The position numbers and the translations under genes are program-made. DNA of 64,000 nucleotides from Dehalococcoidia bacterium (GTDB lineage: Bacteria; Chloroflexota; Dehalococcoidia; DSTF01; JACRBR01): contig JBBRPY010000005.1 of assembly GCA_038227375.1 (NCBI GenBank), positions 457 to 64,456 on the forward strand, written 5' to 3'. Below are positions 1 to 64,000 of this stretch, piece by piece. The first letter of the stretch is position 1. Each line of letters opens with the position of its first letter. The notes beneath the pieces were generated by a model, which worked only from the letters and a program-made list of their open reading frames with translations, ran no database searches and had not been told where the DNA came from.

Positions 1-304
1 TGTTCGGCCAGATAGCCGGTGAGAATCGCGAGCTCCGCCTTCTCGGCATCGGCGAGGTCGTCGCGGTGGCCCTTGGTGTACTCTTCGATGCTTTCCCGCC
101 GCTGCTTCGCCTGCTTCTGGATCACGTCGAGCACGCCGGCGTCATCCAGCTCCTGGCGGGACGCATTCTCGGCCTTCACGTTCACACGCGCGATCTCGGT
201 GTTGCTGATAGCGGTGAGCAGGCCGCGGAGCACGTCGCGCCGCCGGGCATCGCCGCTGCGCATGGCGTCCTTGAGTTCGCTCGACAGCTGATATTTGAGC
301 GGCA
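1..304 (-). CDS. GatB/YqeY domain-containing protein (C-terminus cut by window edge)
   Basis: Minus-strand translation from a GTG at 302-304 reads VPLKYQLSSELKDAMRSGDARRRDVLRGLLTAISNTEIARVNVKAENASRQELDDAGVLDVIQKQAKQRRESIEEY..., typical of the YqeY/GatB-like family. GAAGGAGG RBS 6 nt upstream. Missing from the ORF track because of the GTG start and edge truncation. Confidence 0.6.
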
Positions 305-487
305 CGGGCCCTCCTTCTTTTCGACGGACTCCAGCTTGGGCAGGTTACTCGCATGGTATCCGAGGCGAGCGGACGCCTCGGCTGCACACGACATAACGAT
401 AACTAGGGACCGAGCGCGCGAGTGCGGGAACGGGGAGCGTCGGCCGAATATCTCCTTGGACCGGTTCGTCTTGAAGGAGCGCACACG

Positions 488-968
488 ATGTTCAAGAAGA
501 TGCTCGTACCGATCGACGGCACCAACGCCTCTGCCACCGTTGTCCCGTACGCTGGCGCGCTGGCTCAGCGTCTCGGGTGCCGGGTCGATATTGTGCTCGT
601 GGAGCCGTCCGCAGGCGCGCGGCTGCCGCACCCGGACCACCACCGCCCAACGTCCGGTGTCCGTTCGGGGGAATTGGGCCGCATGGCGATCCCGTCGACG
701 ACGCCGGCGCACATCCGCGAGGCGAACGAGCGCTACAGTTGCGCGCCACGTTGAGGAGTTCGCCGCCCTCGGCGTCGAGGCGGGCGGCAAGGTGGTTTGC
801 GGCGACAGCGTCGAAGAGATCCTGCGAGCAGCGCTGGAGCTGCGCTCGGATGTCATCGCGATGACGACACGCAAGCTGAGCAACTACGCCAAGAAGGACA
901 CGGGCAGCATTTCGGAAGAGGTGCTGTGGCGTTCGAAGCTGCCCGTCCTGATCATCGCCCACGGCTAG
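488..968 (+). pseudogene. universal stress protein (UspA family) with an internal frameshift
   Basis: N-terminal USP homology (MFKKMLVPIDGTNASATVVPYAGALAQRLGCRVDIVLVEP) is in frame 2 and stops at 752-754. C-terminal USP homology (ARHVEEFAALGVEAGGKVVCGDSVEEILRAALELRSDVIAMTTRKLS...LPVLIIAHG) is in frame 0 and ends at 968. A single indel near 735-752 is implied. GAAGGAG RBS lies before 488. This could be a real pseudogene or an assembly error. Confidence 0.5.
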
Positions 969-1294
969 GCCTTCCGGGCGGGCCTCGGCGGTTCGCTGCG
1001 CGATCGGGCTGGTCGCGCCCGAATCAGTCTTGGCGCCCGGAACCGTCGGGGTCGCGTCGCCCTGGCGGCGGCCAGGCGTCAGGTGGCGGCGTCCGCGCAG
1101 GCGCATGATGCAGGTGTTCGCACGGCAGTCCTCCTTCGGTTCTTCCGGGGCGCCTGCCGGACGAAGTGGGAAGAGCACCCGGCCGGCGCCCAGGCGACCG
1201 TATGAGTATTTGCCCTGCCGTACGGCGCCTGCCAACTGCGCCCGGATCGTGCGTCCGGCCGGGTCGCTCTTCCTGCGCATCAGGCCCGCCTTAA

Positions 1295-1340
1295 CCCCTC
1301 TCGCGGCGAGTCTGCGACCTGCACCTCTTCACGCGGTGGA
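1295..1340. repeat. REP-like dispersed element, partial direct copy (CCCCTCTCGCGGCGAGTCTGCGACC...)
   Basis: Shares the CCCTCTC(C)GCG(A/G)CGAGTCTGCGACC segment with the copy at 26323-26347. Confidence 0.4.
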
Positions 1341-1457
1341 GCGGGGAACTGGCGCGGGGCGACTGCTGAGGGCGCGGTGTCTGCGCCCAATGTAATGACG
1401 CGGAAGCGGAGCGCGGGCGCTACGACCACCCGGCAGCCCGCAGTCACCCGGCGTGGC

Positions 1458-1507
1458 GATCCCTTCTCCCCTTGTAGGAGAAGGGTGGCCGAAGCCGGGA
1501 TGAGGGC
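1458..1507. repeat. REP-like hairpin element, inverted copy (GATCCCTTCTCC-CCTTGTA-GGAGAAGGGTGGCCGAAGCCGGGATGAGGGC)
   Basis: A 9-bp stem CCCTTCTCC/GGAGAAGGG with a 7-nt loop. The whole element is the reverse complement of the consensus seen at 26315-26389 and 56426-56475. It lies ~100 nt downstream of the coaBC stop and may also act as a terminator. Confidence 0.5.
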
Positions 1508-1581
1508 TACCGGCGAGTCGCAATGCTTCGGTACACTTCGTTACTGAATAAAGACGCGCTCTGGGTTCGTACCATCGCGCG

Positions 1582-2793
1582 TTACGCCGAACGCGAGGCG
1601 AGCAGCGCCGCCACCCGGTCGAGGATGCGGCAGGCGACGGCGTACTTCGACAGCAGCGGCAGTTCCTCTACCGTGCCATCGGCGGCGATGAGCGTGACGA
1701 GGTTGGTTTCCGTACCGAAGCCGGCGTGGGGCGCCGTGACGTCGTTCGCGGCGATCAGGTCGAGGCCCTTCTTCGCAATCTTCGCCTGGGCGTTGCGCAC
1801 CACCTCTTGCGTCTCCGCTGCGAATCCCACCTTCACGAACGGTCCCTCGATCGCTGCAAGGATGTCTTCGTTCGGCACGAGCGTAAGCGCGAGCGTCTCG
1901 CCCGTGCGCTTGATCTTCTGATCGGCGGCCGCCTCCGGGCGAAAGTCGGCCGGCGCCGCAGCCATAATCAGCGCGTCGCAGACGGCGGTCGCCTCCGCGA
2001 GCGCGCGCGCCATCTGCTCCGTCGTCCGCACATCGATGCGCTTGACGCCGTATGGCGTCGCCAGCGCTACCGGGCCGGCGACCAGCGTCACCGTCGCGCC
2101 GCGGTCCCGCGCGGCCTCTGCGATCGCGAAGCCCATCTTCCCCGACGAGCGGTTCCCGACGAAGCGCACCGGGTCGACCGGCTCCTGCGTGCCGCCGGCA
2201 CTGACGACGATTTCGCGCCCGTCGAGCGCGCCCTCGCGTCCCAGCGCCTGCTTCAGCGCGCCGACGACGGCGCCGGTATCGGCCAGGCGGCCGTATCCGG
2301 TGCGTCCGCTCGCCAGCCGGCCTTCATCGGGCCCGACGAGGATGACCCCGCGCTCCCGGAGCAGGGCGGCGTTTGCCCGCGTCGCGGCGTGCTCCCACAT
2401 CTGGGCGTCCATCGCCGGCGCGACGAGCACGGGCGCCGTGGTGGCGAGCGCCGTCAGAGCCACCATGTCGTCGGCGATGCCGTGCGCCAGACGCGCGAGT
2501 GTTGTGGCGCTCGCCGGGGCGATGAGCATCGCATCTGCGGCGCGGGCGAGCTCGACGTGCTCCTCCGCCAGCGTTGACCGGGGGTCGTACATGTCGGTGA
2601 AGACGGCGCGCCCGGTGATGCTGCGGAAGGTCAGCGGCGCGATGAAGTGCTGTGCGCTGTCCGTGAGGATGACGTCGACCGTGGCGCCGGCCTGGGAGAG
2701 CTTACTAGCGATGTCCGCGGCCTTGTAACTGGCAATACTGCCGCTGACGCCGAGGACGATCCTCGCTTCGTGCAGGGGGCCGTCATCGAGCAT
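1582..2793 (-). CDS. coaBC: bifunctional phosphopantothenoylcysteine decarboxylase / phosphopantothenate-cysteine ligase
   Basis: 403 aa. Flavoprotein N-domain (IVLGVSGSIASYKAADIASKL) plus CoaB C-domain (GNRSSGKMGFAIAEAARDRGATVTLVAG). ATG at 2791-2793. Confidence 0.9.
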   Translation of the reverse strand: MLDDGPLHEARIVLGVSGSIASYKAADIASKLSQAGATVDVILTDSAQHFIAPLTFRSITGRAVFTDMYDPRSTLAEEHVELARAADAMLIAPASATTLARLAHGIADDMVALTALATTAPVLVAPAMDAQMWEHAATRANAALLRERGVILVGPDEGRLASGRTGYGRLADTGAVVGALKQALGREGALDGREIVVSAGGTQEPVDPVRFVGNRSSGKMGFAIAEAARDRGATVTLVAGPVALATPYGVKRIDVRTTEQMARALAEATAVCDALIMAAAPADFRPEAAADQKIKRTGETLALTLVPNEDILAAIEGPFVKVGFAAETQEVVRNAQAKIAKKGLDLIAANDVTAPHAGFGTETNLVTLIAADGTVEELPLLSKYAVACRILDRVAALLASRSA

Positions 2794-3570
2794 CTAATCC
2801 CGCCGGGTGTTCATCTCGTGGATGATCCGTAGTCCTGTGAGTGTGAGGTTCTGATCGACGGCGTCGAAGATGTTCGTCTCAGCGGCGAGACGCTCGGCCC
2901 AGCCACCGGTGGCGATGACGCGCGCGCTGCCGCCGAGCTCCTTCTTGAAGCGCGTGACCATCCCTTCGATTAGGCCAACATAGCCGAACAGGGTGCCCGA
3001 CTGGATCGCCGCCACCGTATTCTTGCCGATCGCGCTCTTCGGGCGTTCGAGCTCGACGCGATAGAGCTTGGCGGCCCGCTCGAAGAGCGCCTCGGAAGCG
3101 ATGCCGATGCCGGGCGCGAGCGCGCCACCGAGGTAGTCGCCGTCGGCCGTGACCGCATCGAAGACCGTGGCGGTGCCGAAGTCGACGATGATCAGCGGCG
3201 GCGGGCCGTAGAGCTGGAGCGCCGCCACGACATCGACGACCCGGTCGGCGCCCACCTCGCGCGGGTTGTCGTACAGAATGCGGACGCCGGTGCGGGTGCC
3301 TGTGCCGACGACCAGCGGCTCGATGTGGAAGTAGCGGCGGCAGAGCTGCTCGAACATCGGCGCGAGGTCGGGCACGACGCTCGCCATCACCCCTTCCGTG
3401 ATCGCATCGACGGCGATCTCCTCGGTGCGGAGGAGACCCAGCACCATGACCGCGTATTCGTCAGAGAGGCGAAGGTTATCGGTAGCGAGCCGCCAGGTCG
3501 CGCGGATCTTGTCGCCGTCGAAGATGCCGATGGTGACGTTGGTGTTGCCGATGTCGAACGCGATGAGCAC
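2794..3570 (-). CDS. coaX: type III pantothenate kinase
   Basis: VLIAFDIGNTNVTIGIFDG...DFGTATVFDAV...ATGG motifs. GTG start at 3568-3570 chosen from the homology N-terminus, so the longer ORF in the track is an over-extension. Stop abuts the coaBC start, consistent with an operon. Confidence 0.8.
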   Translation of the reverse strand: MLIAFDIGNTNVTIGIFDGDKIRATWRLATDNLRLSDEYAVMVLGLLRTEEIAVDAITEGVMASVVPDLAPMFEQLCRRYFHIEPLVVGTGTRTGVRILYDNPREVGADRVVDVVAALQLYGPPPLIIVDFGTATVFDAVTADGDYLGGALAPGIGIASEALFERAAKLYRVELERPKSAIGKNTVAAIQSGTLFGYVGLIEGMVTRFKKELGGSARVIATGGWAERLAAETNIFDAVDQNLTLTGLRIIHEMNTRRD

Positions 3571-3723
3571 CCGGCCTCCGTTTCGCGGCAAGTATACAGC
3601 CGCCGCCGCGCTGCCCTCAGCCGCCGTCAATCTCCATCCGCAGCCCCAACGCGGCCGAGCGGCGCGACGAACTGGCCAAGTGGGCTGTGGCCGGATAGCC
3701 GCGGTCACGGTACCCTCTTGAGC

Positions 3724-4626
3724 ATGAGGACCGCCGCGACGCGTCCGGCGCGCATTTCGAGTGCAGACGGCGCCGGCCTGCTCGTTTGCCACATGGGCGC
3801 GCTCTCGGGCGCGCACGCGCGAAACTCGCTCGACGCGATCCGCGAATGCTTCGAAGCGAACGTCGGCCGGATCGAGCTGGACATGCATTCGCTCGACGGG
3901 CCCGATTACATCGTGTTCCACGACCGGCGCCTGGAAGCGGCGACGACCGGCAGCGGCTCGGTCGGCCGGGCGACGCCGGACGAGGTGCGCGCGGCCCGAT
4001 CGCTGGCGAATCCTGATGCGCGGCCGCCGCTGCTCAGCGAAATCGTAGAACTCGCGCGGCGGTGCGACACCGAGCTCCAGCTCGACTGGAAGGACTGGCG
4101 GCCGATCTCACCGCCGCGCCTTCGCGCGCTGATCGACGTCGTCGCGCCGATCAAACATCGGGTCGTCGTCTCGACCGGACAGGACTGGAACCTGCGGCTG
4201 CTACATGCGGCCGATCCGGAGATCCCCTTCGGCTTCGACCCCGGCCACTACCTCGACCACGCGACCGAGGGTGACACGCTCTTCCTGCCGCGGACGATGG
4301 GCGCCTACGGCTATCGCGACGACCATCCGCTGGCCTTCGGCCGGACGGAGGCGCCCGCGGACTACCTCGCCGCTCGGCTGGAAGCGCTGACGGCGCAAGC
4401 GCCCGGCGCCCGCGAATACTTCCTGAGCTACCGCATGGTGCTCCAGATGCAGGACGACGGCTTCGATGTCGTCGGGTGGCTGCACAGCCGGCATATCGCC
4501 GCTAACGTCTGGACGCTCGACCACGAGGGCGATGACTCGGTGCACCACATGCGGCGGCTACTCGAGGCGGGGATTGATCGCATCACGACAAACACTGCTC
4601 GCGGATGGGAGACGGCGTTCGCGTAG
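3724..4626 (+). CDS. glycerophosphodiester phosphodiesterase family protein
   Basis: GDPD-like LLVCHMGALSGAHARNSLDAIRECFEANVGRIELDMHSLDGPDYIVFHD... The ORF track N-terminal extension is R-rich junk. Start taken at ATG 3724. Confidence 0.6.
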   Translation: MRTAATRPARISSADGAGLLVCHMGALSGAHARNSLDAIRECFEANVGRIELDMHSLDGPDYIVFHDRRLEAATTGSGSVGRATPDEVRAARSLANPDARPPLLSEIVELARRCDTELQLDWKDWRPISPPRLRALIDVVAPIKHRVVVSTGQDWNLRLLHAADPEIPFGFDPGHYLDHATEGDTLFLPRTMGAYGYRDDHPLAFGRTEAPADYLAARLEALTAQAPGAREYFLSYRMVLQMQDDGFDVVGWLHSRHIAANVWTLDHEGDDSVHHMRRLLEAGIDRITTNTARGWETAFA

Positions 4627-4642
4627 TGCCGGCGAGGGGACA

Positions 4643-5326
4643 ATGTCTGCCCAGAAGCGTGCTTCGCTCGTCCTGCTGGTTCTGTTCTATGCGGCAGTCT
4701 TGATATTGGCTCAGGGCTGCACCGCGAAAGACAAGAAGAGTGCTCCCACAGTTGCTGCGGCACCCACCGCGACGTTCCTTCCCGAAGAAACGCCGGTAGC
4801 GCAAACCAACGCTGCCACGATCCTTCCCGAAACATCGCCGAGCGGGCAAACCAAAACAAGCGGTTGCGACTTCTCCAAACCTGTCGCACTGCGTGCCGGG
4901 ACAACCTACGATTTCTTGGGCAGCGATGTGTTCGATACCACGGTCTGCGGCTACATCTCTGTCCCGGACGAACTGGGCGGCGAAGGCGGCAATGTACCGG
5001 TCACTATTCCGTATCTGGTTATCCTGGAATATGGTCAAATCCAGTTCCAACGTTCGATCGCCTCCTGGATCGCGCGGGGAAACAACATTAATCGCAAGGA
5101 AGGGGATCATTATCTCTTCAACTGCGGTTGCGTCAAAGACGGGCACATCGTGGGCAGAGAGTACCCGGATGGAGTTCCTTACATCGATCCAGTCACCGAG
5201 AAAGCTCTCCTTGGTTCGTCCATAGAGCAACCGGTGACACTGATGCTCTCCTTCGGTATGCATAATGGTTCCGGATGTGTGTGCTGCAACACGGCCCATA
5301 AAATCCGCTTGGCCCAAATTGCGTAA
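4643..5326 (+). CDS. hypothetical lipoprotein encoded by a low-GC gene (Cys-rich C-terminus)
   Basis: MSAQKRASLVLLVLFYAAVLILAQGC has a lipobox (LAQGC). The gene is ~52% GC against ~68% in its neighbours, with many A/T-ending codons. GAGGGGA RBS. C-terminal CGC...CVCC cysteine cluster. Confidence 0.55.
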   Translation: MSAQKRASLVLLVLFYAAVLILAQGCTAKDKKSAPTVAAAPTATFLPEETPVAQTNAATILPETSPSGQTKTSGCDFSKPVALRAGTTYDFLGSDVFDTTVCGYISVPDELGGEGGNVPVTIPYLVILEYGQIQFQRSIASWIARGNNINRKEGDHYLFNCGCVKDGHIVGREYPDGVPYIDPVTEKALLGSSIEQPVTLMLSFGMHNGSGCVCCNTAHKIRLAQIA

Positions 5327-5355
5327 GCTCCTCGAGAAGTCTTTGTCCCCGGACA

Positions 5356-5562
5356 CTACCCGAGCGCGGCGGTGAGGGCCGTGCGGAGATCACCCTCCGC
5401 GAGCGGGGCGTGCGCGATGACGCGATCGCCCGCGGCGATCACCGGCACGATGTCGTTGTACTTCTCACGCAGTTCAGGCTCACCGTCGATATCGACTTCG
5501 CGGAGGGCGAAATGCAACTCGGCGCCCAGCAGGCGCAATTCGGATGCCACCTCGTCGCACAA
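5356..5562 (-). CDS. glutaredoxin-like protein (NrdH/YruB type)
   Basis: The first canonical start is TTG at 5560-5562. Homology clearly continues upstream (LSREVILYTRENCGLCDEV...) and includes the CGLC redox motif. The frame is open to 5604 with no ATG/GTG/TTG, so the true start may be a CTG at 5602-5604 that overlaps the lgt stop. Confidence 0.55.
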   Translation of the reverse strand: MCDEVASELRLLGAELHFALREVDIDGEPELREKYNDIVPVIAAGDRVIAHAPLAEGDLRTALTAALG

Positions 5563-5600
5563 CCCGCAGTTCTCGCGCGTATAGAGGATGACCTCGCGGC

Positions 5601-6545
5601 TCAGCGGTAACGCGCGGAGCCGGTGGGCTCGGGGACGTTGACGCGCGGGCTTGAGCCTGGAAGCGCGGCCGCAGGTTCTGACTGAGGCGACCGCAGGATG
5701 CTCCAGACGAGGGCGACGGCGCCGATCGCGAAGGTGCCGACAGAGACGACCTGCGGGAACGTCATCCAGTTCTTGATGATGTGATCAGGGCAGCCAACGA
5801 GGTCCGGGCAGAACGGGCCGCTGTCGATGCGGAGGTAGCTGACGCCGAAGCGCATCGCCGAATAGAGGACGACGCCACTGAAGAAGGTGATGCCCGGGCG
5901 GTGCCGCCAAAACTTGATCCACAGCAGCCCCACGATCCCGATGATCAGCAGATCGCCGATCATCTCGTACATCGTGGCCGGGTGTCGGCCGATGAACTGC
6001 CCGCTGGACGTCGCCGAAAACGGAAAGCCGGGCGAACTCGGGTCGCTGTACTTGACCGCCCAGGGCAGGCTTGAGACCGTCGAAACGTGCTCGCCGTTGA
6101 TCAGGTCGCCGATGCGCCCGATCGCCATGCCGAGCAGGGCGCCGAATCCCGCCGCATCGAGGCCGCGGGTGACGGGCAGTTTGCGAATCACGCCGTAGAT
6201 GCAGGCGGCGATGACACCGCCGATGATCGCGCCGTAAACGGTGATCCCGCCCTCGTTGATCTTGAGCACGTCGCCCCACTGGCCCTCGAAGCGCACGCGG
6301 TTCTCGAGCACGAACATCGCGCGGGCGCCGATGATGCCGGCCGGCACAGCGATCAGCGCGATGCTATAGCCGTCATCCTCGGTGATGCCCTGCTTCCGGC
6401 CAAACCAGATGGCGAGATAGACGCCGGCGGCGATGCCGATGGCGGTAAAGACGCCGTGCCAGGAGAGGGTGAACGGTCCGAACTTGGCGATGTTTGGGTC
6501 CCACGACACGGTGATCGTGAGCAGATGCAGCATGACGCCTGGCAC
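5601..6545 (-). CDS. lgt: prolipoprotein diacylglyceryl transferase
   Basis: 314 aa. A polytopic membrane protein with Lgt signature regions (GPFTLSWHGVFTAIGIAAGVY...YGAIIGGVIA...GRIGDLINGE). Confidence 0.9.
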   Translation of the reverse strand: MPGVMLHLLTITVSWDPNIAKFGPFTLSWHGVFTAIGIAAGVYLAIWFGRKQGITEDDGYSIALIAVPAGIIGARAMFVLENRVRFEGQWGDVLKINEGGITVYGAIIGGVIAACIYGVIRKLPVTRGLDAAGFGALLGMAIGRIGDLINGEHVSTVSSLPWAVKYSDPSSPGFPFSATSSGQFIGRHPATMYEMIGDLLIIGIVGLLWIKFWRHRPGITFFSGVVLYSAMRFGVSYLRIDSGPFCPDLVGCPDHIIKNWMTFPQVVSVGTFAIGAVALVWSILRSPQSEPAAALPGSSPRVNVPEPTGSARYR

Positions 6546-8197
6546 TAACGTTCCTCCTCAAGTTCCGGCGGGATCGGCACGCTCATGCGTCGCGCCAGTG
6601 AGCGCATGTCCTTCTCGAATCCGCCGCTCTTTTCGGCGAGAGCGGCAATCTGCGTGCCGCTCTGCGTGAGCCGGATCCAGAGCCGCCGCCGCGGCACGTA
6701 GAAGGTTATCGCAAGCCCTCCGAGCAGCATAGCCGTGGCGATCCAGATGAACCACGCGCCGGAGTCACGCTTCACCGCGATGCCCGCGAACGCGCGCTGT
6801 CCCTCGAAGGTGTACTCGTACGCACCGACGACGGTTGGGGAATGTTGAGCGAGCGAGATAGCAGGTTGGTTCTTCGAGACGAGCATCAGCGAGGGGCCGC
6901 CATCCGGACCGGGCGTCAGCTGCGCGAGCTGCTGGGCGTCGGCGCCAGGGACGCCGAGCCCCACGGCGGATGGGATCGACGTCACCCGGTCGAAATGCAC
7001 GGTGAGGCCGCTGAGCGCGCCGGACGCCCCCTCGGCGATGCGCAGCTGTCCGTCCTCGGCGTTGCCCTTGGGGTCGAAGCCGACCAGTTGCCAGGATTTG
7101 TCGTCGGTGGTGGTAAGCCCCACCCAGACGACACGCCCGCTGGACGGGATGCGCACGAGCGCGCCGCTGGCGATCGAGAGGAAGTCGGTCGGCGCGACGA
7201 CGTCGCTCAGGAGGATCGCGCCCGACGCGTCTGCGATGGTGATCCGTGGCGCCGCCGTCGTGTCTTCGAGCGGGAATGTCTCATGGAAGACGGTGTTGCC
7301 GGTGGCGACTTCGCGGATGCTCAGCTCGGCGCCGTTCGGGAAGTAGGCGACCTGGTGGAAGCGGTAGCCACCGTATTTGAACGGGTCGTTCACGGTCGTC
7401 GTTCCCGACGCCACCTGCTGTCCGTTCTTGAAGATGGTGAGCTGCGTCCGGAAGTCCAGTGGGCTGCCTGTGGCGCTGAAGCGGCCGATCGCGTCGTCGA
7501 CGCGGACCTGGAGCTGGTTGGGATTGCTCACGGCGAAGACGGGCGCCGTCGTGCCGGTACCGGTGAAGATGTCGGCGCTGAACCCGGTGAGGCGGGTGAC
7601 GAGGCCGCCCGAGATGAACAAGATCAGCGCGAGATGACTGATAAACGTCGCCAGTTGCGTCCACGGATGCCGGTCGGCGAAGACGTAGACCGCGCCCTCC
7701 CGCGTCTTGGTTTTGGTACGGAACCGCATCTTCCGAAGCGCCGCTTCCAGCACCGGCGCATCGACGGCAGCGAGCGCAGCGCGATTGTGCGCGCGCTCAA
7801 AGAAGCTGTCGGGCACGCGCGTGTTGGGCTGGAACACGTTGCGGAACGTCGGCGACCAGCGATTGAAGGTGCAGACGGTGACGTTGACGACAAGAAATCC
7901 CAGCGCGAAGAGAAACCACCTCGCGTGGAAGACCTCGAACAGTCCGAGGTGGTACATGGGATCGGTCAGCGGGCCGAAGGCGCCGCGCTGGCCGTCGACC
8001 CAGGTCGTCGTCGCGGTGCTGTTGCCGCGCATCGCCTCCGGCACCTGCGGGATCAGCACACCGAGCATGCCGAAGAGCGCCAGCGTGCCGATGAAGAAGA
8101 CGGCGAACCGCACCGACGTCAGCATGCGCCAGATCGGCTGCATCGGCTCGAAGGACGATCGCTTGCTGGCAGCAGGGGCGGTGCGGACACTAGCCAT
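6545..8197 (-). CDS. resB: cytochrome c biogenesis protein ResB/Ccs1 (System II)
   Basis: 550 aa. N-terminal TM segments, a large extracytoplasmic domain and a C-terminal TM (WFIWIATAMLLGGLAITFYVPRRRLWIRL), typical of ResB. Confidence 0.85.
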   Translation of the reverse strand: MASVRTAPAASKRSSFEPMQPIWRMLTSVRFAVFFIGTLALFGMLGVLIPQVPEAMRGNSTATTTWVDGQRGAFGPLTDPMYHLGLFEVFHARWFLFALGFLVVNVTVCTFNRWSPTFRNVFQPNTRVPDSFFERAHNRAALAAVDAPVLEAALRKMRFRTKTKTREGAVYVFADRHPWTQLATFISHLALILFISGGLVTRLTGFSADIFTGTGTTAPVFAVSNPNQLQVRVDDAIGRFSATGSPLDFRTQLTIFKNGQQVASGTTTVNDPFKYGGYRFHQVAYFPNGAELSIREVATGNTVFHETFPLEDTTAAPRITIADASGAILLSDVVAPTDFLSIASGALVRIPSSGRVVWVGLTTTDDKSWQLVGFDPKGNAEDGQLRIAEGASGALSGLTVHFDRVTSIPSAVGLGVPGADAQQLAQLTPGPDGGPSLMLVSKNQPAISLAQHSPTVVGAYEYTFEGQRAFAGIAVKRDSGAWFIWIATAMLLGGLAITFYVPRRRLWIRLTQSGTQIAALAEKSGGFEKDMRSLARRMSVPIPPELEEER

Positions 8198-8206
8198 GCC
8201 GCACCA

Positions 8207-8884
8207 TCATGTGCCCACGCCGATCGTTTTGAGATTGTCGGCGATGGTCTGCTGCGTTAGCGGCCCGAAGACGCGCGCGCGGACGACGCCGCCGGCATCG
8301 ACGAAGTAGGAGGACGGGATGCCCTGGATCGGGCCGCCGATGCGCCAGGATGTTCCGACGCCGCCGGTCGGGTCGATGGCGATCGGAAAGGTCACGCCGA
8401 AATCAGCCGCGAACTGCCGCACTTGGTCGCCGTTTTCCTGCAAGTCGACCGCGACGATCTGCAAGCCTTCGGACCGATGTTCGGCATAGGCACGGACGAT
8501 TTCCGGCATCTCCTTCCGGCACGGCGTACACCACGACGCCCAGAAGTTCACGAACACGGGCTGCCCCCGCAGGTCGCTGAAGCGGACGCGGCCGCCGTCC
8601 GGCGTCGTGAGCACGAAGTCCGGGGCTGCGCGGCCGACGTCGGTCGATGGCGAGCGGCCCGTGGCGTTCGCGCCCTCGGGCAGCGCGACGGTGCCAATCC
8701 CGTCGGGGGCGCCGGTCGTCCCGCCGCGCCGCTGCTCGATGTAGAACAGGCCACCGACGATGGTGGCGACGATGACCACAGGCAGCACCACGCTGCGCAA
8801 GGCGCCCCGCCATTCACGGCGGTTCTGCGGGCGCTCCTCTACGCCGGAGATCTCGTCGAGCGGCAGTTCATCTGTCTCGTTCAT
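8207..8884 (-). CDS. resA: thiol-disulfide oxidoreductase ResA/TlpA family (thioredoxin fold)
   Basis: Single TM segment followed by a thioredoxin domain with the WASWCTPCRKEMP motif. Confidence 0.85.
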   Translation of the reverse strand: MNETDELPLDEISGVEERPQNRREWRGALRSVVLPVVIVATIVGGLFYIEQRRGGTTGAPDGIGTVALPEGANATGRSPSTDVGRAAPDFVLTTPDGGRVRFSDLRGQPVFVNFWASWCTPCRKEMPEIVRAYAEHRSEGLQIVAVDLQENGDQVRQFAADFGVTFPIAIDPTGGVGTSWRIGGPIQGIPSSYFVDAGGVVRARVFGPLTQQTIADNLKTIGVGT

Positions 8885-9738
8885 GGCGCTCCGGTTCCGG
8901 AGAGCGGCTTGAAGACGCGCTCGTAGATCGCGCGCACGTCGTCGGGCGGCAACCCGTTGCCGAGAAACTGGTCGCCCGCGCGCACCTCGAAGTGGAGATG
9001 CTCCTCGATGCCGGGATTGGAGAGTGATTCCGGCGTCCCGGAGTCGCCGACGAAGGCGATGGTCTCTCCCTGCACCACCTTCGAGCCCACTTGAACATGT
9101 GCGGCGATGTCCGAGAGATGCGCGTACCGCGTGATGATGCCCTTCCCGTGATCGATCCAGACCTGACGCCCGCGGAAGAGGTCGACGACGTCGGGATCGT
9201 TGGCCTGGCCATCAGCAATACGACGGTTCGCGGCATCGAGTTCACTCTGGGTGAGGTTGCTGTACGCGCGATCGGCGCGCACGACGGTGCCATCCTTCGC
9301 CGCCATCACCGCCGTGCCCTTGACGATGGTGGTGCAGGCGTCGTAGCCGTAGAAGTCGACCCCCTCATGCACGCCGCCGCGGTATGTACGCGGGGCGTTG
9401 GGCATGAGCTGATCGCCGACCGGCAGGCAGGCGCCTTTGATGGGATAGATGAAGTTGGTGAAGACGCTAAGGTCTGCGGTCGCCGGTGTTGGCGTCGCCT
9501 GCGGCGTCTCCGCCGTCCGCGTGCGCGCGGCGCCGGACGCGCCGCTGCAGGCCGCGGCGGCAGCAGCGAGCGCAACGAAGAGCAGCAGAAGGGACGGGCG
9601 CCGCCTCAGACCAGTACCGACCTTTCGCCCCGTGTCAACCGATGCCCCCCGCCGGGCACAGGTTTGGTGATCGTAGCTCCGGGTGTACGCAAGGATACCG
9701 AACGAGCGTCCCTGAGATGAACGTGAACGCTGGGGCAC
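8881..9738 (-). CDS. M23 family metallopeptidase lipoprotein (LytM domain)
   Basis: C-terminal M23 motifs (HEGVDFYGY...HLHFEV). Lipoprotein signal RRRPSLLLLFVALAAAAAACSG. No canonical start sits directly before the signal peptide. The nearest in-frame start is GTG at 9736-9738, so the start is uncertain. The 429-aa ORF in the track is over-extended. Confidence 0.65.
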   Translation of the reverse strand: MPQRSRSSQGRSFGILAYTRSYDHQTCARRGASVDTGRKVGTGLRRRPSLLLLFVALAAAAAACSGASGAARTRTAETPQATPTPATADLSVFTNFIYPIKGACLPVGDQLMPNAPRTYRGGVHEGVDFYGYDACTTIVKGTAVMAAKDGTVVRADRAYSNLTQSELDAANRRIADGQANDPDVVDLFRGRQVWIDHGKGIITRYAHLSDIAAHVQVGSKVVQGETIAFVGDSGTPESLSNPGIEEHLHFEVRAGDQFLGNGLPPDDVRAIYERVFKPLSGTGAP

Positions 9739-9774
9739 TTCCCGTAGCGGTAATGGCGTCCTACACTCCGGGAG

Positions 9775-10275
9775 ATGTACCACGCGATTATCCTCTGGCT
9801 GCACATCCTGGCGGCGGTGGCCTTCATCGGCCCGCAAATCTTCCTCGTGTTCGCCGCGATGCCGGCGCTCCGGACCATCGCCGACGTCCAGGCGCGTGCG
9901 CAGGCAACCCGCGTGATGACGATGCGCTTCGGGATGCTGGCTGGCGGCGCGCTGGCGGTGCTGCTGGTAACGGGCATCATCAACTACTTCCACGCGAAGG
10001 ATCTGGGGTACCTGGACATCAAGCGGTACTTCATCGCCTTGCAGATCAAGCTGACGCTGGTGGCGCTCGTCGTCGTGCTGACGATCGTGCACGGCGCCGT
10101 GCTCGGCCGCCGACTGCAGGAATTGCAGGACCGGGGCGCATCGGAGGCCGAGATCGCGAGCACGCGCCAATGGTCGATGCTGGTGTCGGCGGCGAACCTC
10201 GCGGCATCGATCATCATTCTGCTCTGCGCGGCGATCCTCGGATCCGTCTGGTCGAAGTTTGGTGGCGCTCGTTGA
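9775..10275 (+). CDS. hypothetical integral membrane protein (4 TM helices; HemJ/CopD-like?)
   Basis: MYHAIILWLHILAAVAFIGPQIFLVFAAMPAL... with coherent hydrophobic helices. Divergent from the M23 gene. Confidence 0.5.
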   Translation: MYHAIILWLHILAAVAFIGPQIFLVFAAMPALRTIADVQARAQATRVMTMRFGMLAGGALAVLLVTGIINYFHAKDLGYLDIKRYFIALQIKLTLVALVVVLTIVHGAVLGRRLQELQDRGASEAEIASTRQWSMLVSAANLAASIIILLCAAILGSVWSKFGGAR

Positions 10276-10299
10276 CGTAGCCGGAACGCGATCTACAAT
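10272..10299 (+). promoter_or_regulatory. sigma70-like promoter TTGACG-N16-TACAAT upstream of the sulfurtransferase gene
   Basis: TTGACG at 10272-10277 and TACAAT at 10294-10299. CAGGAGG RBS before the ATG at 10374. Confidence 0.4.
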
Positions 10300-10373
10300 T
10301 GCTCTCGTCCCATCTTATGTTGCCCTCGCCGCTCGGCGGGGCCGCGCATCTCGAACACAGGAGGTTCCCCGCC

Positions 10374-11201
10374 ATGGCTTCTGACGTGCTTGTCACAACG
10401 GACTGGGTCGCCGAACACCTGAACGACCCAAAGGTCAAGCTGATCGAAGTCGACGTCGACACGACGGCGTACGACGAGGCGCATGCGCCCGGCGCCGTTG
10501 GCTTCAATTGGACGAGCCAGCTCCAGGATCAGGTGCGGCGCGACATTATCACCAAGAACGGGCTCGAAGAGCTGCTGAGCGTGGCGGGCGTATCGAACGA
10601 CGACACCGTGGTGCTGTACGGCGACAACAACAACTGGTTCGCCGCCTACGCCTTCTGGCTGCTCGAGCTCTACGGCAGCACGAATGTGAAGTTGATGGAC
10701 GGCGGGCGCAAGAAGTGGATGGATGAGAAGCGCGCCACGACGAAGGATGCCCCGTCCCCGAAGAAGGCAAGTTATACCGCTCAGGAGCCGAACCAAGAAC
10801 TGCGGGCCCGGCGCGACCAGGTGCTGCAGGCGCTCGGGAAGGCCGGAAACGCCATGGTCGATGTGCGCTCGCCCGCCGAATACAACGGGGAGATCATGGC
10901 CCCTCCCGGGCTGTCCGAGACCGCCCAGCGGATGGGACACATTCCGGGCGCGGCGAACGTGCCGTGGAGCCAGGCGGTCCGCGAGGATGGCACCTTCAAG
11001 TCGCCTGAGGAACTGCAGGCGCTGTACGGTGGCAAGGGCGTGACGAAGGACAAGGAAGTGATCGCCTACTGCCGCATCGGAGAGCGATCGTCGCACACGT
11101 GGTTCGCCCTCAAGCACCTGTTGAATTTCCCGAACGTGCGCAACTACGACGGCTCCTGGACCGAGTACGGTAGCCTGATCGACGTGCCCATCGAGAAGTA
11201 G
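10374..11201 (+). CDS. sseA: thiosulfate / 3-mercaptopyruvate sulfurtransferase (tandem rhodanese)
   Basis: MASDVLVTTDWVAEHLNDPKVKLIEVD... with the active-site loop IAYCRIGERSS. Start taken at the ATG following the RBS, not the upstream extension in the ORF track. Confidence 0.85.
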   Translation: MASDVLVTTDWVAEHLNDPKVKLIEVDVDTTAYDEAHAPGAVGFNWTSQLQDQVRRDIITKNGLEELLSVAGVSNDDTVVLYGDNNNWFAAYAFWLLELYGSTNVKLMDGGRKKWMDEKRATTKDAPSPKKASYTAQEPNQELRARRDQVLQALGKAGNAMVDVRSPAEYNGEIMAPPGLSETAQRMGHIPGAANVPWSQAVREDGTFKSPEELQALYGGKGVTKDKEVIAYCRIGERSSHTWFALKHLLNFPNVRNYDGSWTEYGSLIDVPIEK

Positions 11202-11242
11202 CCGCATCGGCCGTCCGGGCGTGGTGCGCCGATCATCGCTGC

Positions 11243-11671
11243 ATGCTCGGGACGGATCGATTGCGCTGGCCGGTGACCTTCCGTGCCGCAACGGGTACGC
11301 TAACAAGCGTGTCCGACTATCTGAAGCTGGTGTATTCCCGCGCGCTGACGCAGCGCGACCCGGCGCTGCTGCAAGTGGCGTTCGACGCCATGGTGCTCGA
11401 CCGCTACCGCGCATCCGCCGCGTACGCGATCATCCGGACCGACACCGTTGGCCGCGTCAAGAAGCAGGGCGCGTGGACGCTCGACTTCGGCATCGCGCCA
11501 GGCGACGCCGTCATCCACGCGTCGTGGGGCGCCATCGCGCAAGGCCTGCCGGGCGAGGAACTGGCGCACTGGGCATCGCACGCGAGCAGCCTTTTGCTGA
11601 GTGAGATGTACTTGAAGATGCAACTGTCGCCCGGCGCCTGCCATGACGACGGCGAAGTAAGGACGTGGTGA
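11243..11671 (+). CDS. hypothetical protein
   Basis: 142-aa ORF with genome-typical high GC3 codon usage. The other frames here are R-rich junk. No recognisable motifs. Confidence 0.45.
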   Translation: MLGTDRLRWPVTFRAATGTLTSVSDYLKLVYSRALTQRDPALLQVAFDAMVLDRYRASAAYAIIRTDTVGRVKKQGAWTLDFGIAPGDAVIHASWGAIAQGLPGEELAHWASHASSLLLSEMYLKMQLSPGACHDDGEVRTW

Positions 11672-11672
11672 G

Positions 11673-12323
11673 ATGGTCTTTCGGCGTAGCGGATCTGAAG
11701 AGGGTCGCGATCAGGTCATCGAGGAGGACACTGATGGCCTGAACATCGTCAGTGAGGACGATGACGTTGAAGAAGGCGAAGAGGCGCTGTTCGAGGAGGG
11801 AGAGCAGTGCGAAATTTGCGGCGCGGAACCAGGGATCGTAGGGATCGACCCGACGTGCCATGGCATGTATCCCGGGGAAGAGCCGCTGCTTGCCGGCCAG
11901 CGTTGCCTGGAGCAGGCGCTGAAAGACGCATACGGGAAGGATGAGGGCATCGCCGTCATCGTCGAACCCTTCGGCGAGAACGACATGCACCTCTACTATC
12001 GTCTCGATGAGATGCCGGCGTACCAATTCCCGCGCGAGGATGTCGAAGCGATCTCGTGGCTGCTGCTGACGATCGGTGATGATTGCGCGCGTTGCGGCGG
12101 CCAGAGCCACTTTGCCTGGCTGACGCCGGCCTTCGTCGACCCGGAGCTGCCCGAAGATCCGGATCGTGCGGTCTTCCGTCACATGGACCGCGACATCGAG
12201 CACCTCTGCCGTGACTGCGCGGCCTCGCGGCTCGCGAAGTCGTACGGCGCGCTCAATCTGCCGCTGATCACCGTCGAGGTGCCGCGCAGCGCGATGGGTG
12301 TGATGATGCCTTCCGGTGCGTAG
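11673..12323 (+). CDS. hypothetical acidic protein with two CxxC...CxxC zinc-ribbon-like motifs
   Basis: 216 aa. Strongly acidic N-terminus, then CEICG-x12-C-x15-C and CARCGG-x37-CRDC. Starts 1 nt after the preceding stop. Its stop (TAG) is immediately followed by the ATG of the JAMM gene. Confidence 0.55.
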   Translation: MVFRRSGSEEGRDQVIEEDTDGLNIVSEDDDVEEGEEALFEEGEQCEICGAEPGIVGIDPTCHGMYPGEEPLLAGQRCLEQALKDAYGKDEGIAVIVEPFGENDMHLYYRLDEMPAYQFPREDVEAISWLLLTIGDDCARCGGQSHFAWLTPAFVDPELPEDPDRAVFRHMDRDIEHLCRDCAASRLAKSYGALNLPLITVEVPRSAMGVMMPSGA

Positions 12324-12725
12324 ATGACGCTGCTGCTGGAACAGTCATACATCGACGAGATGATCGCGCACGCGAAGGAAGACGCGCCCAACGAGTGCTG
12401 CGGCATCATTGCCGGCGCGAGCGGCCGCGCGCAGAAGCTCTATCGCGCGATCAACGCCGAGGCGAGCCCGTACCGCTATAGCGTCGACGCCAAGGATCTG
12501 CTGCGCATCTATCACGATGCCGACGCGCACGAGTGGGAGTTTCTGGTGATCTACCACTCGCACACGCACACCGAGGCCTATCCCTCGCCGACCGACGTGC
12601 GTCTCGCGGGCTGGCCCGACGCGTACTACGTGCTCGTCTCGCTGATGGAGGGCGCGCCCATCGTGCGCGCCTTCCGCATCGTCGACACCCTCGTGACGGA
12701 AGAGCCGATTGAGGTTGCGGTGTAG
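12324..12725 (+). CDS. Mov34/MPN+ (JAMM) family metalloprotease
   Basis: JAMM motif HSHTHTEAYPSPTD (H-x-H-x7-S-x2-D) together with an upstream E (ECCGIIAG). 133 aa, a stand-alone Mec+/QbsD-like size. Confidence 0.8.
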   Translation: MTLLLEQSYIDEMIAHAKEDAPNECCGIIAGASGRAQKLYRAINAEASPYRYSVDAKDLLRIYHDADAHEWEFLVIYHSHTHTEAYPSPTDVRLAGWPDAYYVLVSLMEGAPIVRAFRIVDTLVTEEPIEVAV

Positions 12726-12762
12726 GGCGCTGCACGGCTGCCGGTGCGTCATAACGAAGCGC

Positions 12763-14424
12763 TTACTGGAACTCCGCGAGCGTGCCTTCGACCTTCGTCG
12801 AGCCGGTGAGACGGAAGAAGTTGAAGTACTTTCCACTCGGGAGCTGTACCCAGACGGCGTCGTACACCTGCCAGAAGTCGGGCTGGGAAAGCAGGGCGGA
12901 ATCGGCAGCGAGCAGCTCGCCGGCGTCGAGGCGGTGCACCCATTCGATGCCGCCTGCCGGCAGCAGGTCGAGCTTGGGATCGATGATGATGATGTCCGGC
13001 GCTTGCGCGATCACGTAGGCGCCGTCCCCCTTGCGGTGTCCTGGCGTGTTGATGGTGTCCGAGAGACGTGGTCCATGCGCGATGTGTTCATCCGTTAGTC
13101 CCAGCGTGTCAAGTGTCCGCGTGCGGGTCACGAAAGGTATGTAACCGGAGGCGCCGACCGCGACATGCGTGCCCGGATCCTGTTGCTTCAGCCATGCCCC
13201 AATCTCCACGTAGGCGTCGGCCTTCGAGCGCCGAAACGCGAGGAGCTCAACTTCTCGCCGCGGCACGACGATCAGCCATGCCACCGCCAGCACGCCGACC
13301 ACTGCTCCCGCCGGCGCCAGCCAACGCGCCGGCTGCTCGCGGCTGAACTGTCCGACCACGAACACGAAGGAATCCACCGCGAGCACTAGCGCGATCGGTA
13401 TGACGGGCAGCATGAACCGGTGGAACGACATGAAGTCGCCGCCGACATACGCGACGTACGCCGTCCAGAGTGCGCCAAATCCGATGAGGGGGAGCGCCCG
13501 CGCGCGGCGGTCGGCACGCGCCAGTGCCACGAGTGGCAGCGGAAAGATAAGGAGCGCGCCGGTCTCGATCCAGAAGGACCGCACGTAGCCCAGGCCGTCG
13601 CGGTAACGCCCCCAATCGAGCAACGGGCCGCCGCCCACCTTCTGGTAGTACGTATTCGGCAGTGGATAGCCATAGTACGACCAGCGCCAGCCAATGTACG
13701 CGGCGTACGGCAGGAACACGATCGCGCACCACACCGCGAGCGCCTGAAAGCGCCGGTTGTCGCGCCAGCGCGCAGCGTCAGCGCCCTTGGCAATGAGCAG
13801 CACGATTACCACGATGAGCCCTTCGGGCCGGGTCAACGCCGCCAGGAGCGCGATCGCGGCCGAGAGCGGCAGCCGTCCCGATTCTTCGGACTCGACCATG
13901 GCACGGTACAGCGCCAGCGCCACCAGGAACGTGAACAACGGCTCCTCTAGTCCAGCCGTCGCCCAGTACCCGGTGGATGGCAGGGCGCCGAATACCAGCG
14001 CCGCCCCCGCGAACACAGCGTCGGCGGTCCGGCGCGATTCCGGGGCCAGACGGCGCGCGAGGAGCCACATGACGGCGAGCGTGCCGAGATCCGACGTGAA
14101 GCCGAGCCATCGCGAAGGCGTGACGATGCCGGCGCCCAGCCGCTCGGTCAGCGCCAGCAGCATCACCCACGAGAAGTTGGTGTAGCCTTCGACGTGCTCG
14201 CCGGGATTGAAGACGAGGCCGGACCCGTGCGCGAAGTTGTAGGCATACCGGTACGAGATGTATGCATCGTCGACGGTGAGGTCCCAGAACTTGAACGCCT
14301 GCGCCGCGATCAACGCGCCAGCCATCACAAACGCAATCGGCGCGGCGAGCCGCCGATTGAGGGTGGCGGCGAAACCTATCGCGCAGCCACCGAGCATGAT
14401 CCAGTACAACTGGTCGAAGGACAT
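12763..14424 (-). CDS. GT-C fold integral membrane glycosyltransferase (ArnT/PMT-like)
   Basis: Start at ATG 14422-14424 (MSFDQLYWIML...). The first periplasmic loop carries the DDAYISYRYAYNF motif, and the protein has >10 TM helices. The ORF track N-terminal extension is junk. Confidence 0.65.
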   Translation of the reverse strand: MSFDQLYWIMLGGCAIGFAATLNRRLAAPIAFVMAGALIAAQAFKFWDLTVDDAYISYRYAYNFAHGSGLVFNPGEHVEGYTNFSWVMLLALTERLGAGIVTPSRWLGFTSDLGTLAVMWLLARRLAPESRRTADAVFAGAALVFGALPSTGYWATAGLEEPLFTFLVALALYRAMVESEESGRLPLSAAIALLAALTRPEGLIVVIVLLIAKGADAARWRDNRRFQALAVWCAIVFLPYAAYIGWRWSYYGYPLPNTYYQKVGGGPLLDWGRYRDGLGYVRSFWIETGALLIFPLPLVALARADRRARALPLIGFGALWTAYVAYVGGDFMSFHRFMLPVIPIALVLAVDSFVFVVGQFSREQPARWLAPAGAVVGVLAVAWLIVVPRREVELLAFRRSKADAYVEIGAWLKQQDPGTHVAVGASGYIPFVTRTRTLDTLGLTDEHIAHGPRLSDTINTPGHRKGDGAYVIAQAPDIIIIDPKLDLLPAGGIEWVHRLDAGELLAADSALLSQPDFWQVYDAVWVQLPSGKYFNFFRLTGSTKVEGTLAEFQ

Positions 14425-14617
14425 CCCGGCGCACCTCAGTTGAGAGCATACATGCCGCCATCCGCGCACCTTTCCACACACCGTTGCCAGGTGGCGAGTC
14501 ACGCGTTGGCAAGCAGCCAGCCCGTCGCCGTGCCTCGCGGCTGAGCTTGCCAGGCACTGCCCTCCGCACGGATTGGTCATTCCGAATGACGCAACCGTGA
14601 TGCCGTTATGATGCGTC

Positions 14618-16360
14618 ATGACACGCAGGTGGATCCTTGTCTCCGGCGTCGCGCTCCTCGCTCTCGCCAGCCTCGTGGGCGCGGGCGTCGCCGTGGGGCG
14701 CAAGACCGCGCACTCGCGGAGCATCGTGTCCGCACCAGATGCGACGCCGGAAACGAGCAGCGTGCGATTCTCTCCGAATCGCAACCTGCCAGGCAGGTTG
14801 GTGCTGACGCGGACGGACTGCAGCGGTGACGACACCTCGGTCGGGTGGTTCAGTTGGACGCGGGAACCCGGCACGGAGGAGCAGCCGTATCACATCGCGA
14901 TCACGCCGTGGGACGGACTCTGGTATCTCTCCTTTCGCGACGCCGTCGAAGGCAAGGCGCGTCTCGGCGGATTCGCGACAGGCAAGGCCTACACCATCAC
15001 GGTGACGGCGCCCGGCTCTGGGAACGTCTGGGCCGCTGGCGATCTGTCTGCGGCTTCTTGCCGTGACTACTCCGGACGCTGTCCTCCGTCCGCGGATCTG
15101 ATGGCGCAGGGGCCGGTGACGGGAGCCGTTTCCGATACGACGGCCCGCATCTGGGTCCGCACCTGCTACTCCGCGGACGTCGTGATCGAGTACAAGGCGG
15201 CGTCGTCACCCTGGTCGGCGTCCTCGCGCACGGCGCCGAAGCCGGTGGATGAAACGCGAGACAACACGCTGGTCGAAGAGCTGCGCGATTTGAGTCCGCT
15301 GACGGAGTATGACTACCGAGTCCTCGTAGAGGGCATCGCGCCCGATCAGCCACCGGGCCACTTCGCGACGCTACCCCACCCCGGGACGCCTTCGAAGTTC
15401 CGATTTCTCTCTACCGCAGACACGCATCAGATACGGGTGCAGAACCGGCCGGACATCGCGGCGGCTCTGTTTTCGAGCATGGCCGCGCAACGAGCGCAGT
15501 TCCAGTTGTTGATCGGCGACAATATCGACGTCGATGGCTACGGCTCGTTCGATCCCACCAGCGCCGAGGCGTACCGGCGGCACTATCGTGACAATTGGTC
15601 GTTTCCGGCGTTGCGCGGCCTGATGGCAGGCGCCGCCACGTTCGAAATGTGGGACGACCACGACATCATGAACGACTGGGCGCAGAAGCAGGAGCCCCCG
15701 TACGGCTTCGCCCGACAGGCGTACGAAGACTTCATCAACTCCCGGAATCCGGCGCCGCTTGAGCCGGGGTCGACGTACTACAGCTTCGACGCCGGCGATG
15801 GCTCATTCTTTGTGTTGGACGACCGCTCGTTCCGCGACGCGAAGACGCTGGCGGATGATGCGAACAAGACAATGCTTGGTCAGACCCAGAAAGAGCACCT
15901 CAAGAAGTGGCTGAAGACATCAACCGCGCAATTCAAGTTCATCGTTTCGACGGTGCCCTGGAACGACCACCAGGTGCTCCCGCTGAAACAATATGATGGA
16001 TGGGACGGTTTCCGCACGGAGCGACAGGAGATCTTCGACTACGTCCACCAGAACCATGTCGGCGGTGTGATGTTGATCTCGGCCGACAACCATTGGCCGA
16101 TGGTGACGCGGCAGGCGTACGGCATCCCGGAGTTCCAGACGACGCCCGCTGTGGTCACGCCCGGCACCGCCCCCACGTCCGGATCGAGTTCCGTCGTCGG
16201 CGCACCGGACGTGCTGTTCTATGACAGCTCGAAGAATGCATACGGCGAGTTCGACATCGACACGACGGTAACCCCGGCGCAGATGAACTTTCGGATGATG
16301 GACGAGACCGGCTCGGCGATGTTCTCGCTATCGCTGACGGCAGGCGATCTCGCGCAGTGA
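14618..16360 (+). CDS. phoD: alkaline phosphatase D family protein (PhoD-like), Tat-type signal
   Basis: 580 aa. RR-containing signal peptide (MTRRWILVSGVALLALASLVGAG). PhoD-like metallophosphatase core (FLSTADTH...GDNIDVD...WDDHDI...ISADNHW). Confidence 0.85.
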   Translation: MTRRWILVSGVALLALASLVGAGVAVGRKTAHSRSIVSAPDATPETSSVRFSPNRNLPGRLVLTRTDCSGDDTSVGWFSWTREPGTEEQPYHIAITPWDGLWYLSFRDAVEGKARLGGFATGKAYTITVTAPGSGNVWAAGDLSAASCRDYSGRCPPSADLMAQGPVTGAVSDTTARIWVRTCYSADVVIEYKAASSPWSASSRTAPKPVDETRDNTLVEELRDLSPLTEYDYRVLVEGIAPDQPPGHFATLPHPGTPSKFRFLSTADTHQIRVQNRPDIAAALFSSMAAQRAQFQLLIGDNIDVDGYGSFDPTSAEAYRRHYRDNWSFPALRGLMAGAATFEMWDDHDIMNDWAQKQEPPYGFARQAYEDFINSRNPAPLEPGSTYYSFDAGDGSFFVLDDRSFRDAKTLADDANKTMLGQTQKEHLKKWLKTSTAQFKFIVSTVPWNDHQVLPLKQYDGWDGFRTERQEIFDYVHQNHVGGVMLISADNHWPMVTRQAYGIPEFQTTPAVVTPGTAPTSGSSSVVGAPDVLFYDSSKNAYGEFDIDTTVTPAQMNFRMMDETGSAMFSLSLTAGDLAQ

Positions 16361-16476
16361 GCGCACCGGGCAGTAGTTCATCGTCGCACGGTAACAAGCG
16401 CGCTCTGGTGTCAAGATGGGTGTGTTCGCGTACGTCCGCACCAGCGACCAGCGACCAATGACCGGCCGACCAGAAC

Positions 16477-17700
16477 TTACACTTCGTTTTTGTTGAGGGT
16501 GGCGAGGAATTCGGCGTTGCTGCCGGTGCGGCTGAGGCGTTCGAGCAGCCGCTCGGTCGCCTCCGACGGGTTGGATGAGTTCGACGAGAGCATGGACATC
16601 ATCCGCCGCATCAGCCAGACCTGCCGCAGCGTCGCCTCGTCCATCAGCAGCTCTTCTCGCCGCGTGCTGCTGGCGGCGATGTCAAGCGCCGGGAAGACGC
16701 GGCGCTCGGCGAGCCGGCGGTCGAGCCGGAGCTCCATATTGCCAGTGCCCTTGAACTCTTCGAAGACCACCTCGTCCTGCCGGCTCCCGGTATCGACGAG
16801 GCAGGTGGCGATCACCGTCAGGCTGCCGCCCTCTTCGCAGTTGCGCGCGGCGCCGAAGAAGCGCTTCGGCGGGTAGACCGCGACCGGGTCCAGGCCACCG
16901 GTCAGCGTGCGGCCGCTGGGTGGCATCGCGAGGTTGTACGCGCGCGTCAGGCGGGTGATGCTGTCGAGCAGGATGACGACGTCCTTGCCGCCTTCCACCA
17001 ACCGCTTCGCGCGCTCGAGCGCCATCTCTGCAACGCGGGTGTGGTCCTCGACCGGCTCATCGAAGGTCGAGGCGACGACCTCGCCCTTCACCGACCGCTT
17101 CATGTCGGTCACTTCTTCCGGCCGCTCGCCGATCAGCGCCACGACCAGGTGGATATCGGGCCAGTTGGCGGCGATGCCCGCAGCGATCGCTTTGAGCAGG
17201 AATGTCTTGCCGGCTTTTGGCGGTGAGACGATCAATCCGCGCTGGCCGCGCCCGATCGGTGAGATGAGATTGATCAGGCGCCCGGAGAGGTCCGCCGACG
17301 GCGTCTCGAGATCGATCATCTCGTTCGGGAAGATGGCGGTGAAGTCTTCGAAGTGCGGCCGGTTCTTCGCGACCTCCGGGTCGAGCCCGTTGACGTTGTC
17401 GACGCGGAGCAGCCCGTAGTATTTCTCGCTGTCCTTCGGCGCGCGGACCTGTCCGGTCACGTAATCGCCCGTGCGCAAACCGAACCGGCGGATCTGCGAT
17501 TGGCTGACGTAGACGTCGCTCGATCCCGGCAGCAGGCTTTCGCCGCGGAGGAATCCGTAGCCGTCGTCGACGATCTCCAGAATGCCGCCGGTCGTCAGCG
17601 CGTTGTCGCGCTCCGCCTGCGTCATCGGCTGTTCGGCGGCATCCTCCTGCGGCGCCGGACGTGGGCCGCCCGCGGATCGTCGTCGTTCTCGTACTGCCAT
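16477..17700 (-). CDS. rho: transcription termination factor Rho
   Basis: 407 aa. Cold-shock-like RNA-binding domain, Walker A GKTFLLK, RecA-like ATPase and a conserved C-terminus. Confidence 0.95.
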   Translation of the reverse strand: MAVRERRRSAGGPRPAPQEDAAEQPMTQAERDNALTTGGILEIVDDGYGFLRGESLLPGSSDVYVSQSQIRRFGLRTGDYVTGQVRAPKDSEKYYGLLRVDNVNGLDPEVAKNRPHFEDFTAIFPNEMIDLETPSADLSGRLINLISPIGRGQRGLIVSPPKAGKTFLLKAIAAGIAANWPDIHLVVALIGERPEEVTDMKRSVKGEVVASTFDEPVEDHTRVAEMALERAKRLVEGGKDVVILLDSITRLTRAYNLAMPPSGRTLTGGLDPVAVYPPKRFFGAARNCEEGGSLTVIATCLVDTGSRQDEVVFEEFKGTGNMELRLDRRLAERRVFPALDIAASSTRREELLMDEATLRQVWLMRRMMSMLSSNSSNPSEATERLLERLSRTGSNAEFLATLNKNEV

Positions 17701-17884
17701 GTTGTCCTCGATTTGGGGTGATCAGGCGGTGGTGCCGCCGTACGATGCTCTCCCTGTGGGATCGGCGCTCCGCCGGTATGGCACGTGCCGCGGACTGCGC
17801 CCGCGGGCCGAACGTATGCGTGGACCAAAATGGGGTTTCGCTCGGCGCCGGGAGAAGAAGCGCCGGTTCTGCGGTGGGCCTCCT

Positions 17885-17914
17885 CTTAGTACCGCATGGA
17901 CAGGATATCTGTCA
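17885..17914 (-). promoter_or_regulatory. candidate sigma70 promoter for rho (TTGACA-N18-TACTAA on the minus strand)
   Basis: Reverse complement of 17881-17920 reads CTTGACAGATATCCTGTCCATGCGGTACTAAGAGG, giving a ~175-nt leader to the rho ATG. Confidence 0.35.
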
Positions 17915-18191
17915 AGCACAAGCGAAGTCGCCGCGCCCGGTGATGACATCCGGAGGCGGGGGAGGTTACCGGACTCGTGGACGCCACCGACACGAACAGC
18001 CTGCAGCAGCACCTCACGACCGGTACCGGTCTCACCGGTTCCGCCAACCTCTGAAGGTGGGTGGACCGCGCACGCGGGCCGCCATCGAACGCGGCCCCAA
18101 ACAGCGCCCCTGGGAACAGCTATCTCAAGGGTGGTGACGAAGTGTCGGTTTACGACGTGACCAAGGATGGATTCATCACTTCCGCCGACAC

Positions 18192-18210
18192 GAACTTCGT
18201 TACGAAGTTC
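18192..18210. repeat. perfect 19-bp palindrome GAACTTCGT-T-ACGAAGTTC in an AT-rich patch
   Basis: 9-bp arms with a 1-nt spacer. It sits in a ~180-bp lower-GC noncoding stretch between the rho promoter and the upstream gene. Confidence 0.5.
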
Positions 18211-18519
18211 TTGACCTTGAAGTGCCCGATCCAGACCTCGCAGGCGACGTGCGAGCGTCGAACCCGCAAGCGGAACCGTAGGAAATTCTTCGCCTTCGTG
18301 GGAAGTGGCGTCCGGCCGGAATGCCGGACGCTTCCCCCGGCTTACTCCACGCCGAACGCATCCAACACGACGATCTCGATGATGCGAATGCTACCGGCGA
18401 CCACAAGAAGAGCTTCGACGTCGCAGGCACCCGCCCAGCATCCGTTCGCGCCGTCTGCGGAGTCGCGACTTCGAGTCTCGGTTCCTCCGTGGAAGGGCTC
18501 CCGTCGGCGCGCCGGAGGG

Positions 18520-19413
18520 TCAGCGCAGGGCGATGATCGCCGCCGCCAGCAGGATCGCCTCGGCGCCGACTGCTGCGAGCAGCAGGACGTAGCCGACCAT
18601 GCGCTCCCACGAGTGCGCGGCGAAGCCGAGCGCGAGGTTCACCAGCAGCAGCCCGATGCCGGTCATCGGCAGCTTCAGCAGCTCATCCTTCGACGCGATG
18701 CGGGTGACGCCATTCAGTTGCGGGAACGAGAGCGCGATCGTTGGTGACAGGCCCGGGTACTGCTGGTAGATGTAGGCAAACATCGCGAAGAAGGTGGCGA
18801 ACGCCGCGAGCGCGAGCAGTTGGGCGGCGCGGTCTTCCCAGAACGGCTGCGCCGCAAGATAGAGCCGGTCGGGCACTTGCGGAACCGAGACCAGCGATCC
18901 CAGCCGCTGCGTCGACTGCACCGCCTCGGCGAACGCCACCTCGTCCTCGAGGCTGATCGCGTACGACTGGTCGGGTGTCACAACGTAGAGCAACTCCGCT
19001 GGCGAGCGATGCGTCGAGTAAAACAGCGTGCGTCCGATGCCACCTTCGATCTCGGCATGGCCGATGTGGTGGCCCAACCAACTGACGCCGGCGACGTGCG
19101 GGTTTCCGAGCTCGCGACCGGGCACCAGCCGCTCGATCTGCGACATCGGCACCATCTGGCGGATGTCGCCCCAGGTGATCGTCAGTGCGTTGCGGTCGAG
19201 GGTGTAGCGCAGCGTGCCGAGGCTGTACGTCCAGTACGAGAACAGCAGCCCCATGAAGAAGAAGACCGACGCCACGACGTACAGCGCGATGACGCCGAGC
19301 GCCACGTCGGCCGTCACGCCGCGCACGACGAGCGCAAGGGCGACGATGAAGCACCACGCCGACAGGCCGCCGCCGACGAGCGTGCCGATCGCCCTTGGTG
19401 GCCGAAACTCCAT
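18520..19413 (-). CDS. hypothetical membrane protein (bacterial PH-like domain flanked by TM helices)
   Basis: 297 aa. The ATG overlaps the ilvE stop (ATGA), indicating translational coupling. TM helices at both ends. Confidence 0.6.
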   Translation of the reverse strand: MEFRPPRAIGTLVGGGLSAWCFIVALALVVRGVTADVALGVIALYVVASVFFFMGLLFSYWTYSLGTLRYTLDRNALTITWGDIRQMVPMSQIERLVPGRELGNPHVAGVSWLGHHIGHAEIEGGIGRTLFYSTHRSPAELLYVVTPDQSYAISLEDEVAFAEAVQSTQRLGSLVSVPQVPDRLYLAAQPFWEDRAAQLLALAAFATFFAMFAYIYQQYPGLSPTIALSFPQLNGVTRIASKDELLKLPMTGIGLLLVNLALGFAAHSWERMVGYVLLLAAVGAEAILLAAAIIALR

Positions 19414-20366
19414 CAGGTCCGTGCCGCTGCGGGAGCGGGTTCGGCGGCCGGCTTCACGGCGCGCACCCAGTGCGCGTACTTCGAGTTGCGGCCCCGCAGC
19501 ACGTCAAAGAACAGCTCCTGCAGCTTCTTCGTGATCGGCCCGATCGTCCCGTCGCCGACCGCGCGGCGGTCGACCTCCGTCACCGGCGAGAGGTGCGCTG
19601 CCGTGCCGGTAAGGAAGCACTCATCGGCGATGTACAGCTCCGAGCGGTCCATCGTCCGCTCGATCACCTCAAGGCCCAGCTCTTCCTTCGCGAGCGTGAA
19701 CACCGACTCGAGCGTGATGCCCTCGAGCACGTTATCGCTCCGTGCGGGCGTGATCAGCTTGCCGTGGCGCACGATCACCAGGTTCTCGCCAGAGCCCTCG
19801 GACACGTGGCCGTCGTCGTTGAGCATGATCGCTTCGTCGTAGCCGTTCTCGATCGCTTCGGTTTTCGCGAGCGCCGAATTCACGTACAACCCGTTCACCT
19901 TCGCCCGCGCCGGAATCGCCGTATCCGGCACACGCCGCCAGGTCGATGTCTGGCAGCGAATGCCGGCGTCAAGGTCGAGGTAGTTGCCGAACGGGATGGC
20001 GAAGAGCATGAAGTCGGAATCGACGCCGTCGAGCCGCGGTCCGATCACCTCCCCGCTCTTGTAGGCGATCGGACGGATGTAGGTGTCCTCGCGATACCCG
20101 CAGCGCTCGACCACGTCCGCGCAGATATCGCACAGCTCCTCGGCCGATTGCGGCAGGGCGATGCGCATGATCCGCGCCGAGTCCTTCAGCCGCTCGAAGT
20201 GCTTGTGCGGACGGAAGATCAGCGTGGCGCCGAGTTCGTCGCTCCAGTTGCCGCGAATGCCCTCGAACACGCCCGTCCCGTACATGAAGGCGTGGGTCAT
20301 TACCCCTACCTTCGCTTCCTCCAGCGGGACGATGCGCTTCTGGAGGTAGCAGTACGAGCCTGGCAT
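19413..20366 (-). CDS. ilvE: branched-chain amino acid aminotransferase
   Basis: MPGSYCYLQKRIVPLEEAKVGVMTHAFMYGTGVFEGIRG... is the class IV aminotransferase fold. Start taken at ATG 20364-20366. Confidence 0.9.
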   Translation of the reverse strand: MPGSYCYLQKRIVPLEEAKVGVMTHAFMYGTGVFEGIRGNWSDELGATLIFRPHKHFERLKDSARIMRIALPQSAEELCDICADVVERCGYREDTYIRPIAYKSGEVIGPRLDGVDSDFMLFAIPFGNYLDLDAGIRCQTSTWRRVPDTAIPARAKVNGLYVNSALAKTEAIENGYDEAIMLNDDGHVSEGSGENLVIVRHGKLITPARSDNVLEGITLESVFTLAKEELGLEVIERTMDRSELYIADECFLTGTAAHLSPVTEVDRRAVGDGTIGPITKKLQELFFDVLRGRNSKYAHWVRAVKPAAEPAPAAART

Positions 20367-20561
20367 GTGGGCGTCCTTTCTGTGTCGGGGAATGTGCCCA
20401 TGATAGGCGACAAGGCAGAATTGCAGCAAACGCCGGGCACGTCGGGTGCGAAAACAGCAACTGCGTTTGGGCGTCGACTCCCGCGGTGCCTATGTGCGCA
20501 GCCCTGCCTGCAATACGGTGGGCTCCTTGCGTAGTTTCCGTGCCTGTGACACGATCCGCCG

Positions 20562-21164
20562 GTGGCGAGCTACATCGAACGTGCGACCCTTCATCCCCGG
20601 GGCTGGAACGAGCAGGTCATTCTGCCCTACGGCCTCCGCGGCTCGGAGATCAAGGCGGCGATCGATGACATCTACGACTTCGTCCACAACATCAACCGAT
20701 TTCTCGTCGAGCGGGGATGGGATCGGTTGGAAGAGACGCTGTCCGCCGCCACGTTCAGCGGCGTCATGAGCGAGCTCGTCGTTGAAGGTGTGTCCAAACG
20801 CAGCGCGACGATCATCAAGAACCAGTATCACAACGGCCGGCCGGATCTCATCCCACGAGGGATGTACCCGGAAGAGCGTTGCCATCGCGGCGGGGATGGG
20901 ATCGAGGTGAAGGCCTCGCGCTGGTCAAATGGCTGGCAAGGTCACGACCGGATCATGTGCGCGGTTCTGACGGAAGATGATTGGAGCTTTTCCGGGCGTG
21001 GCGCGACGAGCAGGCGGACACCCACCGCATCGATCAAACGCGCCGGCGTGGCGAACCTCGAAGCGAACGCGATTTATCTGGATCCGACATACGTTGCGCG
21101 CCCGACGCCGAGGAAGAAGACTCAGGTAGTGATAACTGAGACAGAGCCGGAATCGCCGACGTAG
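20562..21164 (+). CDS. Type II restriction endonuclease candidate (PD-(D/E)XK)
   Basis: 200 aa with GRPDLIP...GIEVKAS (a PD...EVK catalytic motif). Low-GC gene. Convergent with the MTase and overlapping it by 131 bp. Confidence 0.6.
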   Translation: MASYIERATLHPRGWNEQVILPYGLRGSEIKAAIDDIYDFVHNINRFLVERGWDRLEETLSAATFSGVMSELVVEGVSKRSATIIKNQYHNGRPDLIPRGMYPEERCHRGGDGIEVKASRWSNGWQGHDRIMCAVLTEDDWSFSGRGATSRRTPTASIKRAGVANLEANAIYLDPTYVARPTPRKKTQVVITETEPESPT

Positions 21165-22026
21165 CGAGCGTCACGTAATCCGGGTCTACCTCAACCCCCA
21201 CTCCCCGATAACCAACCGCCTCACACGCCGCCAGCGTCGAGCCGCTGCCCGCGAATGGGTCCAGGACGGTGCCTTCGCCCAGCGGCAGGGCGGCGCGAAC
21301 GACTTGCCGTAAGAATGCCTGGGGCTTGAGGCTCGGGTGCGGCGCTAGCCGCCGTTCGTCCGGCCGCGTCGGCCGGCTGAGAATGACATCGAGAAACGGT
21401 CCGGATTCCAACCGGCGCAAACCGCCGGTGCGCCACTTCCGCAGATTTTCCGCAACCGTCCCTTCACATGGCTTACGGAAGATCACCCACGGTTCCCAGG
21501 CGGAGCGTGGCATCACCGTCACATCCGTGAACTCATCTTCCGCGTTCTTCGGCCGATCGCCGCCACGAAGCGTCTGCGTCAGCCGCACGATTTCGCCGCG
21601 CTTCTCGAACGCCGCGTCCACCATCGCCTGCGACACCACATACGACAACAGAGGGCTCGTAGCGATGAAGACGTGTGCACCGGGCACGAGCTTTGGCCTG
21701 AGGAGTTCGCCCCACTCCCTGAAGAAGTCATACATCGCCGCGATATCACGATTGTCCAACACGGTGAACCGAGGCACGGGCGCGCGCTTGTGACCGCCGA
21801 TCGACGATGGGATCCGCCACACGCCGCCGCGCCCTTGCCGAAGCTTTTTGATCTGCTCCGGCGTGTACTCAAGCATGCCGTACGGCGGATCAGTAACGAC
21901 CGCCTCGAACGAGGCCTCCGCCTGCTCGGCAAGCCAACGCATGCAGTCGCCCTCGTGCAGTTGTACGAGCCCAGAGGGCGACACGATGACGCGTGAGACG
22001 GATTGCTGCTCGCGCGGCTGATTCAA
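21034..22026 (-). CDS. DNA methyltransferase (beta-class N6-adenine/N4-cytosine; DPPY)
   Basis: Motif IV TDPPYG lies before motif I DPFAGSGSTLAA, the beta-class permutation. N-terminal LHEGDCMRWL. Confidence 0.85.
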   Translation of the reverse strand: MNQPREQQSVSRVIVSPSGLVQLHEGDCMRWLAEQAEASFEAVVTDPPYGMLEYTPEQIKKLRQGRGGVWRIPSSIGGHKRAPVPRFTVLDNRDIAAMYDFFREWGELLRPKLVPGAHVFIATSPLLSYVVSQAMVDAAFEKRGEIVRLTQTLRGGDRPKNAEDEFTDVTVMPRSAWEPWVIFRKPCEGTVAENLRKWRTGGLRRLESGPFLDVILSRPTRPDERRLAPHPSLKPQAFLRQVVRAALPLGEGTVLDPFAGSGSTLAACEAVGYRGVGVEVDPDYVTLATSAIPALSQLSLPESSSSASGAQRMSDPDKSRSLRGSPRRRV

Positions 22027-22239
22027 CGAGGACTCCGTTCAGAAGATATGTTCGATTGTAGCGTCCGGCATCCGCTCCGTCTATCTGATCGCCGGACACT
22101 GCGCCCACTCGGGCTTCGGCCGCATCATACCGGCCGAGGGCAAGCGCTACTGGTGGGCGCTGTGACGGCGCAACGCGGCCGATATCGTCGTGGGGCAGGA
22201 AGGGCTACGAACGCGCGCGGCCGGTGGGTCGGCCGCGGT

Positions 22240-22968
22240 TCAGCTTCGCCTAGCTACCGTGGGACTCGTGCATGCCAACTGAACAGGCGCGCGCGGCGGC
22301 GCGGCGGGCGTCCCGGCATCCGTGCGAGGGCGCGACCGCTTCGGCGGCATAAGGACACGAATGTCGGTCAATTCGCCCTTGGCGTTCCGGACCTCGATGC
22401 GATCGATGGAGGTAAAGCGCTTCGCGATGTCCCTCCAGATCACCATCGTGTTCCGATGACGGTACATCCCGACGATAATCACGCCGCCGTCTTCGAGCAT
22501 GTTAACGTAACGTTCGAGGACAGCGATCGGGTGTTTCGCATAGTAGAGCGTGTCGTTGAAGACGATGACGTGAAACTTCGCGTCTGTTTGCCATCGGGAA
22601 AAGTCGCCGACGCCAAACGAGACATTGGGCAGGGGCCGGGAATGCGCCCTCGCGATCGCCTCCGCTGAAACGTCTATCCCGAAGTAGTGATCAACCCCAG
22701 AAGTGTGAAGTTCCGCGATCAGGCGTCCATACCCGCAGCCCACGTCGAGGACTGTAGGCGCAGCTGAGTAATTCCTGATGTACGAGGCGATGACGGCGTA
22801 CCTCGGCATCTCGTCCATCGTCTCGAAATTGTCCCAGTGGCCCGTTCGGTATTGCGCGTTCCAAGTGCTTACGGACGTTGGCCGACCCTGCCCACGTGGG
22901 CCGAGGAAGACGTGATAGTAGGCAAGACCCACAACCTGATACAGCTGGCTAAGCAGATTGCGAATCAT
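22240..22968 (-). CDS. class I SAM-dependent methyltransferase
   Basis: VLDVGCGYGRLIAEL (motif I) and IIVGMY. Start taken at MIRNLLSQ (ATG 22966-22968). Confidence 0.7.
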   Translation of the reverse strand: MIRNLLSQLYQVVGLAYYHVFLGPRGQGRPTSVSTWNAQYRTGHWDNFETMDEMPRYAVIASYIRNYSAAPTVLDVGCGYGRLIAELHTSGVDHYFGIDVSAEAIARAHSRPLPNVSFGVGDFSRWQTDAKFHVIVFNDTLYYAKHPIAVLERYVNMLEDGGVIIVGMYRHRNTMVIWRDIAKRFTSIDRIEVRNAKGELTDIRVLMPPKRSRPRTDAGTPAAPPRAPVQLACTSPTVARRS

Positions 22969-24016
22969 CGAACCCTCTCGCGGATGATACGCCTCCACTG
23001 ATGCCGACGGATCCACCGTCGCTTCTCTCGCCGCGCAGGCGGAACACGTCGCCCAAACTGACACCCATGAACACCATCGCGATCAGTCCGAGCCCCATAT
23101 TGAACGCGGTCACGAAGATATGTGAACCGACGGCGTAGGCAAGCGCGCGATCTGCCGGAACGCCGTACAGCGCGAAAACGCCGAGCACCGCGAACTCCCA
23201 GGTGCCGATGTTTCCGAACGTAATCGGGAACGTCGTGATGACGGCCAGAGCCACCGTCACCGACACATAGGCAGAGAACGGCAAGCTCAGGTTAAACGCA
23301 TTCCCGTACGACCAATTGATGAGAAGGTCGATGCCCCAGCCGACGAGGCCGACCAACAGAAGAATGCCGAACAGCCGCGGCCGGCGGATCACCTCGAAGC
23401 CGTCGTGGAACCGCGGCCATTGCTGCTCGAGGCTGGTGTATACACGGTGCGGGAGCCGTCGCAGCAGTTGCCATTCGGGCAGGATATTGGGGAGCATCCG
23501 GCTCCCGATCACGGCGCCGAAAGAGGCGACGGCGCAGGCGGCGGCCAGCACCCACAACAACGGCTGATTTTGAGAGCTAACGCCTCCGCGGGCCACTGCA
23601 ACGCTGAGCAGCACAAAGCCCACGAACATCGTGGCGTTGACGACGGCCTCACTGCCACGCCCCGCGACGAGCCCGGCCCGCGGCAGCGAGTAGCGGTTCG
23701 CAACAATCTGAAGCTTGGCGACATCGCCGAGGTTCGCCGGAACGACGGCATTTACGAGCGTGCCGATGAGCAGCGCACCGAACAGTCCGATGATCGGCGC
23801 CCTGCCGACTTTCGTGAGCAGGGTCTGCCACTCCCACGCATTGATCGCACGCGCCGCGATGTACACGAGCAGCGCCACGCCCAACCACTCATACCGAACG
23901 CCGGAAAAGGCGCTCGCCAGGTTTGCCAGGTTCAGTTGCCAGGCGGCGAGCGAGACGAGCGTGACGGCGATCAAGATCTGCGTGAGCCACGTGTTGCGGA
24001 GCATTCGTCGAGTCAC
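22949..24016 (-). CDS. lysylphosphatidylglycerol synthase TM-region / flippase-like (UPF0104) membrane protein
   Basis: 355 aa with ~8 TM helices. Flippase-like domain only, with no synthase domain. Confidence 0.65.
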   Translation of the reverse strand: MTRRMLRNTWLTQILIAVTLVSLAAWQLNLANLASAFSGVRYEWLGVALLVYIAARAINAWEWQTLLTKVGRAPIIGLFGALLIGTLVNAVVPANLGDVAKLQIVANRYSLPRAGLVAGRGSEAVVNATMFVGFVLLSVAVARGGVSSQNQPLLWVLAAACAVASFGAVIGSRMLPNILPEWQLLRRLPHRVYTSLEQQWPRFHDGFEVIRRPRLFGILLLVGLVGWGIDLLINWSYGNAFNLSLPFSAYVSVTVALAVITTFPITFGNIGTWEFAVLGVFALYGVPADRALAYAVGSHIFVTAFNMGLGLIAMVFMGVSLGDVFRLRGERSDGGSVGISGGVSSARGFDDSQSA

Positions 24017-24283
24017 GTTGTTGCGGCGGCCCCGGGCCGACCGGAGGGGGTGCGTGCCGGCCTATCACCTGCGCGAGGCTGCCCATCCTCCATAGGAAAC
24101 TCCGGCTGGCGATCGAGAGGCGCTTCCTCGAACCCGCACACGCGCGCGAAAACATCGTACGGCCCGCCGCAGCTCTCGGCCGCGTTCAGCTCGCTTGCTA
24201 CTCTACCCTGCGGCGGTAGAGGCAGCAACGGGCAGGCACGGTAGCCGCATCGCATTTGCCGGAGGCATTCGCGGGCGCAACAC

Positions 24284-25165
24284 TTATTGCCCTGCGCCGG
24301 AGTGTTCCGGCGCCGCCGTCACGCCCGCCAGCTCCGGGTGGCCGGACCACACCCACGCCAGATCCGTCCGGCTGCAGCCCATCAGCACCCCGTGCAGCGT
24401 CGATGGGTGCAGGAAGATGCCCTCGGGGTTCGGGCTCTGCGGGTCGCGGCCGGCGTAGCGCATGCCGTGCGCGTCGAGCCGCCGGACGATCGGCGCGATC
24501 TCTTCCGCTTCGATGTAGCACATGTACAGCGTCTCGCCGCCGCGGCGCGTCTTGAAGCGGCCCATCGGCCGCGTCTCGTCTGTGATCTGCGACAGTTCGA
24601 TGCGGTCGAGGCGCTGCGGCGGATTGAACATGGTGAGGTGGCCGGCGTAGCCGTACTGCTTGCTGGCGATCGGCACGAAGTTCGACGCGTCCAGCCCGAA
24701 CCGGTCGGCGTAGAACGCCGCGGCGGCGCCGGCGTCGTCGATCAGGTTCGTCGCCTCGTACAGATAGCGCATCAGCCCCACCTGCGGGCGGGCGGCCTCG
24801 GGCGAGATGACCATCCGCAGCCCCGGTGTCTGGTTCGGCGCGATGAAGAGCTGCTGGCCCTCCTCGGAGAATTGGACGCCCTTCGACGACAGCCGCTTTG
24901 CGAGGCCGCTCAGGTCGTTGGTCGAGAATCCGGCGGCGAACAGGCCCTCGCCCCAGGCTGCGAGGTAGGCCTGCACGGGACCGTCGCCACTCGGTTCCAG
25001 CAGCTCGAACTCGCTCGTGCCGGCGTGCACGACGCGGCGCTTCGCCCCGAGCGCGCGCACCTCATCGTCGCGCACCAATTCTGCGTCAAAGATGTCGATG
25101 AAGGTCTGCGCCGCGGCCACGCGGTCCGTCACGGCGATCTGGATGCGGTCGACGTGCTCGAGCAT
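24284..25165 (-). CDS. VOC family protein (two glyoxalase/dioxygenase-like domains)
   Basis: Two repeated beta-alpha-beta(3) modules. A 7-bp-stem hairpin CTCTACC-N7-GGTAGAG lies ~70 nt downstream. Confidence 0.7.
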   Translation of the reverse strand: MLEHVDRIQIAVTDRVAAAQTFIDIFDAELVRDDEVRALGAKRRVVHAGTSEFELLEPSGDGPVQAYLAAWGEGLFAAGFSTNDLSGLAKRLSSKGVQFSEEGQQLFIAPNQTPGLRMVISPEAARPQVGLMRYLYEATNLIDDAGAAAAFYADRFGLDASNFVPIASKQYGYAGHLTMFNPPQRLDRIELSQITDETRPMGRFKTRRGGETLYMCYIEAEEIAPIVRRLDAHGMRYAGRDPQSPNPEGIFLHPSTLHGVLMGCSRTDLAWVWSGHPELAGVTAAPEHSGAGQ

Positions 25166-25309
25166 GGTCTCCTCCTCGCTGTCTGCCGTAGGAGCGCATG
25201 CTAGCCCGACAGGCGGCTCGCGTGCAATCGCGCCTTCGGCCCCGCATCGTGACAGATCGTGCGTACAATGTGTGCTGGAGCATCTGCCGATTAACCAAGG
25301 AGCCCCGCC

Positions 25310-26311
25310 ATGACCAGCCAGACACCCCCCGAACCCCCTTCCCGCATAGCGAGCGAGGGTGGCCTTGCCGCCGTTGTCCGCTGGCTGCTCACTATCTTCG
25401 CATTCATCCTGCTCATACCGCCCTGGGGGTTTCTGGTCTGGTTCTATTCAGTCAAGATCGTCTCGGAATACGAGCGCGGCGTCATCTTTCGCCTCGGCCG
25501 CCTCGTCGGAGCGCGCGGACCCGGCCTGTTCGTCATCATGCCCATCGTTGACCGGATGGTGAAGATGGACCTGCGCACCGTGACCATGGACGTGCCCAGC
25601 CAGGAGTGCATCACGCGCGACAACGTCACCGTGAAGGTGAACGCCGTGATCTACTTCCGCGTCGTCAACCCGGAAGATGCGGTGACGAAGGTGATTGACC
25701 ACTTCCGCGCGACGTCGCAGATCGCCCAGACGACGCTGCGCAGTGTGCTCGGGCAGTCGCTGCTCGATGACCTGCTCTCCGAGCGCGAGCAGATCAACAG
25801 CCGGCTCCAGACCATCATCGACGAGCAGACGGAGCCGTGGGGCGTGAAGGTCTCGACCGTCGAGGTGAAGGACGTCGAGCTACCGCAGACGATGCAGCGC
25901 GCGATGGCACGTCAGGCGGAAGCCGAGCGCGAGCGGCGCGCGAAGGTGATCAACGCCGACGGTGAGCTGCAGGCGTCGGAACGCCTCGCCGAGGCCGGCC
26001 GCATCATGTCCGAGAACCCGGCGACGTTGCAGCTCCGCTTTCTGCAAACGCTGTCGGAGGTGGCGACGGAGAAGAACAGCACGATCGTCTTCCCGGTGCC
26101 CGTGGACCTGATCAATCTCCTCACGACGAACCTGCGCGCGAACGGCGGCGGAGGCGGAGATGGCGCGCGGCCGCGCGTACGCGTGGGCGCGCCAGCGGAA
26201 GGCCGCGCAGGCGAAGCGCCAACTGGCGGCGATAGTGATCCGCTGGCGACGCCCGCGTCCGGCCCGCTGCCGCCCGTCGAGCCGCCGTCACGCGAGGGCA
26301 CCATCAGTTAG
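25310..26311 (+). CDS. SPFH/band-7 (stomatin-like) membrane protein
   Basis: N-terminal TM segment, then an SPFH core ([12 protein letters not shown]...[17 protein letters not shown]) and a coiled-coil tail. Confidence 0.85.
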
Positions 26312-26314
26312 CCG

Positions 26315-26389
26315 GGCCCTCACCCTCTCCGCGACGAGTCTGCGACCGCCCATTCGGGCACCCCTCTCCCACAAGGGGCGAGGGGGATC
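26315..26389. repeat. REP-like hairpin element, direct copy
   Basis: GGCCCTCACCCTCTCCGCGACGAGTCTGCGACCGCCCATTCGGGCACCCCTCTCCCACAAGGGGCGAGGGGGATC, closely matching 56426-56475 and, inverted, 1458-1507. Confidence 0.5.
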
Positions 26390-26410
26390 AGCACGGGCTC
26401 GCATCGAGCA

Positions 26411-26641
26411 TCAGGCCCGAGAGTCGGGCCGGGTGCCGTAGCGGACGGCGAGGCCGACGGCGGCGTAGACCGCGATCGACGCCAGGATGACGACAGTCAG
26501 CTCCGGACCCCAGGCGATGGCGCCGCGGTCGAAGAGGGCGATCGCGGAGATGCCGACGGCGAAACGCAAGACGCAGAAGAGGATCACCAATCGGAAGATG
26601 CGCCGGACCTGCGCGCGAAAGCGGTGCCACGTTCCGGACAT
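26411..26641 (-). CDS. small hypothetical membrane protein (2 TM)
   Basis: 76 aa. The hydrophobic helices are plausible but there are no motifs. Confidence 0.35.
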   Translation of the reverse strand: MSGTWHRFRAQVRRIFRLVILFCVLRFAVGISAIALFDRGAIAWGPELTVVILASIAVYAAVGLAVRYGTRPDSRA

Positions 26642-26673
26642 GGTCCGAGTATAGCGGCGAAAGAAAGCCCGGC

Positions 26674-27468
26674 ATGCCCCTGATCACCGCTAACGGCATC
26701 GAGCTCTACTATCGGGACGACGGCGCGCGGCCGCCGGTCCTCTTCATCCAGGGCCTCGGGGTCGATCACCGCGGCTGGTCCGGCGTGACGCGGCCACTGT
26801 CGCAGCGCTACCGCTGCATCAGCTACGACAACCGCGATGTCGGGCGCTCAGCGCAGACCGCGGCGGCGTACGACGTGACCGACTTGGCGGCGGATGCGCT
26901 CGCCTTGCTCGACGCGCTGGCGGTCGAGCGCGCCGATATCGTCGGCGTCTCGATGGGCGGCGTCATCGCGCAGGAGATCGCCATCCGCCGGCCCGCGCGC
27001 GTTGGGAAGCTTGCGCTCGTCAGCACGTACACCAGCGGCGACCCGCGCGGCAGCGCCATCTTCGAGAGCCAGGCGATGCTTCGGCGAGTCCTGCCGCGCG
27101 AGGAGTATCTGCGCGCGACGTTCTGGAGCGTCTACAGCCACGAAGACTATCGCCGTGAAGGCTTCGTCGACGAGATGGTGTCGCGCACAGCGGCCAATGA
27201 GCTCTGGCAACCGCAGGATGCCTACGAGCGCCACGTCCGCGCCGTCACCAGCGTCAACACCGAGGGCCGGCTGAGCAAGATCGCCGCGCCGACGCTCGTG
27301 CTCGTGGGCGCGCAAGACATCCTGACGCCGATGCGCTTCGCGTCAATCCTGGCGCGCGACATCCCCAACAGCCGCCTGGAGGTGGTGGAAGGCGCCGGCC
27401 ACGGCCTGATCTGGAGCCACGCCGGCGTGGTGGCGGAGATCCTCGAAGGATTCCTGAGCGAGCCGTAG
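26674..27468 (+). CDS. alpha/beta hydrolase
   Basis: GVSMGG nucleophile elbow and an HGXP-like N-terminus. 264 aa. Confidence 0.8.
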   Translation: MPLITANGIELYYRDDGARPPVLFIQGLGVDHRGWSGVTRPLSQRYRCISYDNRDVGRSAQTAAAYDVTDLAADALALLDALAVERADIVGVSMGGVIAQEIAIRRPARVGKLALVSTYTSGDPRGSAIFESQAMLRRVLPREEYLRATFWSVYSHEDYRREGFVDEMVSRTAANELWQPQDAYERHVRAVTSVNTEGRLSKIAAPTLVLVGAQDILTPMRFASILARDIPNSRLEVVEGAGHGLIWSHAGVVAEILEGFLSEP

Positions 27469-27502
27469 TCACGCGGCGCAGCGCCGCAGGTGGTAAACAT
27501 CG

Positions 27503-27985
27503 ATGGCGCATCTACAGGTCCGCAAGCACATTGCCGCGACGCCGGAAGCCGTCTGGGACGTGCTCGCCGACCTCGAACATCAGGCCGCGTGGATGGTGGA
27601 CGTCCGCAAACTTCAGATCGTTACGCAGAAGCAGCGCGGCGTTGGCGTCATCATGCATGTGACCAGCGCGCTGTTTGGCCTGCCCGTCGTCAGAGACATC
27701 ATGGAGATCACCGCATGGCAGCCGCCGCACCGGATGGATGTCGAACATCGCGGCCAGTTTCACGGCAGCGGCAGCTTCGTCATCGAGCGCTCCGGCCAGG
27801 GCGTCGAGTTCGTCTGGACGGAGGCGTTTCAGCCGCCGCTCGGCGTGTTGGGTGAGGCAGTCTTCGCGCTCCTCGTGCGCCCGCATCTGCGCATGGTCTT
27901 CGCCCGCTCGATGGAGAATGTCCGTCGGATCGCCGAAGCGCATGTAGACGCACCTGAGATCAAACCGCGGGGCCGCGCGACGTAG
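27503..27985 (+). CDS. SRPBCC family protein (polyketide cyclase/dehydrase-like)
   Basis: 160 aa. START/Bet v1-like pattern (AAPEAVWDVLADLE...). Confidence 0.7.
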   Translation: MAHLQVRKHIAATPEAVWDVLADLEHQAAWMVDVRKLQIVTQKQRGVGVIMHVTSALFGLPVVRDIMEITAWQPPHRMDVEHRGQFHGSGSFVIERSGQGVEFVWTEAFQPPLGVLGEAVFALLVRPHLRMVFARSMENVRRIAEAHVDAPEIKPRGRAT

Positions 27986-28016
27986 CGGTGGAGAAGCGGC
28001 CGGGTGCACTTCGCGG

Positions 28017-28568
28017 CTATGCGCCCCCCGTCGGGGCGTCCAGCCAGCCGGCCATGCACTCCATGACGACGAAGGCGTTGCCGCCGCGGCGCGAGCGGCC
28101 GCAGACGCGGAATCCCGCCTTCTCGAACGAGCGTTGGGCGCGCACGTTCCAGTCAAGCGTCTTCAGGTAGATCCGGCGGAATCCGGTGGAACGGAAGATG
28201 TGGCGGACGAGCGTCTGCACGCTGTCCTTCCCGTAGCCCCTGCTCCAGCAGTCGCGCTCGCCGATCGTGATGCCGATCTCCGCCTCGCGCCGCACCGTAT
28301 CGATGTTGTAGTACATCGCGTTGCCGATATGCCGGCCTCCGGTGTCCTCGATCGCGAGGCTGCGGCGGTACGGGCTCGGGTACGCGAGCTCGTCGCGATA
28401 CAGCGACACGTAGTCGCTGTAGGTGGCGGCGAACGGGCGGGCGGCGTCATAGCGCGCGAGCTCGGCGTCGGTGCGCCAGCGAAAGTCGTCGCCCGCGTCG
28501 TCCAGCCGCTTCTCGCGCAGGATCACGAGCTCGCCCCGCGCGACCTCTCCTTCGATCGTCGTCGTCAC
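28017..28568 (-). CDS. GNAT family N-acetyltransferase
   Basis: RRGYGKDSV... acetyl-CoA binding motif. 183 aa. Confidence 0.8.
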   Translation of the reverse strand: MTTTIEGEVARGELVILREKRLDDAGDDFRWRTDAELARYDAARPFAATYSDYVSLYRDELAYPSPYRRSLAIEDTGGRHIGNAMYYNIDTVRREAEIGITIGERDCWSRGYGKDSVQTLVRHIFRSTGFRRIYLKTLDWNVRAQRSFEKAGFRVCGRSRRGGNAFVVMECMAGWLDAPTGGA

Positions 28569-29023
28569 GATGGTTCTTCCTCGATCACCTCGATCGCACG
28601 GCGGACGATCTGGACTTCATTGCGGTGCGTCATGATGCGCAACGCCTCTTCCGCGGGAAACCACTCGACCCGATCGTACTCGGCATCGTGCTCGCTGACA
28701 CTACCGCTTCCCGTCGGCCGCATCAGGTAGTGGTACACGGTCTTCTCGAAGCGCACGCCCTGCGCCGGCCGCGCGAAGCCATACTCGATGGTGCCGAGGT
28801 CGCCGACGATGGCGACGCCAAGTCCGGTCTCCTCGCTCACTTCCCGAAGCGCCGTCTGTTCGATCGATTCGTCGAGTTTGGGTGTGCCCTTCGGTAGCGC
28901 CCAGAGCCGCTCCGGCACACGCCCGCAGAGCACGATCTCGATCCCGTGCTCGCCTGCGCGGTAGACGACGCCGCCCGCTGAGACTGCCTGCTCCACACGC
29001 AAGTCGTAATTTCCCGTCGTCAC
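28565..29023 (-). CDS. NUDIX hydrolase
   Basis: Nudix box GTPKLDESIEQTALREVSEETG. Overlaps the GNAT gene by 4 nt. Confidence 0.8.
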   Translation of the reverse strand: MTTGNYDLRVEQAVSAGGVVYRAGEHGIEIVLCGRVPERLWALPKGTPKLDESIEQTALREVSEETGLGVAIVGDLGTIEYGFARPAQGVRFEKTVYHYLMRPTGSGSVSEHDAEYDRVEWFPAEEALRIMTHRNEVQIVRRAIEVIEEEPS

Positions 29024-29985
29024 GCGCCATCGTCCTCATCAGCATCATCGGCAACACTCTGGTCGAGGCGCATCTTGAAGCCGAGCGGATCTTCGACGAA
29101 GTCGGCCTCGCTCAGCGCCTCGCTCACAGCCTCAAGCACGCGCTCGTCGGAGTGCTCGGATGCCACCGTATGCAACGCCGCGCGCGCTTCCGGCCCGCCG
29201 ATCAGGCCCAGAGCCGCGATCGCCGCCTGTTGCACTTCGGCATCGTCATCGTCTACGAGCGCAACCAGGTGCGGGATCGCCTGCTCGTCGCCGATGCCGC
29301 CGGCCGCGGTCGCCGCCTCGAAGCGCATCTCGCCGTCGTCGCTCAGCATCTCATCGACGATCGCCGGGAGCCAGTCCGGGTCGGCGCTACGGCCCATCGC
29401 GTGGACGGCGCTGATGCGCAGCCGGCGGTCGCCGCTCGCGTACGCCTCGTCGATCAGGTCGTGCACCCAATCGACGGCGCGGACCCCCAGCGCCTCCAGC
29501 GCGCGGCCGCGCACCTCCACCAGCTCGGATTCATCGTTGACGACCGAACGCAGCGCCGTCTCCGTTTCGGTATGGATGCCCGCCCCCTCCGCGTTCAGCT
29601 CGGCGCGAAGAAGGTACCGGCCGAGACCCAGCGCCGCCTCGGCCCGCACGATCGCTTCGGGGTCGTGGAGGAGGCGCAAGAGCACGGCGATCAGGTCGTA
29701 CCGTTCGTACTCCCACAGCGCCTTGATCGACTGTGCCCGCACCTGCACATCGTCGTCCAGCAGCCCGATCTTGAACACGGTGTCGAAATTCAGCTCGACG
29801 TTATCTTCTGCCAGGTCGGGAAGGACGTCGACGACGTCCCGCCGGCGCTGGATGCTGAGCGCGCGCCAGACGTCGAGGAATCGCGCGCGGTCATCGCCGG
29901 CGAGTCCGCTCAGCGCGACAAGATCGGTCGCCGGCGGCGGGTGCTCGGCGTGTTCGAGCTGGGGAAGTAGTGTTTCGAGAGACAT
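29020..29985 (-). CDS. HEAT-repeat (PBS lyase-like) domain protein
   Basis: Repeated ...VRAEAALGLG / ...VRGRALEALG / ...VQQAAIAALG units. Start taken at MSLETLL. Confidence 0.7.
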   Translation of the reverse strand: MSLETLLPQLEHAEHPPPATDLVALSGLAGDDRARFLDVWRALSIQRRRDVVDVLPDLAEDNVELNFDTVFKIGLLDDDVQVRAQSIKALWEYERYDLIAVLLRLLHDPEAIVRAEAALGLGRYLLRAELNAEGAGIHTETETALRSVVNDESELVEVRGRALEALGVRAVDWVHDLIDEAYASGDRRLRISAVHAMGRSADPDWLPAIVDEMLSDDGEMRFEAATAAGGIGDEQAIPHLVALVDDDDAEVQQAAIAALGLIGGPEARAALHTVASEHSDERVLEAVSEALSEADFVEDPLGFKMRLDQSVADDADEDDGA

Positions 29986-30070
29986 GAGCGCTCCTGTCGC
30001 CGGAGGCGACTCCGGCGGCAAATGCGGGGCGCCGAGCATCCGCGAGCCGCTGCGTGCGTGCTCCTTCAGT

Positions 30071-30877
30071 CTAGGGACGGCGTTCGGAGGCTGTCAAACT
30101 CGTCTCGTCGGAATCGGCCGAAGCTGGCATCGTGACGCGCTCGCGCTCCGGCGCTGCCGCGCTCTCCGATGACGACGCCACGTGCCGGGATCGCGCCACG
30201 CGCACCCGCAAGATCGCCCGCAGCACGGACCAGCCGGCGCCGGGGCCGAGCTTCTTCCCGTCATCGGCGCCGCGCGGCCGGTACGTCACAGGCACTTCGA
30301 GGATGTGATGGCCGTCGCGCAGCAGCCGGCAGGTGATCTCGGCATCGAAATCAAATCCGTTGCATCGCAGGTCGAGTGTGCGGGCGACGTCGGCGTGCAA
30401 CACCTTGTAGCACGTCAGCAGGTCGGTGAGATGCGTCAGGAAGAGGATGTTCGCCGCCCAGGTAAGCAGGAAGTTTCCCGCGTAGCCGACGAGCGGTGTG
30501 GCGCCGCGCCCGCGTCCGCGAAACCGCGAGCCGAAGACGACATCGGTGCGGCCTTCGACGATGGGCGCCAGCAGCGACGGTATTTCCGACGGATCCAGCT
30601 CCAGGTCGGCGTCCTGCACCATCACGATCGTCCCGCTCGCGCGCTTGAAACCCGTGCGCACGGCGCGGCCCTTGCCCCGCGCGGCGTCCTCGAGCACCAG
30701 CACGAGGTCGTCGCTGGGCGGAAGGGCTTGCAGCGCCTCGCGCGTGCCGTCGGTCGACGCGCCGTCGACGACGATGATCTCCTTCGGCATGCCGCAGTCG
30801 ACGGCGCGCACACTTTCGATCAGCGCGATCACGGTGGCGCGCTCATTGCGGACGGGGATGACGATCGAGACCTTCAT
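30071..30877 (-). CDS. GT2 family glycosyltransferase (polyprenyl-phosphate sugar synthase, Dpm1/ArnC-like)
   Basis: MKVSIVIPVRNE...VVDGASTDGT...VQDADLE (DxD). Start at ATG 30875-30877, overlapping the upstream stop (ATGA). Confidence 0.8.
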   Translation of the reverse strand: MKVSIVIPVRNERATVIALIESVRAVDCGMPKEIIVVDGASTDGTREALQALPPSDDLVLVLEDAARGKGRAVRTGFKRASGTIVMVQDADLELDPSEIPSLLAPIVEGRTDVVFGSRFRGRGRGATPLVGYAGNFLLTWAANILFLTHLTDLLTCYKVLHADVARTLDLRCNGFDFDAEITCRLLRDGHHILEVPVTYRPRGADDGKKLGPGAGWSVLRAILRVRVARSRHVASSSESAAAPERERVTMPASADSDETSLTASERRP

Positions 30878-31578
30878 GCGTGCCGCTCCGCCAACATCCG
30901 CGCGGCGTCTTCGAGCTGGTCGATGCGGTCGATCGCCAGCCACGCGTCGTCGAAGTGATACGACCCGACGCCACGGCCGGCAGCCAGCAGCGCGTTCACC
31001 AGGTCGGGGATGTCGAAGAAGCTGTTGTACGGCACGAGGTCCAGCGCCGACGGCTGGATCGCGTAGATGCCCGCGCTCACCAGGTCCGTCTCCACCGGCT
31101 TCTCGACGATGCCGGTGATCCGCTGGCCCTCGGTCTGGATGACGCCGTATGGATGCTGAAGCTGAAACTCGCGCGTCGCGACGCTGATCTCGAACGCGCC
31201 GGTGCGGTGAAAGTCCAACAGAGCAGCGACATCAAGATCGGTGAGAATATCGCCGTTCATCGCCAGCAGCGGCTCGCCCGGCGGCAGGTCGCCCGCCACC
31301 CGCACAAGGGAGAGCGGGCCCGCCGTTCCCAGCGCGTGGGACTCGCGCACGTATTCGATGCTGACGCCGAGCTGCGTCCCGTCGCGAAAGTACGTCTCGA
31401 TCAGCTCGGCCCGATAGCCGACAGCGATGATGAATTCGCGGACCCCGAAGCCCTTGAGCCGCTCGATAATTTCTTCGAGGATCGGCTTCTCGCCGACGGG
31501 GAGCAGCGGTTTGGGGATCGTGTACGTCAGCGGCCGCAGCCGCACACCCTTGCCTCCGGCGAGGATCACCGCTTTCAT
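30874..31578 (-). CDS. sugar-phosphate nucleotidyltransferase
   Basis: MKAVILAGGKGVRLRPLTYTIPKPLLPV is the NTP-transferase signature. Start at ATG 31576-31578. Confidence 0.8.
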   Translation of the reverse strand: MKAVILAGGKGVRLRPLTYTIPKPLLPVGEKPILEEIIERLKGFGVREFIIAVGYRAELIETYFRDGTQLGVSIEYVRESHALGTAGPLSLVRVAGDLPPGEPLLAMNGDILTDLDVAALLDFHRTGAFEISVATREFQLQHPYGVIQTEGQRITGIVEKPVETDLVSAGIYAIQPSALDLVPYNSFFDIPDLVNALLAAGRGVGSYHFDDAWLAIDRIDQLEDAARMLAERHA

Positions 31579-32567
31579 ACGGCGTATTCCTTCGGGCGGT
31601 ACAGGTCCTGGTGCTCGCGGATCCAGTCGACGGTCAGCCGCAGCCCTTCGTCGAGCGAGACCTCCGGCCGCCACGCCGCCAGCCGCTGTGCTTTTCCGCT
31701 GTCCGACAAGAGGCGCGACACTTCGCTCTTCGCGGGGCGCATCCGCTGCTCGTCGCCCTCGACCTCAAGCTTCGCCCCCGTGATTGCGGCCACCTTGTCC
31801 ACCACCTCGCGGATGCTGACCTCGGCGCCGGAGCCGAGGTTGACCACCTCGCCCAGCGCGTCATCGGCAGCGCCGACCGCGGCGAACCCGCGTGCCGTAT
31901 CAGCGACGAAGGTGAAATCGCGTGTTGTGTCGAGCGCGCCCAGCCGCAGCGTCTGTCCCGCCACGGCCTGGCTGATGATCGTTGGGATGACGGCGCGCGC
32001 GGACTGGCGCGGACCGTACGCATTGAACGGCCGCACGATGCTGATCGGCAGCCCGAACGAGCGGTGGAAGCTGAGGCCCAGCGCATCGCCGGCGATCTTC
32101 GTCGCCGAGTAGGGGGACTGCGCCTGCAGCGGGTGCTCTTCGTCCATCGGCACGCGCAGCGCCGAGCCGTACACCTCGCTCGTCGAGGTCAGCACGATGC
32201 GCTCCACCGTCCCGAGTTCCTTCGCCGCCAGCAGGACGTTCGACGTGCCGACGACGTTGGTGTCGATTACCTCCTGCGGATGCTCATACGAGTACGGGAT
32301 GCCGACGAGCGCGGCGAGATGAAAGATCGCGTCGGCGCCGCGGGCGATCTCGCGCACGGCGTCGAAATCGCGGACGTCGCCCATCGTGATGTCGACGCTG
32401 TCGAGCAGCGCCGGCGGCAGCAGCTCCAGGCAGCCGTGCTGACCGCGCGAAGTGTAGCGCAGCATCGCCCGCACGTGCGCGCCGGAAGTTACGAGATGCT
32501 CGACCATGTGGCTGCCGATGAAGCCGCCCGCTCCTGTGACGACGACGGTTTTACCTTCGAATCGCAC
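31575..32567 (-). CDS. NAD-dependent epimerase/dehydratase (SDR extended family)
   Basis: VVVTGAGGFIGSH Rossmann motif with YxxxK (YSATK). GTG start at 32565-32567 chosen from the homology. Confidence 0.75.
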   Translation of the reverse strand: MRFEGKTVVVTGAGGFIGSHMVEHLVTSGAHVRAMLRYTSRGQHGCLELLPPALLDSVDITMGDVRDFDAVREIARGADAIFHLAALVGIPYSYEHPQEVIDTNVVGTSNVLLAAKELGTVERIVLTSTSEVYGSALRVPMDEEHPLQAQSPYSATKIAGDALGLSFHRSFGLPISIVRPFNAYGPRQSARAVIPTIISQAVAGQTLRLGALDTTRDFTFVADTARGFAAVGAADDALGEVVNLGSGAEVSIREVVDKVAAITGAKLEVEGDEQRMRPAKSEVSRLLSDSGKAQRLAAWRPEVSLDEGLRLTVDWIREHQDLYRPKEYAV

Positions 32568-32775
32568 GGAGCCCCCAGCCCACGATCCGGACCACCAGCC
32601 CGGCGCCCGCAATCAGCGCCAGTATGACGCAAACCAGCGCCCACATATAGAGCGTGATGATCAGCGCGAAGCTGAATGGCACGCCGGCGGTCAACTCGAC
32701 GAGAAGCGCGACGAGCGGCGACGCGAGCAGGAGCAAGCCTGCCACGCGGAACCAGTGGCTAGCGATCGGGTTCAC
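32551..32775 (-). CDS. small membrane protein (74 aa, 2 TM), translationally coupled between the GT-C and epimerase genes
   Basis: GTG at 32773-32775 overlaps the TGA of the upstream GT-C (GTGA). Its stop overlaps the epimerase start. VNPIASHWFRVAGLLLLASPLVALLVELTAGVPFSFALIITLYMWALVCVILALIAGAGLVV. Confidence 0.45.
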   Translation of the reverse strand: MNPIASHWFRVAGLLLLASPLVALLVELTAGVPFSFALIITLYMWALVCVILALIAGAGLVVRIVGWGLRAIRR

Positions 32776-34169
32776 GGCGCAGGCGTGCCGTACGTCCGCA
32801 GGATGCTTCCCAACGACCGGCCGCCGCTGATCGACCGGAAGTTGTCCGCCGTGATGCGCCCGATCGCCGCGAGCGCCGGGGCGGCGAAGATGACGATGGG
32901 GAAGTACAGCGCGTAGTGATAGCGCGGATCCCCGATGAAGAGGACGCCGAAGACGATCATGTAGAACGGCACGATGCCAAACACCGCCCACTTGCGCGTA
33001 TCCCGTGTCTTCCACCAGAGCGGCCACGACGCCAGCGCCAGCGCGATCAGTCCGTAGAACACCGCGCTCGAGAACTTGATCAGCCGGTCCGCGCCATCCG
33101 GTCCGAACCAGGGGCGGTTGCCCTGCACCCACGTGACGCCGCTCTCGTCGCTGCGGAAAAGCCGGTACATGCGCTTCGGGATGAGCCGCAACTCCTCGAG
33201 CTTGTGGTCCATCGCCCACTCGCGCGCCTGCTTCGCGCCGTCGCGGTTCGCCTTCAGCTCAATCTCCTTCAGGCTCAAGCCCTTGTAGTGCTCCTCAAGC
33301 CGGTAGAACGCCTCCAGGCTCGGCCCGCCGTCCGTGAGGTCGTTGTGGCCCTGGAACATCACCCGCCCCGAGCCCGTGGTCCCGACAATCGTCTCACCAA
33401 GCTGGATGCGGTTCCGCACGGTCCACGGCGTGACCACCAGCGCCGCGCCCGCCGCCAGCGCGAGCAGGGGCAGGATCGCCCGCAGGCGGAGGTGGAAGAT
33501 CAACAGGACGGCAAGAAAGCCGCCGTAGGCGAGAAACTCGCCGCGCACGTAGCCGGCAAACGCCGTCAGCGCGCCGAGCGCGAAGATGATCAGCAGGTTC
33601 GGCCGGCTGCGGCCGAAGACAAAGTAGACGGACACCGCCAGCAGCAGCGTCAATAGAAACCCAAAGTACGTCTCCGAGAGCAGCACAGTCGTGAAGAGTG
33701 CGTGCCCCGGAAGAAACGCCAGCGTGAATCCGGCGATGACGCCTGCGGCCGGATCGAAGAGCTTGCGGGCGATCAGGTACACCAGCGCCGCTGTCAGCGC
33801 GCCAAAGAGCGCGTTCAGCAGACGCCCCGCCAGGATCGAATTCCCCGTCAGCTTGTAGACCGCGGCCAGCGTAAGCGAATATCCGGGCGGCCAGAGCGCC
33901 GTCGGCGTCAGCGCATCGTCATTCGGGTAGATGCGGTCGCCGGTTGCCGTCTTCCACACCGTCGGGTCGAAGACGTAGCCGTCGCCGGCGGCCAGATGCC
34001 GCGCCGTGGTGTCGTACCAGACCGAGTCATCGTAGCGTCCGTCGCGGGGGTTGGGGTGCACCGATGACACGATGAACAACCGCAGGCCGAGCGCGACGAC
34101 GAAGACCACCAGCGCCCAACGGAACGCGTGTTGCCGCGTCCAGCTCAGGTCAGGACGCATGGAGGCCAT
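32772..34169 (-). CDS. GT-C family membrane glycosyltransferase (ArnT/PMT-like), paralogue 1
   Basis: 465 aa. Multi-TM, with an RxxDxxWY periplasmic loop and a C-terminal IGDPRYHY motif shared by the paralogues. Confidence 0.75.
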   Translation of the reverse strand: MASMRPDLSWTRQHAFRWALVVFVVALGLRLFIVSSVHPNPRDGRYDDSVWYDTTARHLAAGDGYVFDPTVWKTATGDRIYPNDDALTPTALWPPGYSLTLAAVYKLTGNSILAGRLLNALFGALTAALVYLIARKLFDPAAGVIAGFTLAFLPGHALFTTVLLSETYFGFLLTLLLAVSVYFVFGRSRPNLLIIFALGALTAFAGYVRGEFLAYGGFLAVLLIFHLRLRAILPLLALAAGAALVVTPWTVRNRIQLGETIVGTTGSGRVMFQGHNDLTDGGPSLEAFYRLEEHYKGLSLKEIELKANRDGAKQAREWAMDHKLEELRLIPKRMYRLFRSDESGVTWVQGNRPWFGPDGADRLIKFSSAVFYGLIALALASWPLWWKTRDTRKWAVFGIVPFYMIVFGVLFIGDPRYHYALYFPIVIFAAPALAAIGRITADNFRSISGGRSLGSILRTYGTPAP

Positions 34170-35526
34170 CCATCGACGGCAGGTGGCGATGCCGGCGGTC
34201 CCAGATCATCACCATCGTCGCAGCGGCGACAAAGACGGCGAGCGGTATCGCCGGATAGTGGAACCGCGGGTCGCCGAAGAACACGAGCGGGATCGCGAGC
34301 ACGTAGAGCATCGCCACCATGGCGATCAGGCGGCGAATGTCGGCGCCGAACACGAAGGCGAGGCCGCCGACGATCACGAGCGCCGCTGTCGCGTAGTAGA
34401 CGGAATTTGCAGCGAAGGCCAGCACCTCGCGCCGGAAGAGCGGCATGAAATAGTCGTTCCCGTAGGATTCCGCCGCCCAGAGGCCGTCGTCATCCTTATA
34501 GAGCAGCCAGTACGCCTTCTTCGGTATCAGGCTCGCCATCCGGAAGGGGTGGGTGACGACGTCGTGGACGGCGATGCGGACGCCTTCGCGGTTGCGCTGG
34601 ACTTCGACTTGATCCGGTGTCTTTCCTTCGTACCCCTCGAAGCACTTGCCCTGCACCGTGAACGCGCCCTGCGCGCCGAGATAGTTGCCGATGCAGAGAT
34701 CGTCGCCGACGTTAGTCGACGGCCCGAGAACCTCACCGAAGGTGATGCTGTTGCGGACCGACCACGGCACCACGAGCACGGCGATGCCCGCCCAGACGAT
34801 CAACGCCTGCAGCAGCGCCCGTTTTTTCGAATGCAGGAAGAAGAGCCAGACGGCGAGCAGCAGCAGCGGGAACATCAGCGTGATGCCGCGCGTCAGCGAC
34901 GCCGCGCTCAGCAGCAGGCCGGCGCCGAAGAGTTGCTGCCACGGCATGCCGTCGCGTTTCCACGGATTCCACAGCAGGACGACTAGCGCCGATATCCAGA
35001 GCAGCGTGAAGAGCGGCTCTGAGAGGACGGTGCCGGTGTAGTACACCTGGCTCGGGAAGATCGACAGGAGCAGTCCGGCGACAATGCCGACGCGGCGGTC
35101 GAAGATGCGGCTGGCGACTAAGAACAGCAGCACGACCGTGATCGCGCCGAACATGCCGTTCATCATCTTGATCGAGAAGATGCTGCGTTCCCAGCCGAAG
35201 ATGTCGCCGGCCTTCTTGAGTGCGGCGACGGTCGCCGGAAATCCGATCGGGTAGTAGGCGAACGTCTCCCCCGTCGGCCGCACGTAGCCGTGGCCGTCCG
35301 CGATCGTGTCGCCGAAGAGGTTGTACAGCGTCGGGTCGTTCAAGCCCTGCGGCGCGCGGTCGGCGTAGGCGACCCACGCCGCTCGCGGGATGATGGCGAG
35401 CGTGAAGAGGAAGATCGAGAGGAGCAGGTCGACGCGGATGGCCGCGAACCACGACGCGCGAGAGGCAACGCGCTCCACCTGCTGCTGACGCTCCATGCGG
35501 ACGGCTGCGGGGGTTTCGGCGCTCAC
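34150..35526 (-). CDS. GT-C family membrane glycosyltransferase, paralogue 2
   Basis: 458 aa. C-terminal FGDPRFHYP. Overlaps both neighbours, consistent with translational coupling. Confidence 0.75.
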   Translation of the reverse strand: MSAETPAAVRMERQQQVERVASRASWFAAIRVDLLLSIFLFTLAIIPRAAWVAYADRAPQGLNDPTLYNLFGDTIADGHGYVRPTGETFAYYPIGFPATVAALKKAGDIFGWERSIFSIKMMNGMFGAITVVLLFLVASRIFDRRVGIVAGLLLSIFPSQVYYTGTVLSEPLFTLLWISALVVLLWNPWKRDGMPWQQLFGAGLLLSAASLTRGITLMFPLLLLAVWLFFLHSKKRALLQALIVWAGIAVLVVPWSVRNSITFGEVLGPSTNVGDDLCIGNYLGAQGAFTVQGKCFEGYEGKTPDQVEVQRNREGVRIAVHDVVTHPFRMASLIPKKAYWLLYKDDDGLWAAESYGNDYFMPLFRREVLAFAANSVYYATAALVIVGGLAFVFGADIRRLIAMVAMLYVLAIPLVFFGDPRFHYPAIPLAVFVAAATMVMIWDRRHRHLPSMDGLHAS

Positions 35527-36827
35527 GCCGGCGCGTACCTCCCGTCGAGGCTCGGTTGAGGCCGCCGGACCGCTTCGAAGAGCACCACCAGCCCCCGCGC
35601 TCCGAGCAGCGCGATCGCGAAGACGATCGGGTAATGGAACCGGGGATCTCCGAAGAAGAGCAGGTGCGTGGCCGTCCAGAGCAACACGAGGGCCGGCAGC
35701 ACGGCGACGACGTCGTTCAGGCGCATCCTGCTGGCCAGCAGCCCGATGCCCGCCAGCGCGATGGCGGCGAACCAGAATCCGTTCGCCGCGGCGCGCAGCC
35801 AGTCGACGGTCGTCTGTGAAGCGTAGAAATCGTCGTGGTAGCCGGAGTTCCAGTCGAGCGCCGTCGCGTCTGACTCGTACATCGCCCGCACCTTGCTGAG
35901 GGCCAGCGTGAACTCGCGCGCGGGATGATGGCGCATATAGGTGAGCCCCGTCCTGAGCGCGAGATTATCTGCCTTCACTTCGAACTCCGGCTGCGAGATG
36001 TTAGCGCGTGATGGCTGCGGCGCTTCGGGTTCGGGGATGCCTCGGCGGCCGGTGGCCGTGTCGTGATTCCCGATCCAGACGTTCACGCCGAAGTTCGTCG
36101 CCACGAGGACCGGACTGCCGAGCTTGTGCTGATTGCGTGCCACCCACGGCGCCATCATCACAGCGACGACGAACGCGGCCAGCATAACCCAGGCGATCGC
36201 GGGTCGCCAACGATATCCGGCGAGCACCCAGACTACGAGCGCCAGCGGCAGCAGCACGAGCGCCTGCCCACGCGTCAGCGTCGCGAGCGCGGTGACGACG
36301 CCAAACGCCAGCACGATCCCGCCCCGGCCGGACGATACCCGCGTAGCCAGCAGCATCAGCAGCAACGCCAATGAGAACAAGAATGTGAACAGTGGCTCGG
36401 ACAGCGTCAGCGAGGTGAAGTACACCTGGCCGGGCCAGACCGCCATCGCCGCAGCGCCAATCAGCGCGGTAGGGCGGTCGAAGAGGATCAGTCCGATGCA
36501 GTAAATGATCGGGATCGTCGCGGCTGCGAGCACGGCGTTCGTGATGTAGGTCTGGGCGAGCCCCTCGCCGAAGTACTGGAAGACGTGGCCGAGAAAGACC
36601 GGATACCCCGGCGGCCATCCCGCGGTGGAGGTACCTGTGAACGGATTCACGTACCCGTCGCCGTTAGCGAAGAAGTGGGCCGACACCCGGTACCAGACGG
36701 TGTCGTCGAAACGCCCGTCCGTCGGGTCGGGATGGATGAAGGCGATCCAGGCGAGCCGGACAGCGAGGGCGGTGAGGAGAATCAGGCCGAGAGCGGGCAG
36801 GTGCCTTCGGAGCTGATTCATCGTCAA
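35523..36827 (-). CDS. GT-C family membrane glycosyltransferase, paralogue 3
   Basis: 434 aa. DDTVWY loop and C-terminal FGDPRFHYP. Confidence 0.75.
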   Translation of the reverse strand: MTMNQLRRHLPALGLILLTALAVRLAWIAFIHPDPTDGRFDDTVWYRVSAHFFANGDGYVNPFTGTSTAGWPPGYPVFLGHVFQYFGEGLAQTYITNAVLAAATIPIIYCIGLILFDRPTALIGAAAMAVWPGQVYFTSLTLSEPLFTFLFSLALLLMLLATRVSSGRGGIVLAFGVVTALATLTRGQALVLLPLALVVWVLAGYRWRPAIAWVMLAAFVVAVMMAPWVARNQHKLGSPVLVATNFGVNVWIGNHDTATGRRGIPEPEAPQPSRANISQPEFEVKADNLALRTGLTYMRHHPAREFTLALSKVRAMYESDATALDWNSGYHDDFYASQTTVDWLRAAANGFWFAAIALAGIGLLASRMRLNDVVAVLPALVLLWTATHLLFFGDPRFHYPIVFAIALLGARGLVVLFEAVRRPQPSLDGRYAPA

Positions 36828-36834
36828 ACGGAGT

Positions 36835-38343
36835 TCATTCCTGTTGTCCCGCCCGCTGCGCCACCATCGCCGGCGTCACCGGCTGCAGATGGCCGTCCTC
36901 TAATTGCACAAGATACACGTTCCCGCTGAGGTTCTGCGAGAGCCGCTCGAAGTCCGCTGAGGAGAGCGCCCGCACGGAAACGCCCTTCCCATAGAGGGCG
37001 TGCCCCACCGACGTCAGCCATGTCGGCTGCCAGTACAAGTTCGACCAGAGCCCCTCATCGTCGACGACGTAGATCGTCGTGCCTTCGGGCGCGGCATCGT
37101 AGTTCGCCCGTAGATCGGTCGTGAGCAAGCGCCAGCGCTCCGTATCCTTCATGAACGGCTGGGTCTGATGGATCGTTTGCCACGAGTACAGGCCCGCGAC
37201 CGCGATCAGTGCCGCCGCTGCGAGCGCGTGCGCTCCCGGCTTCCAGAGGCGGACGGCGTGGTGGTGGACGAAGCCGGCGGCGACGGCGACGAGGATGGCG
37301 AAGAAGGGCAGCGACATGTAGGTGTAGCGCGTGGCGGTCCAGATCTTCCCCGGCGCGTAGGGCGCCACGCCGATCAGCATGCCGACCGCGGCGAACCGCG
37401 CGATGTGCGGCCCGCGGACGAAGAAGAAGATCGCGAACGCGACGACTACCGACCCCCACGCCCACTCCATCGCCCCCGGGTTCTTCTGGATGGCGCCGAC
37501 GGGGTAGGCGAGGCGCGCCATGTACACCCAGGTCTCTCTCGGGATGTGCCAGCCGACGCCGTAGAATCCGGCATCGACGCCCTGGCAGCCACAGCCACTG
37601 AGCCCCCCCACCAGCAGCGTCGCCGCGAGGCCGAACGGCAGCATCTTCATCACGAAGTCCAGCGGGTCGCGCCGCCGGACCAGCGACGCCGTCGCGTAGT
37701 AGACGAGGATCGCCGCGCCCAGCACGACGCCGCCTTCGTTCGCCAGGAAGCCCGCCACGAACAACAGGAACGACCCCCAGTACCAGGCGGCTCGTCGCTC
37801 GCCGCCCGCGACGTACTGGTGCAGCGCGAAGAGCGACGAGATCAGCAGGAATTCGCTGAAGACGTGCGGAAATGCGGTGATGTAGGTCACCGTGTGCACG
37901 GCCGATGCCGAGACCGCGAACACGGCGGCGGCGACGAGCGCGACGAAGAGGCGCTTCGTCATCGAAAGCACGAGCATGTACAGCACGGCGACGGTGGCCA
38001 CGTGCAGGGTGAGGTTCACAATGCGCCACGGCAGCGCGTTGAAGCCGAAGGTCTTGAATTCGGCCCAGTACACCAGCATCGTCAGCGGGCGCCAGTTGGG
38101 TGTGAGGTCCCGGAGCAGGAAGACGTCGCGCATGTACGCAGGAAACGCCCTCGACTGAATGTCGCCGAGCACGAGGAAGTCATCGCCGAAGAAGTAGTAC
38201 TTCATCGTCGGGATATGGATGCCGATGACGAGGGCAACGATGGCGAGGAAGGGGAGGTGCCGCGCAAGGCGGCGGAGGGCATCGGTCAGCGCGGCGCTGC
38301 GCGGCCGTTCGAACGCAGAGGCGTGCGTGGCTATGACGGCCAT
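36835..38343 (-). CDS. polytopic membrane protein, probable GT-C-like glycosyltransferase
   Basis: 502 aa with >10 TM helices, FFGDDFLVLGD in the first loop and a C-terminal soluble domain. First gene of the minus-strand operon. Confidence 0.55.
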   Translation of the reverse strand: MAVIATHASAFERPRSAALTDALRRLARHLPFLAIVALVIGIHIPTMKYYFFGDDFLVLGDIQSRAFPAYMRDVFLLRDLTPNWRPLTMLVYWAEFKTFGFNALPWRIVNLTLHVATVAVLYMLVLSMTKRLFVALVAAAVFAVSASAVHTVTYITAFPHVFSEFLLISSLFALHQYVAGGERRAAWYWGSFLLFVAGFLANEGGVVLGAAILVYYATASLVRRRDPLDFVMKMLPFGLAATLLVGGLSGCGCQGVDAGFYGVGWHIPRETWVYMARLAYPVGAIQKNPGAMEWAWGSVVVAFAIFFFVRGPHIARFAAVGMLIGVAPYAPGKIWTATRYTYMSLPFFAILVAVAAGFVHHHAVRLWKPGAHALAAAALIAVAGLYSWQTIHQTQPFMKDTERWRLLTTDLRANYDAAPEGTTIYVVDDEGLWSNLYWQPTWLTSVGHALYGKGVSVRALSSADFERLSQNLSGNVYLVQLEDGHLQPVTPAMVAQRAGQQE

Positions 38344-39075
38344 TCAGGTGTGCGCTCCGTCGGTGATGGGTCCGGTATCTGGGACAGCTTCTCGTTTTTG
38401 CGATCGTAGCATCGGCCGTGCAACCCGGCAATAGAGGGCGCGGTCTCCGCCGCGCGGCTTGTAAAGGGCCTTTGCCTGTTTAGGAGCTGCCCGGTTCTAG
38501 TTTGGTTCGCCACCTCAGGACCAAGAGCGAGGTCAGGACAAGCGCGACGATCGAGCCATAATGCGATCGTTGAAACGATGACTGATTCAATCAGTACAGC
38601 AACCTACAGAAACCAACGGCTACCGCGACCAGGCCCAGATCACCAGACTGTCAGATGGCGCGGAGACGCTAACCCGCCGAGGATTGCGTTCGGAGCTCGT
38701 CTAGGGCTTCGAGCCATCTTGATGCAGTCTCCCGACTAGTCCAAAGAAAAATCCCCCGACTCAACCGAAATGTGTAGACGGTGTTAGAGTGTTTCACTCG
38801 AATCCCAGCTGCCAGGCCAGCGCTGAAGCGCTCGACGCTCTCTATCTCTGCGATCGCCATTCTGACCATTGGAATCTTCCCGACACCGAGCGGCAGACCG
38901 AGGGGCCCATGTTGGGGTACCCACACAAGTGGTGAGCGGTCAACATGAGCCGACGCCAGCCGACCGCTAAGCGGCCAGACTCCCAGCAGGTTGCCACACT
39001 GTTCAGCATCACCGTCTCTTCGGCCTCACGATTCACCGCAAATACCTCAAGGGAAAGCCACGACGCTGGTCGACG

Positions 39076-40413
39076 CTACGGTGGCGCCTTGTGCTCTTGC
39101 AGCGGAGCGAGCGGGTCTTGCGGGCGGCCGAATCGGCGGCCGCCGCGGCGCGGTTCGCCTTCGACGAGGCCTAGAAATATCGCCAGCGGCCGCGCGACGA
39201 GGAGCGTCAGCGGCATGTACAGCACGCCGATCCAGAGCACCTGCCAGCCGTTTGCCGCGCCCTCCAGACGGATCGTATGCGTGATCTGGCGAAAGGGTTC
39301 GTTCACGATCAGCACGGTGTACGAAATGACGCCCACCCAGGCGAACATCCGTCCGGGCGTGCTGACCTCCAACTTCCCCGGGATCTTCATCACGAGCGGC
39401 AGGAAGATCAGGCACATGCCGAGCGCGTGCAGCGGCTCCTGGAAGGTGATCGGGCCGCCGCTATCGGGTTCGATCATGCTGCCGGCGATGAAGAGGAGCA
39501 GTCCGAGGACGACGATCGAGACGATGTCAAGCGGCGCGCGCGTGTACTCGATGAGGAGCTGCGGCTTCGTCACCATCAGGTAGCCGCCGACCATGCCAAG
39601 CCCGAACTCGAAGATGCGGAACGGCGCGAGCGTCTCCACCCAGCTCGTCGCGGGGATCAGACTGCCGTCGAAGGCGACGATGATGTTCAGCGAGACCATC
39701 GTGATGAGGAATGTGAGCGCCAGGAAGAACCAGGGGCCGATGCGCTTGAGCAGCGGCAGCAGGAGAGGGAAGAGGAGATAGTACTGGAGGATCAGCAGCA
39801 CGAACCAGAGCGACCCTTCCGGAGCGAACTGCCAGCCGTTCTTCCAGAACCGCGGGATCAGCGTGAGGCCGACGAGCAACTGATTCTTGTTGAGCACGAC
39901 GTCGCCGTTCTGGAGGAACCAACCGTAGTCATGCCCGCCATGGCGCTGCCACTGCACCAGCGCGAGCACGGCCGCGAAGGCGAGGGTGTAGAGGAAGCCG
40001 AACCAGTACGGGATCATCACCCGCCGCAGACGCCGGTAGAGGAAGCGAGGCGTCGAAGCGAATGTCGTCTGTCGCTGCATGGCGACAAGCGTCAGCGAGA
40101 GGCCGCTGAGGATCATGAAGAGGGGCACGCCGAGGTAGCCGACGCGCAGAAGGGCATCGAATGCGGCAGTTGCGGCATTCCACGCTTGCCCGCCGGTGAT
40201 CTCGTGCGGCACCGCCCGGAACTGGCTCGAGACCGGCTTCACGTCCAGGAACTTGATATCGGTCCAGAGGTGGTACAGCACGACCCAGAGGATCGCAAAG
40301 CCGCGGAGCATATCAACCGCGACGATGCGCCCGCTATCCGGCACGAGCCGGGCGTTCTCGAGCGCAGCGTCGTTGTCGCCGCTCGCTGCCATGTTTCTAC
40401 GTTTGGCCGCCAA
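39076..40413 (-). CDS. acyltransferase family 3 (OafA/YrhL-like) membrane protein
   Basis: VDMLRGFAILWVVLYH signature and ~10 TM helices. Confidence 0.8.
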   Translation of the reverse strand: MAAKRRNMAASGDNDAALENARLVPDSGRIVAVDMLRGFAILWVVLYHLWTDIKFLDVKPVSSQFRAVPHEITGGQAWNAATAAFDALLRVGYLGVPLFMILSGLSLTLVAMQRQTTFASTPRFLYRRLRRVMIPYWFGFLYTLAFAAVLALVQWQRHGGHDYGWFLQNGDVVLNKNQLLVGLTLIPRFWKNGWQFAPEGSLWFVLLILQYYLLFPLLLPLLKRIGPWFFLALTFLITMVSLNIIVAFDGSLIPATSWVETLAPFRIFEFGLGMVGGYLMVTKPQLLIEYTRAPLDIVSIVVLGLLLFIAGSMIEPDSGGPITFQEPLHALGMCLIFLPLVMKIPGKLEVSTPGRMFAWVGVISYTVLIVNEPFRQITHTIRLEGAANGWQVLWIGVLYMPLTLLVARPLAIFLGLVEGEPRRGGRRFGRPQDPLAPLQEHKAPP

Positions 40414-40502
40414 CGATCATCACTCGCGCCGGACCGCGCTTCGTCCCATCGGACGATGCGTGTTTGAGCGCGCCGGCACCCAGAATAGCCGACCTGAGGC
40501 GC

Positions 40503-41063
40503 CTATAACTCATCGGCGAATGCCCGGTACTTGCCGCGGAAGAACAGCAGGGGTTGCACGTCGTTGACGATGCCTTCGTTGATCACCTCGCCGAGAAAGA
40601 TGGAATGGTCGCCGCCGTCAAGGACGTCGGCGATGCGGCACTCGAGGAACGCCAGGCAGTCCTCCAGCCGGGGCGCGCCCGTCGTGCCGATGATGAACGG
40701 CTGACCCCGCAGCTCGCCGATCTCGGGTTCGCCGCGGCGGGCGAAGATCCGCGAGACATCCTCCTGATGCTCGCCAAGGATGTTGACCGTGAATGCCCCG
40801 CCTTCTTCGAGCACGCGATGCGTGTGGGTAGTCTTTTCGACGCAGATCAGCACCATCACGGGGTCGAGCGAGAGGGAGGTGACGGAATTGGCGGTCATGC
40901 CCTGCAGCTCTTCGCCCGCCGCCGCCGTAATGACGGAGACGCCGGTAGCGAAGTGGCCGATGATGCTGCGGAACTCAAGCGGGTCGACGACCACGGACGA
41001 TGCTCCCGGCACGGCGCTTGCTGGCGGCGAAACTATAGCATCGGGCCGCGCATCGCTGAGCAT
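40503..41063 (-). CDS. flavin reductase family protein (FMN-binding split barrel)
   Basis: FRSIIGHFATGVSVITA...SLDPVMVLICV signature. Confidence 0.8.
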   Translation of the reverse strand: MLSDARPDAIVSPPASAVPGASSVVVDPLEFRSIIGHFATGVSVITAAAGEELQGMTANSVTSLSLDPVMVLICVEKTTHTHRVLEEGGAFTVNILGEHQEDVSRIFARRGEPEIGELRGQPFIIGTTGAPRLEDCLAFLECRIADVLDGGDHSIFLGEVINEGIVNDVQPLLFFRGKYRAFADEL

Positions 41064-41086
41064 GAGCGGAATCGGCGCGGGATGTG

Positions 41087-41383
41087 TTACTCCTCGCCGA
41101 GCGGCACCAATAGGCTGATGTGGTTCGTGCTCAGCAGCACGAATGGCGCTGATGCCAGTGCTTCTTCGAGACTGCCACCCTCTGCTGAGCGGATGGTCAC
41201 ATCGGTGAGGAGGATGTACCGCTCGCCTGTTGCGGAGTTGCGCATCGAATCGCTGAGCCGCACGCGCGGCGGGTGCGAGTAGTCGCCCTCGATAATGCCG
41301 GACGGGGTGAAGGCGCGGACGCGCGTCTTCTCTTTCTCCACGTACTCGGATTGATGGTTGAGGGCCGGAATCGTATCGTTCAT
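41087..41383 (-). CDS. hypothetical protein (98 aa)
   Basis: Protein-like composition. No motifs. Confidence 0.4.
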   Translation of the reverse strand: MNDTIPALNHQSEYVEKEKTRVRAFTPSGIIEGDYSHPPRVRLSDSMRNSATGERYILLTDVTIRSAEGGSLEEALASAPFVLLSTNHISLLVPLGEE

Positions 41384-41387
41384 GGCG

Positions 41388-42026
41388 CTACCTCGTCTGC
41401 GTCAGGTCGTCTCCCAGCCCGGCGGCGAGGAGATGGGCGTTATCGCCCAATTGCAATAACGTCGCCTGCCCCGCCTGCATATCCAGCACGGTGCGGGTGG
41501 CGAGCGGCTGCCGCAGGCGCCGGAACTCGCTGAGCGGCAGATTCAGGGCGCGGCAGGCGAGCGTCAAGATGACGAAATTGTGCGTGACCACCACCACCTG
41601 TCCCGACGGCCACGCCGAGCGTATGCGCTCGACGGCGGCCCACGCGCGCGCCTGCACCTCTCGCAGCGTCTCGCCCCCGGGCATGCGCGCGTCGCCGGCA
41701 TCATCCGAGAGCCACTGGCTAAGGAACTCCGGATAACGCTCGCGAAGCTCGGCGGGCGTCAGGTGCTCCATTTCGCCGACGTCCATCTCGATCAGGTCCG
41801 GCTCCAGCGCGATGGGGCAGCCGGTGGCAGAGGAGACCGACTCTGCCGTCACGGCGCATCGCTGCAACGGGCTCGAGTAGATGGCATCTGGCGCCAGGGT
41901 CAGCGTCGAAGCGAGCGCCCGCGCCTGCGCGTGGCCACGCTCGTTCAGCGCCGCATCCGCACGGCCGAGCGTTAGGCCGCGCCGGTTGTGCTCGGTCTCG
42001 CCGTGCCGCATCAGGATCAGCCGCAT
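41388..42026 (-). CDS. histidine phosphatase family protein (phosphoglycerate mutase-like)
   Basis: LMRHGETEHN RHG motif. Start at ATG 42024-42026, so the ORF track N-terminus is over-extended. Confidence 0.8.
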   Translation of the reverse strand: MRLILMRHGETEHNRRGLTLGRADAALNERGHAQARALASTLTLAPDAIYSSPLQRCAVTAESVSSATGCPIALEPDLIEMDVGEMEHLTPAELRERYPEFLSQWLSDDAGDARMPGGETLREVQARAWAAVERIRSAWPSGQVVVVTHNFVILTLACRALNLPLSEFRRLRQPLATRTVLDMQAGQATLLQLGDNAHLLAAGLGDDLTQTR

Positions 42027-42868
42027 CAGCTCGCGAACCGCCCGCGCTTTCGCCAGGCGTCGCGGGAGGGAGATGTGCCCGCGAGGATCAGCTTCGTGCG
42101 GTGAATCCGCAGCGGCGTACCGAATCCGAGCGCGAGCGCTACTTGCTCCGGACGGCCGCTGCCCGTGTTGTCGTTCTTCAGTCGCATCCGCAGCGACATG
42201 CGTTCGCCACCGGCGTCGATGAGGGCGATGCGCTCGACCTGCGCACGAATGTCGTATGAGCGCACCTCGTCGTCGCGCTTGTGCTGCCACGGCACGGTGG
42301 CCGCGCTCATGAATGCGTCTATGGCTGCTTCCGGCGTGCGGACGATGGATGTTGGATGTTGGATGTTGGATGTTGGATGCGCGCTTCCAGCCTCCAGCTT
42401 CCAGCCTCCAGCTTCGCCCGCACCTGCGACCGTACCCGCCTGCACCTCAACCCCAGCTTCCAGCTTCCAGGCTCCAGCTTCGGCGACATCCACGACAGCC
42501 GCCTGCACTTCAACCAGATATTCCGCGAAGCGGACGTCGGCCTGGAGCGCGGGCAACGCCAATCCCGCTTCCTCGACGGCGACGATCGCCATCGCCGGCG
42601 GCAGCTGCTTCGTGGCGTCGAGCAGGAAGGTCTTTGGTGCGATCCGTTCGTCCATGAAGACGTCCATCAGCTCGGCCTCGCTCGTCGTGCCGACGGGGAG
42701 CGGCGCGGCGAGCGAGAGCTGCGCGTGCGGGGAGAAGCCCTCGGAGTACGCGACGGGCAGTTGTGCGCGCCGCAACGCCCGCTCCCAGAAGCGCATGAGG
42801 TCGAGGTGCGTGATGTACTTCAGTTCCTCGCCGCGTCCGAAGGTGACCCGCAGCCGCTGCACCTTCAT
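42026..42868 (-). CDS. DUF2344/TIGR03936 family (radical-SAM-associated) protein carrying an in-frame heptamer-repeat insertion
   Basis: N-terminus MKVQRLRVTFGRGEELKYITHLDLMRFWERALRRAQLPVAYSEGFSPH. The central segment ...AGAWKLEAGVEVQAG...GGWKLEAGSAHPTSNIQHPTSI is encoded by tandem heptamer repeats at 42345-42483. Confidence 0.7.
   Translation of the reverse strand: MKVQRLRVTFGRGEELKYITHLDLMRFWERALRRAQLPVAYSEGFSPHAQLSLAAPLPVGTTSEAELMDVFMDERIAPKTFLLDATKQLPPAMAIVAVEEAGLALPALQADVRFAEYLVEVQAAVVDVAEAGAWKLEAGVEVQAGTVAGAGEAGGWKLEAGSAHPTSNIQHPTSIVRTPEAAIDAFMSAATVPWQHKRDDEVRSYDIRAQVERIALIDAGGERMSLRMRLKNDNTGSGRPEQVALALGFGTPLRIHRTKLILAGTSPSRDAWRKRGRFAS
42345..42483. repeat. STRR-like heptanucleotide tandem arrays inside a coding region: (GGATGTT)x4.5, (CTTCCAG/CCTCCAG)x4, then (CTTCCAG)x3
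   Basis: Read directly: ggatgttggatgttggatgttggatgttggatgc gcgc ttccagcctccagcttccagcctccagcttcg ... ccccagcttccagcttccaggctccagcttcgg. Confidence 0.75.
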
Positions 42869-44196
42869 CAGCCAGCGTCCTGGGCGACGTGATCCTGCGC
42901 GCCGACGCGCGTGATGACGACGGACTCGATTTTCACGCCCTTCACCGCGGACACAGTGATCCGGTAACCGTCGATGGCGAGCGTCTCGCCCTCGCGGGGG
43001 ATGTGGCCAAGCTGTTCCAGCACAAAGCCCGCGACCGTCTCGTAATCGCCTTCGGGCAGCTCGACCTCGAGTTCCTCGCGCACATCGAAGATGCTCATGC
43101 CGCCATCCACGCGGGTCGTGTTCTCGTCGATCGTCGAGAACTCCTCCGATGGCTCGCCCAGCTCGTCGACGACGCGCCCGACCATCTCTTCGAGCATCAG
43201 CTCCAGCGTGATGACGCCGGCGACGCCGCCGTATTCGTCGACGACGATCGCCATCTGCTGGCGCTGGTCCTGCATCTGCCAGAAGAGCGCGCTGACCGGC
43301 TTCGTCTCGGGCACAAACGGCGCCGGCCGGAAGAGCGTCTCGAGCGGGGAGTCCTCGGTGATCTGGTGCTCGGCCAGCGCACGCAGGACATCCTTGATGC
43401 TGATGATGCCGACGACGTTGTCGATCGAATCGTCGTACACGGGGAAGCGAGAGTGCGGCGTCTTGTCGAAGGTCTCGTAGAACTCACGGACGGTCTCGTT
43501 CTTTTCGAGCCAGACCACCTCCGTCCGCGGCACCATGATCTCGTTGACGCGACGGTCGTGAAAGTGAAAGACGCGGTCCAGCAACTCGGCCTCTTGCTCG
43601 TTCACCGACCCCTCTTCGGCGCCGATGTCGATCAGCATCCGCAATTCCGCTTCCGTGACCATGTGCCGCTCGGCCGCATTGCCGAAGAGATTCGGGATGA
43701 CGGCGAGCGCGCTGATCACGGGGCTCATAATGCGCACCACGACCTCGACGGGGATGGCGACGGCGTAGGCGATGCGCTCCGGCGAGCGGGCGGCCATCAC
43801 CTTCGGCGTGTATTCGCCGAACTCCGCGGCGATCAACGGGATCGCGACCAGGCTGAAGAAGAAGCCCCACTTGCCGAAGAGGTCGACGGCGATGACGGTG
43901 CCCGCCGTCGATGCGAGAAAGATCGAAAGGTTTTGCATGATGACGACGACGCCGAAGTAGCGTTCCTGCGCATTCTTCAGCCGCTCCAGTGCGCGCGCCG
44001 AACGATGACCTTCCTCGGCAGCAGAACGCACCTTCAGGCGGCTCGACGCCACGACGGCGATCTCGATGCCGTTGACGAGCGCATAGCCGAGCAGGCCGCC
44101 GACGAACAGCACGATCGCGAGCGGGACCGGGATGGGGAGCGATGCGTTTTCAGCGAGGACGATGGGCGGAACGCCCGACAGAGGGGTGTCTAACAT
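42868..44196 (-). CDS. hemolysin family protein (CNNM TM domain + CBS pair + CorC/HlyC)
   Basis: DUF21 TM region followed by CBS domains and a CorC_HlyC C-terminus. Start taken at MLDTPLSG (ATG 44194-44196). Confidence 0.8.
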   Translation of the reverse strand: MLDTPLSGVPPIVLAENASLPIPVPLAIVLFVGGLLGYALVNGIEIAVVASSRLKVRSAAEEGHRSARALERLKNAQERYFGVVVIMQNLSIFLASTAGTVIAVDLFGKWGFFFSLVAIPLIAAEFGEYTPKVMAARSPERIAYAVAIPVEVVVRIMSPVISALAVIPNLFGNAAERHMVTEAELRMLIDIGAEEGSVNEQEAELLDRVFHFHDRRVNEIMVPRTEVVWLEKNETVREFYETFDKTPHSRFPVYDDSIDNVVGIISIKDVLRALAEHQITEDSPLETLFRPAPFVPETKPVSALFWQMQDQRQQMAIVVDEYGGVAGVITLELMLEEMVGRVVDELGEPSEEFSTIDENTTRVDGGMSIFDVREELEVELPEGDYETVAGFVLEQLGHIPREGETLAIDGYRITVSAVKGVKIESVVITRVGAQDHVAQDAG

Positions 44197-44369
44197 GCAG
44201 GGTGCGCGGACTCGCGGCCGCGTGGCCGGGGCGCACGCCGCCCCGCTGCGCGCATGATAGCGCACTGAATGACCGGCGGGTTGGGGTCAAGGCGACGGTC
44301 GTTGACGGCAAGTCGCCCGGATAGAAGTGGGATCAGACCACGGCCGATGGGCGCATGTCGAGGGAATGG

Positions 44370-45002
44370 TCAGCCCGCGGCGGCCTGCGGAAGTTCTGAT
44401 GCCTCGCACCCGACCGCCAGCGGCTGCTCGGCGTCCAGCGCGCTTCCTCCCTCGAGAAGGCTTTCTTCCAGCAGCCGCATCGACTGCTCGCACCACTCGA
44501 TGTAGGCGCGGCGGTAGGAGATCGCCATCTCCAGCGTGAGGGCCCAAAAGAGCCCGTTCTTCGTTGAATGAGACTTCTCGATGCCCTGCCGGATCTTCTC
44601 TCGCAGCACCGTTTCGGAGAACGCCAGCATCATCTGCTGCTCCTCCATCTGGCGGCGCATCATGATCAGCACGTCCTCGATCGGCACCTGCGTGCCGAAG
44701 AAGACCTTGATCAGGAACGGGTCGCGCATGTCCGCTGGAGATTGCGGCGCCCGCACCCAGCGGAGGAATTCGTCGCGGCCGCCGTCGGTGATCTGGTACA
44801 CCTTGCGGTTCGGGCGGTTCTGCTGCACTTCGACGTGCATATCGACGAAGCCGCCCTCTTCGAGCGACTTCAGTGTGGGGTATATCTGGCTCAGCTCGGC
44901 ATTCCAGAAGTGCTGCACGGAGGAGTCGAAGAACTGCTTCAACTCGTAGCCCGTCATCTGGCCGTAGCCGAGGATGCCCAGGAGCGCGTGCTTCAGCGAC
45001 AT
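44370..45002 (-). CDS. PadR family transcriptional regulator
   Basis: MSLKHALLGILGYGQMTGYELKQFF... is a PadR winged helix with a C-terminal extension. Confidence 0.8.
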   Translation of the reverse strand: MSLKHALLGILGYGQMTGYELKQFFDSSVQHFWNAELSQIYPTLKSLEEGGFVDMHVEVQQNRPNRKVYQITDGGRDEFLRWVRAPQSPADMRDPFLIKVFFGTQVPIEDVLIMMRRQMEEQQMMLAFSETVLREKIRQGIEKSHSTKNGLFWALTLEMAISYRRAYIEWCEQSMRLLEESLLEGGSALDAEQPLAVGCEASELPQAAAG

Positions 45003-45042
45003 CGTCTGCCCTCGTGCCGGCGGCGCATTTGCGGCCCGGCCA

Positions 45043-45237
45043 TCAGATCCAGGGGCTATGAGCCTTGAGCGGCTGCTGGGCGCGCAGCGCCTCCGGCTGC
45101 GGCCGCTTCGCTCGCTCACGGTCGAGGCGCTGTAGGTCCCTGAGCCTTTGCAGCCACGTCGCGCGCCTGGCGAGACGGTCGTGCTCGGCTTCGACCGAGC
45201 GATAGATGAATGCGGCGAATCCGGTAAAATCCATCAC
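45043..45237 (-). CDS. small hypothetical protein upstream of padR
   Basis: 64-aa ORF with coiled-coil-like composition. Weak support. Confidence 0.25.
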   Translation of the reverse strand: MMDFTGFAAFIYRSVEAEHDRLARRATWLQRLRDLQRLDRERAKRPQPEALRAQQPLKAHSPWI

Positions 45238-45382
45238 GTGGCGCCTCCCAGCGTCGATTCGGAGAGCTCGGCTCCTCTATATATCGACACTTATATATAA
45301 CTCTTGATACATGGGGCGAGCAAGCGCGCGTGGAGGGTACATGTCTTCGGCCCCGGCGGGCGCCCTTGCCCCGCACGGGGGA

Positions 45383-45733
45383 TCAGGTCCCGAGAAGCGA
45401 TTCCAACAGCAGCGGCAACTCCTCCGCAAGCTGCGAGCGCGGCGCCACCTGGTCGGCGCCCGCAGTGCGAGCGGCGCGCAGCACGCCGGGCTCCGTGTGC
45501 CGCCCGAAGGCGAGGACGCGCGCGCCCGCCGCCTTCGCCGCGGTGATGGTCGCCCCCACGTCTACGCCGCCTTCGTGGAGGTCGATGATGACGAGCGCCG
45601 GGTGCGACTCCACGGCCTTCGCCGCGGAGGCGGCGTCGTCCGCCACGACGGCTTCGTGACCGGCCGCCTCGACTGCGGCGGTGATCCGCGATTGGAACAG
45701 GAGGTCGGACACGATGACGGCGACGGTGCTCAT
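45383..45733 (-). CDS. response-regulator receiver-like (CheY-like, possibly degenerate) domain protein
   Basis: VAVIVSDLL...LVIIDLHEGG... The phosphoacceptor-position Asp is present but the acidic pocket is incomplete. Confidence 0.5.
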   Translation of the reverse strand: MSTVAVIVSDLLFQSRITAAVEAAGHEAVVADDAASAAKAVESHPALVIIDLHEGGVDVGATITAAKAAGARVLAFGRHTEPGVLRAARTAGADQVAPRSQLAEELPLLLESLLGT

Positions 45734-46239
45734 CCCTGATGGTACCGGAGCGCACGGGCTCCCTCGTGGAAAGAGCCAGTCGGCGCCATCGATCTTGCCG
45801 CGTGGTGCGGCTTACGCCAGGACGCTCGCGAGCGCGCTCACCAGCATGATGCCGAGCACGGAGACGTGCAGCGCGTAGTGGTGCTTCACGAGCGCGGACA
45901 GGCGCCACAGTTCGCCGAACGGCAGCGCGGCGCGCTTCGGGCGGAAATAGTCGATGCGGATCTTGAGATTGTCGGCGTGGTGCAGCATCGCGTGCTCCTG
46001 CTTTGGCGGGACTTGGTTCGCGGCCGCGCCGTGCTGCCCGGAGTGGGTGCAGCGGGCGGCCGGGCGGCGTCGTCCTTCGATTATCGGAGGCGCGGTCGCA
46101 AATTGCCATGAACCGAGCGTCTCATCGTAGGCACAAGGGGCGACAGGATCATCTATCGCTCTCGTCCGTGCGCCCTTGCGGCGCAGCCACGCCGTTCCGA
46201 TGCCTGTCACGCCTCACCTGTCGTCGGTACGCTACTGCC

Positions 46240-47214
46240 GTGCTACTCATTCTCGATGGCAATAACCTCGCCTGGGCCGGCTTCTACGCGCTCGAGCGGG
46301 CGATGAAGCCGGACACACCAGAGCGGCGCGACCGCGTCGCGATGCTCGGCGTCGCCTCCACCGTGCTGGGCGCGATCGCCCGCGACGGCGACGCGCCCGG
46401 CGGCATGAAGCCGTTTCGGGCGGAGCGCGTGGCGATCTGCTTCGACGAGGGCCGTCCCCTGCGCCGGCGCGAGATAGTCCCGGCGTACCAGACCGGCCGC
46501 GAGGGCGACCCCAAGTTCATCCAGAATGAATCCACCATCCTCGGCGCCATCGCTGAGTTTTCGGAGATGGCGGCGTCGATGCTGCCGGTTGAGGTGGTGC
46601 GCGGCGTCAATACGGAGGCGGACGACCTGATCGCCGGCCTCGTCCACGCGACGCCCGGCGTCCGGAAGCGGATCGTCTCCACGGACCGCGACTTCCTGCA
46701 GCTCATCGACGGCGAGACGTCCGTGTACGCGCCGGTGAAGAAGCTGGTCATCGACGAGGGTAACTTCTTCGAAGCCGCCGCCCCACGGACGTCGGGTGGA
46801 GAGCCGGTGCTCTTCCCGCGCGAGCGCTTCCTTGGCTACCGCGCCCTGATTGGCGACCCGTCCGACAACCTGCCGGGCATCCCCGCGGTCGGGCCGCTTT
46901 CGGCGGCGAAGCTGCTGGCGGCCGGCGCGGTCGAATCCTACATGGGCGCGCCGGCGGCCGTTCGCGCCGCCCTCGGCCGGAAGAGCGAGGCGGTCGAGCG
47001 CGCCTTCGCGGACGGCACCGCGGCCGCCGTGATCGAGCGCAATCTCACGCTTATGGACCTGCGCCTGCCGGCGCCCTGCTGGTCGCAGCTCGACGCGCTC
47101 ACCACGCGCGGCTGCTGGGACCGCACCGCGTTCGCCGCCTGGTACCAGGAGCAGAAGATCACGGCCGTCGAGGAGACGCAGCTCCTCGACCGCCTCGAAT
47201 CTCTGGCCCGATAG
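46240..47214 (+). CDS. 5'-3' exonuclease / flap endonuclease (stand-alone Pol I N-terminal-like domain)
   Basis: VLLILDGNNLAWAGFYA... PIN-like fold with H3TH (GIPAVGPLSAAKLL). GTG 46240 chosen as the start. The upstream ORF extension is R-rich. Confidence 0.75.
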   Translation: MLLILDGNNLAWAGFYALERAMKPDTPERRDRVAMLGVASTVLGAIARDGDAPGGMKPFRAERVAICFDEGRPLRRREIVPAYQTGREGDPKFIQNESTILGAIAEFSEMAASMLPVEVVRGVNTEADDLIAGLVHATPGVRKRIVSTDRDFLQLIDGETSVYAPVKKLVIDEGNFFEAAAPRTSGGEPVLFPRERFLGYRALIGDPSDNLPGIPAVGPLSAAKLLAAGAVESYMGAPAAVRAALGRKSEAVERAFADGTAAAVIERNLTLMDLRLPAPCWSQLDALTTRGCWDRTAFAAWYQEQKITAVEETQLLDRLESLAR

Positions 47215-47334
47215 CACTCGCGCCCGCCGCGCCGGCCACGGCGACCGATTTGCGCTGTTGGGCCGCCAACGTCGGTTCGGCCCGCTTGCTAGAATCTGGC
47301 GGATGCGGCGCCCATCGGATTTCGCCGCGACCGC

Positions 47335-47420
47335 GCCGGGGTGGCGGAATTGGTATACGCAGCGGACTTAAAATCCGCCGGCCGCAAGGCATTGTGGGTT
47401 CGAGCCCCACCCCCGGTACC
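47335..47420 (+). tRNA. tRNA-Leu (anticodon TAA), class II with a long variable arm
   Basis: Acceptor GCCGGGG/CCCCGGT. Anticodon stem-loop GCGGA-CTTAAAA-TCCGC. 15-nt variable arm. T-arm GTGGG-TTCGAGC-CCCAC. Discriminator A and an encoded CCA. Confidence 0.85.
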
Positions 47421-47526
47421 AGATTCCACCGCCGCTCCGTGCCTGACTTCGCAAGTCTGGTTGGATGATCCGGCTCCGGTCCGGACCCGCAACAGGCGCT
47501 CTTGCCCGCCTCGATACAATGAACAC

Positions 47527-49416
47527 GTGACGTCCACCAGATTCGCCGAGCAGCTTGCGCAGGTCCCGACATCGCCGGGCGTTTATCTGATGCGCGGCGG
47601 CGAGGGGCAGGTGATCTACGTCGGGAAGGCGGCGAACCTCCGCAACCGCGTGCGCTCCTACTTCGGGGCGCCCGGCAGCATGGAGGGCAAGACCCGGGCG
47701 CTCTCGGCCTCGATCACCGACTTCGAGTACGTGGTGACGAACACCGAGCAGGAAGCGCTGCACCTCGAGGCGGAGCTGGTGAAGCGCCACCAGCCGCTCT
47801 TCAACATCCGCCTCAGGGACGACAAACACTACCCGTACCTCAAGGTGGACCTCACCGACCCCTGGCCGCGAGTCTACATAACGCGCCGGGTGGAGAAGGA
47901 CGGCGCGCGCTACTTCGGTCCCTATGCGAATGCCGGCTCAGTCCGCCGCACGCTCGACATCGTCAACAAGCTCTTCCCCTGGCGGTCCTGCACGAAGGTG
48001 ATCACCGGCGTCGACCCGCGGCCGTGCCTGGACTACTACATCAACCGCTGCATCGCGCCCTGCACGTCGTACTGCACGAAGGAGGAGTACGACGAGGTGA
48101 TCCGCCAGGTGATCCTCTTCCTCGAAGGCCGCACCGACGAGGTCGTGCGGGAGGTGACGCGCCAGATGGCCACCGCATCGGACGCGATGCAGTACGAGCG
48201 CGCCGCGCGCCTGCGCGACCAGCTCCAGGCGATGGCGCGCGTGACCGAGCGCCAGACCGTGGCCAGCACACGGCCCGCTGACGAGGACATCTTCGGAGTC
48301 GCGCGCGGCGATGACGACGCCGTCGTGCAGGTGCTCTTCGTGCGCGGCATCAAGATGGTCGGCGTCGACAGCTTCACGCTCGCGGGCACGAGAGATGAGA
48401 CCGACGCTGATGTGATGGCCAGCTTCGTCAAGCAGTTCTACGAGTCGGCGACGTACGTCCCCCGCCGCGTCATCGTGCCGGCGGAGCTGACCGATCACGC
48501 GCTGATCGAGAGCTGGCTCAGCGAGCGGCGCGGCACGAACGTCGAGCTGCTGGCGCCCCGGCGCGGGGAGAAGCGGCGCCTGGTCGAGATGGCGGCGAAC
48601 AACGCGCGCGAGACGCTCGACATGGCGCGCGTGAAGTGGCTGGCTGACACCAGAAAGACGCGGGCGGCGCTCGAAACCCTGCAGGAGGAGCTGGACCTGC
48701 CGGCCCTCCCGCATCGCATCGAGTGCTACGACATCTCGAACATCCAGGGGACGAACTCCGTGGGATCGATGGTCGTGTTCATCGACGGCCACCCGAGACC
48801 GCAGGAGTACCGCCGCTTTCGCATCAAGTCCGTCGTCGGCGCGAACGATTTCGCGTCGATGGCTGAGGTGTTGCGCAGGCGCTTTCGCCGCGCGCGAGAG
48901 AAACTCCTGCACGACACCGGCGCAAGGGCGCCTGACGTCGACACATCATCGTCGAACGGCGAACGCGCGGCCGCGGATGAGTCGTTCGCCGCGCTGCCGG
49001 ACCTCGTGATCATCGACGGCGGCAAAGGGCAGCTCTCGGCGGTGATGGACGTGATGCGCGAAATGGGCGTGAAGGGCATCCCCACCGTCGGTCTCGCGAA
49101 GCAGCACGAGGAAATCTGGGTGCAGGACGTGTCCGAGCCGATCGTGCTGGCGCGGCAGTCCCAGGCGCTGTATCTCGTGCAGCGCGTGCGCGACGAAGCC
49201 CACCGCTTCGCCATCACCTACCACCGGGGCCTGCGGAGCAAGGCGGGGATGCAGTCGGCGCTGGATACAATTCCGGGCGTCGGGCCGAAGCGCAAGAAGG
49301 CCTTGCTGAAGAAGTTCGGCTCGGTACGCGGCGTCCGGGAGGCGACGGTAGAAGACGTGGCGTCCACCGTGGGATTCACGACCGCGCTCGCCGTGAAGGT
49401 AAAGGCGGGCCTCTAA
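47527..49416 (+). CDS. uvrC: excinuclease ABC subunit C
   Basis: GIY-YIG N-terminus (GVYLMRGGEGQVIYVGKAANLRNRV), UvrBC interaction region, RNase H-like domain and a (HhH)2 C-terminus. GTG start at 47527. The ORF track start at 47341 lies inside the tRNA. Confidence 0.9.
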   Translation: MTSTRFAEQLAQVPTSPGVYLMRGGEGQVIYVGKAANLRNRVRSYFGAPGSMEGKTRALSASITDFEYVVTNTEQEALHLEAELVKRHQPLFNIRLRDDKHYPYLKVDLTDPWPRVYITRRVEKDGARYFGPYANAGSVRRTLDIVNKLFPWRSCTKVITGVDPRPCLDYYINRCIAPCTSYCTKEEYDEVIRQVILFLEGRTDEVVREVTRQMATASDAMQYERAARLRDQLQAMARVTERQTVASTRPADEDIFGVARGDDDAVVQVLFVRGIKMVGVDSFTLAGTRDETDADVMASFVKQFYESATYVPRRVIVPAELTDHALIESWLSERRGTNVELLAPRRGEKRRLVEMAANNARETLDMARVKWLADTRKTRAALETLQEELDLPALPHRIECYDISNIQGTNSVGSMVVFIDGHPRPQEYRRFRIKSVVGANDFASMAEVLRRRFRRAREKLLHDTGARAPDVDTSSSNGERAAADESFAALPDLVIIDGGKGQLSAVMDVMREMGVKGIPTVGLAKQHEEIWVQDVSEPIVLARQSQALYLVQRVRDEAHRFAITYHRGLRSKAGMQSALDTIPGVGPKRKKALLKKFGSVRGVREATVEDVASTVGFTTALAVKVKAGL

Positions 49417-50126
49417 TGGAGGAGAGCCCGCTGCGGGCAGCCGATTCTTACGATCCCGGATTGGCCCGCGCCCGGGAGGAGATGCTGCGCCTCGTGCGCC
49501 GCTATGTGCGGGATCCGCGCGTCATCGAGGCGATGGCGGCCGTCCCGCGCGAGCGCTTCGTACCCGACGAGCAGCGTGCGCGTGCGTATGACGACGCCGC
49601 GCTGTCGATCGGCGAACGCCAGACCATCTCACAGCCGCTGATCGTCGCGCTGATGCTCGACGCGCTCCAGCTTCGCGCCGGTGACCGTGTGCTGGAAGTC
49701 GGCACGGGCTCCGGCTATCAGGCGGCGCTCCTGTCGCAGCTCGCGGCGCACGTGGTCACAGTCGAACGGCTGCCGCTTCTGGCGCAGCGCGCGCGGTCGG
49801 CGCTTGCCGCGGCGGGGGCGGACAACGTGCGCGTCGTTGACGCCGCCGTTCTTGGCTTCCCCGCAGAAGCGCCCTACGACGCCATCGTCGTCGCCGCGGC
49901 CGCGCCACACGTGCCACGCTCGCTCGTCGCGCAGCTCGCCGAAGGTGGTGGGCGGATGGTGCTGCCGATCGGCGCGCGTTCGTCGCAGGAGTTGGTGCGC
50001 GTCAGCAAGACACCGCACGGTGTCGCGCTCGCCCGGCTCGGGCCGTGCGTCTTCGTGCCGCTGATCGGCGACGAGGGGTGGCCCGACCGCAGCGGCATCG
50101 CCGACGATCAGCGCATCCTGCGATAA
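49416..50126 (+). CDS. pcm: protein-L-isoaspartate O-methyltransferase
   Basis: SQPLIVALMLDAL...VLEVGTGSGYQAALL signature. Overlaps the uvrC stop. Confidence 0.85.
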   Translation: MEESPLRAADSYDPGLARAREEMLRLVRRYVRDPRVIEAMAAVPRERFVPDEQRARAYDDAALSIGERQTISQPLIVALMLDALQLRAGDRVLEVGTGSGYQAALLSQLAAHVVTVERLPLLAQRARSALAAAGADNVRVVDAAVLGFPAEAPYDAIVVAAAAPHVPRSLVAQLAEGGGRMVLPIGARSSQELVRVSKTPHGVALARLGPCVFVPLIGDEGWPDRSGIADDQRILR

Positions 50127-50200
50127 CATCTGCTGATGCGCTTGCCTTCCACGCATTTTGTGTTCGTATCGAAACGTGGGGAAAATGTGTAGGCCACTGG

Positions 50201-50228
50201 CTAGACACTTGCCCATCACGTGTTACAA
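50201..50228 (+). promoter_or_regulatory. candidate sigma70 promoter TAGACA-N16-TACAAT upstream of xerD
   Basis: Located in the lower-GC spacer 50130-50283. Confidence 0.35.
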
Positions 50229-50283
50229 TCGCCCTGCAATTCTCCCTTTCTTGCAGCAATATTCTCACCATTGCGAGGGCACA

Positions 50284-51207
50284 ATGGATGATCACATTGG
50301 GCATTTCCTTAACTTCATGTCGGTGGAGAAAGGTGCGTCCGGCAACACTGTCTCGGCATACAAAAATGACCTGCAGCAGTTCGACGTCTACGTCACCTCG
50401 ATCCACGGCAACGGCACGAAGGCTCGCGATTGGGATCGCGTCGAGCGCGATCTGATCATCAACTACCTGCTGAACCTGCGTAGCCAGAAGCACGATGGCA
50501 AGGGCTACGCGGAAGCGACCGTCGCCCGCAAAGTCGCGGCGATGAAGTCGTTCTTCCAGTACATGCAGGCCGAAGGTCTGATCCAGGGCAACCCGACCGA
50601 AAGCCTGGAGTCGCCGCGCGTCGGCCGCTCGCTGCCGAAGCCGCTGTCCGTGACCGAGGTGGACGAGCTGCTGGAACAGACGATGAAGCGCAGCACGCCG
50701 GAAGCAAAGCGCGACCGCGCGATGCTCGAGTTGCTCTACGCGACCGGCCTTCGCGTCACCGAGCTGGTATCGCTGGACGTCGCGGACATCAACATGCACG
50801 GGCTCTATGTCCGCTGCATGGGGAAGGGCTCGAAGGAGCGGACGATCCCCTTCCTCGAGCAATCAGGCGCAGCGGTCGAGGATTATCTGAACGACGCGCG
50901 CGCGGCCCTCGTGAAGAACCGCAAGGAAGATGCGCTCTTCGTGAACCGGCGCGGCGAGCGGCTGACCCGGCAGGGGTTCTGGCTGATCCTGAAACAGTAC
51001 GCGCGGGACGCGAACATCACCTCGTCGGTGACGCCGCATACCTTGCGGCACTCCTTTGCCACTCATATGATCAGGGGCGGAATGAACCTGCGCGTCGTCC
51101 AGGAACTGCTCGGGCATGCCAATATTTCCACGACGCAGGTCTACACGCACGTCGGCGACGAGCACGTCCGCCAGGTGTACGAGAAAGCCCACCCTCGCGC
51201 CCGATAG
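50284..51207 (+). CDS. xerD: site-specific tyrosine recombinase XerC/XerD family
   Basis: MDDHIGHFLNFMSVEKGASGNTVSAYKNDL N-terminal SAM-like domain. Catalytic R..HxxR..Y (LRHSFATHMIRGG...TQVYTHV). Confidence 0.85.
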   Translation: MDDHIGHFLNFMSVEKGASGNTVSAYKNDLQQFDVYVTSIHGNGTKARDWDRVERDLIINYLLNLRSQKHDGKGYAEATVARKVAAMKSFFQYMQAEGLIQGNPTESLESPRVGRSLPKPLSVTEVDELLEQTMKRSTPEAKRDRAMLELLYATGLRVTELVSLDVADINMHGLYVRCMGKGSKERTIPFLEQSGAAVEDYLNDARAALVKNRKEDALFVNRRGERLTRQGFWLILKQYARDANITSSVTPHTLRHSFATHMIRGGMNLRVVQELLGHANISTTQVYTHVGDEHVRQVYEKAHPRAR

Positions 51208-53200
51208 GGGTCCGCGAACCAGCAGCCGTCACGGCCGCCTCCTGCTCGGGGCGGCCGTCTCGTTATGTGCGGCTGCCGTGATGCTCGCCGCGTGCAGCGG
51301 CTCGAAGAAGGGACGGGCGCCGACAGACACGCCGGGCGCCGGCAGCGGCGCCACCGCCACGGCTGCGGTGTCACCTCCTGCGCCCGCGGCGACCGTACCG
51401 GCGCAGAATGCCGAGCTCTCAGGGCAGATAGGCGTCCGCGCGGCGCTGCCCTTGAATCGACCGATTGACCTCGCAGCGGCATACGGTCGCACGCGCGGGC
51501 CCGCGCCCGCCGCCAAGCCATTCGCCGGCGAAGCGAACCTCGGTGACCATCGCGCCTTCACGGTGGTGGAGCTTTCGACGGGTGTGCTCGAAGGGACAGC
51601 GCCGCCCGGCGTTCGCGCGATCGACGGCGTCTTGCTGGGCAAGAGTGCGCACGCCTACTTCTACCAGGACGCGGCGATCGGCTCCGAAGCGGCGAGCGTC
51701 CAGGCCGCGGCCGACCTGTTCGAGGCGACGGTCTGGCCCACCGTCATCGGCGTGTTCGGCGAGCCCGCGGCTCCGGGCGTCGATGGCGACCCACGGATCA
51801 TCGTCCTCCAGGCGGACCTCGGCGGCGCCGCCGGCGGCTACTTCCAGACGGACGACCTCTACCTGCGGGCGGTGCATCCGCTCAGCAACGAGGCCGAGAT
51901 GGTGTACATCGACCGCACCCTCAAGCCCGGGACGGCGGCGTTCAACGTCGTGCTCGCGCATGAGTTCCAGCACCTGATCCACGCCAGGAACGACATCGCG
52001 GAGGAGTCGTGGGTGAACGAAGGCCTGTCGGAGGATGCGTCCGGGCTTGTCGGCGCCGCCGTTTCGTCGGTGAACTCCTTTGAGGCGCACCCGGAGACGC
52101 AGCTCAACGACTGGACGAGCACCCTCGTACACTACGGGGCCGGCGCGGCGTTCTTCCGCTACTTCGCCAGCCGCTGCGGTGGCGACCCGACGCTCGGCGC
52201 GCTCGCCCGCGCGCAGCAGCACGGGGCGGCCGGCGTCGACGAAGTGCTCGCGTCGATGGGCCAGCCGCTGCCCTTCCGCGATGTCTTCGCCGACTGGGCG
52301 GCCGCCAACATCCTGAATCGCGACGACGGCCCCTATGGGAACCCCGGTCATCCGCTCGACCTCCGCATCAACGACGAGCTGACGGCAGGCGCGGCGGTGG
52401 ACGGCACGGCGGCGCAGTTCGGCACCAACTACTACCGGCTGGGTGGCCTCGACCAGGGCGAGTACACGCTCCGGTTCGACGGCCAGCCGGGTGTGCGCGT
52501 GCTGCCGACCGACCCGCCACCTGGGAGCAGCGCCATGCTCTGGGGGAACGCCGAGGACGGCATCGATACGCGCCTGACGCGCGCCGTCGACCTCACCGGC
52601 GCTACGGACCCGGTGCTGACCTTCCAGACGTGGTTCGACATGGAGCGCTGGTACGACTGGGGGTACGTCGCCGTCTCGACGGATGGCGGTGCGAGCTGGC
52701 AGGCGCTGCCCGGCGGCCGCTCCAGCGCCAGCGACCCCGTCCAGGTGGCACTGGGGCCGGGATATACCGGCAAGAGCGGCGATGGCGCCGACCCGGCGTG
52801 GGTGACCGAGCGCGTCAGCCTGGCGAAGTACGCCGGACAGAAGGTGCTGGTCCGGTTCGAGTACGTGACCGATGGTGGCACGCACCGAGAGGGCTGGTCC
52901 ATCGCGAACGTGGCGATCGAGGGCACGAGCTTCCGCGACCCGACGCTCAGCGACCCCGAATGGCAGTCCGAGGGCTGGGTGCGCATCGACCGCCCGCTGC
53001 CGCAGACCTACGTCGTGCGGCTGATCGAGAGTCGCGCGGACGGCACCGCAAGCGTCCTCGACGTCCCGCTGGACGCCGCCAACCGCGGCGTGCTGCGCTT
53101 CTCCGCCGCGGGCGTCGAAAGCGCGACGCTTGCCATCGCCGGCAGCACCGAGGGCACTAATCAGAAGGCGGCGTATCGGATGGAGCTGGGACGGCCGTAG
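51116..53200 (+). CDS. putative secreted/lipoprotein zinc metalloprotease (HExxH)
   Basis: Lipobox-type signal LLLGAAVSLCAAAVMLAAC. HEFQHLIH zinc-binding motif with a downstream E. The start is uncertain: the only canonical in-frame start before the signal is ATG 51116, which overlaps the xerD 3' end by 92 nt. A CTG at 51242 is the alternative. Confidence 0.6.
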   Translation: MPIFPRRRSTRTSATSTSARCTRKPTLAPDRGPRTSSRHGRLLLGAAVSLCAAAVMLAACSGSKKGRAPTDTPGAGSGATATAAVSPPAPAATVPAQNAELSGQIGVRAALPLNRPIDLAAAYGRTRGPAPAAKPFAGEANLGDHRAFTVVELSTGVLEGTAPPGVRAIDGVLLGKSAHAYFYQDAAIGSEAASVQAAADLFEATVWPTVIGVFGEPAAPGVDGDPRIIVLQADLGGAAGGYFQTDDLYLRAVHPLSNEAEMVYIDRTLKPGTAAFNVVLAHEFQHLIHARNDIAEESWVNEGLSEDASGLVGAAVSSVNSFEAHPETQLNDWTSTLVHYGAGAAFFRYFASRCGGDPTLGALARAQQHGAAGVDEVLASMGQPLPFRDVFADWAAANILNRDDGPYGNPGHPLDLRINDELTAGAAVDGTAAQFGTNYYRLGGLDQGEYTLRFDGQPGVRVLPTDPPPGSSAMLWGNAEDGIDTRLTRAVDLTGATDPVLTFQTWFDMERWYDWGYVAVSTDGGASWQALPGGRSSASDPVQVALGPGYTGKSGDGADPAWVTERVSLAKYAGQKVLVRFEYVTDGGTHREGWSIANVAIEGTSFRDPTLSDPEWQSEGWVRIDRPLPQTYVVRLIESRADGTASVLDVPLDAANRGVLRFSAAGVESATLAIAGSTEGTNQKAAYRMELGRP

Positions 53201-53207
53201 CGCCTGG

Positions 53208-53270
53208 GCTGTTGGAGGCTGGAGGCTGGAGGCTGGGGTGTCGGAAGTCGGAAGTCGGAGGTCTGCAGGC
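53208..53270. repeat. STRR-like heptamer arrays (GCTGGAG)x4 and (GTCGGAA/G)x3
   Basis: gctgttggaggctggaggctggaggctgggg tgtcggaagtcggaagtcggaggtctgcagg. Confidence 0.75.
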
Positions 53271-53302
53271 GTTTGGGGCGAGCGAGATGCTTTTCAATGG
53301 CG

Positions 53303-54726
<1,424 letters not shown>

Positions 54727-54763
54727 GCCGCCGTGGTTTTCGGGCGGGCTCGGCGCTATGAAG

Positions 54764-54985
54764 TGGCGGATGTTAGATGTTGGATGTTGGCGGGGATCGG
54801 CCGGCGCCTTGGGCGCGAGCATTGGCTCCAGGCTTGCGTGCGAACTGGGCTCCCGGTGGGCGAGCCGGGCGCGGTCGAGTTGCGGATGTTGGATGTTGGG
54901 GGGGACGGCCGGCGGCCTGGGTGCGAGCATTGGCGCCAGGCCTTGCGGGTGAACCTTGGCTGCGCGAGCTAGGCGCGGTCGAGTT
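54764..54985. repeat. minisatellite: two ~105-115-bp direct tandem units, each beginning GCGGATGTT(A/G)GATGTTGG and ending GGCGCGGTCGAGTT
   Basis: Unit 1 is ~54764-54881 and unit 2 is ~54882-54985, about 85% identical. A third, truncated unit merges into the hairpin element at 54999-55053. Confidence 0.7.
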
Positions 54986-54998
54986 GCGGATGTTTTAA

Positions 54999-55053
54999 GT
55001 TAGATGTTGGAGGTTGGAGGGGCTCGGCCAACTAACATCCAACATCTAACATC
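54999..55053. repeat. palindromic heptamer-built element, copy 2, downstream of eno (same stem sequence as 53303-53376)
   Basis: gttagatgttggaggttggagg ggctcggcc aactaacatccaacatctaacatc. Confidence 0.65.
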
Positions 55054-55061
55054 GACCGCTT

Positions 55062-55079
55062 CCCGGAGAAGTCTCCGGG
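55062..55079. terminator. GC hairpin CCCGGAG-aagt-CTCCGGG, a candidate (bidirectional) terminator
   Basis: 7-bp perfect stem ~50 nt downstream of the minus-strand ACAD gene stop. There is no U-tract, which is common in high-GC genomes. Confidence 0.35.
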
Positions 55080-55125
55080 ACGAGTGACCGCCCCGACGAC
55101 CGATGACCGACGACTGGTCCCACCG

Positions 55126-56289
55126 TTAGACCATCGGCGACGAGGGCTCCAGCCCAAGCAGCACCTTGCCGGCGGTCTCGTAGTTCGCCGGGGCCAGCAT
55201 CACATGCTGAGTCGCGGCATGCGCATCGCGCAGGCAGCGCTGGAGCACGCTCTTCTCGTACAGGGCCGTGCCGCCGCCGAGCGTGTACGCCATATCGACG
55301 GCGCGCGCCGACTCCAGCGCCGCGTGGGCGCAGGCCATCCGCAGGAGCGCCCGATCGCGCATGGTCGCCTGGTCGCCGGCGACGACCTTCGCCCAGATCT
55401 CCCCGGTGATCTCGTAGAGCCAGGCGCGCGCCGACCTCAGCGCCGCCTCGGCGCGGGCGAGCTCGTACTGCGTGATCCCCTTGTCCCGCAGCTTGCTGAA
55501 GCTTCCCATCGGCGTCTTCGCGCTCGCCAACTCTGCCAGCTCGTTCAGCGCCCGGCGGGCTATGCCGAGCGGGATCGGGGCGATCGTCAGCGCCAGGAAG
55601 CCGAGGACGGGGAAACGGTACAGCGGCCCATCCACCACCGGACGCGAGGACATGAATCCAATCGCTCGGTCGTCCGGTACGAACACGTCCTTAACCGCCA
55701 TGTCGCGGCTTCCCGTGCCGCGCAGGCCCGAGACGTGCCAGGTGTCGATGATCTCGACCTGCTCGGCCGGAAACACCATCGTCCGCCAGTCGGGCATGCT
55801 GGCAGAGAGCATCCGCGGCTGGTCGCCGTCGAAGATCAGCGTGCCGCCGACGAGCCATGAGCAGTGTGTGCAGCCGCTCGCGAAGGGCCAGCGCCCGCTG
55901 ACGCGGAAGCCGCCTTCGACCGGCGTCGCGCGGCCGTTGGGCGCCATCGCGCCGCCGGTGACGACGCCCTGGTGGAACACATCAGGCGCCGTCGCCTCGG
56001 GCATATACGCCGCGATGATGCTGGTGCCACAGCCGATGCCGACCACCCACGACGTCGAGCCATCAGCGACCGCCAGCTCTTCGAGTACGCGCAGCATCGT
56101 CACGATGTCTACTTCGAGGCCGCCGTACTTCCGGGGCAGGATCATGTCGAAGAGTCGCCGCTCGTGGAGGACTTGCACGAGCTTGGGCGGGCACTGCCGC
56201 CCGCGCTCGGCCTCATCGGCGAAGGAGCGCACCGTGTCCGCCAGCTCCGCCGCGGCGCCGATCATGTCTGGTGGTGAGGATGTCGCCAT
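55126..56289 (-). CDS. acyl-CoA dehydrogenase family protein (flavin-dependent monooxygenase-like)
   Basis: 387 aa with an ACAD N/M/C domain pattern (RKYGGLEVD...SGRWPFASGCTH...). Confidence 0.8.
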   Translation of the reverse strand: MATSSPPDMIGAAAELADTVRSFADEAERGRQCPPKLVQVLHERRLFDMILPRKYGGLEVDIVTMLRVLEELAVADGSTSWVVGIGCGTSIIAAYMPEATAPDVFHQGVVTGGAMAPNGRATPVEGGFRVSGRWPFASGCTHCSWLVGGTLIFDGDQPRMLSASMPDWRTMVFPAEQVEIIDTWHVSGLRGTGSRDMAVKDVFVPDDRAIGFMSSRPVVDGPLYRFPVLGFLALTIAPIPLGIARRALNELAELASAKTPMGSFSKLRDKGITQYELARAEAALRSARAWLYEITGEIWAKVVAGDQATMRDRALLRMACAHAALESARAVDMAYTLGGGTALYEKSVLQRCLRDAHAATQHVMLAPANYETAGKVLLGLEPSSPMV

Positions 56290-56343
56290 GCGGGGCTCCT
56301 GCGCTGCGGCACTGCCGGTGCCCGAGTATACGCACGCCTGGTC

Positions 56344-56399
56344 GTTGGAGGCTGGAGGTTGGAGGCTGGAGGTTGGAGGTTGGAGGTTGGAGGTTGGAT
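56344..56399. repeat. STRR-like heptamer array (GTTGGAG/GCTGGAG)x8
   Basis: gttggaggctggaggttggaggctggaggttggaggttggaggttggaggttggatg. Confidence 0.8.
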
Positions 56400-56425
56400 G
56401 CCTGGCGGACGCCGATCACCGGCGA

Positions 56426-56475
56426 GCCCTCACCCCGCCCTTCGGGCAACCCTCTCCCAGGAGGGAGAGGGGATC
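56426..56475. repeat. REP-like hairpin element, direct copy (CCCTCTCCC-agga-GGGAGAGGG)
   Basis: GCCCTCACCCCGCCCTTCGGGCAACCCTCTCCCAGGAGGGAGAGGGGATC. Confidence 0.5.
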
Positions 56476-56514
56476 GCACGCGATTGGTGGTGCGAAAATG
56501 TTGGCGCCTTCGCC

Positions 56515-56600
56515 CCCGACGACTCACGACCGACGACCGTCGCCCCCACGACTGCCGACCGGCGCCGACGACGCCGACCGACGACCGACGACCGGCTGAT
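56515..56600. repeat. heptamer arrays of the CGACGAC/GACGACC type
   Basis: cgacgactcacgaccgacgaccg...gccgaccgacgaccgacgaccgg. A similar array lies at 55084-55117 on the other side of the ACAD gene. Confidence 0.5.
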
Positions 56601-56612
56601 AAACTGCACACC

Positions 56613-57320
56613 GTGAATTCGCATTCCCTGCCCGATCACTACGCCACCCTCAACGTGCATCCGGATGCTACCGATGCCGAGATCAAGCGCAGCTACCGGA
56701 AGCTGATGCGCGCGGTGCATCCGGACGCGAACAAGAGCGACCCGAATGCGAACCAGAAGGCGGCGGCGCTCAACCACGCCTTCGAGACGCTCGGCGACCC
56801 AGCGAAGCGCCGCCTCTACGACGACGAGCGCGGCCGCAAGAGTGTCCGCCGGTACGAGGCCTGGGCCGAGCAGCCCGACTGGGAGGACATCGTCGCCGAA
56901 CAGGCGGTGCGGCCGCGCAAACCGAAGCACGTCCACACCGACGACCCCACCATCGAACCGGCCGAGATCGAGGTCGACATGTCGGAGCTGCGCGAGCGGC
57001 CGCGCGTCCGCCGGGCGATTACGGTGACGAATCATTGTGCTTGCACGCTGGCAGGCGACGTCTCGACGTCGGAGCCGTGGGTGTGGGGCCCCGTGGGCGA
57101 AATCCGCATTGGCCCGCACGCGAGCGCCACGTTCGATGTCGAGGTGATCGCGCGCAAGGTCGCCTTCCCCGGCATCTCCCGCGCCATCTTCGTCACCCGC
57201 GACTGGAGTGGCGTCGTGCCGGTGAAGGTGACCGGGTACGAGCCGCGGCGGCGGCGCGTGCCGACGGCCGCCGATATGGCGTATGCCCCCGCTCGCCGCC
57301 GCCGCTGGGTCCGTCGCTGA
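56613..57320 (+). CDS. J-domain protein (DnaJ-like N-terminus, unknown C-terminal domain)
   Basis: DHYATLNVHPDATDAEIKRSYRKLMRAVHPDAN carries the HPD motif. GTG start at 56613 chosen from the homology, since the upstream ORF extension is repeat-derived. Confidence 0.75.
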   Translation: MNSHSLPDHYATLNVHPDATDAEIKRSYRKLMRAVHPDANKSDPNANQKAAALNHAFETLGDPAKRRLYDDERGRKSVRRYEAWAEQPDWEDIVAEQAVRPRKPKHVHTDDPTIEPAEIEVDMSELRERPRVRRAITVTNHCACTLAGDVSTSEPWVWGPVGEIRIGPHASATFDVEVIARKVAFPGISRAIFVTRDWSGVVPVKVTGYEPRRRRVPTAADMAYAPARRRRWVRR

Positions 57321-58210
57321 TGATGCAGCCGCCGCTCCCCACGCCCGGCCAGCGCGTCAGCGGCATCGACATCCCGGAGACGTTCGCGCTGCCGGGCAAG
57401 CCGGACGAATCGGCTCCCGCCGCCGTCCGCGGCGCCTACCGCCAGACGCAATTTGCGCTCGGCAAGGACCTGCGCCTTTTCGCGGAGGGCATGAACCTGC
57501 AGCTGGCGATCCTGCGCGACTCGTCGCACTCGCGCTACCGCACGCACGCCTATGCCGCCGTCGTTGGCGCGTGGTCGCGGGCGTACATGGCCCTCGGCGA
57601 TGCGGCGCTGCTGGTCACGCGCGGCTCCTACGCGTCGGCGCCGAACGTCGTGCGGTCGGTGTGCGAGCTGATCGCCGCCGAGCATCAGCTGCAACGCGAA
57701 GAGATGCCCGAGTTCGTCGGCTGGATGCTGGGCCATCTGAAGCCGGATGAAGAGCACAAGGCGTTCGACATCGGTCTCGGCCACTACTTCGCCGGGACGA
57801 CGCTAGCCGCCGATGCCGAGTTGCGGCTGCTCTATCGCGCCGCGAGTGACCTCGGCCGCCCCAACTTCGGCGCCACCCTGTTGGCGGCCGGACCGGAGTC
57901 GAACAACCTGCGTCTGGCGCTGAACTTCGCCGACCCGTCGTTCCACTTCGGCTGGGCCGAGATCGAGCTGGGCTGGTTGCTCCGCCTCTGCGAGCGGCAG
58001 CTCGCGGTGGCGGTGCATATGCCGGAGGTGCTGAACATCACCGCCGATACCCACACCGCCTATGCGGCGTACGGCGCCCGGGTGCAAGAGACGCTGTCGA
58101 ACCCCGCCCGCGCCCGCATCGAGGAAGTGCAGTCGGGCGAATTCAAGCGCTGGCTGGTCCACAACTTCCGCCGCCAGCCGTCCGGCGCGCCGAAGAAGAT
58201 GCTGCTGTAG
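57320..58210 (+). CDS. hypothetical protein, translationally coupled to the J-domain gene
   Basis: 296 aa. ATGATG overlaps the TGA of the J-domain gene. Coherent composition with no motifs. Confidence 0.55.
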   Translation: MMQPPLPTPGQRVSGIDIPETFALPGKPDESAPAAVRGAYRQTQFALGKDLRLFAEGMNLQLAILRDSSHSRYRTHAYAAVVGAWSRAYMALGDAALLVTRGSYASAPNVVRSVCELIAAEHQLQREEMPEFVGWMLGHLKPDEEHKAFDIGLGHYFAGTTLAADAELRLLYRAASDLGRPNFGATLLAAGPESNNLRLALNFADPSFHFGWAEIELGWLLRLCERQLAVAVHMPEVLNITADTHTAYAAYGARVQETLSNPARARIEEVQSGEFKRWLVHNFRRQPSGAPKKMLL

Positions 58211-59107
58211 CCGGATGGTGATTGGTGACTGGTGATTCGTCGCTTGTGACCACCGATGCGCCGTCAGGTGCAGATTGCCGTGAGGTCCCGCTGCAAGCGC
58301 CCGAATCAGCGTGGGGTCGTGGCCGAGGCACTCGTGCTCGACGAAGCGGAACACTGCCAACCACTGGCTGAAGCTCAAATGCGATGCCGGCGCGTCAGGC
58401 GCGAAGCAGTGATCGCGCGCGAGGCGCTTGACCTGGCGCGCCGTCAGCTCGCGGCGTAGCGTCGCCCAGAGCCCGTGCGTGAAGGCCGCCGTCGTCAGCG
58501 ACCGATATCGCGCGGCCGCCGTCGGCTCGACAAGCGGCACAAAGCGGCGTTCGATGCGCAGCAGCGCGCTTTGCACACGCGGCGGCGGCGTGAAGTTCCG
58601 CCGGTCGATGACGGCGACGATGGCGATCTCTGACCACGGCTTGTGCAGCAGCGAGAAGAGCGTCTCCCGCGGCGTACCGGCGAACTTCTCGGCCGCCTCG
58701 CGCTGCACGATGAGGGCGGCGATGTCGGGCGGACGCGCCGCGTGCAGCAGTTTGCGGACGACGGCCGCGGTGATGCCGTAGGGCAGGTTCGAGGCCGCGC
58801 AGTATGCGGTCGATGGCAGAGCGAACTGCAGGGCATCCGCCAGCACGCACTCGACGTTGCCACGACCGGACATCCGCGCGCACAGCATCGCGTGCAGCCG
58901 AGGGTCCTTCTCGATGGCGATGACGCGAAAGTCGGCGCTACATAACGCTTCGGTGAGCATGCCGTCACCCGCGCCGGGCTCGACGACGAGCGCGCCCGGC
59001 GGCAGGCGCATCCGCTGCACGAGGGCGCGCGCGACGGCGGCATCACGCAGGTAGTGTTGCGACAGTTCGGGGCGGCGATGGACGGTCCTGGAGTTGATGC
59101 GGCGCAT
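57803..59107 (-). CDS. rRNA adenine N6-methyltransferase family protein (KsgA/Erm-like) with apparent loss of its stop codon
   Basis: QHYLRDAAVARALV...VVEPGAGDGMLTEAL...ASNLPYGITAAVV. Homology ends near 58330. The frame then runs ~170 codons of R/G/Q-rich antisense-like sequence to a stop at 57803, overlapping the convergent gene by ~400 bp. Confidence 0.55.
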   Translation of the reverse strand: MRRINSRTVHRRPELSQHYLRDAAVARALVQRMRLPPGALVVEPGAGDGMLTEALCSADFRVIAIEKDPRLHAMLCARMSGRGNVECVLADALQFALPSTAYCAASNLPYGITAAVVRKLLHAARPPDIAALIVQREAAEKFAGTPRETLFSLLHKPWSEIAIVAVIDRRNFTPPPRVQSALLRIERRFVPLVEPTAAARYRSLTTAAFTHGLWATLRRELTARQVKRLARDHCFAPDAPASHLSFSQWLAVFRFVEHECLGHDPTLIRALAAGPHGNLHLTAHRWSQATNHQSPITIRLQQHLLRRAGRLAAEVVDQPALEFARLHFLDAGAGGVRQRLLHPGAVRRIGGVGIGGDVQHLRHMHRHRELPLAEAEQPAQLDLGPAEVERRVGEVQRQTQVVRLRSGRQQGGAEVGAAEVTRGAIEQPQLGIGG

Positions 59108-59410
59108 GCGGCACCTCCGGCCGGCGGAGGCGTCGTGTCGCACGAAACGCGGGAAACGGAAGGCGCGGCAACGACGCCGTCAGCAGGCACACAAACGAGA
59201 GTCCTGTGACAGGAGGTAAGACCGACTGAGGGATCAGCCGGGTGTCCGCGTTGAGCGGACCGTTAGCGTCGTAGGCGTATGATCGCGCACATCATTTCTT
59301 CGCACATGCTATCGACGGTCGTGAGCGCCGTCAATTCCGGGTGGGATGCGACGATGAGCGCCAATTCCCTAAACCTCGCCGCCCGCAACACTGCGGGCGC
59401 CGGCAGCAAG

Positions 59411-61018
59411 CTAACGAACGATTTCGCTGACCGGCACGAGCGTGCGCGCGAGCTCGCGCTGGTAGGCGGAGACGGCGCGCGCGATATCGTCGTCGCTCCA
59501 GCCGAGGCGCTGCGCCATGACGCGCGCGGCGCGCTCGGCGCCGTCGAGCGCGTGGCACTTGCTCCAGCCGACGGGCAGGCGCCGCAGCAGCACATCCGCG
59601 AGTGTCACTGCCTGCTGGCGATCGACGGCGTACGCAACCTGCGCCAGCAGCTCCGGATTGTGCGCGCAGATCTGCTCGCCCAGTGCGGGCTCGGCGGCGA
59701 TCAGCGCGCGCACTTCGTCCCCGCGCCGTCCGTACACCCCAAGCGGGTCTCGCTGAGGCCAAGGTCCAGCCTCCAGCCTCCAGCCTCCAGCTTCGCTCGC
59801 ATGCGGAACCGCACTCTCGCCCACACGCTCGCCGCTCGGCGCGACATGCTTCCGGATCGCCGCCAGCGTCATCCGCGACAGCGCGCGGTACGTCGTCAGC
59901 TTGCCGCCGACGATCGTCAGCAGGCCATTCGGGCCGCCGCGTTTCACGTGGTCGATGACGAAGTGGCTGCGCGAGATCGTGCTCTCATCGCCGCCGGTGT
60001 TGTATGGCAGCGGGCGGACGCCGCAATAGGTGTACAGCACGTGCTCGGGAAGCAGCGGTGTCGCGGGGAAGAGGCGGGTCGCCTCCCGCAACAGGTAGTG
60101 CAGCTCGTCCGGCGTGCAGCGGGCCTGCGACGGGTCGCCGTCGAAGCGCAGGTCCGTCGTGCCGATCAGCGTGTAGCGATACCAAGGCAGGATGAAGAAT
60201 GGGCGGCCATCCTCTTTCGCCGAAGCGAAGATGGCGTGTTCTGGACCGCCCGGCCACTCGACGACGAGATGGCTGCCCTTCGTGCCGCTGAGCAGCCGGT
60301 CGTGGCGCTCGGCGTCGCTGCCTGCGAGCACCTGCTCCACCCACGGTCCGGCCGCGTTCACGACGCATTTCGCCTCGACTTCGGCGCGGGCGCCCGTGCA
60401 TTCGTCGCGCAGCTCGACGCCGCGCAGCACGCCGCCCGGCGATATCAGGCGCACCGCCGCGACGTGATTGATCGCGGTGCCGCCCGCATCCGTCATCTCG
60501 CGCACCGATTCGGCGACGAGGCGCTCGGGGAACTCGACCTGCGCGTCGTAGAAGGTGTAGGCCGCGCTGAGCCCATCGCGGTTCAGGCCCGGCTCATAGG
60601 CGTCGAGGGCGCTCGATGGCATCGCCCGGTGACGCGGCAGCGACTTGCGGAACGAGAGCAGGTCGTACAGCGTCAGCCCGGCGCGCACCTTCCACGCCGG
60701 CCGCTCGTCGCCCCGATACACCGGCGCCAGCAGGCGCAGCGGGCGCACGAGGTGCGGCTCCTCGCGTATGAGTGTCTCGCGCTCCGCCAGCGACTCGTAG
60801 ACGAGCCCCACCTCGCCGTGCTCGAGGTAGCGCAGGCCGCCATGGATCAGTCGCGTCGCGCGTGCGGTCGTCCCAGCGCCGAAGTCAGCGCGTTCCACCA
60901 GCAGCGTCCGATATCCGGCGAGTGCCGCGGCGCGGGCGATGCCGGCGCCGTTGATGCCGCCGCCGATCACGAGCACGTCAAACGAAAGCTTCGCGATATC
61001 GCTGACGTCCGGCCTCAT
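59411..61018 (-). CDS. glpD: glycerol-3-phosphate dehydrogenase (FAD-dependent)
   Basis: [24 protein letters not shown]... dinucleotide-binding motif. Start at ATG 61016-61018, overlapping the glpK stop. Contains an in-frame (GCTGGAG)x3 insertion. Confidence 0.9.
59765..59796. repeat. STRR-like heptamer array (CTCCAGC)x3-4 inside glpD, encoding ...[11 protein letters not shown]...
   Basis: tccagcctccagcctccagcctccagcttcg. Three heptamers total 21 nt, so the reading frame is preserved. Confidence 0.75.
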
Positions 61019-62508
61019 CGCGCCCAGCCCGTCGCGCGCTCGACCGCGCGGCGCCAGCCGTCCACCAGGGTGTCGCGCTCCGCCGCCGCCATCCGCGGTT
61101 CGAAGACGCCGCCGGAGCGCCACATCGCCGCAAGCTCGCGTTGATCCTGCCAGAACCCCACAGCCAGACCTGCCAGGTACGCCGCGCCGAGGGCCGTCGT
61201 CTCAGCCGTCGCCGCGCGCACTACCGGCCGCTGCAGCACGTCGGCTTGCATCTGCATCAGCAGGTCATTGGCGACGGCGCCGCCATCGACACGCAGCTCC
61301 TGGATGCGCGCGCCGGTCTCGGTCTCCATCAGCTCGACGACGTCCAGAGTCTGGAGGGCGATCGATTCGAGGGTCGCGCGGGCGATGTGCGCCGACGTCG
61401 TGCCCCGCGTGATGCCGACAATCGTGCCGCGCGCGTACATGTCCCAGTACGGCGCGCCCAGCCCGGCGAACGCGGGCACGACGTAAACGTCGCCGCTCGA
61501 AGGGACGGTCGCCGCGAGGGTCTCGCTCTCCGCGGCGGTCTTGATGACGCCGAGGCCGTCGCGCAGCCACTGCACCGCGGCGCCGGCGATGAAGATGCTC
61601 CCTTCGACCGCGAACTGCCGTGTGCCGGCGATGCGCGACGCTACCGTCGTCAGCAGCCCGTGCTCCGAAAAAACGGGCTCGCTGCCGGTGTGTTCGAGCA
61701 GGAAGCAGCCGGTGCCGTAGGTGTTCTTCGCTGTGCCCGCGTCGAAGCACGCCTGGCCGAAGAGCGACGCCTGCTGGTCGCCGGCGATGCCGGCGATCGG
61801 TATCGCCCGGTCGAAGATCTCGGGCGCCGTCTCGTCGATGACGCCGCTGCTGTCGATGATCGCCGGCAGCATCGCTTGCGGGATCGCGAGCTCCTTGAGC
61901 ATGCGCGCGTCCCAGCCGTCCTCGCGCAGGTTGTAGAGCATCGTGCGCGAGGCGTTGGTCGCATCGATGACGTGCACGGCTCCGGCCGTGAGCTTATGCA
62001 CCAGCCACGAATCGACGGTGCCAAACGCCAGCTCTCCCGCCTCGGCGCGCGCCTGCATGCCCTCGCCGGAGTGATCGAGTAGCCAGCGCACCTTCGTGCC
62101 AGAGAAGTAGGCGTCGATCAGCAGCCCCGTGCGGGAACGCACCTCGGCTTCGAGCACGCGGGCGCGCAGATCCTCGCAGATTGCGGCGGTGCGGCGGCAC
62201 TGCCAGACGACGGCGTCGTTGATCGCCCGGCCGGTGGCGCGGTCCCAGACCAAGGTGGTCTCGCGCTGGTTCGTGATGCCGATGGCGGCGATCTCGCCGG
62301 GCCCGGCGCTCGCAGTGGCCAGCGCCTGGCGCGCCGCGTCGAGCTGCGACGACCAGATCGCCTCCGGGTCGTGCGAGACCCAGCCGGGCTGCGGGTAGAC
62401 CTGGGGGAATTCGACCGCCGCCTGGGCGACGGGCGCGCCGCCGTGGTCGAACAGGATCGCCCGCGAGCTGGACGTCCCCTGATCGAGCGCCAGGATGTAC
62501 TTCGCCAT
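61015..62508 (-). CDS. glpK: glycerol kinase
   Basis: [21 protein letters not shown]... with FGGY kinase signatures throughout. 497 aa. Confidence 0.95.
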
Positions 62509-62620
62509 AGCGGCAGTTTACGGCGCGTCCGGGCTACAGGCTCATCGCGGCGATATCAGGTCTTTGCGATGCGCAATCCATGCGAGAGCGCGAGACGCTG
62601 CGCTGCTGAAGCGAATGTCT

Positions 62621-63754
62621 CTACACGCCAAACCAACGGCGCCGGCGGCTTGCGCCGAACTGCTCCTTCTCGCCGGCGAGTGCCGTCGAGGGGTCGAGGA
62701 AGCTGCCGGTCGGAGACGGTTGTGAGAGAAAGTCCACATCAACGCGCCCGACGCGGTTTGCTCCGAATTCAACGTAGCAAGCACCGGCGCCTGTATACGC
62801 CGGCGGTTCTTTGTCTCCCTGAAGCTCCGCTGTGATGGACGCGGCGACGACGCGCGCGGCTCCTTCGGCGAAGACGCCTGCCTTTGCTGTGCCTACACTG
62901 GTCACGTCGCCGATCGCATATACACCAGGGAACCGCGTCTTGAGGTTCTTGGGGTTGACCGGTATCCAGCCGCCCTCGGTCATGCCGCTCGCCTCGACCA
63001 CGGTCGGTACGCGATGCGTGGGAACTCCCAGAAACAGGTCGAAGGCCATCTCACTCTGGTCGTCGAGAATGGCCATTCGGTGCGCCGGGTCGAGCGCAGA
63101 CACGAGCCGGTCCGGGACGAACGTGATATCCCGCTCAATGAATGCCGCGAGCAATGCGCGTGAGGCGTCAGGCGACGGTGGAATCGGTACGCCGAACGGC
63201 ATGACGAGGCTGATCTTGCAGGCGTCGCGCACCCCGCGTTTGGTGAGGTCGTCGTGCAGCAACAACGCCGCTTCGCTTGGCGCTGGCGGGCACTTGAACG
63301 GCGTCGAGGTTACGCCGACGAGCGCGTGGCCCTTCGAGAACGTCGGGAGGATCTGCCGCAGACGCTCGGCGCCCGGGAGCGAGTAGAACTCGTTGCCAAC
63401 CTCGGCGAGACCGGGGGTCGCGTCCGTCTCGTAGTCGGCGCCCAGCGCCACGACGAGTACATCCGCGTCATAGATTCCTCTGTCGGTCGTCACGCGTCGC
63501 GCGACGGGATCAATCGCCGTGATAGTCTCATGCCGAAAGCGGACGCCAGGTTTCACAATGGTTTCGTATGCGAGGCGCACGGCCGCGGTGGTCTCCCGAC
63601 CGAACATCACGTCGAGTTTTGAGAAGCCAAAGACGAAGTGCTCGGACCGGTCGATAAGCGTCAGATCGAAGCCATCGGCGAACGTTTCGGACAGGATCGT
63701 GCTGAGCTCAAGTCCCCCGAACCCTGCGCCAAGAACCACCACGTGTTGTGCCAT
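62621..63754 (-). CDS. FAD-dependent pyridine nucleotide-disulfide oxidoreductase (sulfide:quinone oxidoreductase / NDH-2-like)
   Basis: VVVLGAGFGGLE dinucleotide motif and GVYAIGDV. AAGGAGGAG RBS 7 nt before the ATG. Confidence 0.75.
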   Translation of the reverse strand: MAQHVVVLGAGFGGLELSTILSETFADGFDLTLIDRSEHFVFGFSKLDVMFGRETTAAVRLAYETIVKPGVRFRHETITAIDPVARRVTTDRGIYDADVLVVALGADYETDATPGLAEVGNEFYSLPGAERLRQILPTFSKGHALVGVTSTPFKCPPAPSEAALLLHDDLTKRGVRDACKISLVMPFGVPIPPSPDASRALLAAFIERDITFVPDRLVSALDPAHRMAILDDQSEMAFDLFLGVPTHRVPTVVEASGMTEGGWIPVNPKNLKTRFPGVYAIGDVTSVGTAKAGVFAEGAARVVAASITAELQGDKEPPAYTGAGACYVEFGANRVGRVDVDFLSQPSPTGSFLDPSTALAGEKEQFGASRRRRWFGV

Positions 63755-63858
63755 CCAGGAACTCCTCCTTCGCCCCCAACGAGGCCAGATTCACCATCCG
63801 CGCGTCGTTCATCGCGTTGTTCATATGGAAGCGCGGGCTTGTTTCGGACCGGGAGCAC

Positions 63859-64000
63859 GGTCATGATAGGTTCTTCTGTTGCGGTAGGGCATAGACGGCA
63901 CCCGTTCCACGGTCGTGCCACTCCCGCCCTGCTGAACCGGAATGAAGGTCCGCCATCTCGTCCCAGTGCAGCCTGTTTGACTCGATGTACGTGTCGGCGT
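63859..64000 (-). CDS. partial CDS (C-terminal ~47 aa), hypothetical
   Basis: The minus frame reads ...ADTYIESNRLHWDEMADLHSGSAGREWHDRGTGAVYALPQQKNLS* with non-junk composition. Truncated by the window edge. Confidence 0.25.

Follow-up and report, generated by a model that had tools for sequence, protein, structure and literature searches.

Described restriction–modification (R–M) systems that bear on the locus analysed here include EcoRV/NaeI-like (β-lineage) Type IIP enzymes, which are the closest known enzymes to its nuclease (the NaeI endonuclease domain, SwaI, ThaI, BglI, SfiI, EcoRV, NlaIV, HincII, and PvuII); systems of the PvuII, Esp1396I, and AhdI types, which are controlled by a C protein; the EcoRI and Eco29kI systems, which are regulated by antisense RNAs and convergent promoters (PMC3874152, PMC3141266); and solitary methyltransferases that arise by decay of the nuclease gene.

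Our analysis of a 64-kb stretch of DNA (hereafter, the window), which is part of a high-GC Chloroflexota-like chromosome, reveals a mobile two-gene Type II R–M cassette, comprising a nuclease gene (R) and a methyltransferase gene (M), that has inserted into a variable interval flanked by housekeeping genes (Table 1). In the reading that we prefer, with a probability of roughly 0.7, an 87-bp deletion in this cassette has left the nuclease probably dead and the methyltransferase effectively solitary. Like solitary methyltransferases derived from R decay, the locus combines an intact M with a damaged R, and decayed kin occur in the same family; unlike them, it has lost one in-frame segment and has otherwise decayed little, and it therefore represents an early or recent stage. 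The nuclease family shares just 4–14% sequence identity with all solved EcoRV/NaeI-like enzymes, and the window copy lacks a core strand. Some members of the family are organised like the C-controlled types, with an HTH_3 C gene that overlaps the start of R and a convergent M (Acidiphilium plasmid pACMV5 and loci L033, L034, and L036; a small HTH controller gene also lies upstream of R in L078), whereas in the window cassette, as in those closely related to it, a C gene is absent and would have no room. As in EcoRI and Eco29kI, opposed transcription inside the R–M unit could tune toxin and antitoxin levels; in those systems, however, reverse promoters lie within a co-directional operon and small antisense RNAs have been detected, whereas the window has convergent genes, whose mRNAs would be antisense to each other at the 3′ end.

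Table 1. Coordinates of features of the R–M locus, numbered from the first nucleotide of the window
Feature	Position	Strand	Basis or content
Variable interval	20367..24283	.	Between conserved ilvE–bPH_5 and conserved glyoxalase–Band_7 blocks
Two-gene R–M cassette	20525..22085	.	Limits of DNA-level similarity to cassettes found in other genomes
Candidate R promoter	20527..20555	+	TTGCGT, 17 nt, TG-extended CACGAT; read from the sequence
R gene remnant, 200 aa	20562..21164	+	Open reading frame with GTG start; relatives start with ATG
Junction of 87-bp (29-codon) deletion	20946..20947	+	Protein and DNA alignments
Dual-coding overlap, 131 bp	21034..21164	.	Last 43 codons each of R and M, and both stop codons
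M gene, β-class N6_N4 DNA methyltransferase, intact	21034..22026	-	PF01555; probable TTG start at 22026, 330 aa
Promoter-like site for M	22055..22083	-	TAGACG, 17 nt, TACAAT

Alignment of the window with locus L001 shows ~80–89% DNA identity within the cassette and unrelated sequence beyond it, and the gene neighbourhoods of the same cassette differ among L001, L003, and L006. Beside the cassette, the variable interval contains genes for a class-I SAM methyltransferase and for LPG_synthase_TM. In three syntenic relatives (L081, L082, and L083), a Lactamase_B gene is present at the matching site, with additional small genes in L081, and the R–M cassette is absent; tblastn found the glyoxalase, Band_7, ilvE, and bPH_5 genes in the window at 77–87% identity and found no match there to Lactamase_B. 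No terminal direct or inverted repeats of the cassette were found. GC3 is 0.72–0.76 in the cassette, as compared to 0.87–0.92 in rho, ilvE, and the bPH gene. The three other gene contexts, the absence from syntenic relatives, and a GC3 below that of housekeeping neighbours together indicate that the cassette is mobile.

The initial annotation had proposed horizontal acquisition of a low-GC island at 20440–22240. The proposal holds insofar as the synteny comparison shows the cassette to be foreign to its site; composition is poor evidence for foreignness, and the region that varies with respect to syntenic genomes is the longer interval in Table 1. Specifically, GC content is 63.6% in the proposed island, 62.9% in the cassette proper, and 66.4% in the window, which places island and cassette only at the 7th–11th percentile among equal-sized windows, and the tetranucleotide distance of the cassette is ordinary (14% of windows are more atypical), so that "low-GC island" was an overstatement. 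The flanking methyltransferase gene (22240–23064), which had been described as GC-richer than the island, has 60.0% GC, the minimum of the neighbourhood; the local GC minimum is at 22001–23500. The compositional case for foreign origin was therefore dropped, and the synteny comparison was used instead.

The nuclease family is, as judged from predicted structures, an uncharacterised family of EcoRV/NaeI-like PD-(D/E)XK restriction endonucleases. It comprises 569 homologues, nearly all of 216–240 aa, and every database copy is labelled "hypothetical protein". Searches of Pfam, NCBIfam, and PDB sequences with the 200-aa protein and with intact relatives gave no match, no homologue was found in a phage collection, and PADLOC REase_II (PDLC03564) gave weak matches, including matches to four diverse family members (E 2e-5 to 3e-4). 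For P0002, an intact homologue from L001, the AF2 model (pLDDT 89.2) resembles NaeI, SwaI, ThaI, BglI, SfiI, and EcoRV, and Type II restriction enzymes account for nearly all of its best structural matches. D95 and E115-V-K117, which are invariant across 61 sequences, are positioned on strands 96–98 and 114–119 of the model, in the EcoRV-like PD-(D/E)XK arrangement on neighbouring strands of a mixed β-sheet. The PDL...EVK motif that had been noted in the 200-aa protein is readily located in the translation (P94-D95-L96 and E115-V116-K117), and the predicted fold of the family agrees with its assignment as a PD-(D/E)XK protein. An intact ~229-aa enzyme of this family would cleave the same site as the methyltransferase when that site is unmethylated.

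A methyltransferase gene adjoins the nuclease gene in 72 of 72 genome loci, and plasmid-borne relatives are likewise paired with a methyltransferase; this linkage, together with the nuclease-like fold, bears out the view that the pair is a Type II R–M cassette. The partner is a convergent β-class methyltransferase in 65 of the 72 loci, a divergent β-class methyltransferase in L037, L043, and L045, and a divergent C5 methyltransferase (PF00145) in four Solirubrobacterales loci (L018, L019, L022, and L057; L004 coincides with L022). Decay is frequent in the family: split matches consistent with frameshifts occur in L010, L044, L052, L074, and L076, and R matches truncated at the N-terminus occur in L070 and L075.

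Alignment with intact relatives reveals that R, which had been taken as intact, has undergone an in-frame deletion that is clean in both protein and DNA alignments. Relatives have at the junction the sequence NVEDGWIMICQYYIDRQTEPIENRSPSRI (P0002 residues 129–157), which is absent from window R, and they are ~216–240 aa in length (~229 aa for the gene from which window R derives), as compared to 200 aa. The lost segment comprises strand 133–141 of the P0002 model, the next loop, and the start of strand 156–165; it takes with it a core β-strand, half of the signature WQGHNxExGW, which is the most conserved motif of the family, and 6 of the 70 family columns with ≥90% conservation. Three invariant residues C-terminal to the E-V-K motif (N129, E131, and Q139 in P0002 numbering) fall inside the deletion, and a further invariant residue, K194, is replaced by N. 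The catalytic candidates E57, D95, E115, and K117 are all kept. The AF2 model of window R (pLDDT 83.6) loses the catalytic strand and neighbouring strands, AlphaFold being an unreliable judge of folding in deletion mutants. The locus thus lacks the complete nuclease of a Type II R–M system, and the loss of the central β-strand and of the invariant N, E, and Q argues that the window nuclease is most likely inactive. The initial annotation had foreseen an orphan methyltransferase in the event that the 200-aa protein matched a non-nuclease family; the orphan state is indeed the likelier one, by reason of the deletion in R rather than of such a match. A tblastn search of the 64-kb window found no second copy of the family.

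Apart from the gap, window R is 89% identical to its nearest intact homologue, and its remaining codons show low pairwise dN/dS (0.05–0.115); therefore, either the deletion is recent or the shortened protein keeps some selected role. Private substitutions in the window lineage number 7 in R and 3 in M, as compared to 3 in R and 10 in M for L001 and L006 jointly (Fisher p = 0.04, small counts).

The M product matches Pfam N6_N4_Mtase (E 3e-18; 67 bits versus a cut-off of 26.7; residues 42–289) and PADLOC MTase_II (PDLC03215; E 5e-107), and motif IV (DPPY, residues 46–49) is located N-terminal to motif I (DPFAGSGST, residues 256–264), which is the β-class order and confirms the earlier classification as a β-class DPPY methyltransferase. 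Window M keeps 87 of 87 invariant columns in a 36-sequence alignment. The start codon is probably the TTG in Table 1, which is preceded by GGAG: close M homologues are called at 330 aa, and the near-invariant residues D27 and C28, upstream of M29, are kept. The source annotation starts M at ATG 21942 (302 aa). Significant similarity was found to the solved structures 8urk/9c3u ("Methyltransferase"), 2zie (TTHA0409-type), 6pbd (CcrM), 1eg2 (M.RsrI), and 1g60 (M.MboIIA). M resembles solved β-class N6-adenine/N4-cytosine enzymes in domain, motif order (DPPY, then FxGxG), and size. It differs from them in having a 28-aa low-complexity C-terminal tail, which is encoded antisense to R, and it falls below all NCBIfam equivalog cut-offs (e.g. 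47 versus 830 bits for CcrM) and therefore has no orthologue among the named enzymes. The motif in M points to N6-adenine, the base that the conventional motif rule links with DPPY as opposed to SPPY/F; N4-cytosine is the alternative. JGI "adenine-specific" labels are generic.

M presumably still methylates a short site. Among 6-mer palindromes, CAGCTG shows the strongest depletion in the window (9 observed versus 29.7 expected) and the second strongest in close-clade loci. Because several other palindromes are depleted as well, and because the comparison covers only the window and loci that carry the system, CAGCTG is kept as a lead only; the literature on Col440I plasmids offered nothing usable for specificity.

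R and M appear to be transcribed from separate promoters that face each other. The candidate R promoter, which a consensus scan did not call, ends 6 nt before the start codon, and this spacing suggests a leaderless R mRNA. The 22 nt located 5′ to the R start codon are 82–95% identical among the window, L001, and L006, and the sequences further upstream are unrelated. The promoter-like site for M is the sole σ70-like match of the consensus scan in 20300–22300, and conservation in L001 covers its TACAAT and the 20 nt after it. No intrinsic terminator and no open reading frame for a C protein were found within the cassette, and Rfam gave no match in 19000–24000. Since neither a terminator nor a C gene lies between the promoters, transcripts must enter the opposite gene, and the 3′ ends of the two full-length mRNAs would be complementary. 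The cassette of a relative is homologous only up to ~35 bp from the start of R and ~60 bp from that of M, in agreement with the earlier observation that no controller gene is evident.

The open reading frames converge with the 131-bp 3′ overlap that had been reported. The overlap is also 131 bp in L001, L005, and L006, and is 125 bp in L003, at a synonymous divergence of 0.8–1.6; since its length recurs in other lineages at this divergence, it is no one-sequence accident; the cassette has inherited it from its clade. In the family as a whole, an overlap is present in 53 of 69 convergent pairs, with a median of 16 bp. Automated estimates lie between a gap of 255 bp and an overlap of 176 bp when three larger figures (305, 305, and 356 bp) are left out as tblastn over-run past the R stop codon: L003 and L007, each at 305 bp, have 125 bp from called genes, and L015, at 356 bp, is probably the same artefact. 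Overlaps longer than 100 bp are almost confined to close Chloroflexota relatives, and most C-less relatives have an overlap of 0–20 bp or a gap. DNA identity in the overlap, as compared to single-coding DNA, is 89% versus 80% with L001 and 78% versus 82–84% with L006; because these pairwise results are inconsistent, unusual conservation of the overlap DNA was rejected.

Other readings were weighed against loss of the nuclease by deletion. The 200-aa protein could be a naturally shorter, active enzyme, in which case the cassette would be a fully functional R–M system that still restricts incoming DNA. This we consider unlikely: the reading frame is otherwise open, the catalytic candidates and the low dN/dS at 89% identity are retained, and the promoter-like region upstream of R is conserved, but none of the 61 aligned relatives lacks the segment that carries the central β-strand, N129, E131, Q139, and half of the signature motif, window R has further lost K194 and the ATG start, the predicted sheet collapses round the catalytic strand, and many copies of R or M in the family are decayed. 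It is very unlikely that the deletion misrepresents the organism, whether as a minority variant or through assembly, and that the dominant genome has an intact R. The window apparently comes from a metagenome-assembled genome, in which strain mixtures can collapse; against this, the independent Logan assembly L080 (run SRR19962015) has the identical junction within an 8073-bp contig whose match contains 1 mismatch and 0 gaps, an agreement that excludes an assembler artefact and leaves a minority variant possible, the two assemblies being possibly from the same reads. Microhomology between the deletion ends is limited to 1 nt, and beyond this nucleotide no repeat was found that would account for the deletion or mislead an assembler. 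A collection of 5.8 billion protein sequences contained no intact version of window R at near-100% identity, its best intact match having 78% identity over the full query. Finally, it is extremely improbable that the family is a non-restriction, methyltransferase-associated protein, such as a regulator or a repair nuclease, and the methyltransferase a primary orphan; this would fit the missing Pfam, NCBIfam, and PDB sequence matches and the uniform "hypothetical protein" label, but the top structural matches point to Type II restriction enzymes, and the family has R–M hallmarks, namely exchange of β-class and C5 partners, an upstream C protein in some loci, small mobilisable plasmid copies, and a patchy taxonomic distribution.

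With regard to the overlap, a dedicated cis-antisense module that takes over from a C protein the setting of the R:M ratio would be consistent with the recurrence of the overlap length (131 or 125 bp) across four lineages at the synonymous divergence given above, with the absence of a terminator-like site, with the absence of a C gene that some relatives possess, and with the precedent of EcoRI and Eco29kI (PMC3874152, PMC3141266). We nevertheless think it quite improbable that the overlap is such a module: long overlaps are almost peculiar to close Chloroflexota relatives, conservation of the overlap DNA does not consistently exceed that of single-coding DNA, the cassette region has no Rfam match, and, in high-GC DNA, stop codons are scarce and tails run on. 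Specifically, substitution of the long overlap for a C protein is not supported, because C-less relatives mostly overlap briefly and a long overlap is thus unnecessary in the absence of C. A broader proposal, in which the 125–131-bp overlap of the Chloroflexota clade is a cis-antisense device replacing the C protein and the R family is a new, uncharacterised, blunt-cutting Type IIP lineage, possibly specific for CAGCTG, is a long shot; on that proposal, convergent transcription yielding mRNAs with complementary 3′ ends would time nuclease expression.

For R–M biology as known, nothing changes, and in practical terms the gain is modest. A family of more than 560 "hypothetical proteins" without a Pfam model, from Chloroflexota metagenome-assembled genomes to small Klebsiella plasmids, can now be annotated as predicted EcoRV/NaeI-fold Type II restriction endonucleases. 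The family provides natural contrasts for the study of R–M regulation: presence or absence of a C protein, long or short overlap, and β-class or C5 partner. Within it, and on the reading that the deletion probably inactivated the nuclease, the locus in the window cleanly illustrates how the passage from an R–M system to a solitary methyltransferase can begin.

The locus is a genuine, ordinary Type II restriction-modification (R-M) cassette with an unannotated, EcoRV/NaeI-like nuclease family. A six-frame ORF list reproduced the coordinates of both ORFs and the 131-bp convergent overlap reported in the initial annotation (table); the remaining ORFs of the region are long spurious frames, as expected at 63-66% GC. 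The nuclease-like protein, R (200 aa), has no sequence match in Pfam, NCBIfam or the PDB. Its homologues in the protein collection number 569 at E <= 0.001, and among the matches listed nearly all full-length ones are 216-240 aa long. AlphaFold modelling of an intact homologue, P0002, on a 61-sequence alignment gave a confident structure (pLDDT 89.2, pTM 0.84). D95 and E115-V-K117 are invariant in the family, as is the upstream acidic pair in RLEE, and four diverse members weakly match the same PADLOC REase_II model.

Features of the locus and of related loci
Feature	Coordinates	Strand	Details
R ORF	20562..21164	+	200 aa, GTG start, six-frame ORF list
M ORF	21034..22026	-	330 aa, TTG start, six-frame ORF list
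Stretch shared by R and M	21034-21164	both	131 bp, tail-to-tail
Sigma-70-like match	22083..22055	-	TAGACG-17-TACAAT, sole match within 20300-22300
CAGCTG sites in window	285, 6917, 7043, 22761, 22942, 38806, 42602, 57500, 57686
HTH_3 C gene, L078 (Acidiphilium pACMV5)	742-963		directly upstream of R
HTH_3 C gene, L033	2947-3186		directly upstream of R
HTH_3 C gene, L034	992-1231		directly upstream of R
HTH_3 C gene, L036	3737-3985		directly upstream of R

The methyltransferase, M, matches Pfam PF01555 (N6_N4_Mtase; 67 bits, cut-off 26.7) and the PADLOC Type II methyltransferase model (E 5e-107), and is significantly similar to the solved DNA methyltransferases 8urk, 2zie, CcrM, M.RsrI and M.MboIIA. 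Its DPPY motif precedes FxGxG, the beta-class order, and in a 36-sequence alignment it keeps 87/87 invariant columns. The source annotation calls a 302-aa protein from ATG 21942, which is probably too short, with the start placed too far downstream. In particular, the conserved N-terminal residues G..L...DC are encoded 5' of that ATG, the near-invariant D27 and C28 among them (same 36-sequence alignment); the nearest homologues are annotated at 330 aa; and GGAG precedes TTG 22026, so that TTG 22026 is the most likely start. The sigma-70-like match falls within a stretch conserved in a related cassette.

Scanning a single genome for each species revealed 72 loci of the R family in many phyla, two archaea among them, and in 72/72 a DNA methyltransferase adjoins the nuclease-like gene (tblastn). 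The usual partner is a convergent beta-class enzyme. Three loci, L037, L043 and L045, have a beta-class partner in divergent orientation, and in the Solirubrobacterales loci L004/L022, L018, L019 and L057 (R-family members at 45-51% identity) the partner is a C5 cytosine methyltransferase (PF00145) in head-to-head, divergent orientation; the latter is a partner swap inside one R family. HTH_3 C genes occur in a minority of members, so both C-dependent and C-less architectures exist within the family. Plasmids carry relatives of R as well: small mobilisable ones of Klebsiella, Citrobacter and Raoultella, one from M. avium, and Acidiphilium pACMV5, where a C gene lies upstream; every plasmid relative is annotated 'hypothetical protein'. 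This combination of exchanged partners, a C gene in some members, plasmid-borne copies and a scattered taxonomic range is the hallmark of Type II R-M nucleases and bears out the R-M assignment of the initial annotation.

The K. pneumoniae plasmid pCol4401-L117 (L077; 4938 bp) carries an unannotated R-M system at 2602-4322, a convergent pair with a 4-bp overlap whose R is a distant family member (33% identity, 'hypothetical protein'). This plasmid and its likes, including similar Citrobacter and Raoultella plasmids, are small, mobilisable, clinical and of ColE1 type.

By the usual motif rule DPPY favours N6-adenine, and the motif favours M being an N6-adenine enzyme. That some relatives are partnered with a C5 enzyme implies a cytosine within the recognition site. 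No palindromic hexamer in the window is more depleted than CAGCTG, the PvuII site (9 observed; a maximal-order Markov model predicts 29.7 and dinucleotide shuffles 19.1), and in loci of close relatives with intact cassettes it is also strongly depleted, ranking second. This uncontrolled depletion may hint at the recognition site and is only a lead.

Tail-to-tail packing with short overlaps is the family rule: R and M overlap in 53 of 69 pairs, by a median of 16 bp, overlaps in C-less relatives are mostly short, and those >100 bp are almost confined to close high-GC Chloroflexota relatives. The long overlap is inherited; L001/L005 and L006 share the length of 131 bp, and L003 has 125 bp (close-relative loci carrying the cassette; dS 0.8-1.6). 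The 3' ends of the two converging transcripts must be complementary, and EcoRI and Eco29kI are known examples of antisense control (PMC3141266, PMC3874152). The antisense device proposed in the initial annotation is improbable here: the evidence at this locus does not favour it over a tolerated by-product of scarce stop codons. Both proteins end in low-complexity tails beyond their conserved domains. Relative to the remainder of the cassette, the overlap DNA is better conserved against L001 and less well conserved against L006. A scan of the cassette found no terminator-like site, and the locus matches no Rfam family.

The low-GC island drawn in the initial annotation was not recovered. At 62.9% GC, against 66.4% for the window, the cassette lies at the 7th-11th percentile and is not an outlier; its tetranucleotide profile is ordinary; and the neighbouring SAM-methyltransferase gene is lower still (60.0%), with the local minimum at 22001-23500, so that the initial annotation misplaced the boundaries by composition. 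GC3 is 0.72-0.76, versus 0.87-0.92 for housekeeping neighbours. Genome comparison is more telling on origin than composition, and supports the foreign origin that had been proposed. Specifically, in L001, L003 and L006 the cassette recurs, with a DNA identity of about 80-89%, among quite different neighbouring genes, its homology ending just beyond R and M. Three genomes syntenic with the window (Band_7, glyoxalase, then ilvE, bPH_5) have Lactamase_B in the place taken in the window by LPG_synthase_TM, the SAM-methyltransferase and the R-M pair, and one of them carries its own cassette copy ~0.8 Mb away. Since relatives differ in content at the site, 20367-24283 is a variable spot in which the cassette is foreign.

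The cassette shares this interval with a class-I SAM methyltransferase gene (242-274 aa, Methyltransf_31/25/23, NodS-like) and an LPG_synthase_TM gene at 22240-24016, where the neighbourhood's GC content is lowest (57-61%). A partial PADLOC 'mad2' match of the former (E 1e-15) probably merely reflects the common methyltransferase fold. In the syntenic genome L082 (OY969567.1), an IS110-family transposase (577-1364; DEDD_Tnp_IS110 and Transposase_20), annotated in two pieces, is some 4.6 kb away from ilvE, which fits a rearrangement-prone region. By GC or tetranucleotide distance, the window is most atypical at 4251-6000, 38000-39500 and 58400-62000, all of them exceeding the cassette; among the larger ORFs there are GDPD, Lgt, KsgA (RrnaAD) and an FGGY kinase, and others with no Pfam match (4466-5326, 59279-61144, 61141-62082).

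Alignment with relatives reveals a lesion absent from the initial annotation: 29 residues are missing from R directly after GWQGH. At the DNA level, this is a clean 87-bp gap relative to the nearest cassette, between 20946 and 20947, and microhomology is limited to 1 nt. An 8073-bp contig of the Logan assembly of SRR19962015 aligns to window 17672-25744 gap-free and with a single mismatch, indicating that the deletion is not one assembler's artefact. The deleted segment (NVEDGWIMICQYYIDRQTEPIENRSPSRI in P0002) holds invariant N129, E131 and Q139 and near-invariant W134, D143 and P154, and takes half of WQGHNxExGW, the most conserved family stretch as picked by the locus-finding tool. In the P0002 model it comprises strand 133-141, the next loop and the beginning of strand 156-165. 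R breaks 7 of 70 columns conserved >= 90% (6 by the deletion, 1 by K194N), versus 0-5 in intact members. Its own model loses the strand with E-V-K and its neighbours and has lower confidence; AlphaFold is a poor judge of mutant stability, and this model is supportive only.

An exact 15-nt direct repeat within R (GCGGGGATGGGATCG, 20711-20725 and 20890-20904; starts 179 nt apart), away from the deletion junction, is a potential substrate for another, frame-breaking deletion. Cassette decay appears recurrent in the family: in six copies (L010, L044, L052, L074, L075, L076), tblastn matches to R, M or both are split or N-terminally truncated, HSP patterns suggesting frameshift or truncation.

In the window lineage, R has 7 private amino-acid changes, one of them the start-codon switch from ATG to GTG, and M has 3; the respective counts for L001 and L006 together are 3 and 10 (Fisher p = 0.04). 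Pairwise dN/dS of the residual R codons is low (0.05-0.115), which counts against inactivity and implies that the deletion is recent or that the remnant keeps some function. We put at about 70-75% the probability of an inactive nuclease and an effectively solitary methyltransferase, in a cassette that occupies a variable chromosomal interval and whose R gene was crippled recently.

Follow-up and report, generated by a model that had tools for sequence, protein, structure and literature searches.

A conserved eight-gene operon of uncultured soil Dehalococcoidia with four GT-C glycosyltransferases and a putative lipid-linked sugar donor pathway

What might a bacterium do with four membrane glycosyltransferases of the GT-C type encoded beside a single set of genes for making their donor? 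The question is raised by a minus-strand locus of a Dehalococcoidia bacterium, within the 64,000-nucleotide stretch of DNA analysed here (the window). The reading that we favour, with a probability of about 0.7, is that eight genes form an operon for glycosylation outside the cytoplasmic membrane by way of a lipid-linked monosaccharide, one donor serving all four GT-Cs. Its computed part consists of gene content, folds, family scores, topology bias, paralogue age, operon boundaries and conservation; we infer the donor, the acceptor, the order of action and each chemical step. The aerobic Dehalococcoidia of soils are abundant and uncultured, and we know of no experimental work on their envelope glycans; literature searches did not turn up any account of the cluster in Chloroflexota.

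Layout and boundaries of the operon

Read along the minus strand from 38343 to 30071, the eight genes are D502, C, B, A, S74, SDR, a nucleotidyltransferase and GT2, all of them where an earlier note on this DNA had placed them. D502 is separated from C by a gap of 7–13 nt, and stop/start overlaps then run from C through to GT2. Direct reading of the sequence gives a GTGA overlap at the C/B junction, 20 nt at B/A (11 nt if A begins at its fourth codon, as in public gene calls), GTGA at A/S74, 17 nt at S74/SDR and ATGA on either side of the nucleotidyltransferase gene. The coupling that had been claimed for the GT-C genes is therefore present in the sequence, and it recurs in related loci: the 4-nt C/B overlap is found in 24 of 24, and the stop/start overlaps are conserved along with the gene order. 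The whole order is seen in about 25–30 other species, all represented by metagenome-assembled genomes, at 50–85% protein identity. Because order and overlaps recur in this way, the locus is a conserved operon of uncultured soil Dehalococcoidia, far beyond what chance would give. Tight coupling between B and A is evidently inessential, since unrelated genes (insertions of 0.75–3.9 kb) part them in four species.

Conserved promoter-like blocks flank the operon, from D502 to GT2, on both sides. The upstream block (38403..38466, minus strand) aligned in 25 of 25 orthologous loci and consists of CTTTACA (38466–38460), a –35 element TTGCCG (38431–38426), a 17-nt spacer and an extended –10 element TGcTACGAT (38411–38403); it was missed by a generic promoter scan and detected by alignment of the upstream regions. 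On the downstream side, the promoter scan gave a promoter-like site, TTGACA-N18-TAGACT (30068..30097, minus strand), for a HEAT–NUDIX–GNAT unit. The same motif precedes HEAT in 18 of 23 loci, including one (L026) from which GT2 has been deleted, and the site marks the end of the glycosylation operon. Membership of HEAT–NUDIX–GNAT in the operon was considered and rejected, because HEAT carries its own conserved promoter. A search of the whole window with Rfam gave a tRNA (47335–47418) as its sole match, and no riboswitch upstream of the operon.

The acyltransferase-3 gene (39076..40413, minus strand; Acyl_transf_3 PF01757, E 4.6e-28), which the earlier note had included in the locus, is confirmed as a gene but does not belong to the conserved operon. 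About 10 of the 30 syntenic loci carry it, in every case with the flavin reductase gene on one side and D502 on the other, and it is situated upstream of the operon promoter; on these grounds it is an optional, accessory neighbour rather than a core component, possibly an O-acylase of the glycan. The AT-rich island described next to it corresponds to a real intergenic stretch of 732 nt, which is a modest dip in composition (58.5% GC against 66.4% for the window). An 85-aa open reading frame inside it (38669–38926), with no Pfam match and no tblastn match in related loci, was treated as non-coding.

The encoded proteins

Three of the GT-C genes, all on the minus strand, are paralogues: GTC_C (35523..36827; 434 aa from TTG, or 432 aa from the ATG at 36821), GTC_B (34150..35526; 458 aa) and GTC_A (32772..34169; 465 aa, or 462 aa from the ATG at 34160), here C, B and A. 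They score 34.9, 37.5 and 39.3 bits, respectively, against PMT_2 (PF13231), whose curated gathering threshold is 26.1 bits. The profiles thus support PMT_2 for all three, but not GT39 or GT83 specifically, both of which had been suggested as possible classes (PF02366 PMT, 16.9 bits for A against a cut-off of 22.7; ArnT equivalog, 20.5 bits for C against 567). The fourth gene, D502 (36835..38343, minus strand), has no match to PF13231 in a Pfam search and no Pfam model of its own. When the profiles of A and D502 were run on PDB sequences, no relevant match and no solved GT-C came up, which made a comparison of folds necessary; in that comparison, the products of all four genes are multi-spanning, show the GT-C fold and match solved GT-C enzymes. 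D502 has about 11 transmembrane helices and, at its C-terminus (approximately residues 400–502), a Trp-rich alpha/beta domain that is absent from A, B and C and that helix counting in the model would place outside the membrane.

For GTC_A, hydropathy analysis gives 10 transmembrane helices with the N-terminus inside and a clear bias of K+R residues (12 inside against one outside). The C-terminal motif GDPR(F/Y)HY reported by the earlier note is found in all three paralogues, as GDPRYHY in A (in the loop that joins TM9 to TM10, the last on the outside) and as GDPRFHY in B and C. In the case of B, C and D502, simple hydropathy topology failed to detect some helices, the charge bias was not clear, and their topology was taken from homology to A (B and C) or from the model (D502). 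The acidic residues of the first outer loop are D43/D47/D48 in A, D41-D42 in C and D54-D55 in D502, with N63-D64 replacing the DD pair in B, and in each protein they are at least 95% conserved among 25–28 orthologues. The K+R bias would put this loop outside the membrane, and its catalytic role is putative. The expectation that the DD/DE loops face outwards thus holds for A on charge bias and for the other three by way of homology or a model. The large outer loop of B also has a conserved pair of cysteines, Cys278/Cys295.

Identity across A, B and C extends to 61 positions, including the acidic residue of the first outer loop, SE, RG(E), PW..RN and GDPR.HY, all of which are predicted to lie at the outer face. 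In addition, the residues conserved in each paralogue form a set of its own, 84–124 in number and with the loop-1 Asp among them, and hence none of the three looks like a dead copy. Overall identity between the paralogues is 29% (29% for C with either A or B), and the A, B and C groups (28, 28 and 25 orthologues, respectively) are each monophyletic in the tree; together, these observations mark the paralogues as ancient. Neither recent duplication nor a failure of the profile calls, both of which the earlier note had regarded as damaging to its model, was found. Its claim of a fifth GT-C elsewhere in the window is borne out by a stand-alone, AftB-like gene outside the operon (12763..14424, minus strand; 553 aa), which matches mycobacterial AftB (9dlf; phmmer, E 6.4e-7, residues 34–301), an NCBIfam beta-arabinofuranosyltransferase model (E 6.2e-9) and the GTC_A profile (hhalign, E 4.5e-5), and whose neighbours (JAB, PhoD, Rho) are unrelated.

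The last three genes, also on the minus strand, are those of sugar activation, and all NCBIfam matches to named enzymes at this locus fall below their cut-offs. SDR (31575..32567; 330 aa from GTG; Pfam Epimerase/GDP_Man_Dehyd) is an extended-SDR NDP-sugar 4,6-dehydratase or epimerase, of which 180 of the 330 residues are at least 95% conserved. It is LegB-like, but scores 415 bits against TIGR04180, under the cut-off of 475. LegB proteins occur with nonulosonic-acid genes (NeuABCD-like) and an aminotransferase; Pfam and NCBIfam searches of the locus genes found neither Neu-type genes nor an aminotransferase. Its nearest solved structures are DesIV (E 1.2e-41) and then GalE-type epimerases. The STDEVYG motif of dTDP-glucose dehydratases reads STSEVYG here, with Ser in place of the catalytic Asp of the 4,6-dehydratases, which counts against a firm assignment of the reaction and hence of the sugar. 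The sugar-1-phosphate nucleotidyltransferase (30874..31578; 234 aa; NTP_transferase PF00483, E 1.2e-36) has UDP-glucose and GDP-mannose pyrophosphorylases as its nearest solved relatives (E about 1e-33). The final gene, GT2 (30071..30877; 268 aa; Glycos_transf_2 PF00535, E 1.7e-28), encodes a polyprenyl-phosphate glycosyltransferase-like protein. Its residues 1–223 match the Dol-P-Man synthase of P. furiosus (5mlz, E 1.6e-17) with DAD and DADL aligned; ArnC follows among solved structures (E 1e-11), and the best NCBIfam match is AglJ (128 bits), ahead of Dol-P-hexose transferase, ArnC and PpgS. Enzymes of the DPMS/GtrB/ArnC type have a GT-A domain carrying DxD, followed by interface helices; by its homology GT2 is a putative member of that type, and it has no hydrophobic segment and no transmembrane helix.

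Between the two sets of genes lies S74 (32551..32775, minus strand), a two-helix membrane protein conserved in related loci, where it is 74 aa long in 28 of 30 and has the motifs MNPLASHW(L/F)R, TLYMW, LVCVILALIA and RA(L/I)RR. A Pfam search, even at E 10, gave no match. An exhaustive profile search found 11 representatives in 1.84 billion proteins, and of 232 clusters, nearly all of 74 aa, none has a Pfam domain; S74 is an orphan family. A 310-aa 'fusion' returned by the profile search is a frameshifted mis-call running into the SDR gene. A subunit of GtrA or of ArnE/F is approximately 110–130 aa long and crosses the membrane four times. With two hydrophobic segments in 74 aa and no match to PF04138 or the EamA/SMR-type models in Pfam, S74 is unrelated to either, and hhalign of its profile to Dehalococcoidia DUF2304 (PF10066) proteins gave a probability of 0.1%.

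A pathway and its alternatives

The proposed pathway would begin with the nucleotidyltransferase converting a sugar-1-phosphate to an NDP-sugar, which the LegB-like SDR would modify by 4,6-dehydration or epimerisation. On the inner side of the membrane, the helix-less GT2 would then load the sugar onto polyprenyl phosphate, and a protein other than those recognised in the operon would flip the product, no GtrA-, Wzx- or ArnE/F-type flippase being found among the genes between 28017 and 41063. Outside, four non-redundant GT-Cs would move the sugar to acceptors. The four are likely to have different linkages or acceptor positions, and for that reason one donor might build or decorate an envelope glycan or glycoprotein. 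This logic had been put forward in the earlier note, and it fits every homology and fold test. The wording of that note, which spoke of periplasmic enzymes and targets of the ArnT/lipid A type, is unsuited to Chloroflexota, which are generally regarded as monoderm and without LPS. The data agree with its proposal that an oligosaccharide is assembled step by step, and they agree equally well with parallel action or a hetero-oligomer.

Under parallel action, all four GT-Cs would attach one and the same single sugar, but every one of them to an acceptor of its own, be it a wall polymer, a lipid or a protein. Known multi-component systems operate in this way, several GT-Cs in Listeria, Bacillus and Lactococcus each serving a different polymer (PMC8035078). 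The large outer loop, the most divergent region among the paralogues (18–25% identity), would fit differing acceptors, as would the extra C-terminal outer domain of D502. In the known cases, however, each GT-C usually adjoins its own GT2, and four GT-Cs in fixed order with overlaps in approximately 25 species resemble a single pathway or complex; we consider parallel decoration somewhat unlikely. An assembly of the GT-Cs into a hetero-oligomer like Pmt1–Pmt2 or EmbA–EmbB, with S74 as a small structural subunit, is a slightly better, if tentative, possibility and is compatible with the pathway proposed above; the insertions between B and A count against it, in that they show the coupling to be breakable. 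It is very improbable that the GT-Cs are oligosaccharyltransferase- or ligase-like proteins, taking a glycan that has already been assembled from its polyprenyl diphosphate carrier. The STT3/AglB/PglB class has a large C-terminal extracytoplasmic domain with a WWDxG motif, and the paralogues do not fall into it: only approximately 20–50 residues of A, B and C follow the last transmembrane helix, no WWDxG is seen in the translations of the GT-C genes and TIGR04154 scores 20–30 bits against a cut-off of 450.

The role of S74 bears on the same choice. Human DPM1 requires DPM2/DPM3, and S74 might likewise be a tether or activator of the helix-less GT2, in the role of those proteins, of GacJ/DUF2304 or of Rv3632. 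GacJ both binds GacI and stimulates it, and PpgS is likewise stimulated by Rv3632 (10.1101/180810). Related Dehalococcoidia clusters combine a helix-less GT2 with a DUF2304 (GacJ-like) protein, encoded directly after it or fused to it, and with A-, B- and D502-like GT-Cs. S74, however, has no similarity to DUF2304, two genes stand between it and GT2, it is retained in L026 despite deletion of GT2, and three loci with this helix-less GT2 (L028, L029 and L032) lack S74, all of which makes such a role unlikely. The suggestion in the earlier note that S74 is a flippase subunit, or even a minimal flippase for the lipid-linked sugar, is more improbable still. It gains from the lack of a flippase of known family in the operon and from the position of this conserved integral membrane protein between the GT-C genes and those of the cytoplasmic enzymes. 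Against it are the two helices where GtrA and ArnE/F have four, the lack of any Pfam match or likeness to DUF2304, and the fact that the flippase gene could sit elsewhere in the genome, as does that of GtcA in Bacillus and Listeria (PMC8035078). S74 is kept beside A where SDR has been lost (L009), where SDR and the nucleotidyltransferase have been lost (L027) and where all three sugar-activation genes are missing (L026); most likely, it acts as an accessory subunit with the GT-C half of the system. L026, which keeps its GT-Cs without local genes for donor synthesis, implies that these enzymes can use a donor made elsewhere, and it weakens the notion of one operon, one donor.

A bolder version of the preferred pathway, which we regard as doubtful, is that the four GT-Cs and S74 form a dedicated extracytoplasmic polymerising machine, making from one lipid-linked sugar an undescribed envelope glycopolymer or lipoglycan that would correspond in Chloroflexota to the mannan or arabinan of mycobacteria; S74 would then be either an obligatory GT-C subunit of a new class or a minimal flippase for the lipid-linked sugar. 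As it stands, the analysis is a solid annotation of a well-known type of system in a new variant, and not a surprise. What it adds is a compact, strictly conserved eight-gene set with one donor pathway, four non-redundant GT-Cs (the family of D502 has no profile model) and a micro-protein of an orphan family. Should the GT-Cs work one after another on a single donor, the operon would provide a small model, in bacteria, of how linkage specificity is divided among GT-C paralogues, a question currently studied in mycobacteria and the ER; if S74 is a required partner, it would join the short list of GT-C accessory subunits.

Relation to known systems

A general precedent is the group of multi-component transmembrane systems (GtrA/B/V; CsbB–GtcA–YfhO; GacI/J/K/L), in which a GT2 makes a polyprenyl-phosphate monosaccharide that a PMT_2-type GT-C uses outside (PMC8035078). 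The helix-less GT2 recalls GacI. The sister Dehalococcoidia clusters, which have the GacJ-type DUF2304 partner as well, are of the documented GacI/GacJ/GacL type (10.1101/180810; PMC8035078) and speak for the proposed pathway. The operon described here differs in having four GT-Cs for one GT2 and its own NDP-sugar genes, in lacking a GtrA/Wzx-type flippase and in having the orphan S74 in place of DUF2304. Compared with the Arn pathway of lipid A modification (ArnA/B/C/D/E/F/T), the locus is without an aminotransferase, formyltransferase, deformylase and ArnE/F; we know of no Chloroflexota that make lipid A. The PpgS–Rv3632–Rv3779 system of M. tuberculosis, which puts galactosamine on arabinogalactan, shares an epimerase-made NDP-sugar and a GT2 lipid-sugar synthase with a small membrane partner, followed by a GT-C (10.1101/180810; PMC3485146). 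It has one GT-C where the operon has four, the PpgS model gives GT2 38.6 bits against a cut-off of 370, and S74 is not a DUF2304 protein. In the eukaryotic ER lumen, ALG3/ALG9/ALG12 and GPI-MT-I (Gpi14/PIG-M with Pbn1/PIG-X) act on a lipid-diphosphate glycan or GPI and have the fold alone in common with the GT-Cs of the operon (11–12% identity). In mycobacteria, the three GT-C paralogues of embCAB lie in tandem. Both Ppm1 with PimE/MptA-C and DPA with AftA-D and embCAB combine one lipid-linked donor with several GT-C paralogues of differing linkage specificity (PMC3485146). The logic proposed for the Dehalococcoidia operon is that by which mycobacteria assemble mannan and arabinan, and also that of ALG3/9/12.

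Gene order and limits of the operon

The window has a GC content of 66%, and uncultured Dehalococcoidia (Chloroflexota) MAGs encode proteins identical or near-identical to its own; for P0001, P0121 and P0269 the identity is 100%. Translation together with Pfam and NCBIfam scans gives the following order on the minus strand: an Acyl_transf_3 gene (39076-40413); an intergenic stretch of 732 nt with 58.5% GC; D502 (36835-38343), a GT-C-fold glycosyltransferase without a family match in these scans; the GT-C paralogues C (35523-36827), B (34150-35526) and A (32772-34169); S74 (32551-32775), a membrane protein of 74 aa; an extended SDR (31575-32567); a sugar-1-phosphate nucleotidyltransferase, NTP (30874-31578); and a GT2 (30071-30877). 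The junctions agree with the earlier note: C overlaps B, and A overlaps S74, by GTGA, and B overlaps A by 20 nt (or 11 nt); S74 and SDR share 17 nt, and ATGA overlaps join SDR to NTP and NTP to GT2.

Scanning one genome per GTDB species yielded 40 loci, every one in Dehalococcoidia or Chloroflexota MAGs. The order D502-C-B-A-S74-SDR-NTP-GT2-HEAT is kept in about 25-30 of the 40, at 50-85% identity. An overlap of -4 nt recurs at C/B (24/24 loci), A/S74 (23/24), SDR/NTP (18/22) and NTP/GT2 (14/21), and one of -17 nt at S74/SDR (20/20). Unrelated genes have been inserted between B and A in L012 (6056-10001; an ArsR-like regulator and SRPBCC-type genes) and in L017, L030 and L038 (about 750 nt; a small pair resembling toxin-antitoxin), these identities being judged from sequence alone.

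When the 160 nt upstream of D502 are aligned for 25 loci, one block (38466-38403, minus strand) is invariant in all 25 and consists of CTTTACA, TTGCCG, 17 nt and TGcTACGAT. It reads as an extended -10 promoter of the sigma-70 type and lies about 55 nt ahead of the start codon. The CTTTACA box, about 26 nt from the following TATTGC, is too distant to serve as a second -35 element; a regulator may bind there. Downstream of GT2 is TTGACA-N18-TAGACT (30097-30068); a site of this type precedes the HEAT gene in 18 of 23 loci, including one (L026) that has no GT2. Since promoter sites stand before D502 and before the HEAT gene, the glycosylation operon is taken to span D502 to GT2. The genes for the HEAT-repeat protein, a NUDIX hydrolase and a GNAT acetyltransferase (28017-30039, minus strand), which overlap by 4 nt and have a conserved promoter of their own, are a separate unit. 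This unit is always downstream of the operon; a link to the glycan, for example through NDP-sugar hydrolysis or N-acetylation, is conjectural. The acyltransferase-3 gene, previously counted in the locus, is indeed present in the window but is accessory and outside the operon; no more than about 10 of 30 loci have it.

The GT-C enzymes and their proposed donor module

It had been proposed that the GT-C paralogues glycosylate in steps, a reading that recent duplication or failed HMM support would weaken. A, B and C are not recent duplicates, because their pairwise identity is 29%, each has its own orthologue in the loci that keep the gene order, each group is monophyletic in a neighbour-joining tree (n = 28, 28 and 25), and 84-124 residues per group, the loop-1 Asp among them, are near-invariant. 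All three score above the Pfam threshold for PMT_2 and carry the C-terminal GDPR(F/Y)HY motif reported before. In the same tree, A-like and B-like members also occur in more distant clusters.

Profiles of A and D502 matched none of the solved GT-C sequences, the Pfam/NCBIfam models for ArnT, PMT and STT3 scored far under threshold, and no profile-level relationship was detectable between D502 and A; on these searches, no individual CAZy family can be given for any GT-C of the operon. In A there are ten hydrophobic segments, and its short loops hold 12 Lys+Arg on the N-terminal side vs 1 on the other, which places the N terminus in the cytoplasm. The loops predicted to face outwards are those after TM1 (D43, D47, D48) and after TM7 (~100 residues) and that between TM9 and TM10, with GDPRYHY. 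Since residues invariant across A, B and C sit at predicted outer-face positions, we infer that GDPR(F/Y)HY is a promising candidate for a component of the donor-phosphate site. The fold of D502 is nearest to protein O-mannosyltransferases and its Trp-rich C-terminal domain is predicted to lie outside the membrane; an initiating or acceptor-binding role would, speculatively, fit both. The four GT-Cs may work one after another on a single glycan, side by side on several acceptors, or together as a hetero-oligomer.

The closest solved relative of GT2 is the P. furiosus Dol-P-Man synthase (E 1.6e-17 over residues 1-223, DADL aligned), followed by ArnC. Its best NCBIfam matches (AglJ, Dol-P-hexose transferase, ArnC and PpgS, each under its cut-off) are all polyprenyl-phosphate transferases, and no TM helix was found in it. 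NTP is nearest to UDP-glucose and GDP-mannose pyrophosphorylases. SDR is nearest to the LegB-type family (415 bits vs a cut-off of 475) and also to the dTDP-glucose 4,6-dehydratase DesIV, with STSEVYG in place of STDEVYG.

Elsewhere in the window, a stand-alone GT-C (12763-14424, minus strand) matches the mycobacterial arabinofuranosyltransferase AftB over its N-terminal 270 residues (E 6.4e-7); such an enzyme is unexpected in a Dehalococcoidia genome, and its neighbours (JAB, PhoD, Rho) are uninformative on its function. At 5601-10170 (minus strand) are genes for a ResB-like cytochrome c biogenesis protein, a thioredoxin-like/AhpC-TSA protein and an M23 peptidase, the last pointing to peptidoglycan in this lineage. 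Rfam gave a single match across the window, a tRNA (47335-47418, plus strand). In other Dehalococcoidia, a second, related cluster type (L035, L036 and L041, about 9800-16200) comprises a GT-C, a methyltransferase, a helix-less GT2, a GacJ-like DUF2304, a D502-like GT-C and a B-like GT-C, and adjoins RodA/FtsW-like and PBP-like genes. L033 carries GT2 and DUF2304 as a fusion (10324-11409).

The small protein S74

S74 is a real gene: it is annotated by gene callers, is 74 aa long in 28 of 30 loci, and has two hydrophobic helices and strongly conserved motifs. It falls into 232 clusters among 5.8 billion proteins; nearly all are 74 aa long, no cluster has a Pfam domain, and S74 itself has no Pfam match at E 10. 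An exhaustive profile search of 1.84 billion proteins returned only 11 representatives and no genuine fusion.

The flippase subunit suggested in the earlier note is improbable, being a role without precedent for a two-helix protein. Somewhat less doubtful, though still unlikely, is that S74 fills the slot of GacJ/DUF2304 as partner of the helix-less GT2. GacJ is the small member of the GacI/GacJ pair and stimulates the GT2 to which it binds (10.1101/180810), and sister Dehalococcoidia clusters suggested such a slot by combining a methyltransferase, helix-less GT2, DUF2304 and GT-Cs, in one case with GT2 and DUF2304 fused. However, S74 has no similarity to DUF2304, L028, L029 and L032 carry the same helix-less GT2 without S74, and S74 is still beside A where the sugar-activation genes have eroded. 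In the latter loci (~11300-12700), L009 has lost SDR, L027 has lost SDR and most of NTP and has a frameshifted GT2, and L026 has lost SDR, NTP and GT2; the four GT-Cs and S74 are intact in each. On these three grounds S74 belongs with the GT-C half of the operon, and the most economical reading is that it would serve as a GT-C accessory subunit, as Pbn1 does for Gpi14 (PMC12653191).

The series L009, L027, L026 has the appearance of stepwise erosion of the sugar-activation module. Since L026 has lost the donor module, a donor produced elsewhere can serve the GT-Cs.

Comparison with known systems

A literature search found no description of this cluster. What appears to be new is that one operon combines four GT-Cs, one of them from a family that has no model, with an NDP-sugar module of its own and an orphan micro-protein, and does so in Chloroflexota, a phylum with unstudied envelope glycans. 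The proposed pathway would share its logic with lipoglycan synthesis that depends on polyprenyl-phosphomannose (PMC3485146) and with ALG3/9/12 (PMC13503287). In operation the locus would resemble known GT2-plus-GT-C systems. None of the sequence criteria tested places it in the Arn, Gtr, Gac, Emb/Aft or oligosaccharyltransferase families.

Follow-up and report, generated by a model that had tools for sequence, protein, structure and literature searches.

Heptanucleotide tandem repeats in a Chloroflexota genome, with a subset paired into gene-end hairpins

Here, we report that the window, by which we mean the whole 64-kb stretch of DNA that was analysed, carries many heptanucleotide tandem repeats and is a new example, in a Chloroflexota genome, of repeats already known from bacteria. 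In our reading, to which we give a probability of about 60%, these are heptanucleotide microsatellites maintained by slippage and tolerated in intergenic spacers and protein loops, with a hairpin-forming subset that probably represents transcript-end structures of a U-tract-less kind.

Results

The first-pass annotation had described heptamer arrays of several related unit types, at high density, in a high-GC and non-cyanobacterial genome, and these points were borne out. TRF identified 14 period-7 arrays in the 64-kb window, with arrays at every position where they had been placed, and at least 7 unit types across 9 loci. In an exact-run scan of the window, 8 lag-7 runs of at least 10 matches were obtained against a chance level of 0.29 (mean of 100 first-order Markov simulations, maximum 2); the other lags within 4-11 gave 0 runs, and lag 12 gave 1 run. 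Similarly, 860 kb of related loci contained 324 exact runs at period 7 and at most 21 at other periods, except for 14, which is the double. The GC content of the window was 62-70%, and the DUF2344 homologues belong to Chloroflexota/Dehalococcoidia. The host contig is part of a Chloroflexota MAG (Dehalococcoidia/Tepidiforma-like), with its nearest homologues and syntenic loci in Chloroflexota/Dehalococcoidia MAGs. Repeats can be mis-assembled, and in a contig assembled from a metagenome an artefact of assembly or binning might be suspected, in which repeats were collapsed or became chimeric; however, we consider this extremely improbable, since no array exceeds 80 nt and all fit within a sequencing read, the reading frame is preserved in two intragenic arrays that are common to orthologues from independent assemblies, and the same arrays are present in the complete isolate genome of Tepidiforma flava.

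Some arrays had been claimed to lie in coding sequence, and we located them in the DUF2344 gene (42026..42868, minus strand, Pfam) and in glpD (59411..61123, minus strand, Pfam). In the former, a (CATCCAA)4.9 array at 42346..42379 (minus strand; TRF (TGGATGT)4.9, 100% matches) is translated as HPTSNIQHPTS. It is accompanied by a pair of GAAGCTGGAGG-type arrays with a 37-nt spacer at 42383..42481 (minus strand), identified by TRF, Pfam, translation and orthologue alignment; the first array (42383-42415, minus strand) was given by TRF as the 14-mer GCTTCCAGCCTCCA x2.4 and the second (42453-42481, minus strand) as (CCAGCTT)4.1, and the pair is translated as EAGGWKLEAG and EAGAWKLEAG. Compared with P0002, a homologue of 231 aa, the three arrays together make up an insertion of 49 aa (147 nt, 21 x 7). 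The nearest DUF2344 homologue shows 76% amino-acid identity, and orthologues of 57-76% identity carry inserts of variable length at one site, with the insert absent from some of them. At one extreme the insert is still perfect (CATCCAA)4-5 at the DNA level, and at the other it has decayed to a peptide such as GPASSFQRPTS. The insertion is common to orthologues and partly decayed there. In glpD, a (GCTGGAG)3.9 array at 59765..59791 (minus strand; TRF (TCCAGCC)3.9) is translated at about aa 444-455, in the variable linker that joins the FAD domain to the C-terminal domain, and further in-frame arrays were found in other phyla, in MetH, Asd, PBP1 and an FGE-sulfatase.

In phase-variable contingency loci, the expression of a surface or virulence gene is switched by a simple sequence repeat (SSR) in its ORF or promoter, with a unit length not divisible by 3. 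This class was rejected for the intragenic arrays, as DUF2344 and glpD are housekeeping genes and the peptide is kept in orthologues.

Several arrays surround eno. A G-rich array region at 53208..53263 (plus strand, TRF), composed of (TGGAGGC)3.4 at 53213-53236 and (GTCGGAA)3.4 at 53240-53263, begins 11 nt past the stop codon of an InhA-like peptidase gene (51116..53200, plus strand, Pfam) and showed no structure on folding (z -0.44). Hairpin 1 (53303..53376, plus strand), with 24-nt arms that are 92% complementary and a 19-nt loop, lies 55 nt upstream of the eno start; its arms consist of G-rich GTCGGAA/GTTAGAT/GTTGGAG and then C-rich CTCCAAC/ATCTAAC/ATCCAAC, and its fold has a dG of -40.7 kcal/mol (z -5.95 against shuffles). 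The array at 53347-53376 (AACATCT/AACATCC), which is absent from the first-pass annotation, is the second arm of this hairpin. On the 3' side of the eno stop (54726), a 104-bp unit is repeated 2.1 times at 54764..54994 (plus strand; TRF period 104, 82% matches; alignment); each copy begins with GCGGATGTT(G/A)GATGTTGG heptamers, GGATGTT arrays lie within the region at 54768-54790 and 54884-54899 (TRF), and no significant fold was obtained for it. Hairpin 2 (54999..55053, plus strand; dG -32.9 kcal/mol, z -3.65 against shuffles), recognised by arm search and alignment as another copy of the element seen in hairpin 1, is situated between the convergent eno and acyl-CoA dehydrogenase genes, and TRF reported arrays of GTTGGAG at 55006-55020 and AACATCC at 55034-55053. 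A (GTCGTCG/GTCATCG)3 array at 55084..55117 (minus strand; TRF CCGACGA, 55093-55114) lies directly past the stop of the acyl-CoA dehydrogenase gene (55126..56289, minus strand, Pfam) and is G-rich in that gene's sense strand.

Hairpins 1 and 2 are copies of one element, about 85 nt in length, whose flanks (GCGGATGT... ...CATCGMCCGCTT) are conserved. Arm segments of 22 nt and 21 nt are identical between them and have a mixed unit order; therefore, independent slippage cannot be their source. Further, the units GTTGGAG, GCTGGAG, GTTGGAT, GTTAGAT and GTCGGAA/G are 1-2 bases apart and occur at several loci, and these shared units together with the two hairpin copies indicate that arrays spread between sites by duplication or recombination, besides local birth. 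Two near-identical copies on both sides of eno, with flanks in common, a palindromic architecture and a gene-end location, might also suggest MITE- or REP-like miniature mobile elements with a transposase encoded elsewhere, of which the single arrays would be remnants. However, the window holds two copies only, no target-site duplication of the kind that flanks the terminal inverted repeats of multi-copy MITEs is evident, the GTAG or CGTC tag of REPs (features as given in PMC3733652) is missing, no RAYT or transposase was noticed among the window ORFs examined, and arm length and unit order vary freely across loci, which SSR dynamics fit better. We thus regard a mobile element as unlikely.

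Elsewhere in the window, a (GTTGGAG/GCTGGAG)7.9 array at 56344..56398 (plus strand, TRF), taken here as the longest array, occupies the spacer between the divergent acyl-CoA dehydrogenase and DnaJ genes. Unlike the hairpin subset, single arrays such as this one were structureless (no Watson-Crick structure, z +1.99). G4-aware RNAfold of 56340-56402 predicted two-tetrad quadruplexes (-34.3 kcal/mol, against -7.0 kcal/mol without G4), and no quadruplex for the GGAUGUU array. A degenerate (CCGACGA)11.4 array at 56516..56594 (plus strand, TRF) stops 18 nt upstream of the probable GTG start of DnaJ (56613) and is C-rich in the DnaJ sense strand. Hairpin 3 (58209..58273, plus strand; dG -32.7 kcal/mol, z -4.21) begins directly past the stop of a plus-strand gene (..58210) that is convergent with ksgA, and its 5' arm is a (GGTGATT/GGTGACT)3 array at 58216-58237 (TRF (TGGTGAT)3.1). 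Finally, a degenerate (CGCTGGT)4.7 array at 16440..16473 (minus strand; TRF (ACCAGCG)4.7), with no significant fold, is located 4 nt past the stop of a minus-strand gene (16477..17721) and is G-rich in its sense strand.

Three of the arrays in the window each supply the 5' arm of a strong RNA/DNA hairpin located at the 3' end of a gene, with arms of 17-24 nt, loops of about 19 nt and an overall length of 50-75 nt. Each hairpin has a stable GC-rich stem downstream of a stop (z -5.95, -3.65 and -4.21 for hairpins 1-3), and there is no T-run on the 3' side of any of them; they share the stable hairpin of an intrinsic (Rho-independent) terminator and lack its U-tract. A scan for consensus terminators did not report the three hairpins. 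The hairpin subset probably consists of U-tract-less transcript-end structures. The gene-end hairpin pairing, the two-copy hairpin element and the in-frame translated nature of the intragenic arrays do not appear in the first-pass annotation.

The G-rich arm came first in 27:0 pairs (one data set gave 13:0, and a second, independent one 14:0), a count that includes several loci per genome and is drawn from loci chosen by G-rich patterns. Among the sampled loci, such G-then-C pairs lay between convergent genes in 11 cases, tandem genes in 10 and divergent genes in 3, many of them at most 10 nt from a stop. For arrays at most 12 nt past a stop, the sense strand was G-rich in 12/14, which agrees with what PMC4692102 describes as a rule for GGGAATC repeats.

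Most units differ from GTTGGAG at one or two bases, and these variants are present in many phyla too; one unit family (RTTRGAD) is reused, among the sampled loci, in genomes of 26% to 76% GC; unrelated units (AGTGCTG, CGTAAAA, GGATTTT and GAATCGG) were found in other sampled genomes. The motifs GGAGGT and GGTGAT are seen in the arrays, and both are complementary to stretches of the bacterial 16S 3' tail that adjoin each other. Together with the orientation rule relative to genes and the retention of the unit family over a wide range of genomic GC, they might point to binding sites for a sequence-specific factor, through pairing of tandem GGAGG or GGTGAT motifs with the 16S rRNA 3' tail or titration of a CsrA-, S1- or Csp-type RNA-binding protein by GGA motifs. 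This proposal was made in PMC4679880; if true, the arrays would form a network of post-transcriptional regulation, which is what has been proposed for TAACTGA repeats. We find it doubtful, however, because the window units GGATGTT, GTCGTCG and GTCGGAA are without these motifs, other sampled genomes use the unrelated units above, permuted heptamers of the same composition make arrays about as often in viral contigs, and arrays occur in either orientation and also within genes.

Discussion

Under maintenance by slippage, slipped-strand mispairing would lengthen or shorten the arrays by 7-base steps and would thereby keep them internally homogeneous, and an array below a few copies would decay by point mutation. 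The window and the sampled loci show arrays in two settings, namely spacers between genes, mostly at gene 3' ends, and protein segments that are surface loops or linkers. Within a gene, an array survives only where the length of the whole insertion is divisible by 3, and because a heptamer array encodes one heptapeptide in all three frames, no stop arises from the array itself. Where a G-rich array is joined by a near-complementary C-rich array, a long imperfect hairpin forms directly downstream of the stop codon, and such hairpins may act as termination sites or 3'-end stabilisers, resembling REP/BIME elements.

Slippage alone gives no reason for the period of 7, and it does not account for a single unit family in genomes of such different GC or for the 27:0 arm polarity. 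The polarity could come from fold-back self-priming by the nascent G-rich strand, which would be impossible for the C-rich strand, or from selection that holds the G-rich strand, with its likeness to a Shine-Dalgarno sequence, in the sense orientation past stops and excludes it from 5' leaders. A dedicated cross-phylum synthesis system, in which a telomerase-like reverse transcriptase or primase-polymerase adds G-rich heptamers at ends or breaks and fold-back fill-in yields the C-rich arm, would if true account jointly for the period, the arm order and the reuse of RTTRGAD across 26-76% GC. The arrays would then be the footprint of a dedicated process, rather than passive microsatellites, and this would also explain de novo insertion into conserved genes. 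The strict G-arm-first polarity, the likeness of the G-rich 7-nt units to telomeric repeats and their predicted G4 potential, the sharing of one unit family by phyla of very different GC, and the de novo arrays in conserved genes with units unrelated to their flanks are consistent with it. However, no candidate enzyme gene was found in the window or beside the arrays, many units are not G-rich, and slippage combined with template switching and orientation selection also fits these patterns. We therefore hold templated addition to be quite improbable and retain slippage-maintained microsatellites as our reading.

Cyanobacterial STRRs are tandem heptamers with several unit types per genome and many dispersed loci. 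The units of STRR1-3, said to have been described by Mazel et al. in 1990, are reportedly CCCCAGT, TTGGTCA and CAACAGT. The window arrays had been taken to bear the hallmark of these elements. Their STRR-like form stands, with tandem heptamers of several unit types at many dispersed loci, and the sampled Moorena loci have the same architecture. The cyanobacterial attribution does not, since heptamer arrays are also known outside cyanobacteria, the host here belongs to Chloroflexota, and none of the TRF consensus units in the window is a rotation or complement of an STRR1-3 unit.

According to the summary in PMC4679880, Mrazek et al. 2007 found that in most genomes rich in repeats, among them Burkholderia, Actinobacteria and Xanthomonas, no other class of long simple repeats is as abundant as the heptanucleotides. 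Indels by 7-nt steps between close strains and a proposal of polymerase slippage are also on record (PMC4679880, citing Mrazek 2007). The window arrays resemble these long SSRs (Mrazek, Guo and Shah 2007, as summarised there) in heptanucleotide dominance, beyond-chance length, scattered taxa, mostly non-coding location and proposed slippage; their units fall within 5-11 nt and they exceed the expectation from composition (8 runs against 0.29, maximum 2). As far as that summary goes, the survey names neither Chloroflexota nor a GTTGGAG-type unit family, and polar inverted array pairing and conserved in-frame insertions are not described in it.

REP/BIME elements and the I-shaped, U-tract-less terminators of high-GC bacteria likewise have the form of an imperfect palindrome, are repeated in the genome and occupy the 3' ends of genes, in many cases where two genes converge. 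A REP is an imperfect palindrome of 20-40 bp, tagged at one end by GTAG or CGTC (PMC3733652); a cognate RAYT transposase in the genome is a further trait of REP/BIME elements. The window hairpins were rejected as REP/BIME palindromes, having arms of 17-24 nt, an overall length of 50-75 nt and no such tag, and their arms differ in being 7-nt periodic arrays of variable length with a strict G-arm-first order.

Specific heptamer families are known from Xanthomonas/Nostoc (PMC4692102), Geobacter (PMC2700814) and Beggiatoaceae/Bacteroidetes (PMC4679880). Like the GGGNATC heptamers of Xanthomonas/Nostoc (PMC4692102), the window arrays are G-rich, over-represented in non-coding DNA and endowed with predicted quadruplex potential, favour spacers of aligned or convergent ORFs with the G-rich strand in sense just past stops (within 50 bp in PMC4692102), and are rare between divergent ORFs. 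In contrast, their units contain GG rather than the G-tracts of at least 3 in each of at least 4 units used in PMC4692102, which allows two-tetrad quadruplexes at most; several units have no G4 potential, and the arrays pair into Watson-Crick hairpins. The GGACCGG x4 repeat of Geobacter metallireducens (PMC2700814), with about 49 copies in Geobacter, similarly comprises about four tandem heptamers and is both inter- and intragenic, but has a fixed copy number and one unit, whereas the window arrays have variable copy number and many unit variants. The TAACTGA repeats of Beggiatoaceae, Cyanobacteria and Bacteroidetes (PMC4679880) are also one family in distant phyla, mixed with other heptamers, and show indels by 7-nt steps between close strains. 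Most of them directly precede start codons, in the sense orientation, whereas the window arrays cluster past stops and commonly occur as inverted pairs.

Heptanucleotide arrays of the window and their host genome

Tandem Repeats Finder recovered period-7 arrays at every position where the first-pass annotation had placed them, together with an additional array at 53347-53376. In an exact-match autocorrelation scan of the window, eight runs of at least 10 matches were found at lag 7, none at the other lags from 4 to 11 and one at lag 12, while window sequences simulated 100 times with a first-order Markov model carried 0.29 lag-7 runs on average and never more than 2, indicating that the heptamer arrays are real. 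The GC content is 62-70% across the window. Most units can be derived from GTTGGAG by one or two substitutions (GCTGGAG, GTTGGAT, GTTAGAT, GTCGGAG/A), and GTCGTCG, GGTGATT and CGCTGGT also occur. Several loci share identical units, and a role of the arrays as factor-binding sites is a rival explanation to be weighed against this mixture of units. The only Rfam match in the window was a tRNA, with no known RNA family for the arrays or for a 104-bp repeat at 54776-54994; the consensus promoter and terminator scan of the window gave no output relevant to the arrays, and a full-text literature search with the exact array sequences returned only unrelated eukaryotic primers. The 104-bp unit is repeated 2.1 times in tandem at 82% identity, each copy being headed by GGATGTT heptamers, and its fold was not significant on either strand. 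The mechanical ORF 47341..49416 is overlapped in its 5' part by a long-arm tRNA gene of 84 nt (47335-47418, plus strand, 57.7 bits).

The proposal that the host is not a cyanobacterium was borne out by the gene for a DUF2344 protein (42026..42868, minus strand). Its non-identical homologues, at most 76% identical, come from Chloroflexota/Dehalococcoidia MAGs, which share the gene order CNNM-DUF2344-histidine phosphatase with the window, and the genome is therefore assigned to Chloroflexota. Around the arrays, Pfam and frame analysis placed genes for an InhA-like peptidase (51116..53200, plus), enolase (eno; 53431..54726, plus), an acyl-CoA dehydrogenase (55126..56289, minus), a DnaJ-domain protein (from ~56613, plus), a product without assigned identity (ending at 58210, plus), ksgA (59143 downward, minus) and glpD (59411..61123, minus).

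Inverted arrays form hairpins

Three loci are hairpins in which a G-rich array forms the 5' arm and a near-complementary C-rich array the 3' arm: 53303-53376 (-40.7 kcal/mol, z -5.95), between tandem genes, and 54999-55053 (-32.9 kcal/mol, z -3.65) and 58209-58273 (-32.7 kcal/mol, z -4.21), each between convergent genes. All three differ from intrinsic terminators in having no U-tract, and the consensus terminator scan reported none of them. We infer that they are candidate terminators or 3'-stabilising hairpins, because they sit where such structures are expected in a high-GC genome; the terminators of this genome may lack U-tracts. At the third hairpin, the ksgA (RrnaAD) ORF, with its Pfam domain at residues 24-268, runs to its first in-frame stop at 57803 (57803-59143, minus strand, 446 aa), its tail crossing the (GGTGATT)3 array and the hairpin and then running for about 150 residues on the strand antisense to the gene next to it. 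A TGA triplet at 58263-58265 lies in another frame than ksgA, and the extended ORF may reflect a lost stop, a frameshift or an error in the MAG consensus.

The first two hairpins contain identical arm segments of 22 nt and 21 nt with mixed unit order, and their flanks are similar, indicating that they are copies of one element of ~85 nt, and the copies bracket eno. Given that the same mixed order at two sites goes beyond what slippage would produce, some copying between sites must have occurred. Mobility of the MITE/REP kind is a rival explanation for such copies, but the window hairpins differ from REP elements in the tag test. The two copies lie in direct orientation (53298-53390 and 54982-55068). 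Likewise, the acyl-CoA dehydrogenase gene has (CGACGAC)n arrays on both sides, at 55084-55117 and at 56516-56594. Bracketing direct repeats could make the gene between them prone to deletion, duplication or exchange.

The single arrays at 53208-53263 and 56344-56398 showed no Watson-Crick structure when their folds were compared with shuffles. Quadruplex-aware folding, a model prediction only, gave two-tetrad G4s for GGAGGYU arrays and none for GGAUGUU. GGAGGT, in the GTTGGAG/GCTGGAG arrays (56344-56398), and GGTGAT, in the GGTGATT arrays (58216-58237), can pair with neighbouring stretches of the 16S rRNA 3' tail (GAUCACCUCC), and these arrays thus amount to tandem Shine-Dalgarno-like sites. 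The match may be a coincidence, since other units do not fit.

Arrays inserted in reading frames

We observed that the 176 positions of the DUF2344 Pfam profile are stretched over 236 residues, the added segment consisting of translated arrays (EAGAWKLEAG, EAGGWKLEAG, HPTSNIQHPTS). Relative to P0002, a 231-aa homologue, the insert comprises 21 heptamers (147 nt) and encodes 49 aa. In an alignment of 28 DUF2344 orthologues (57-76% identity), inserts of variable length occupy a single site and are absent from a few members; perfect (CATCCAA)4 DNA is still present in some (loci L121 and L122), while others retain only peptide relics (WKMEDG, TPSSTVHPPSS, GPASSFQRPTS). This matches the pattern expected of a microsatellite, with one or few births, homogeneity maintained by slippage while the array is long, and decay once it is short. 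As a functional RNA hairpin, the intragenic DUF2344 array pair was dropped, its fold being no better than shuffles (z -1.34, +0.36).

The glpD array encodes an 11-residue stretch in a poorly conserved linker ahead of the C-terminal domain. Elsewhere, GTTGGAG-family arrays lie in frame, mostly translated as LQPPTSN repeats, in further genes: from Acidobacteriota MAGs, those for MetH (interdomain linker; L020, 1390-1472) and an FGE-sulfatase (L041, 4643-4673); from a Chloroflexota MAG, that for Asd (L093, 2695-2797); and from an Anaerolineales MAG, that for PBP1 (L031, 4578-4620). Because 7 and 3 are coprime, a heptamer array yields the same heptapeptide repeat from all three frames and therefore never itself closes a frame. 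Proteins gain low-complexity linkers from the arrays (LQPPTSN, HPTSNIQ, GGWRLEA), and the open frames can mislead gene callers.

Distribution in other genomes

An exact scan with one genome per species located (GTTGGAG)3 at no fewer than 120 loci, the listed matches being in Chloroflexota (Anaerolineae, Tepidiforma, Dehalococcoidia), Acidobacteriota, Bacteroidota, Planctomycetota, Moorena and a few Gammaproteobacteria. Across 860 kb of matched loci, 324 exact runs had period 7, compared with at most 21 at any other period except 14, and many further units stood beside GTTGGAG. Generation of the arrays by a dedicated repeat-adding enzyme is a rival, much less likely explanation. The composite 20-mer GTTAGATGTTGGAGGTTGGA of the window hairpin was found on 55 metagenome contigs with a GC of 0.26-0.71. 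The spread over many phyla had suggested GTTGGAG as a special unit, but in viral contigs it occurred at 10 loci, compared with 10, 6 and 14 for three heptamers obtained by permuting its bases, and we therefore make no claim of specificity for it. Heptamer periodicity in general appears to be widespread.

The complete genome of an isolate, Tepidiforma flava, speaks against the rival explanation of an assembly artefact: G-rich and C-rich arrays alternate in it over tracts of kilobase length. In one of them (L048, 763-2085; NZ_CP115149, 1480001-1488000), heptamer arrays take up almost the whole of ~1.3 kb separating convergent genes, with G-rich GGTTGGA/GGTTGAA and C-rich CTCCCAA/CTCCCGC units forming 5-6 consecutive imperfect hairpins. 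Viral contigs also carry arrays of several units; on IMG/VR UViG_3300041964_000087 (L132, ~610-730), a hairpin with the G-arm first has a (GGTGGTA)n 5' arm and a (CTACCAC)n 3' arm, with (GTTGGAG)3 between them. In the Chloroflexi MAG NC_groundwater_1442 (L023, L058, L089), five or more unrelated units formed G-first inverted pairs (GTTGGAG, AGTGCTG, GCAGAAG, CGTAAAA, GGATTTT), and the hairpin architecture therefore does not depend on the sequence of the unit.

Polarity and placement of the arrays

Several loci per genome enter the polarity and placement counts, as do loci selected for G-rich patterns. On this basis, the G-rich array came first in all 13 adjacent pairs with reverse-complementary units; by skew alone the ratio was 31 to 6, the exceptions being consistent with places where one hairpin of a tandem series adjoins the next. 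Of 48 unique contexts in an independent metagenome set, 14 had a partner complementary at 15 or more of 20 positions downstream of the G-rich arm, and none had one upstream. Given that the G-then-C order is the same on either strand, this asymmetry is genuine. The G-then-C pairs lay between convergent (11), tandem (10) or divergent (3) genes, frequently within 10 nt of a stop codon. Arrays no more than 12 nt after a stop were G-rich in sense by 12 to 2, with mixed orientation farther away; the rule failed when extended to a distance of 60 nt (16:16). A G-rich-in-sense-after-stop rule has likewise been reported for GGGAATC repeats of Xanthomonas and Nostoc (PMC4692102).

Two proposals could account for the polarity. 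The nascent G-rich strand might fold back and prime itself, of which the C-rich strand would be incapable; alternatively, the G-rich strand, being Shine-Dalgarno-like, might be excluded from leaders by selection and retained in sense downstream of stops.

Taken together, the best-supported reading is that the arrays are heptanucleotide long simple-sequence repeats, which slippage would maintain, occasional copying would move between sites, and spacers and protein loops would tolerate. Three regularities can be tested: inverted pairs of arrays always open with the G-rich arm; arrays directly after stops are G-rich in sense; and in-frame insertions in conserved enzymes are inherited and decay like microsatellites. 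Tepidiforma, being cultivable and very array-rich, would make a good experimental system, and the arrays could act as strain-typing markers.

Comparison with known repeat families

The arrays had been likened to STRRs, the heptanucleotide tandem repeats of cyanobacteria, and this holds for their form, but neither the host nor the canonical units match. Bacterial heptanucleotide repeats have reportedly been known since 1990. As a phenomenon they are thus not new, and the window adds a Chloroflexota example. The accessible parts of the heptamer-repeat literature gave no description of polar inverted pairing, a shared eno-flanking element or inherited in-frame insertions. The arrays fit the class of long simple repeats, with units of 5-11 nt, surveyed by Mrazek et al. 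in 2007, in which, according to the part of PMC4679880 that summarises the survey, heptanucleotides dominate. In placement they are also similar to the G-rich repeats described in PMC4692102; their occurrence inside genes recalls the GGACCGG elements of Geobacter (PMC2700814), and their sharing across phyla the TAACTGA repeats (PMC4679880).
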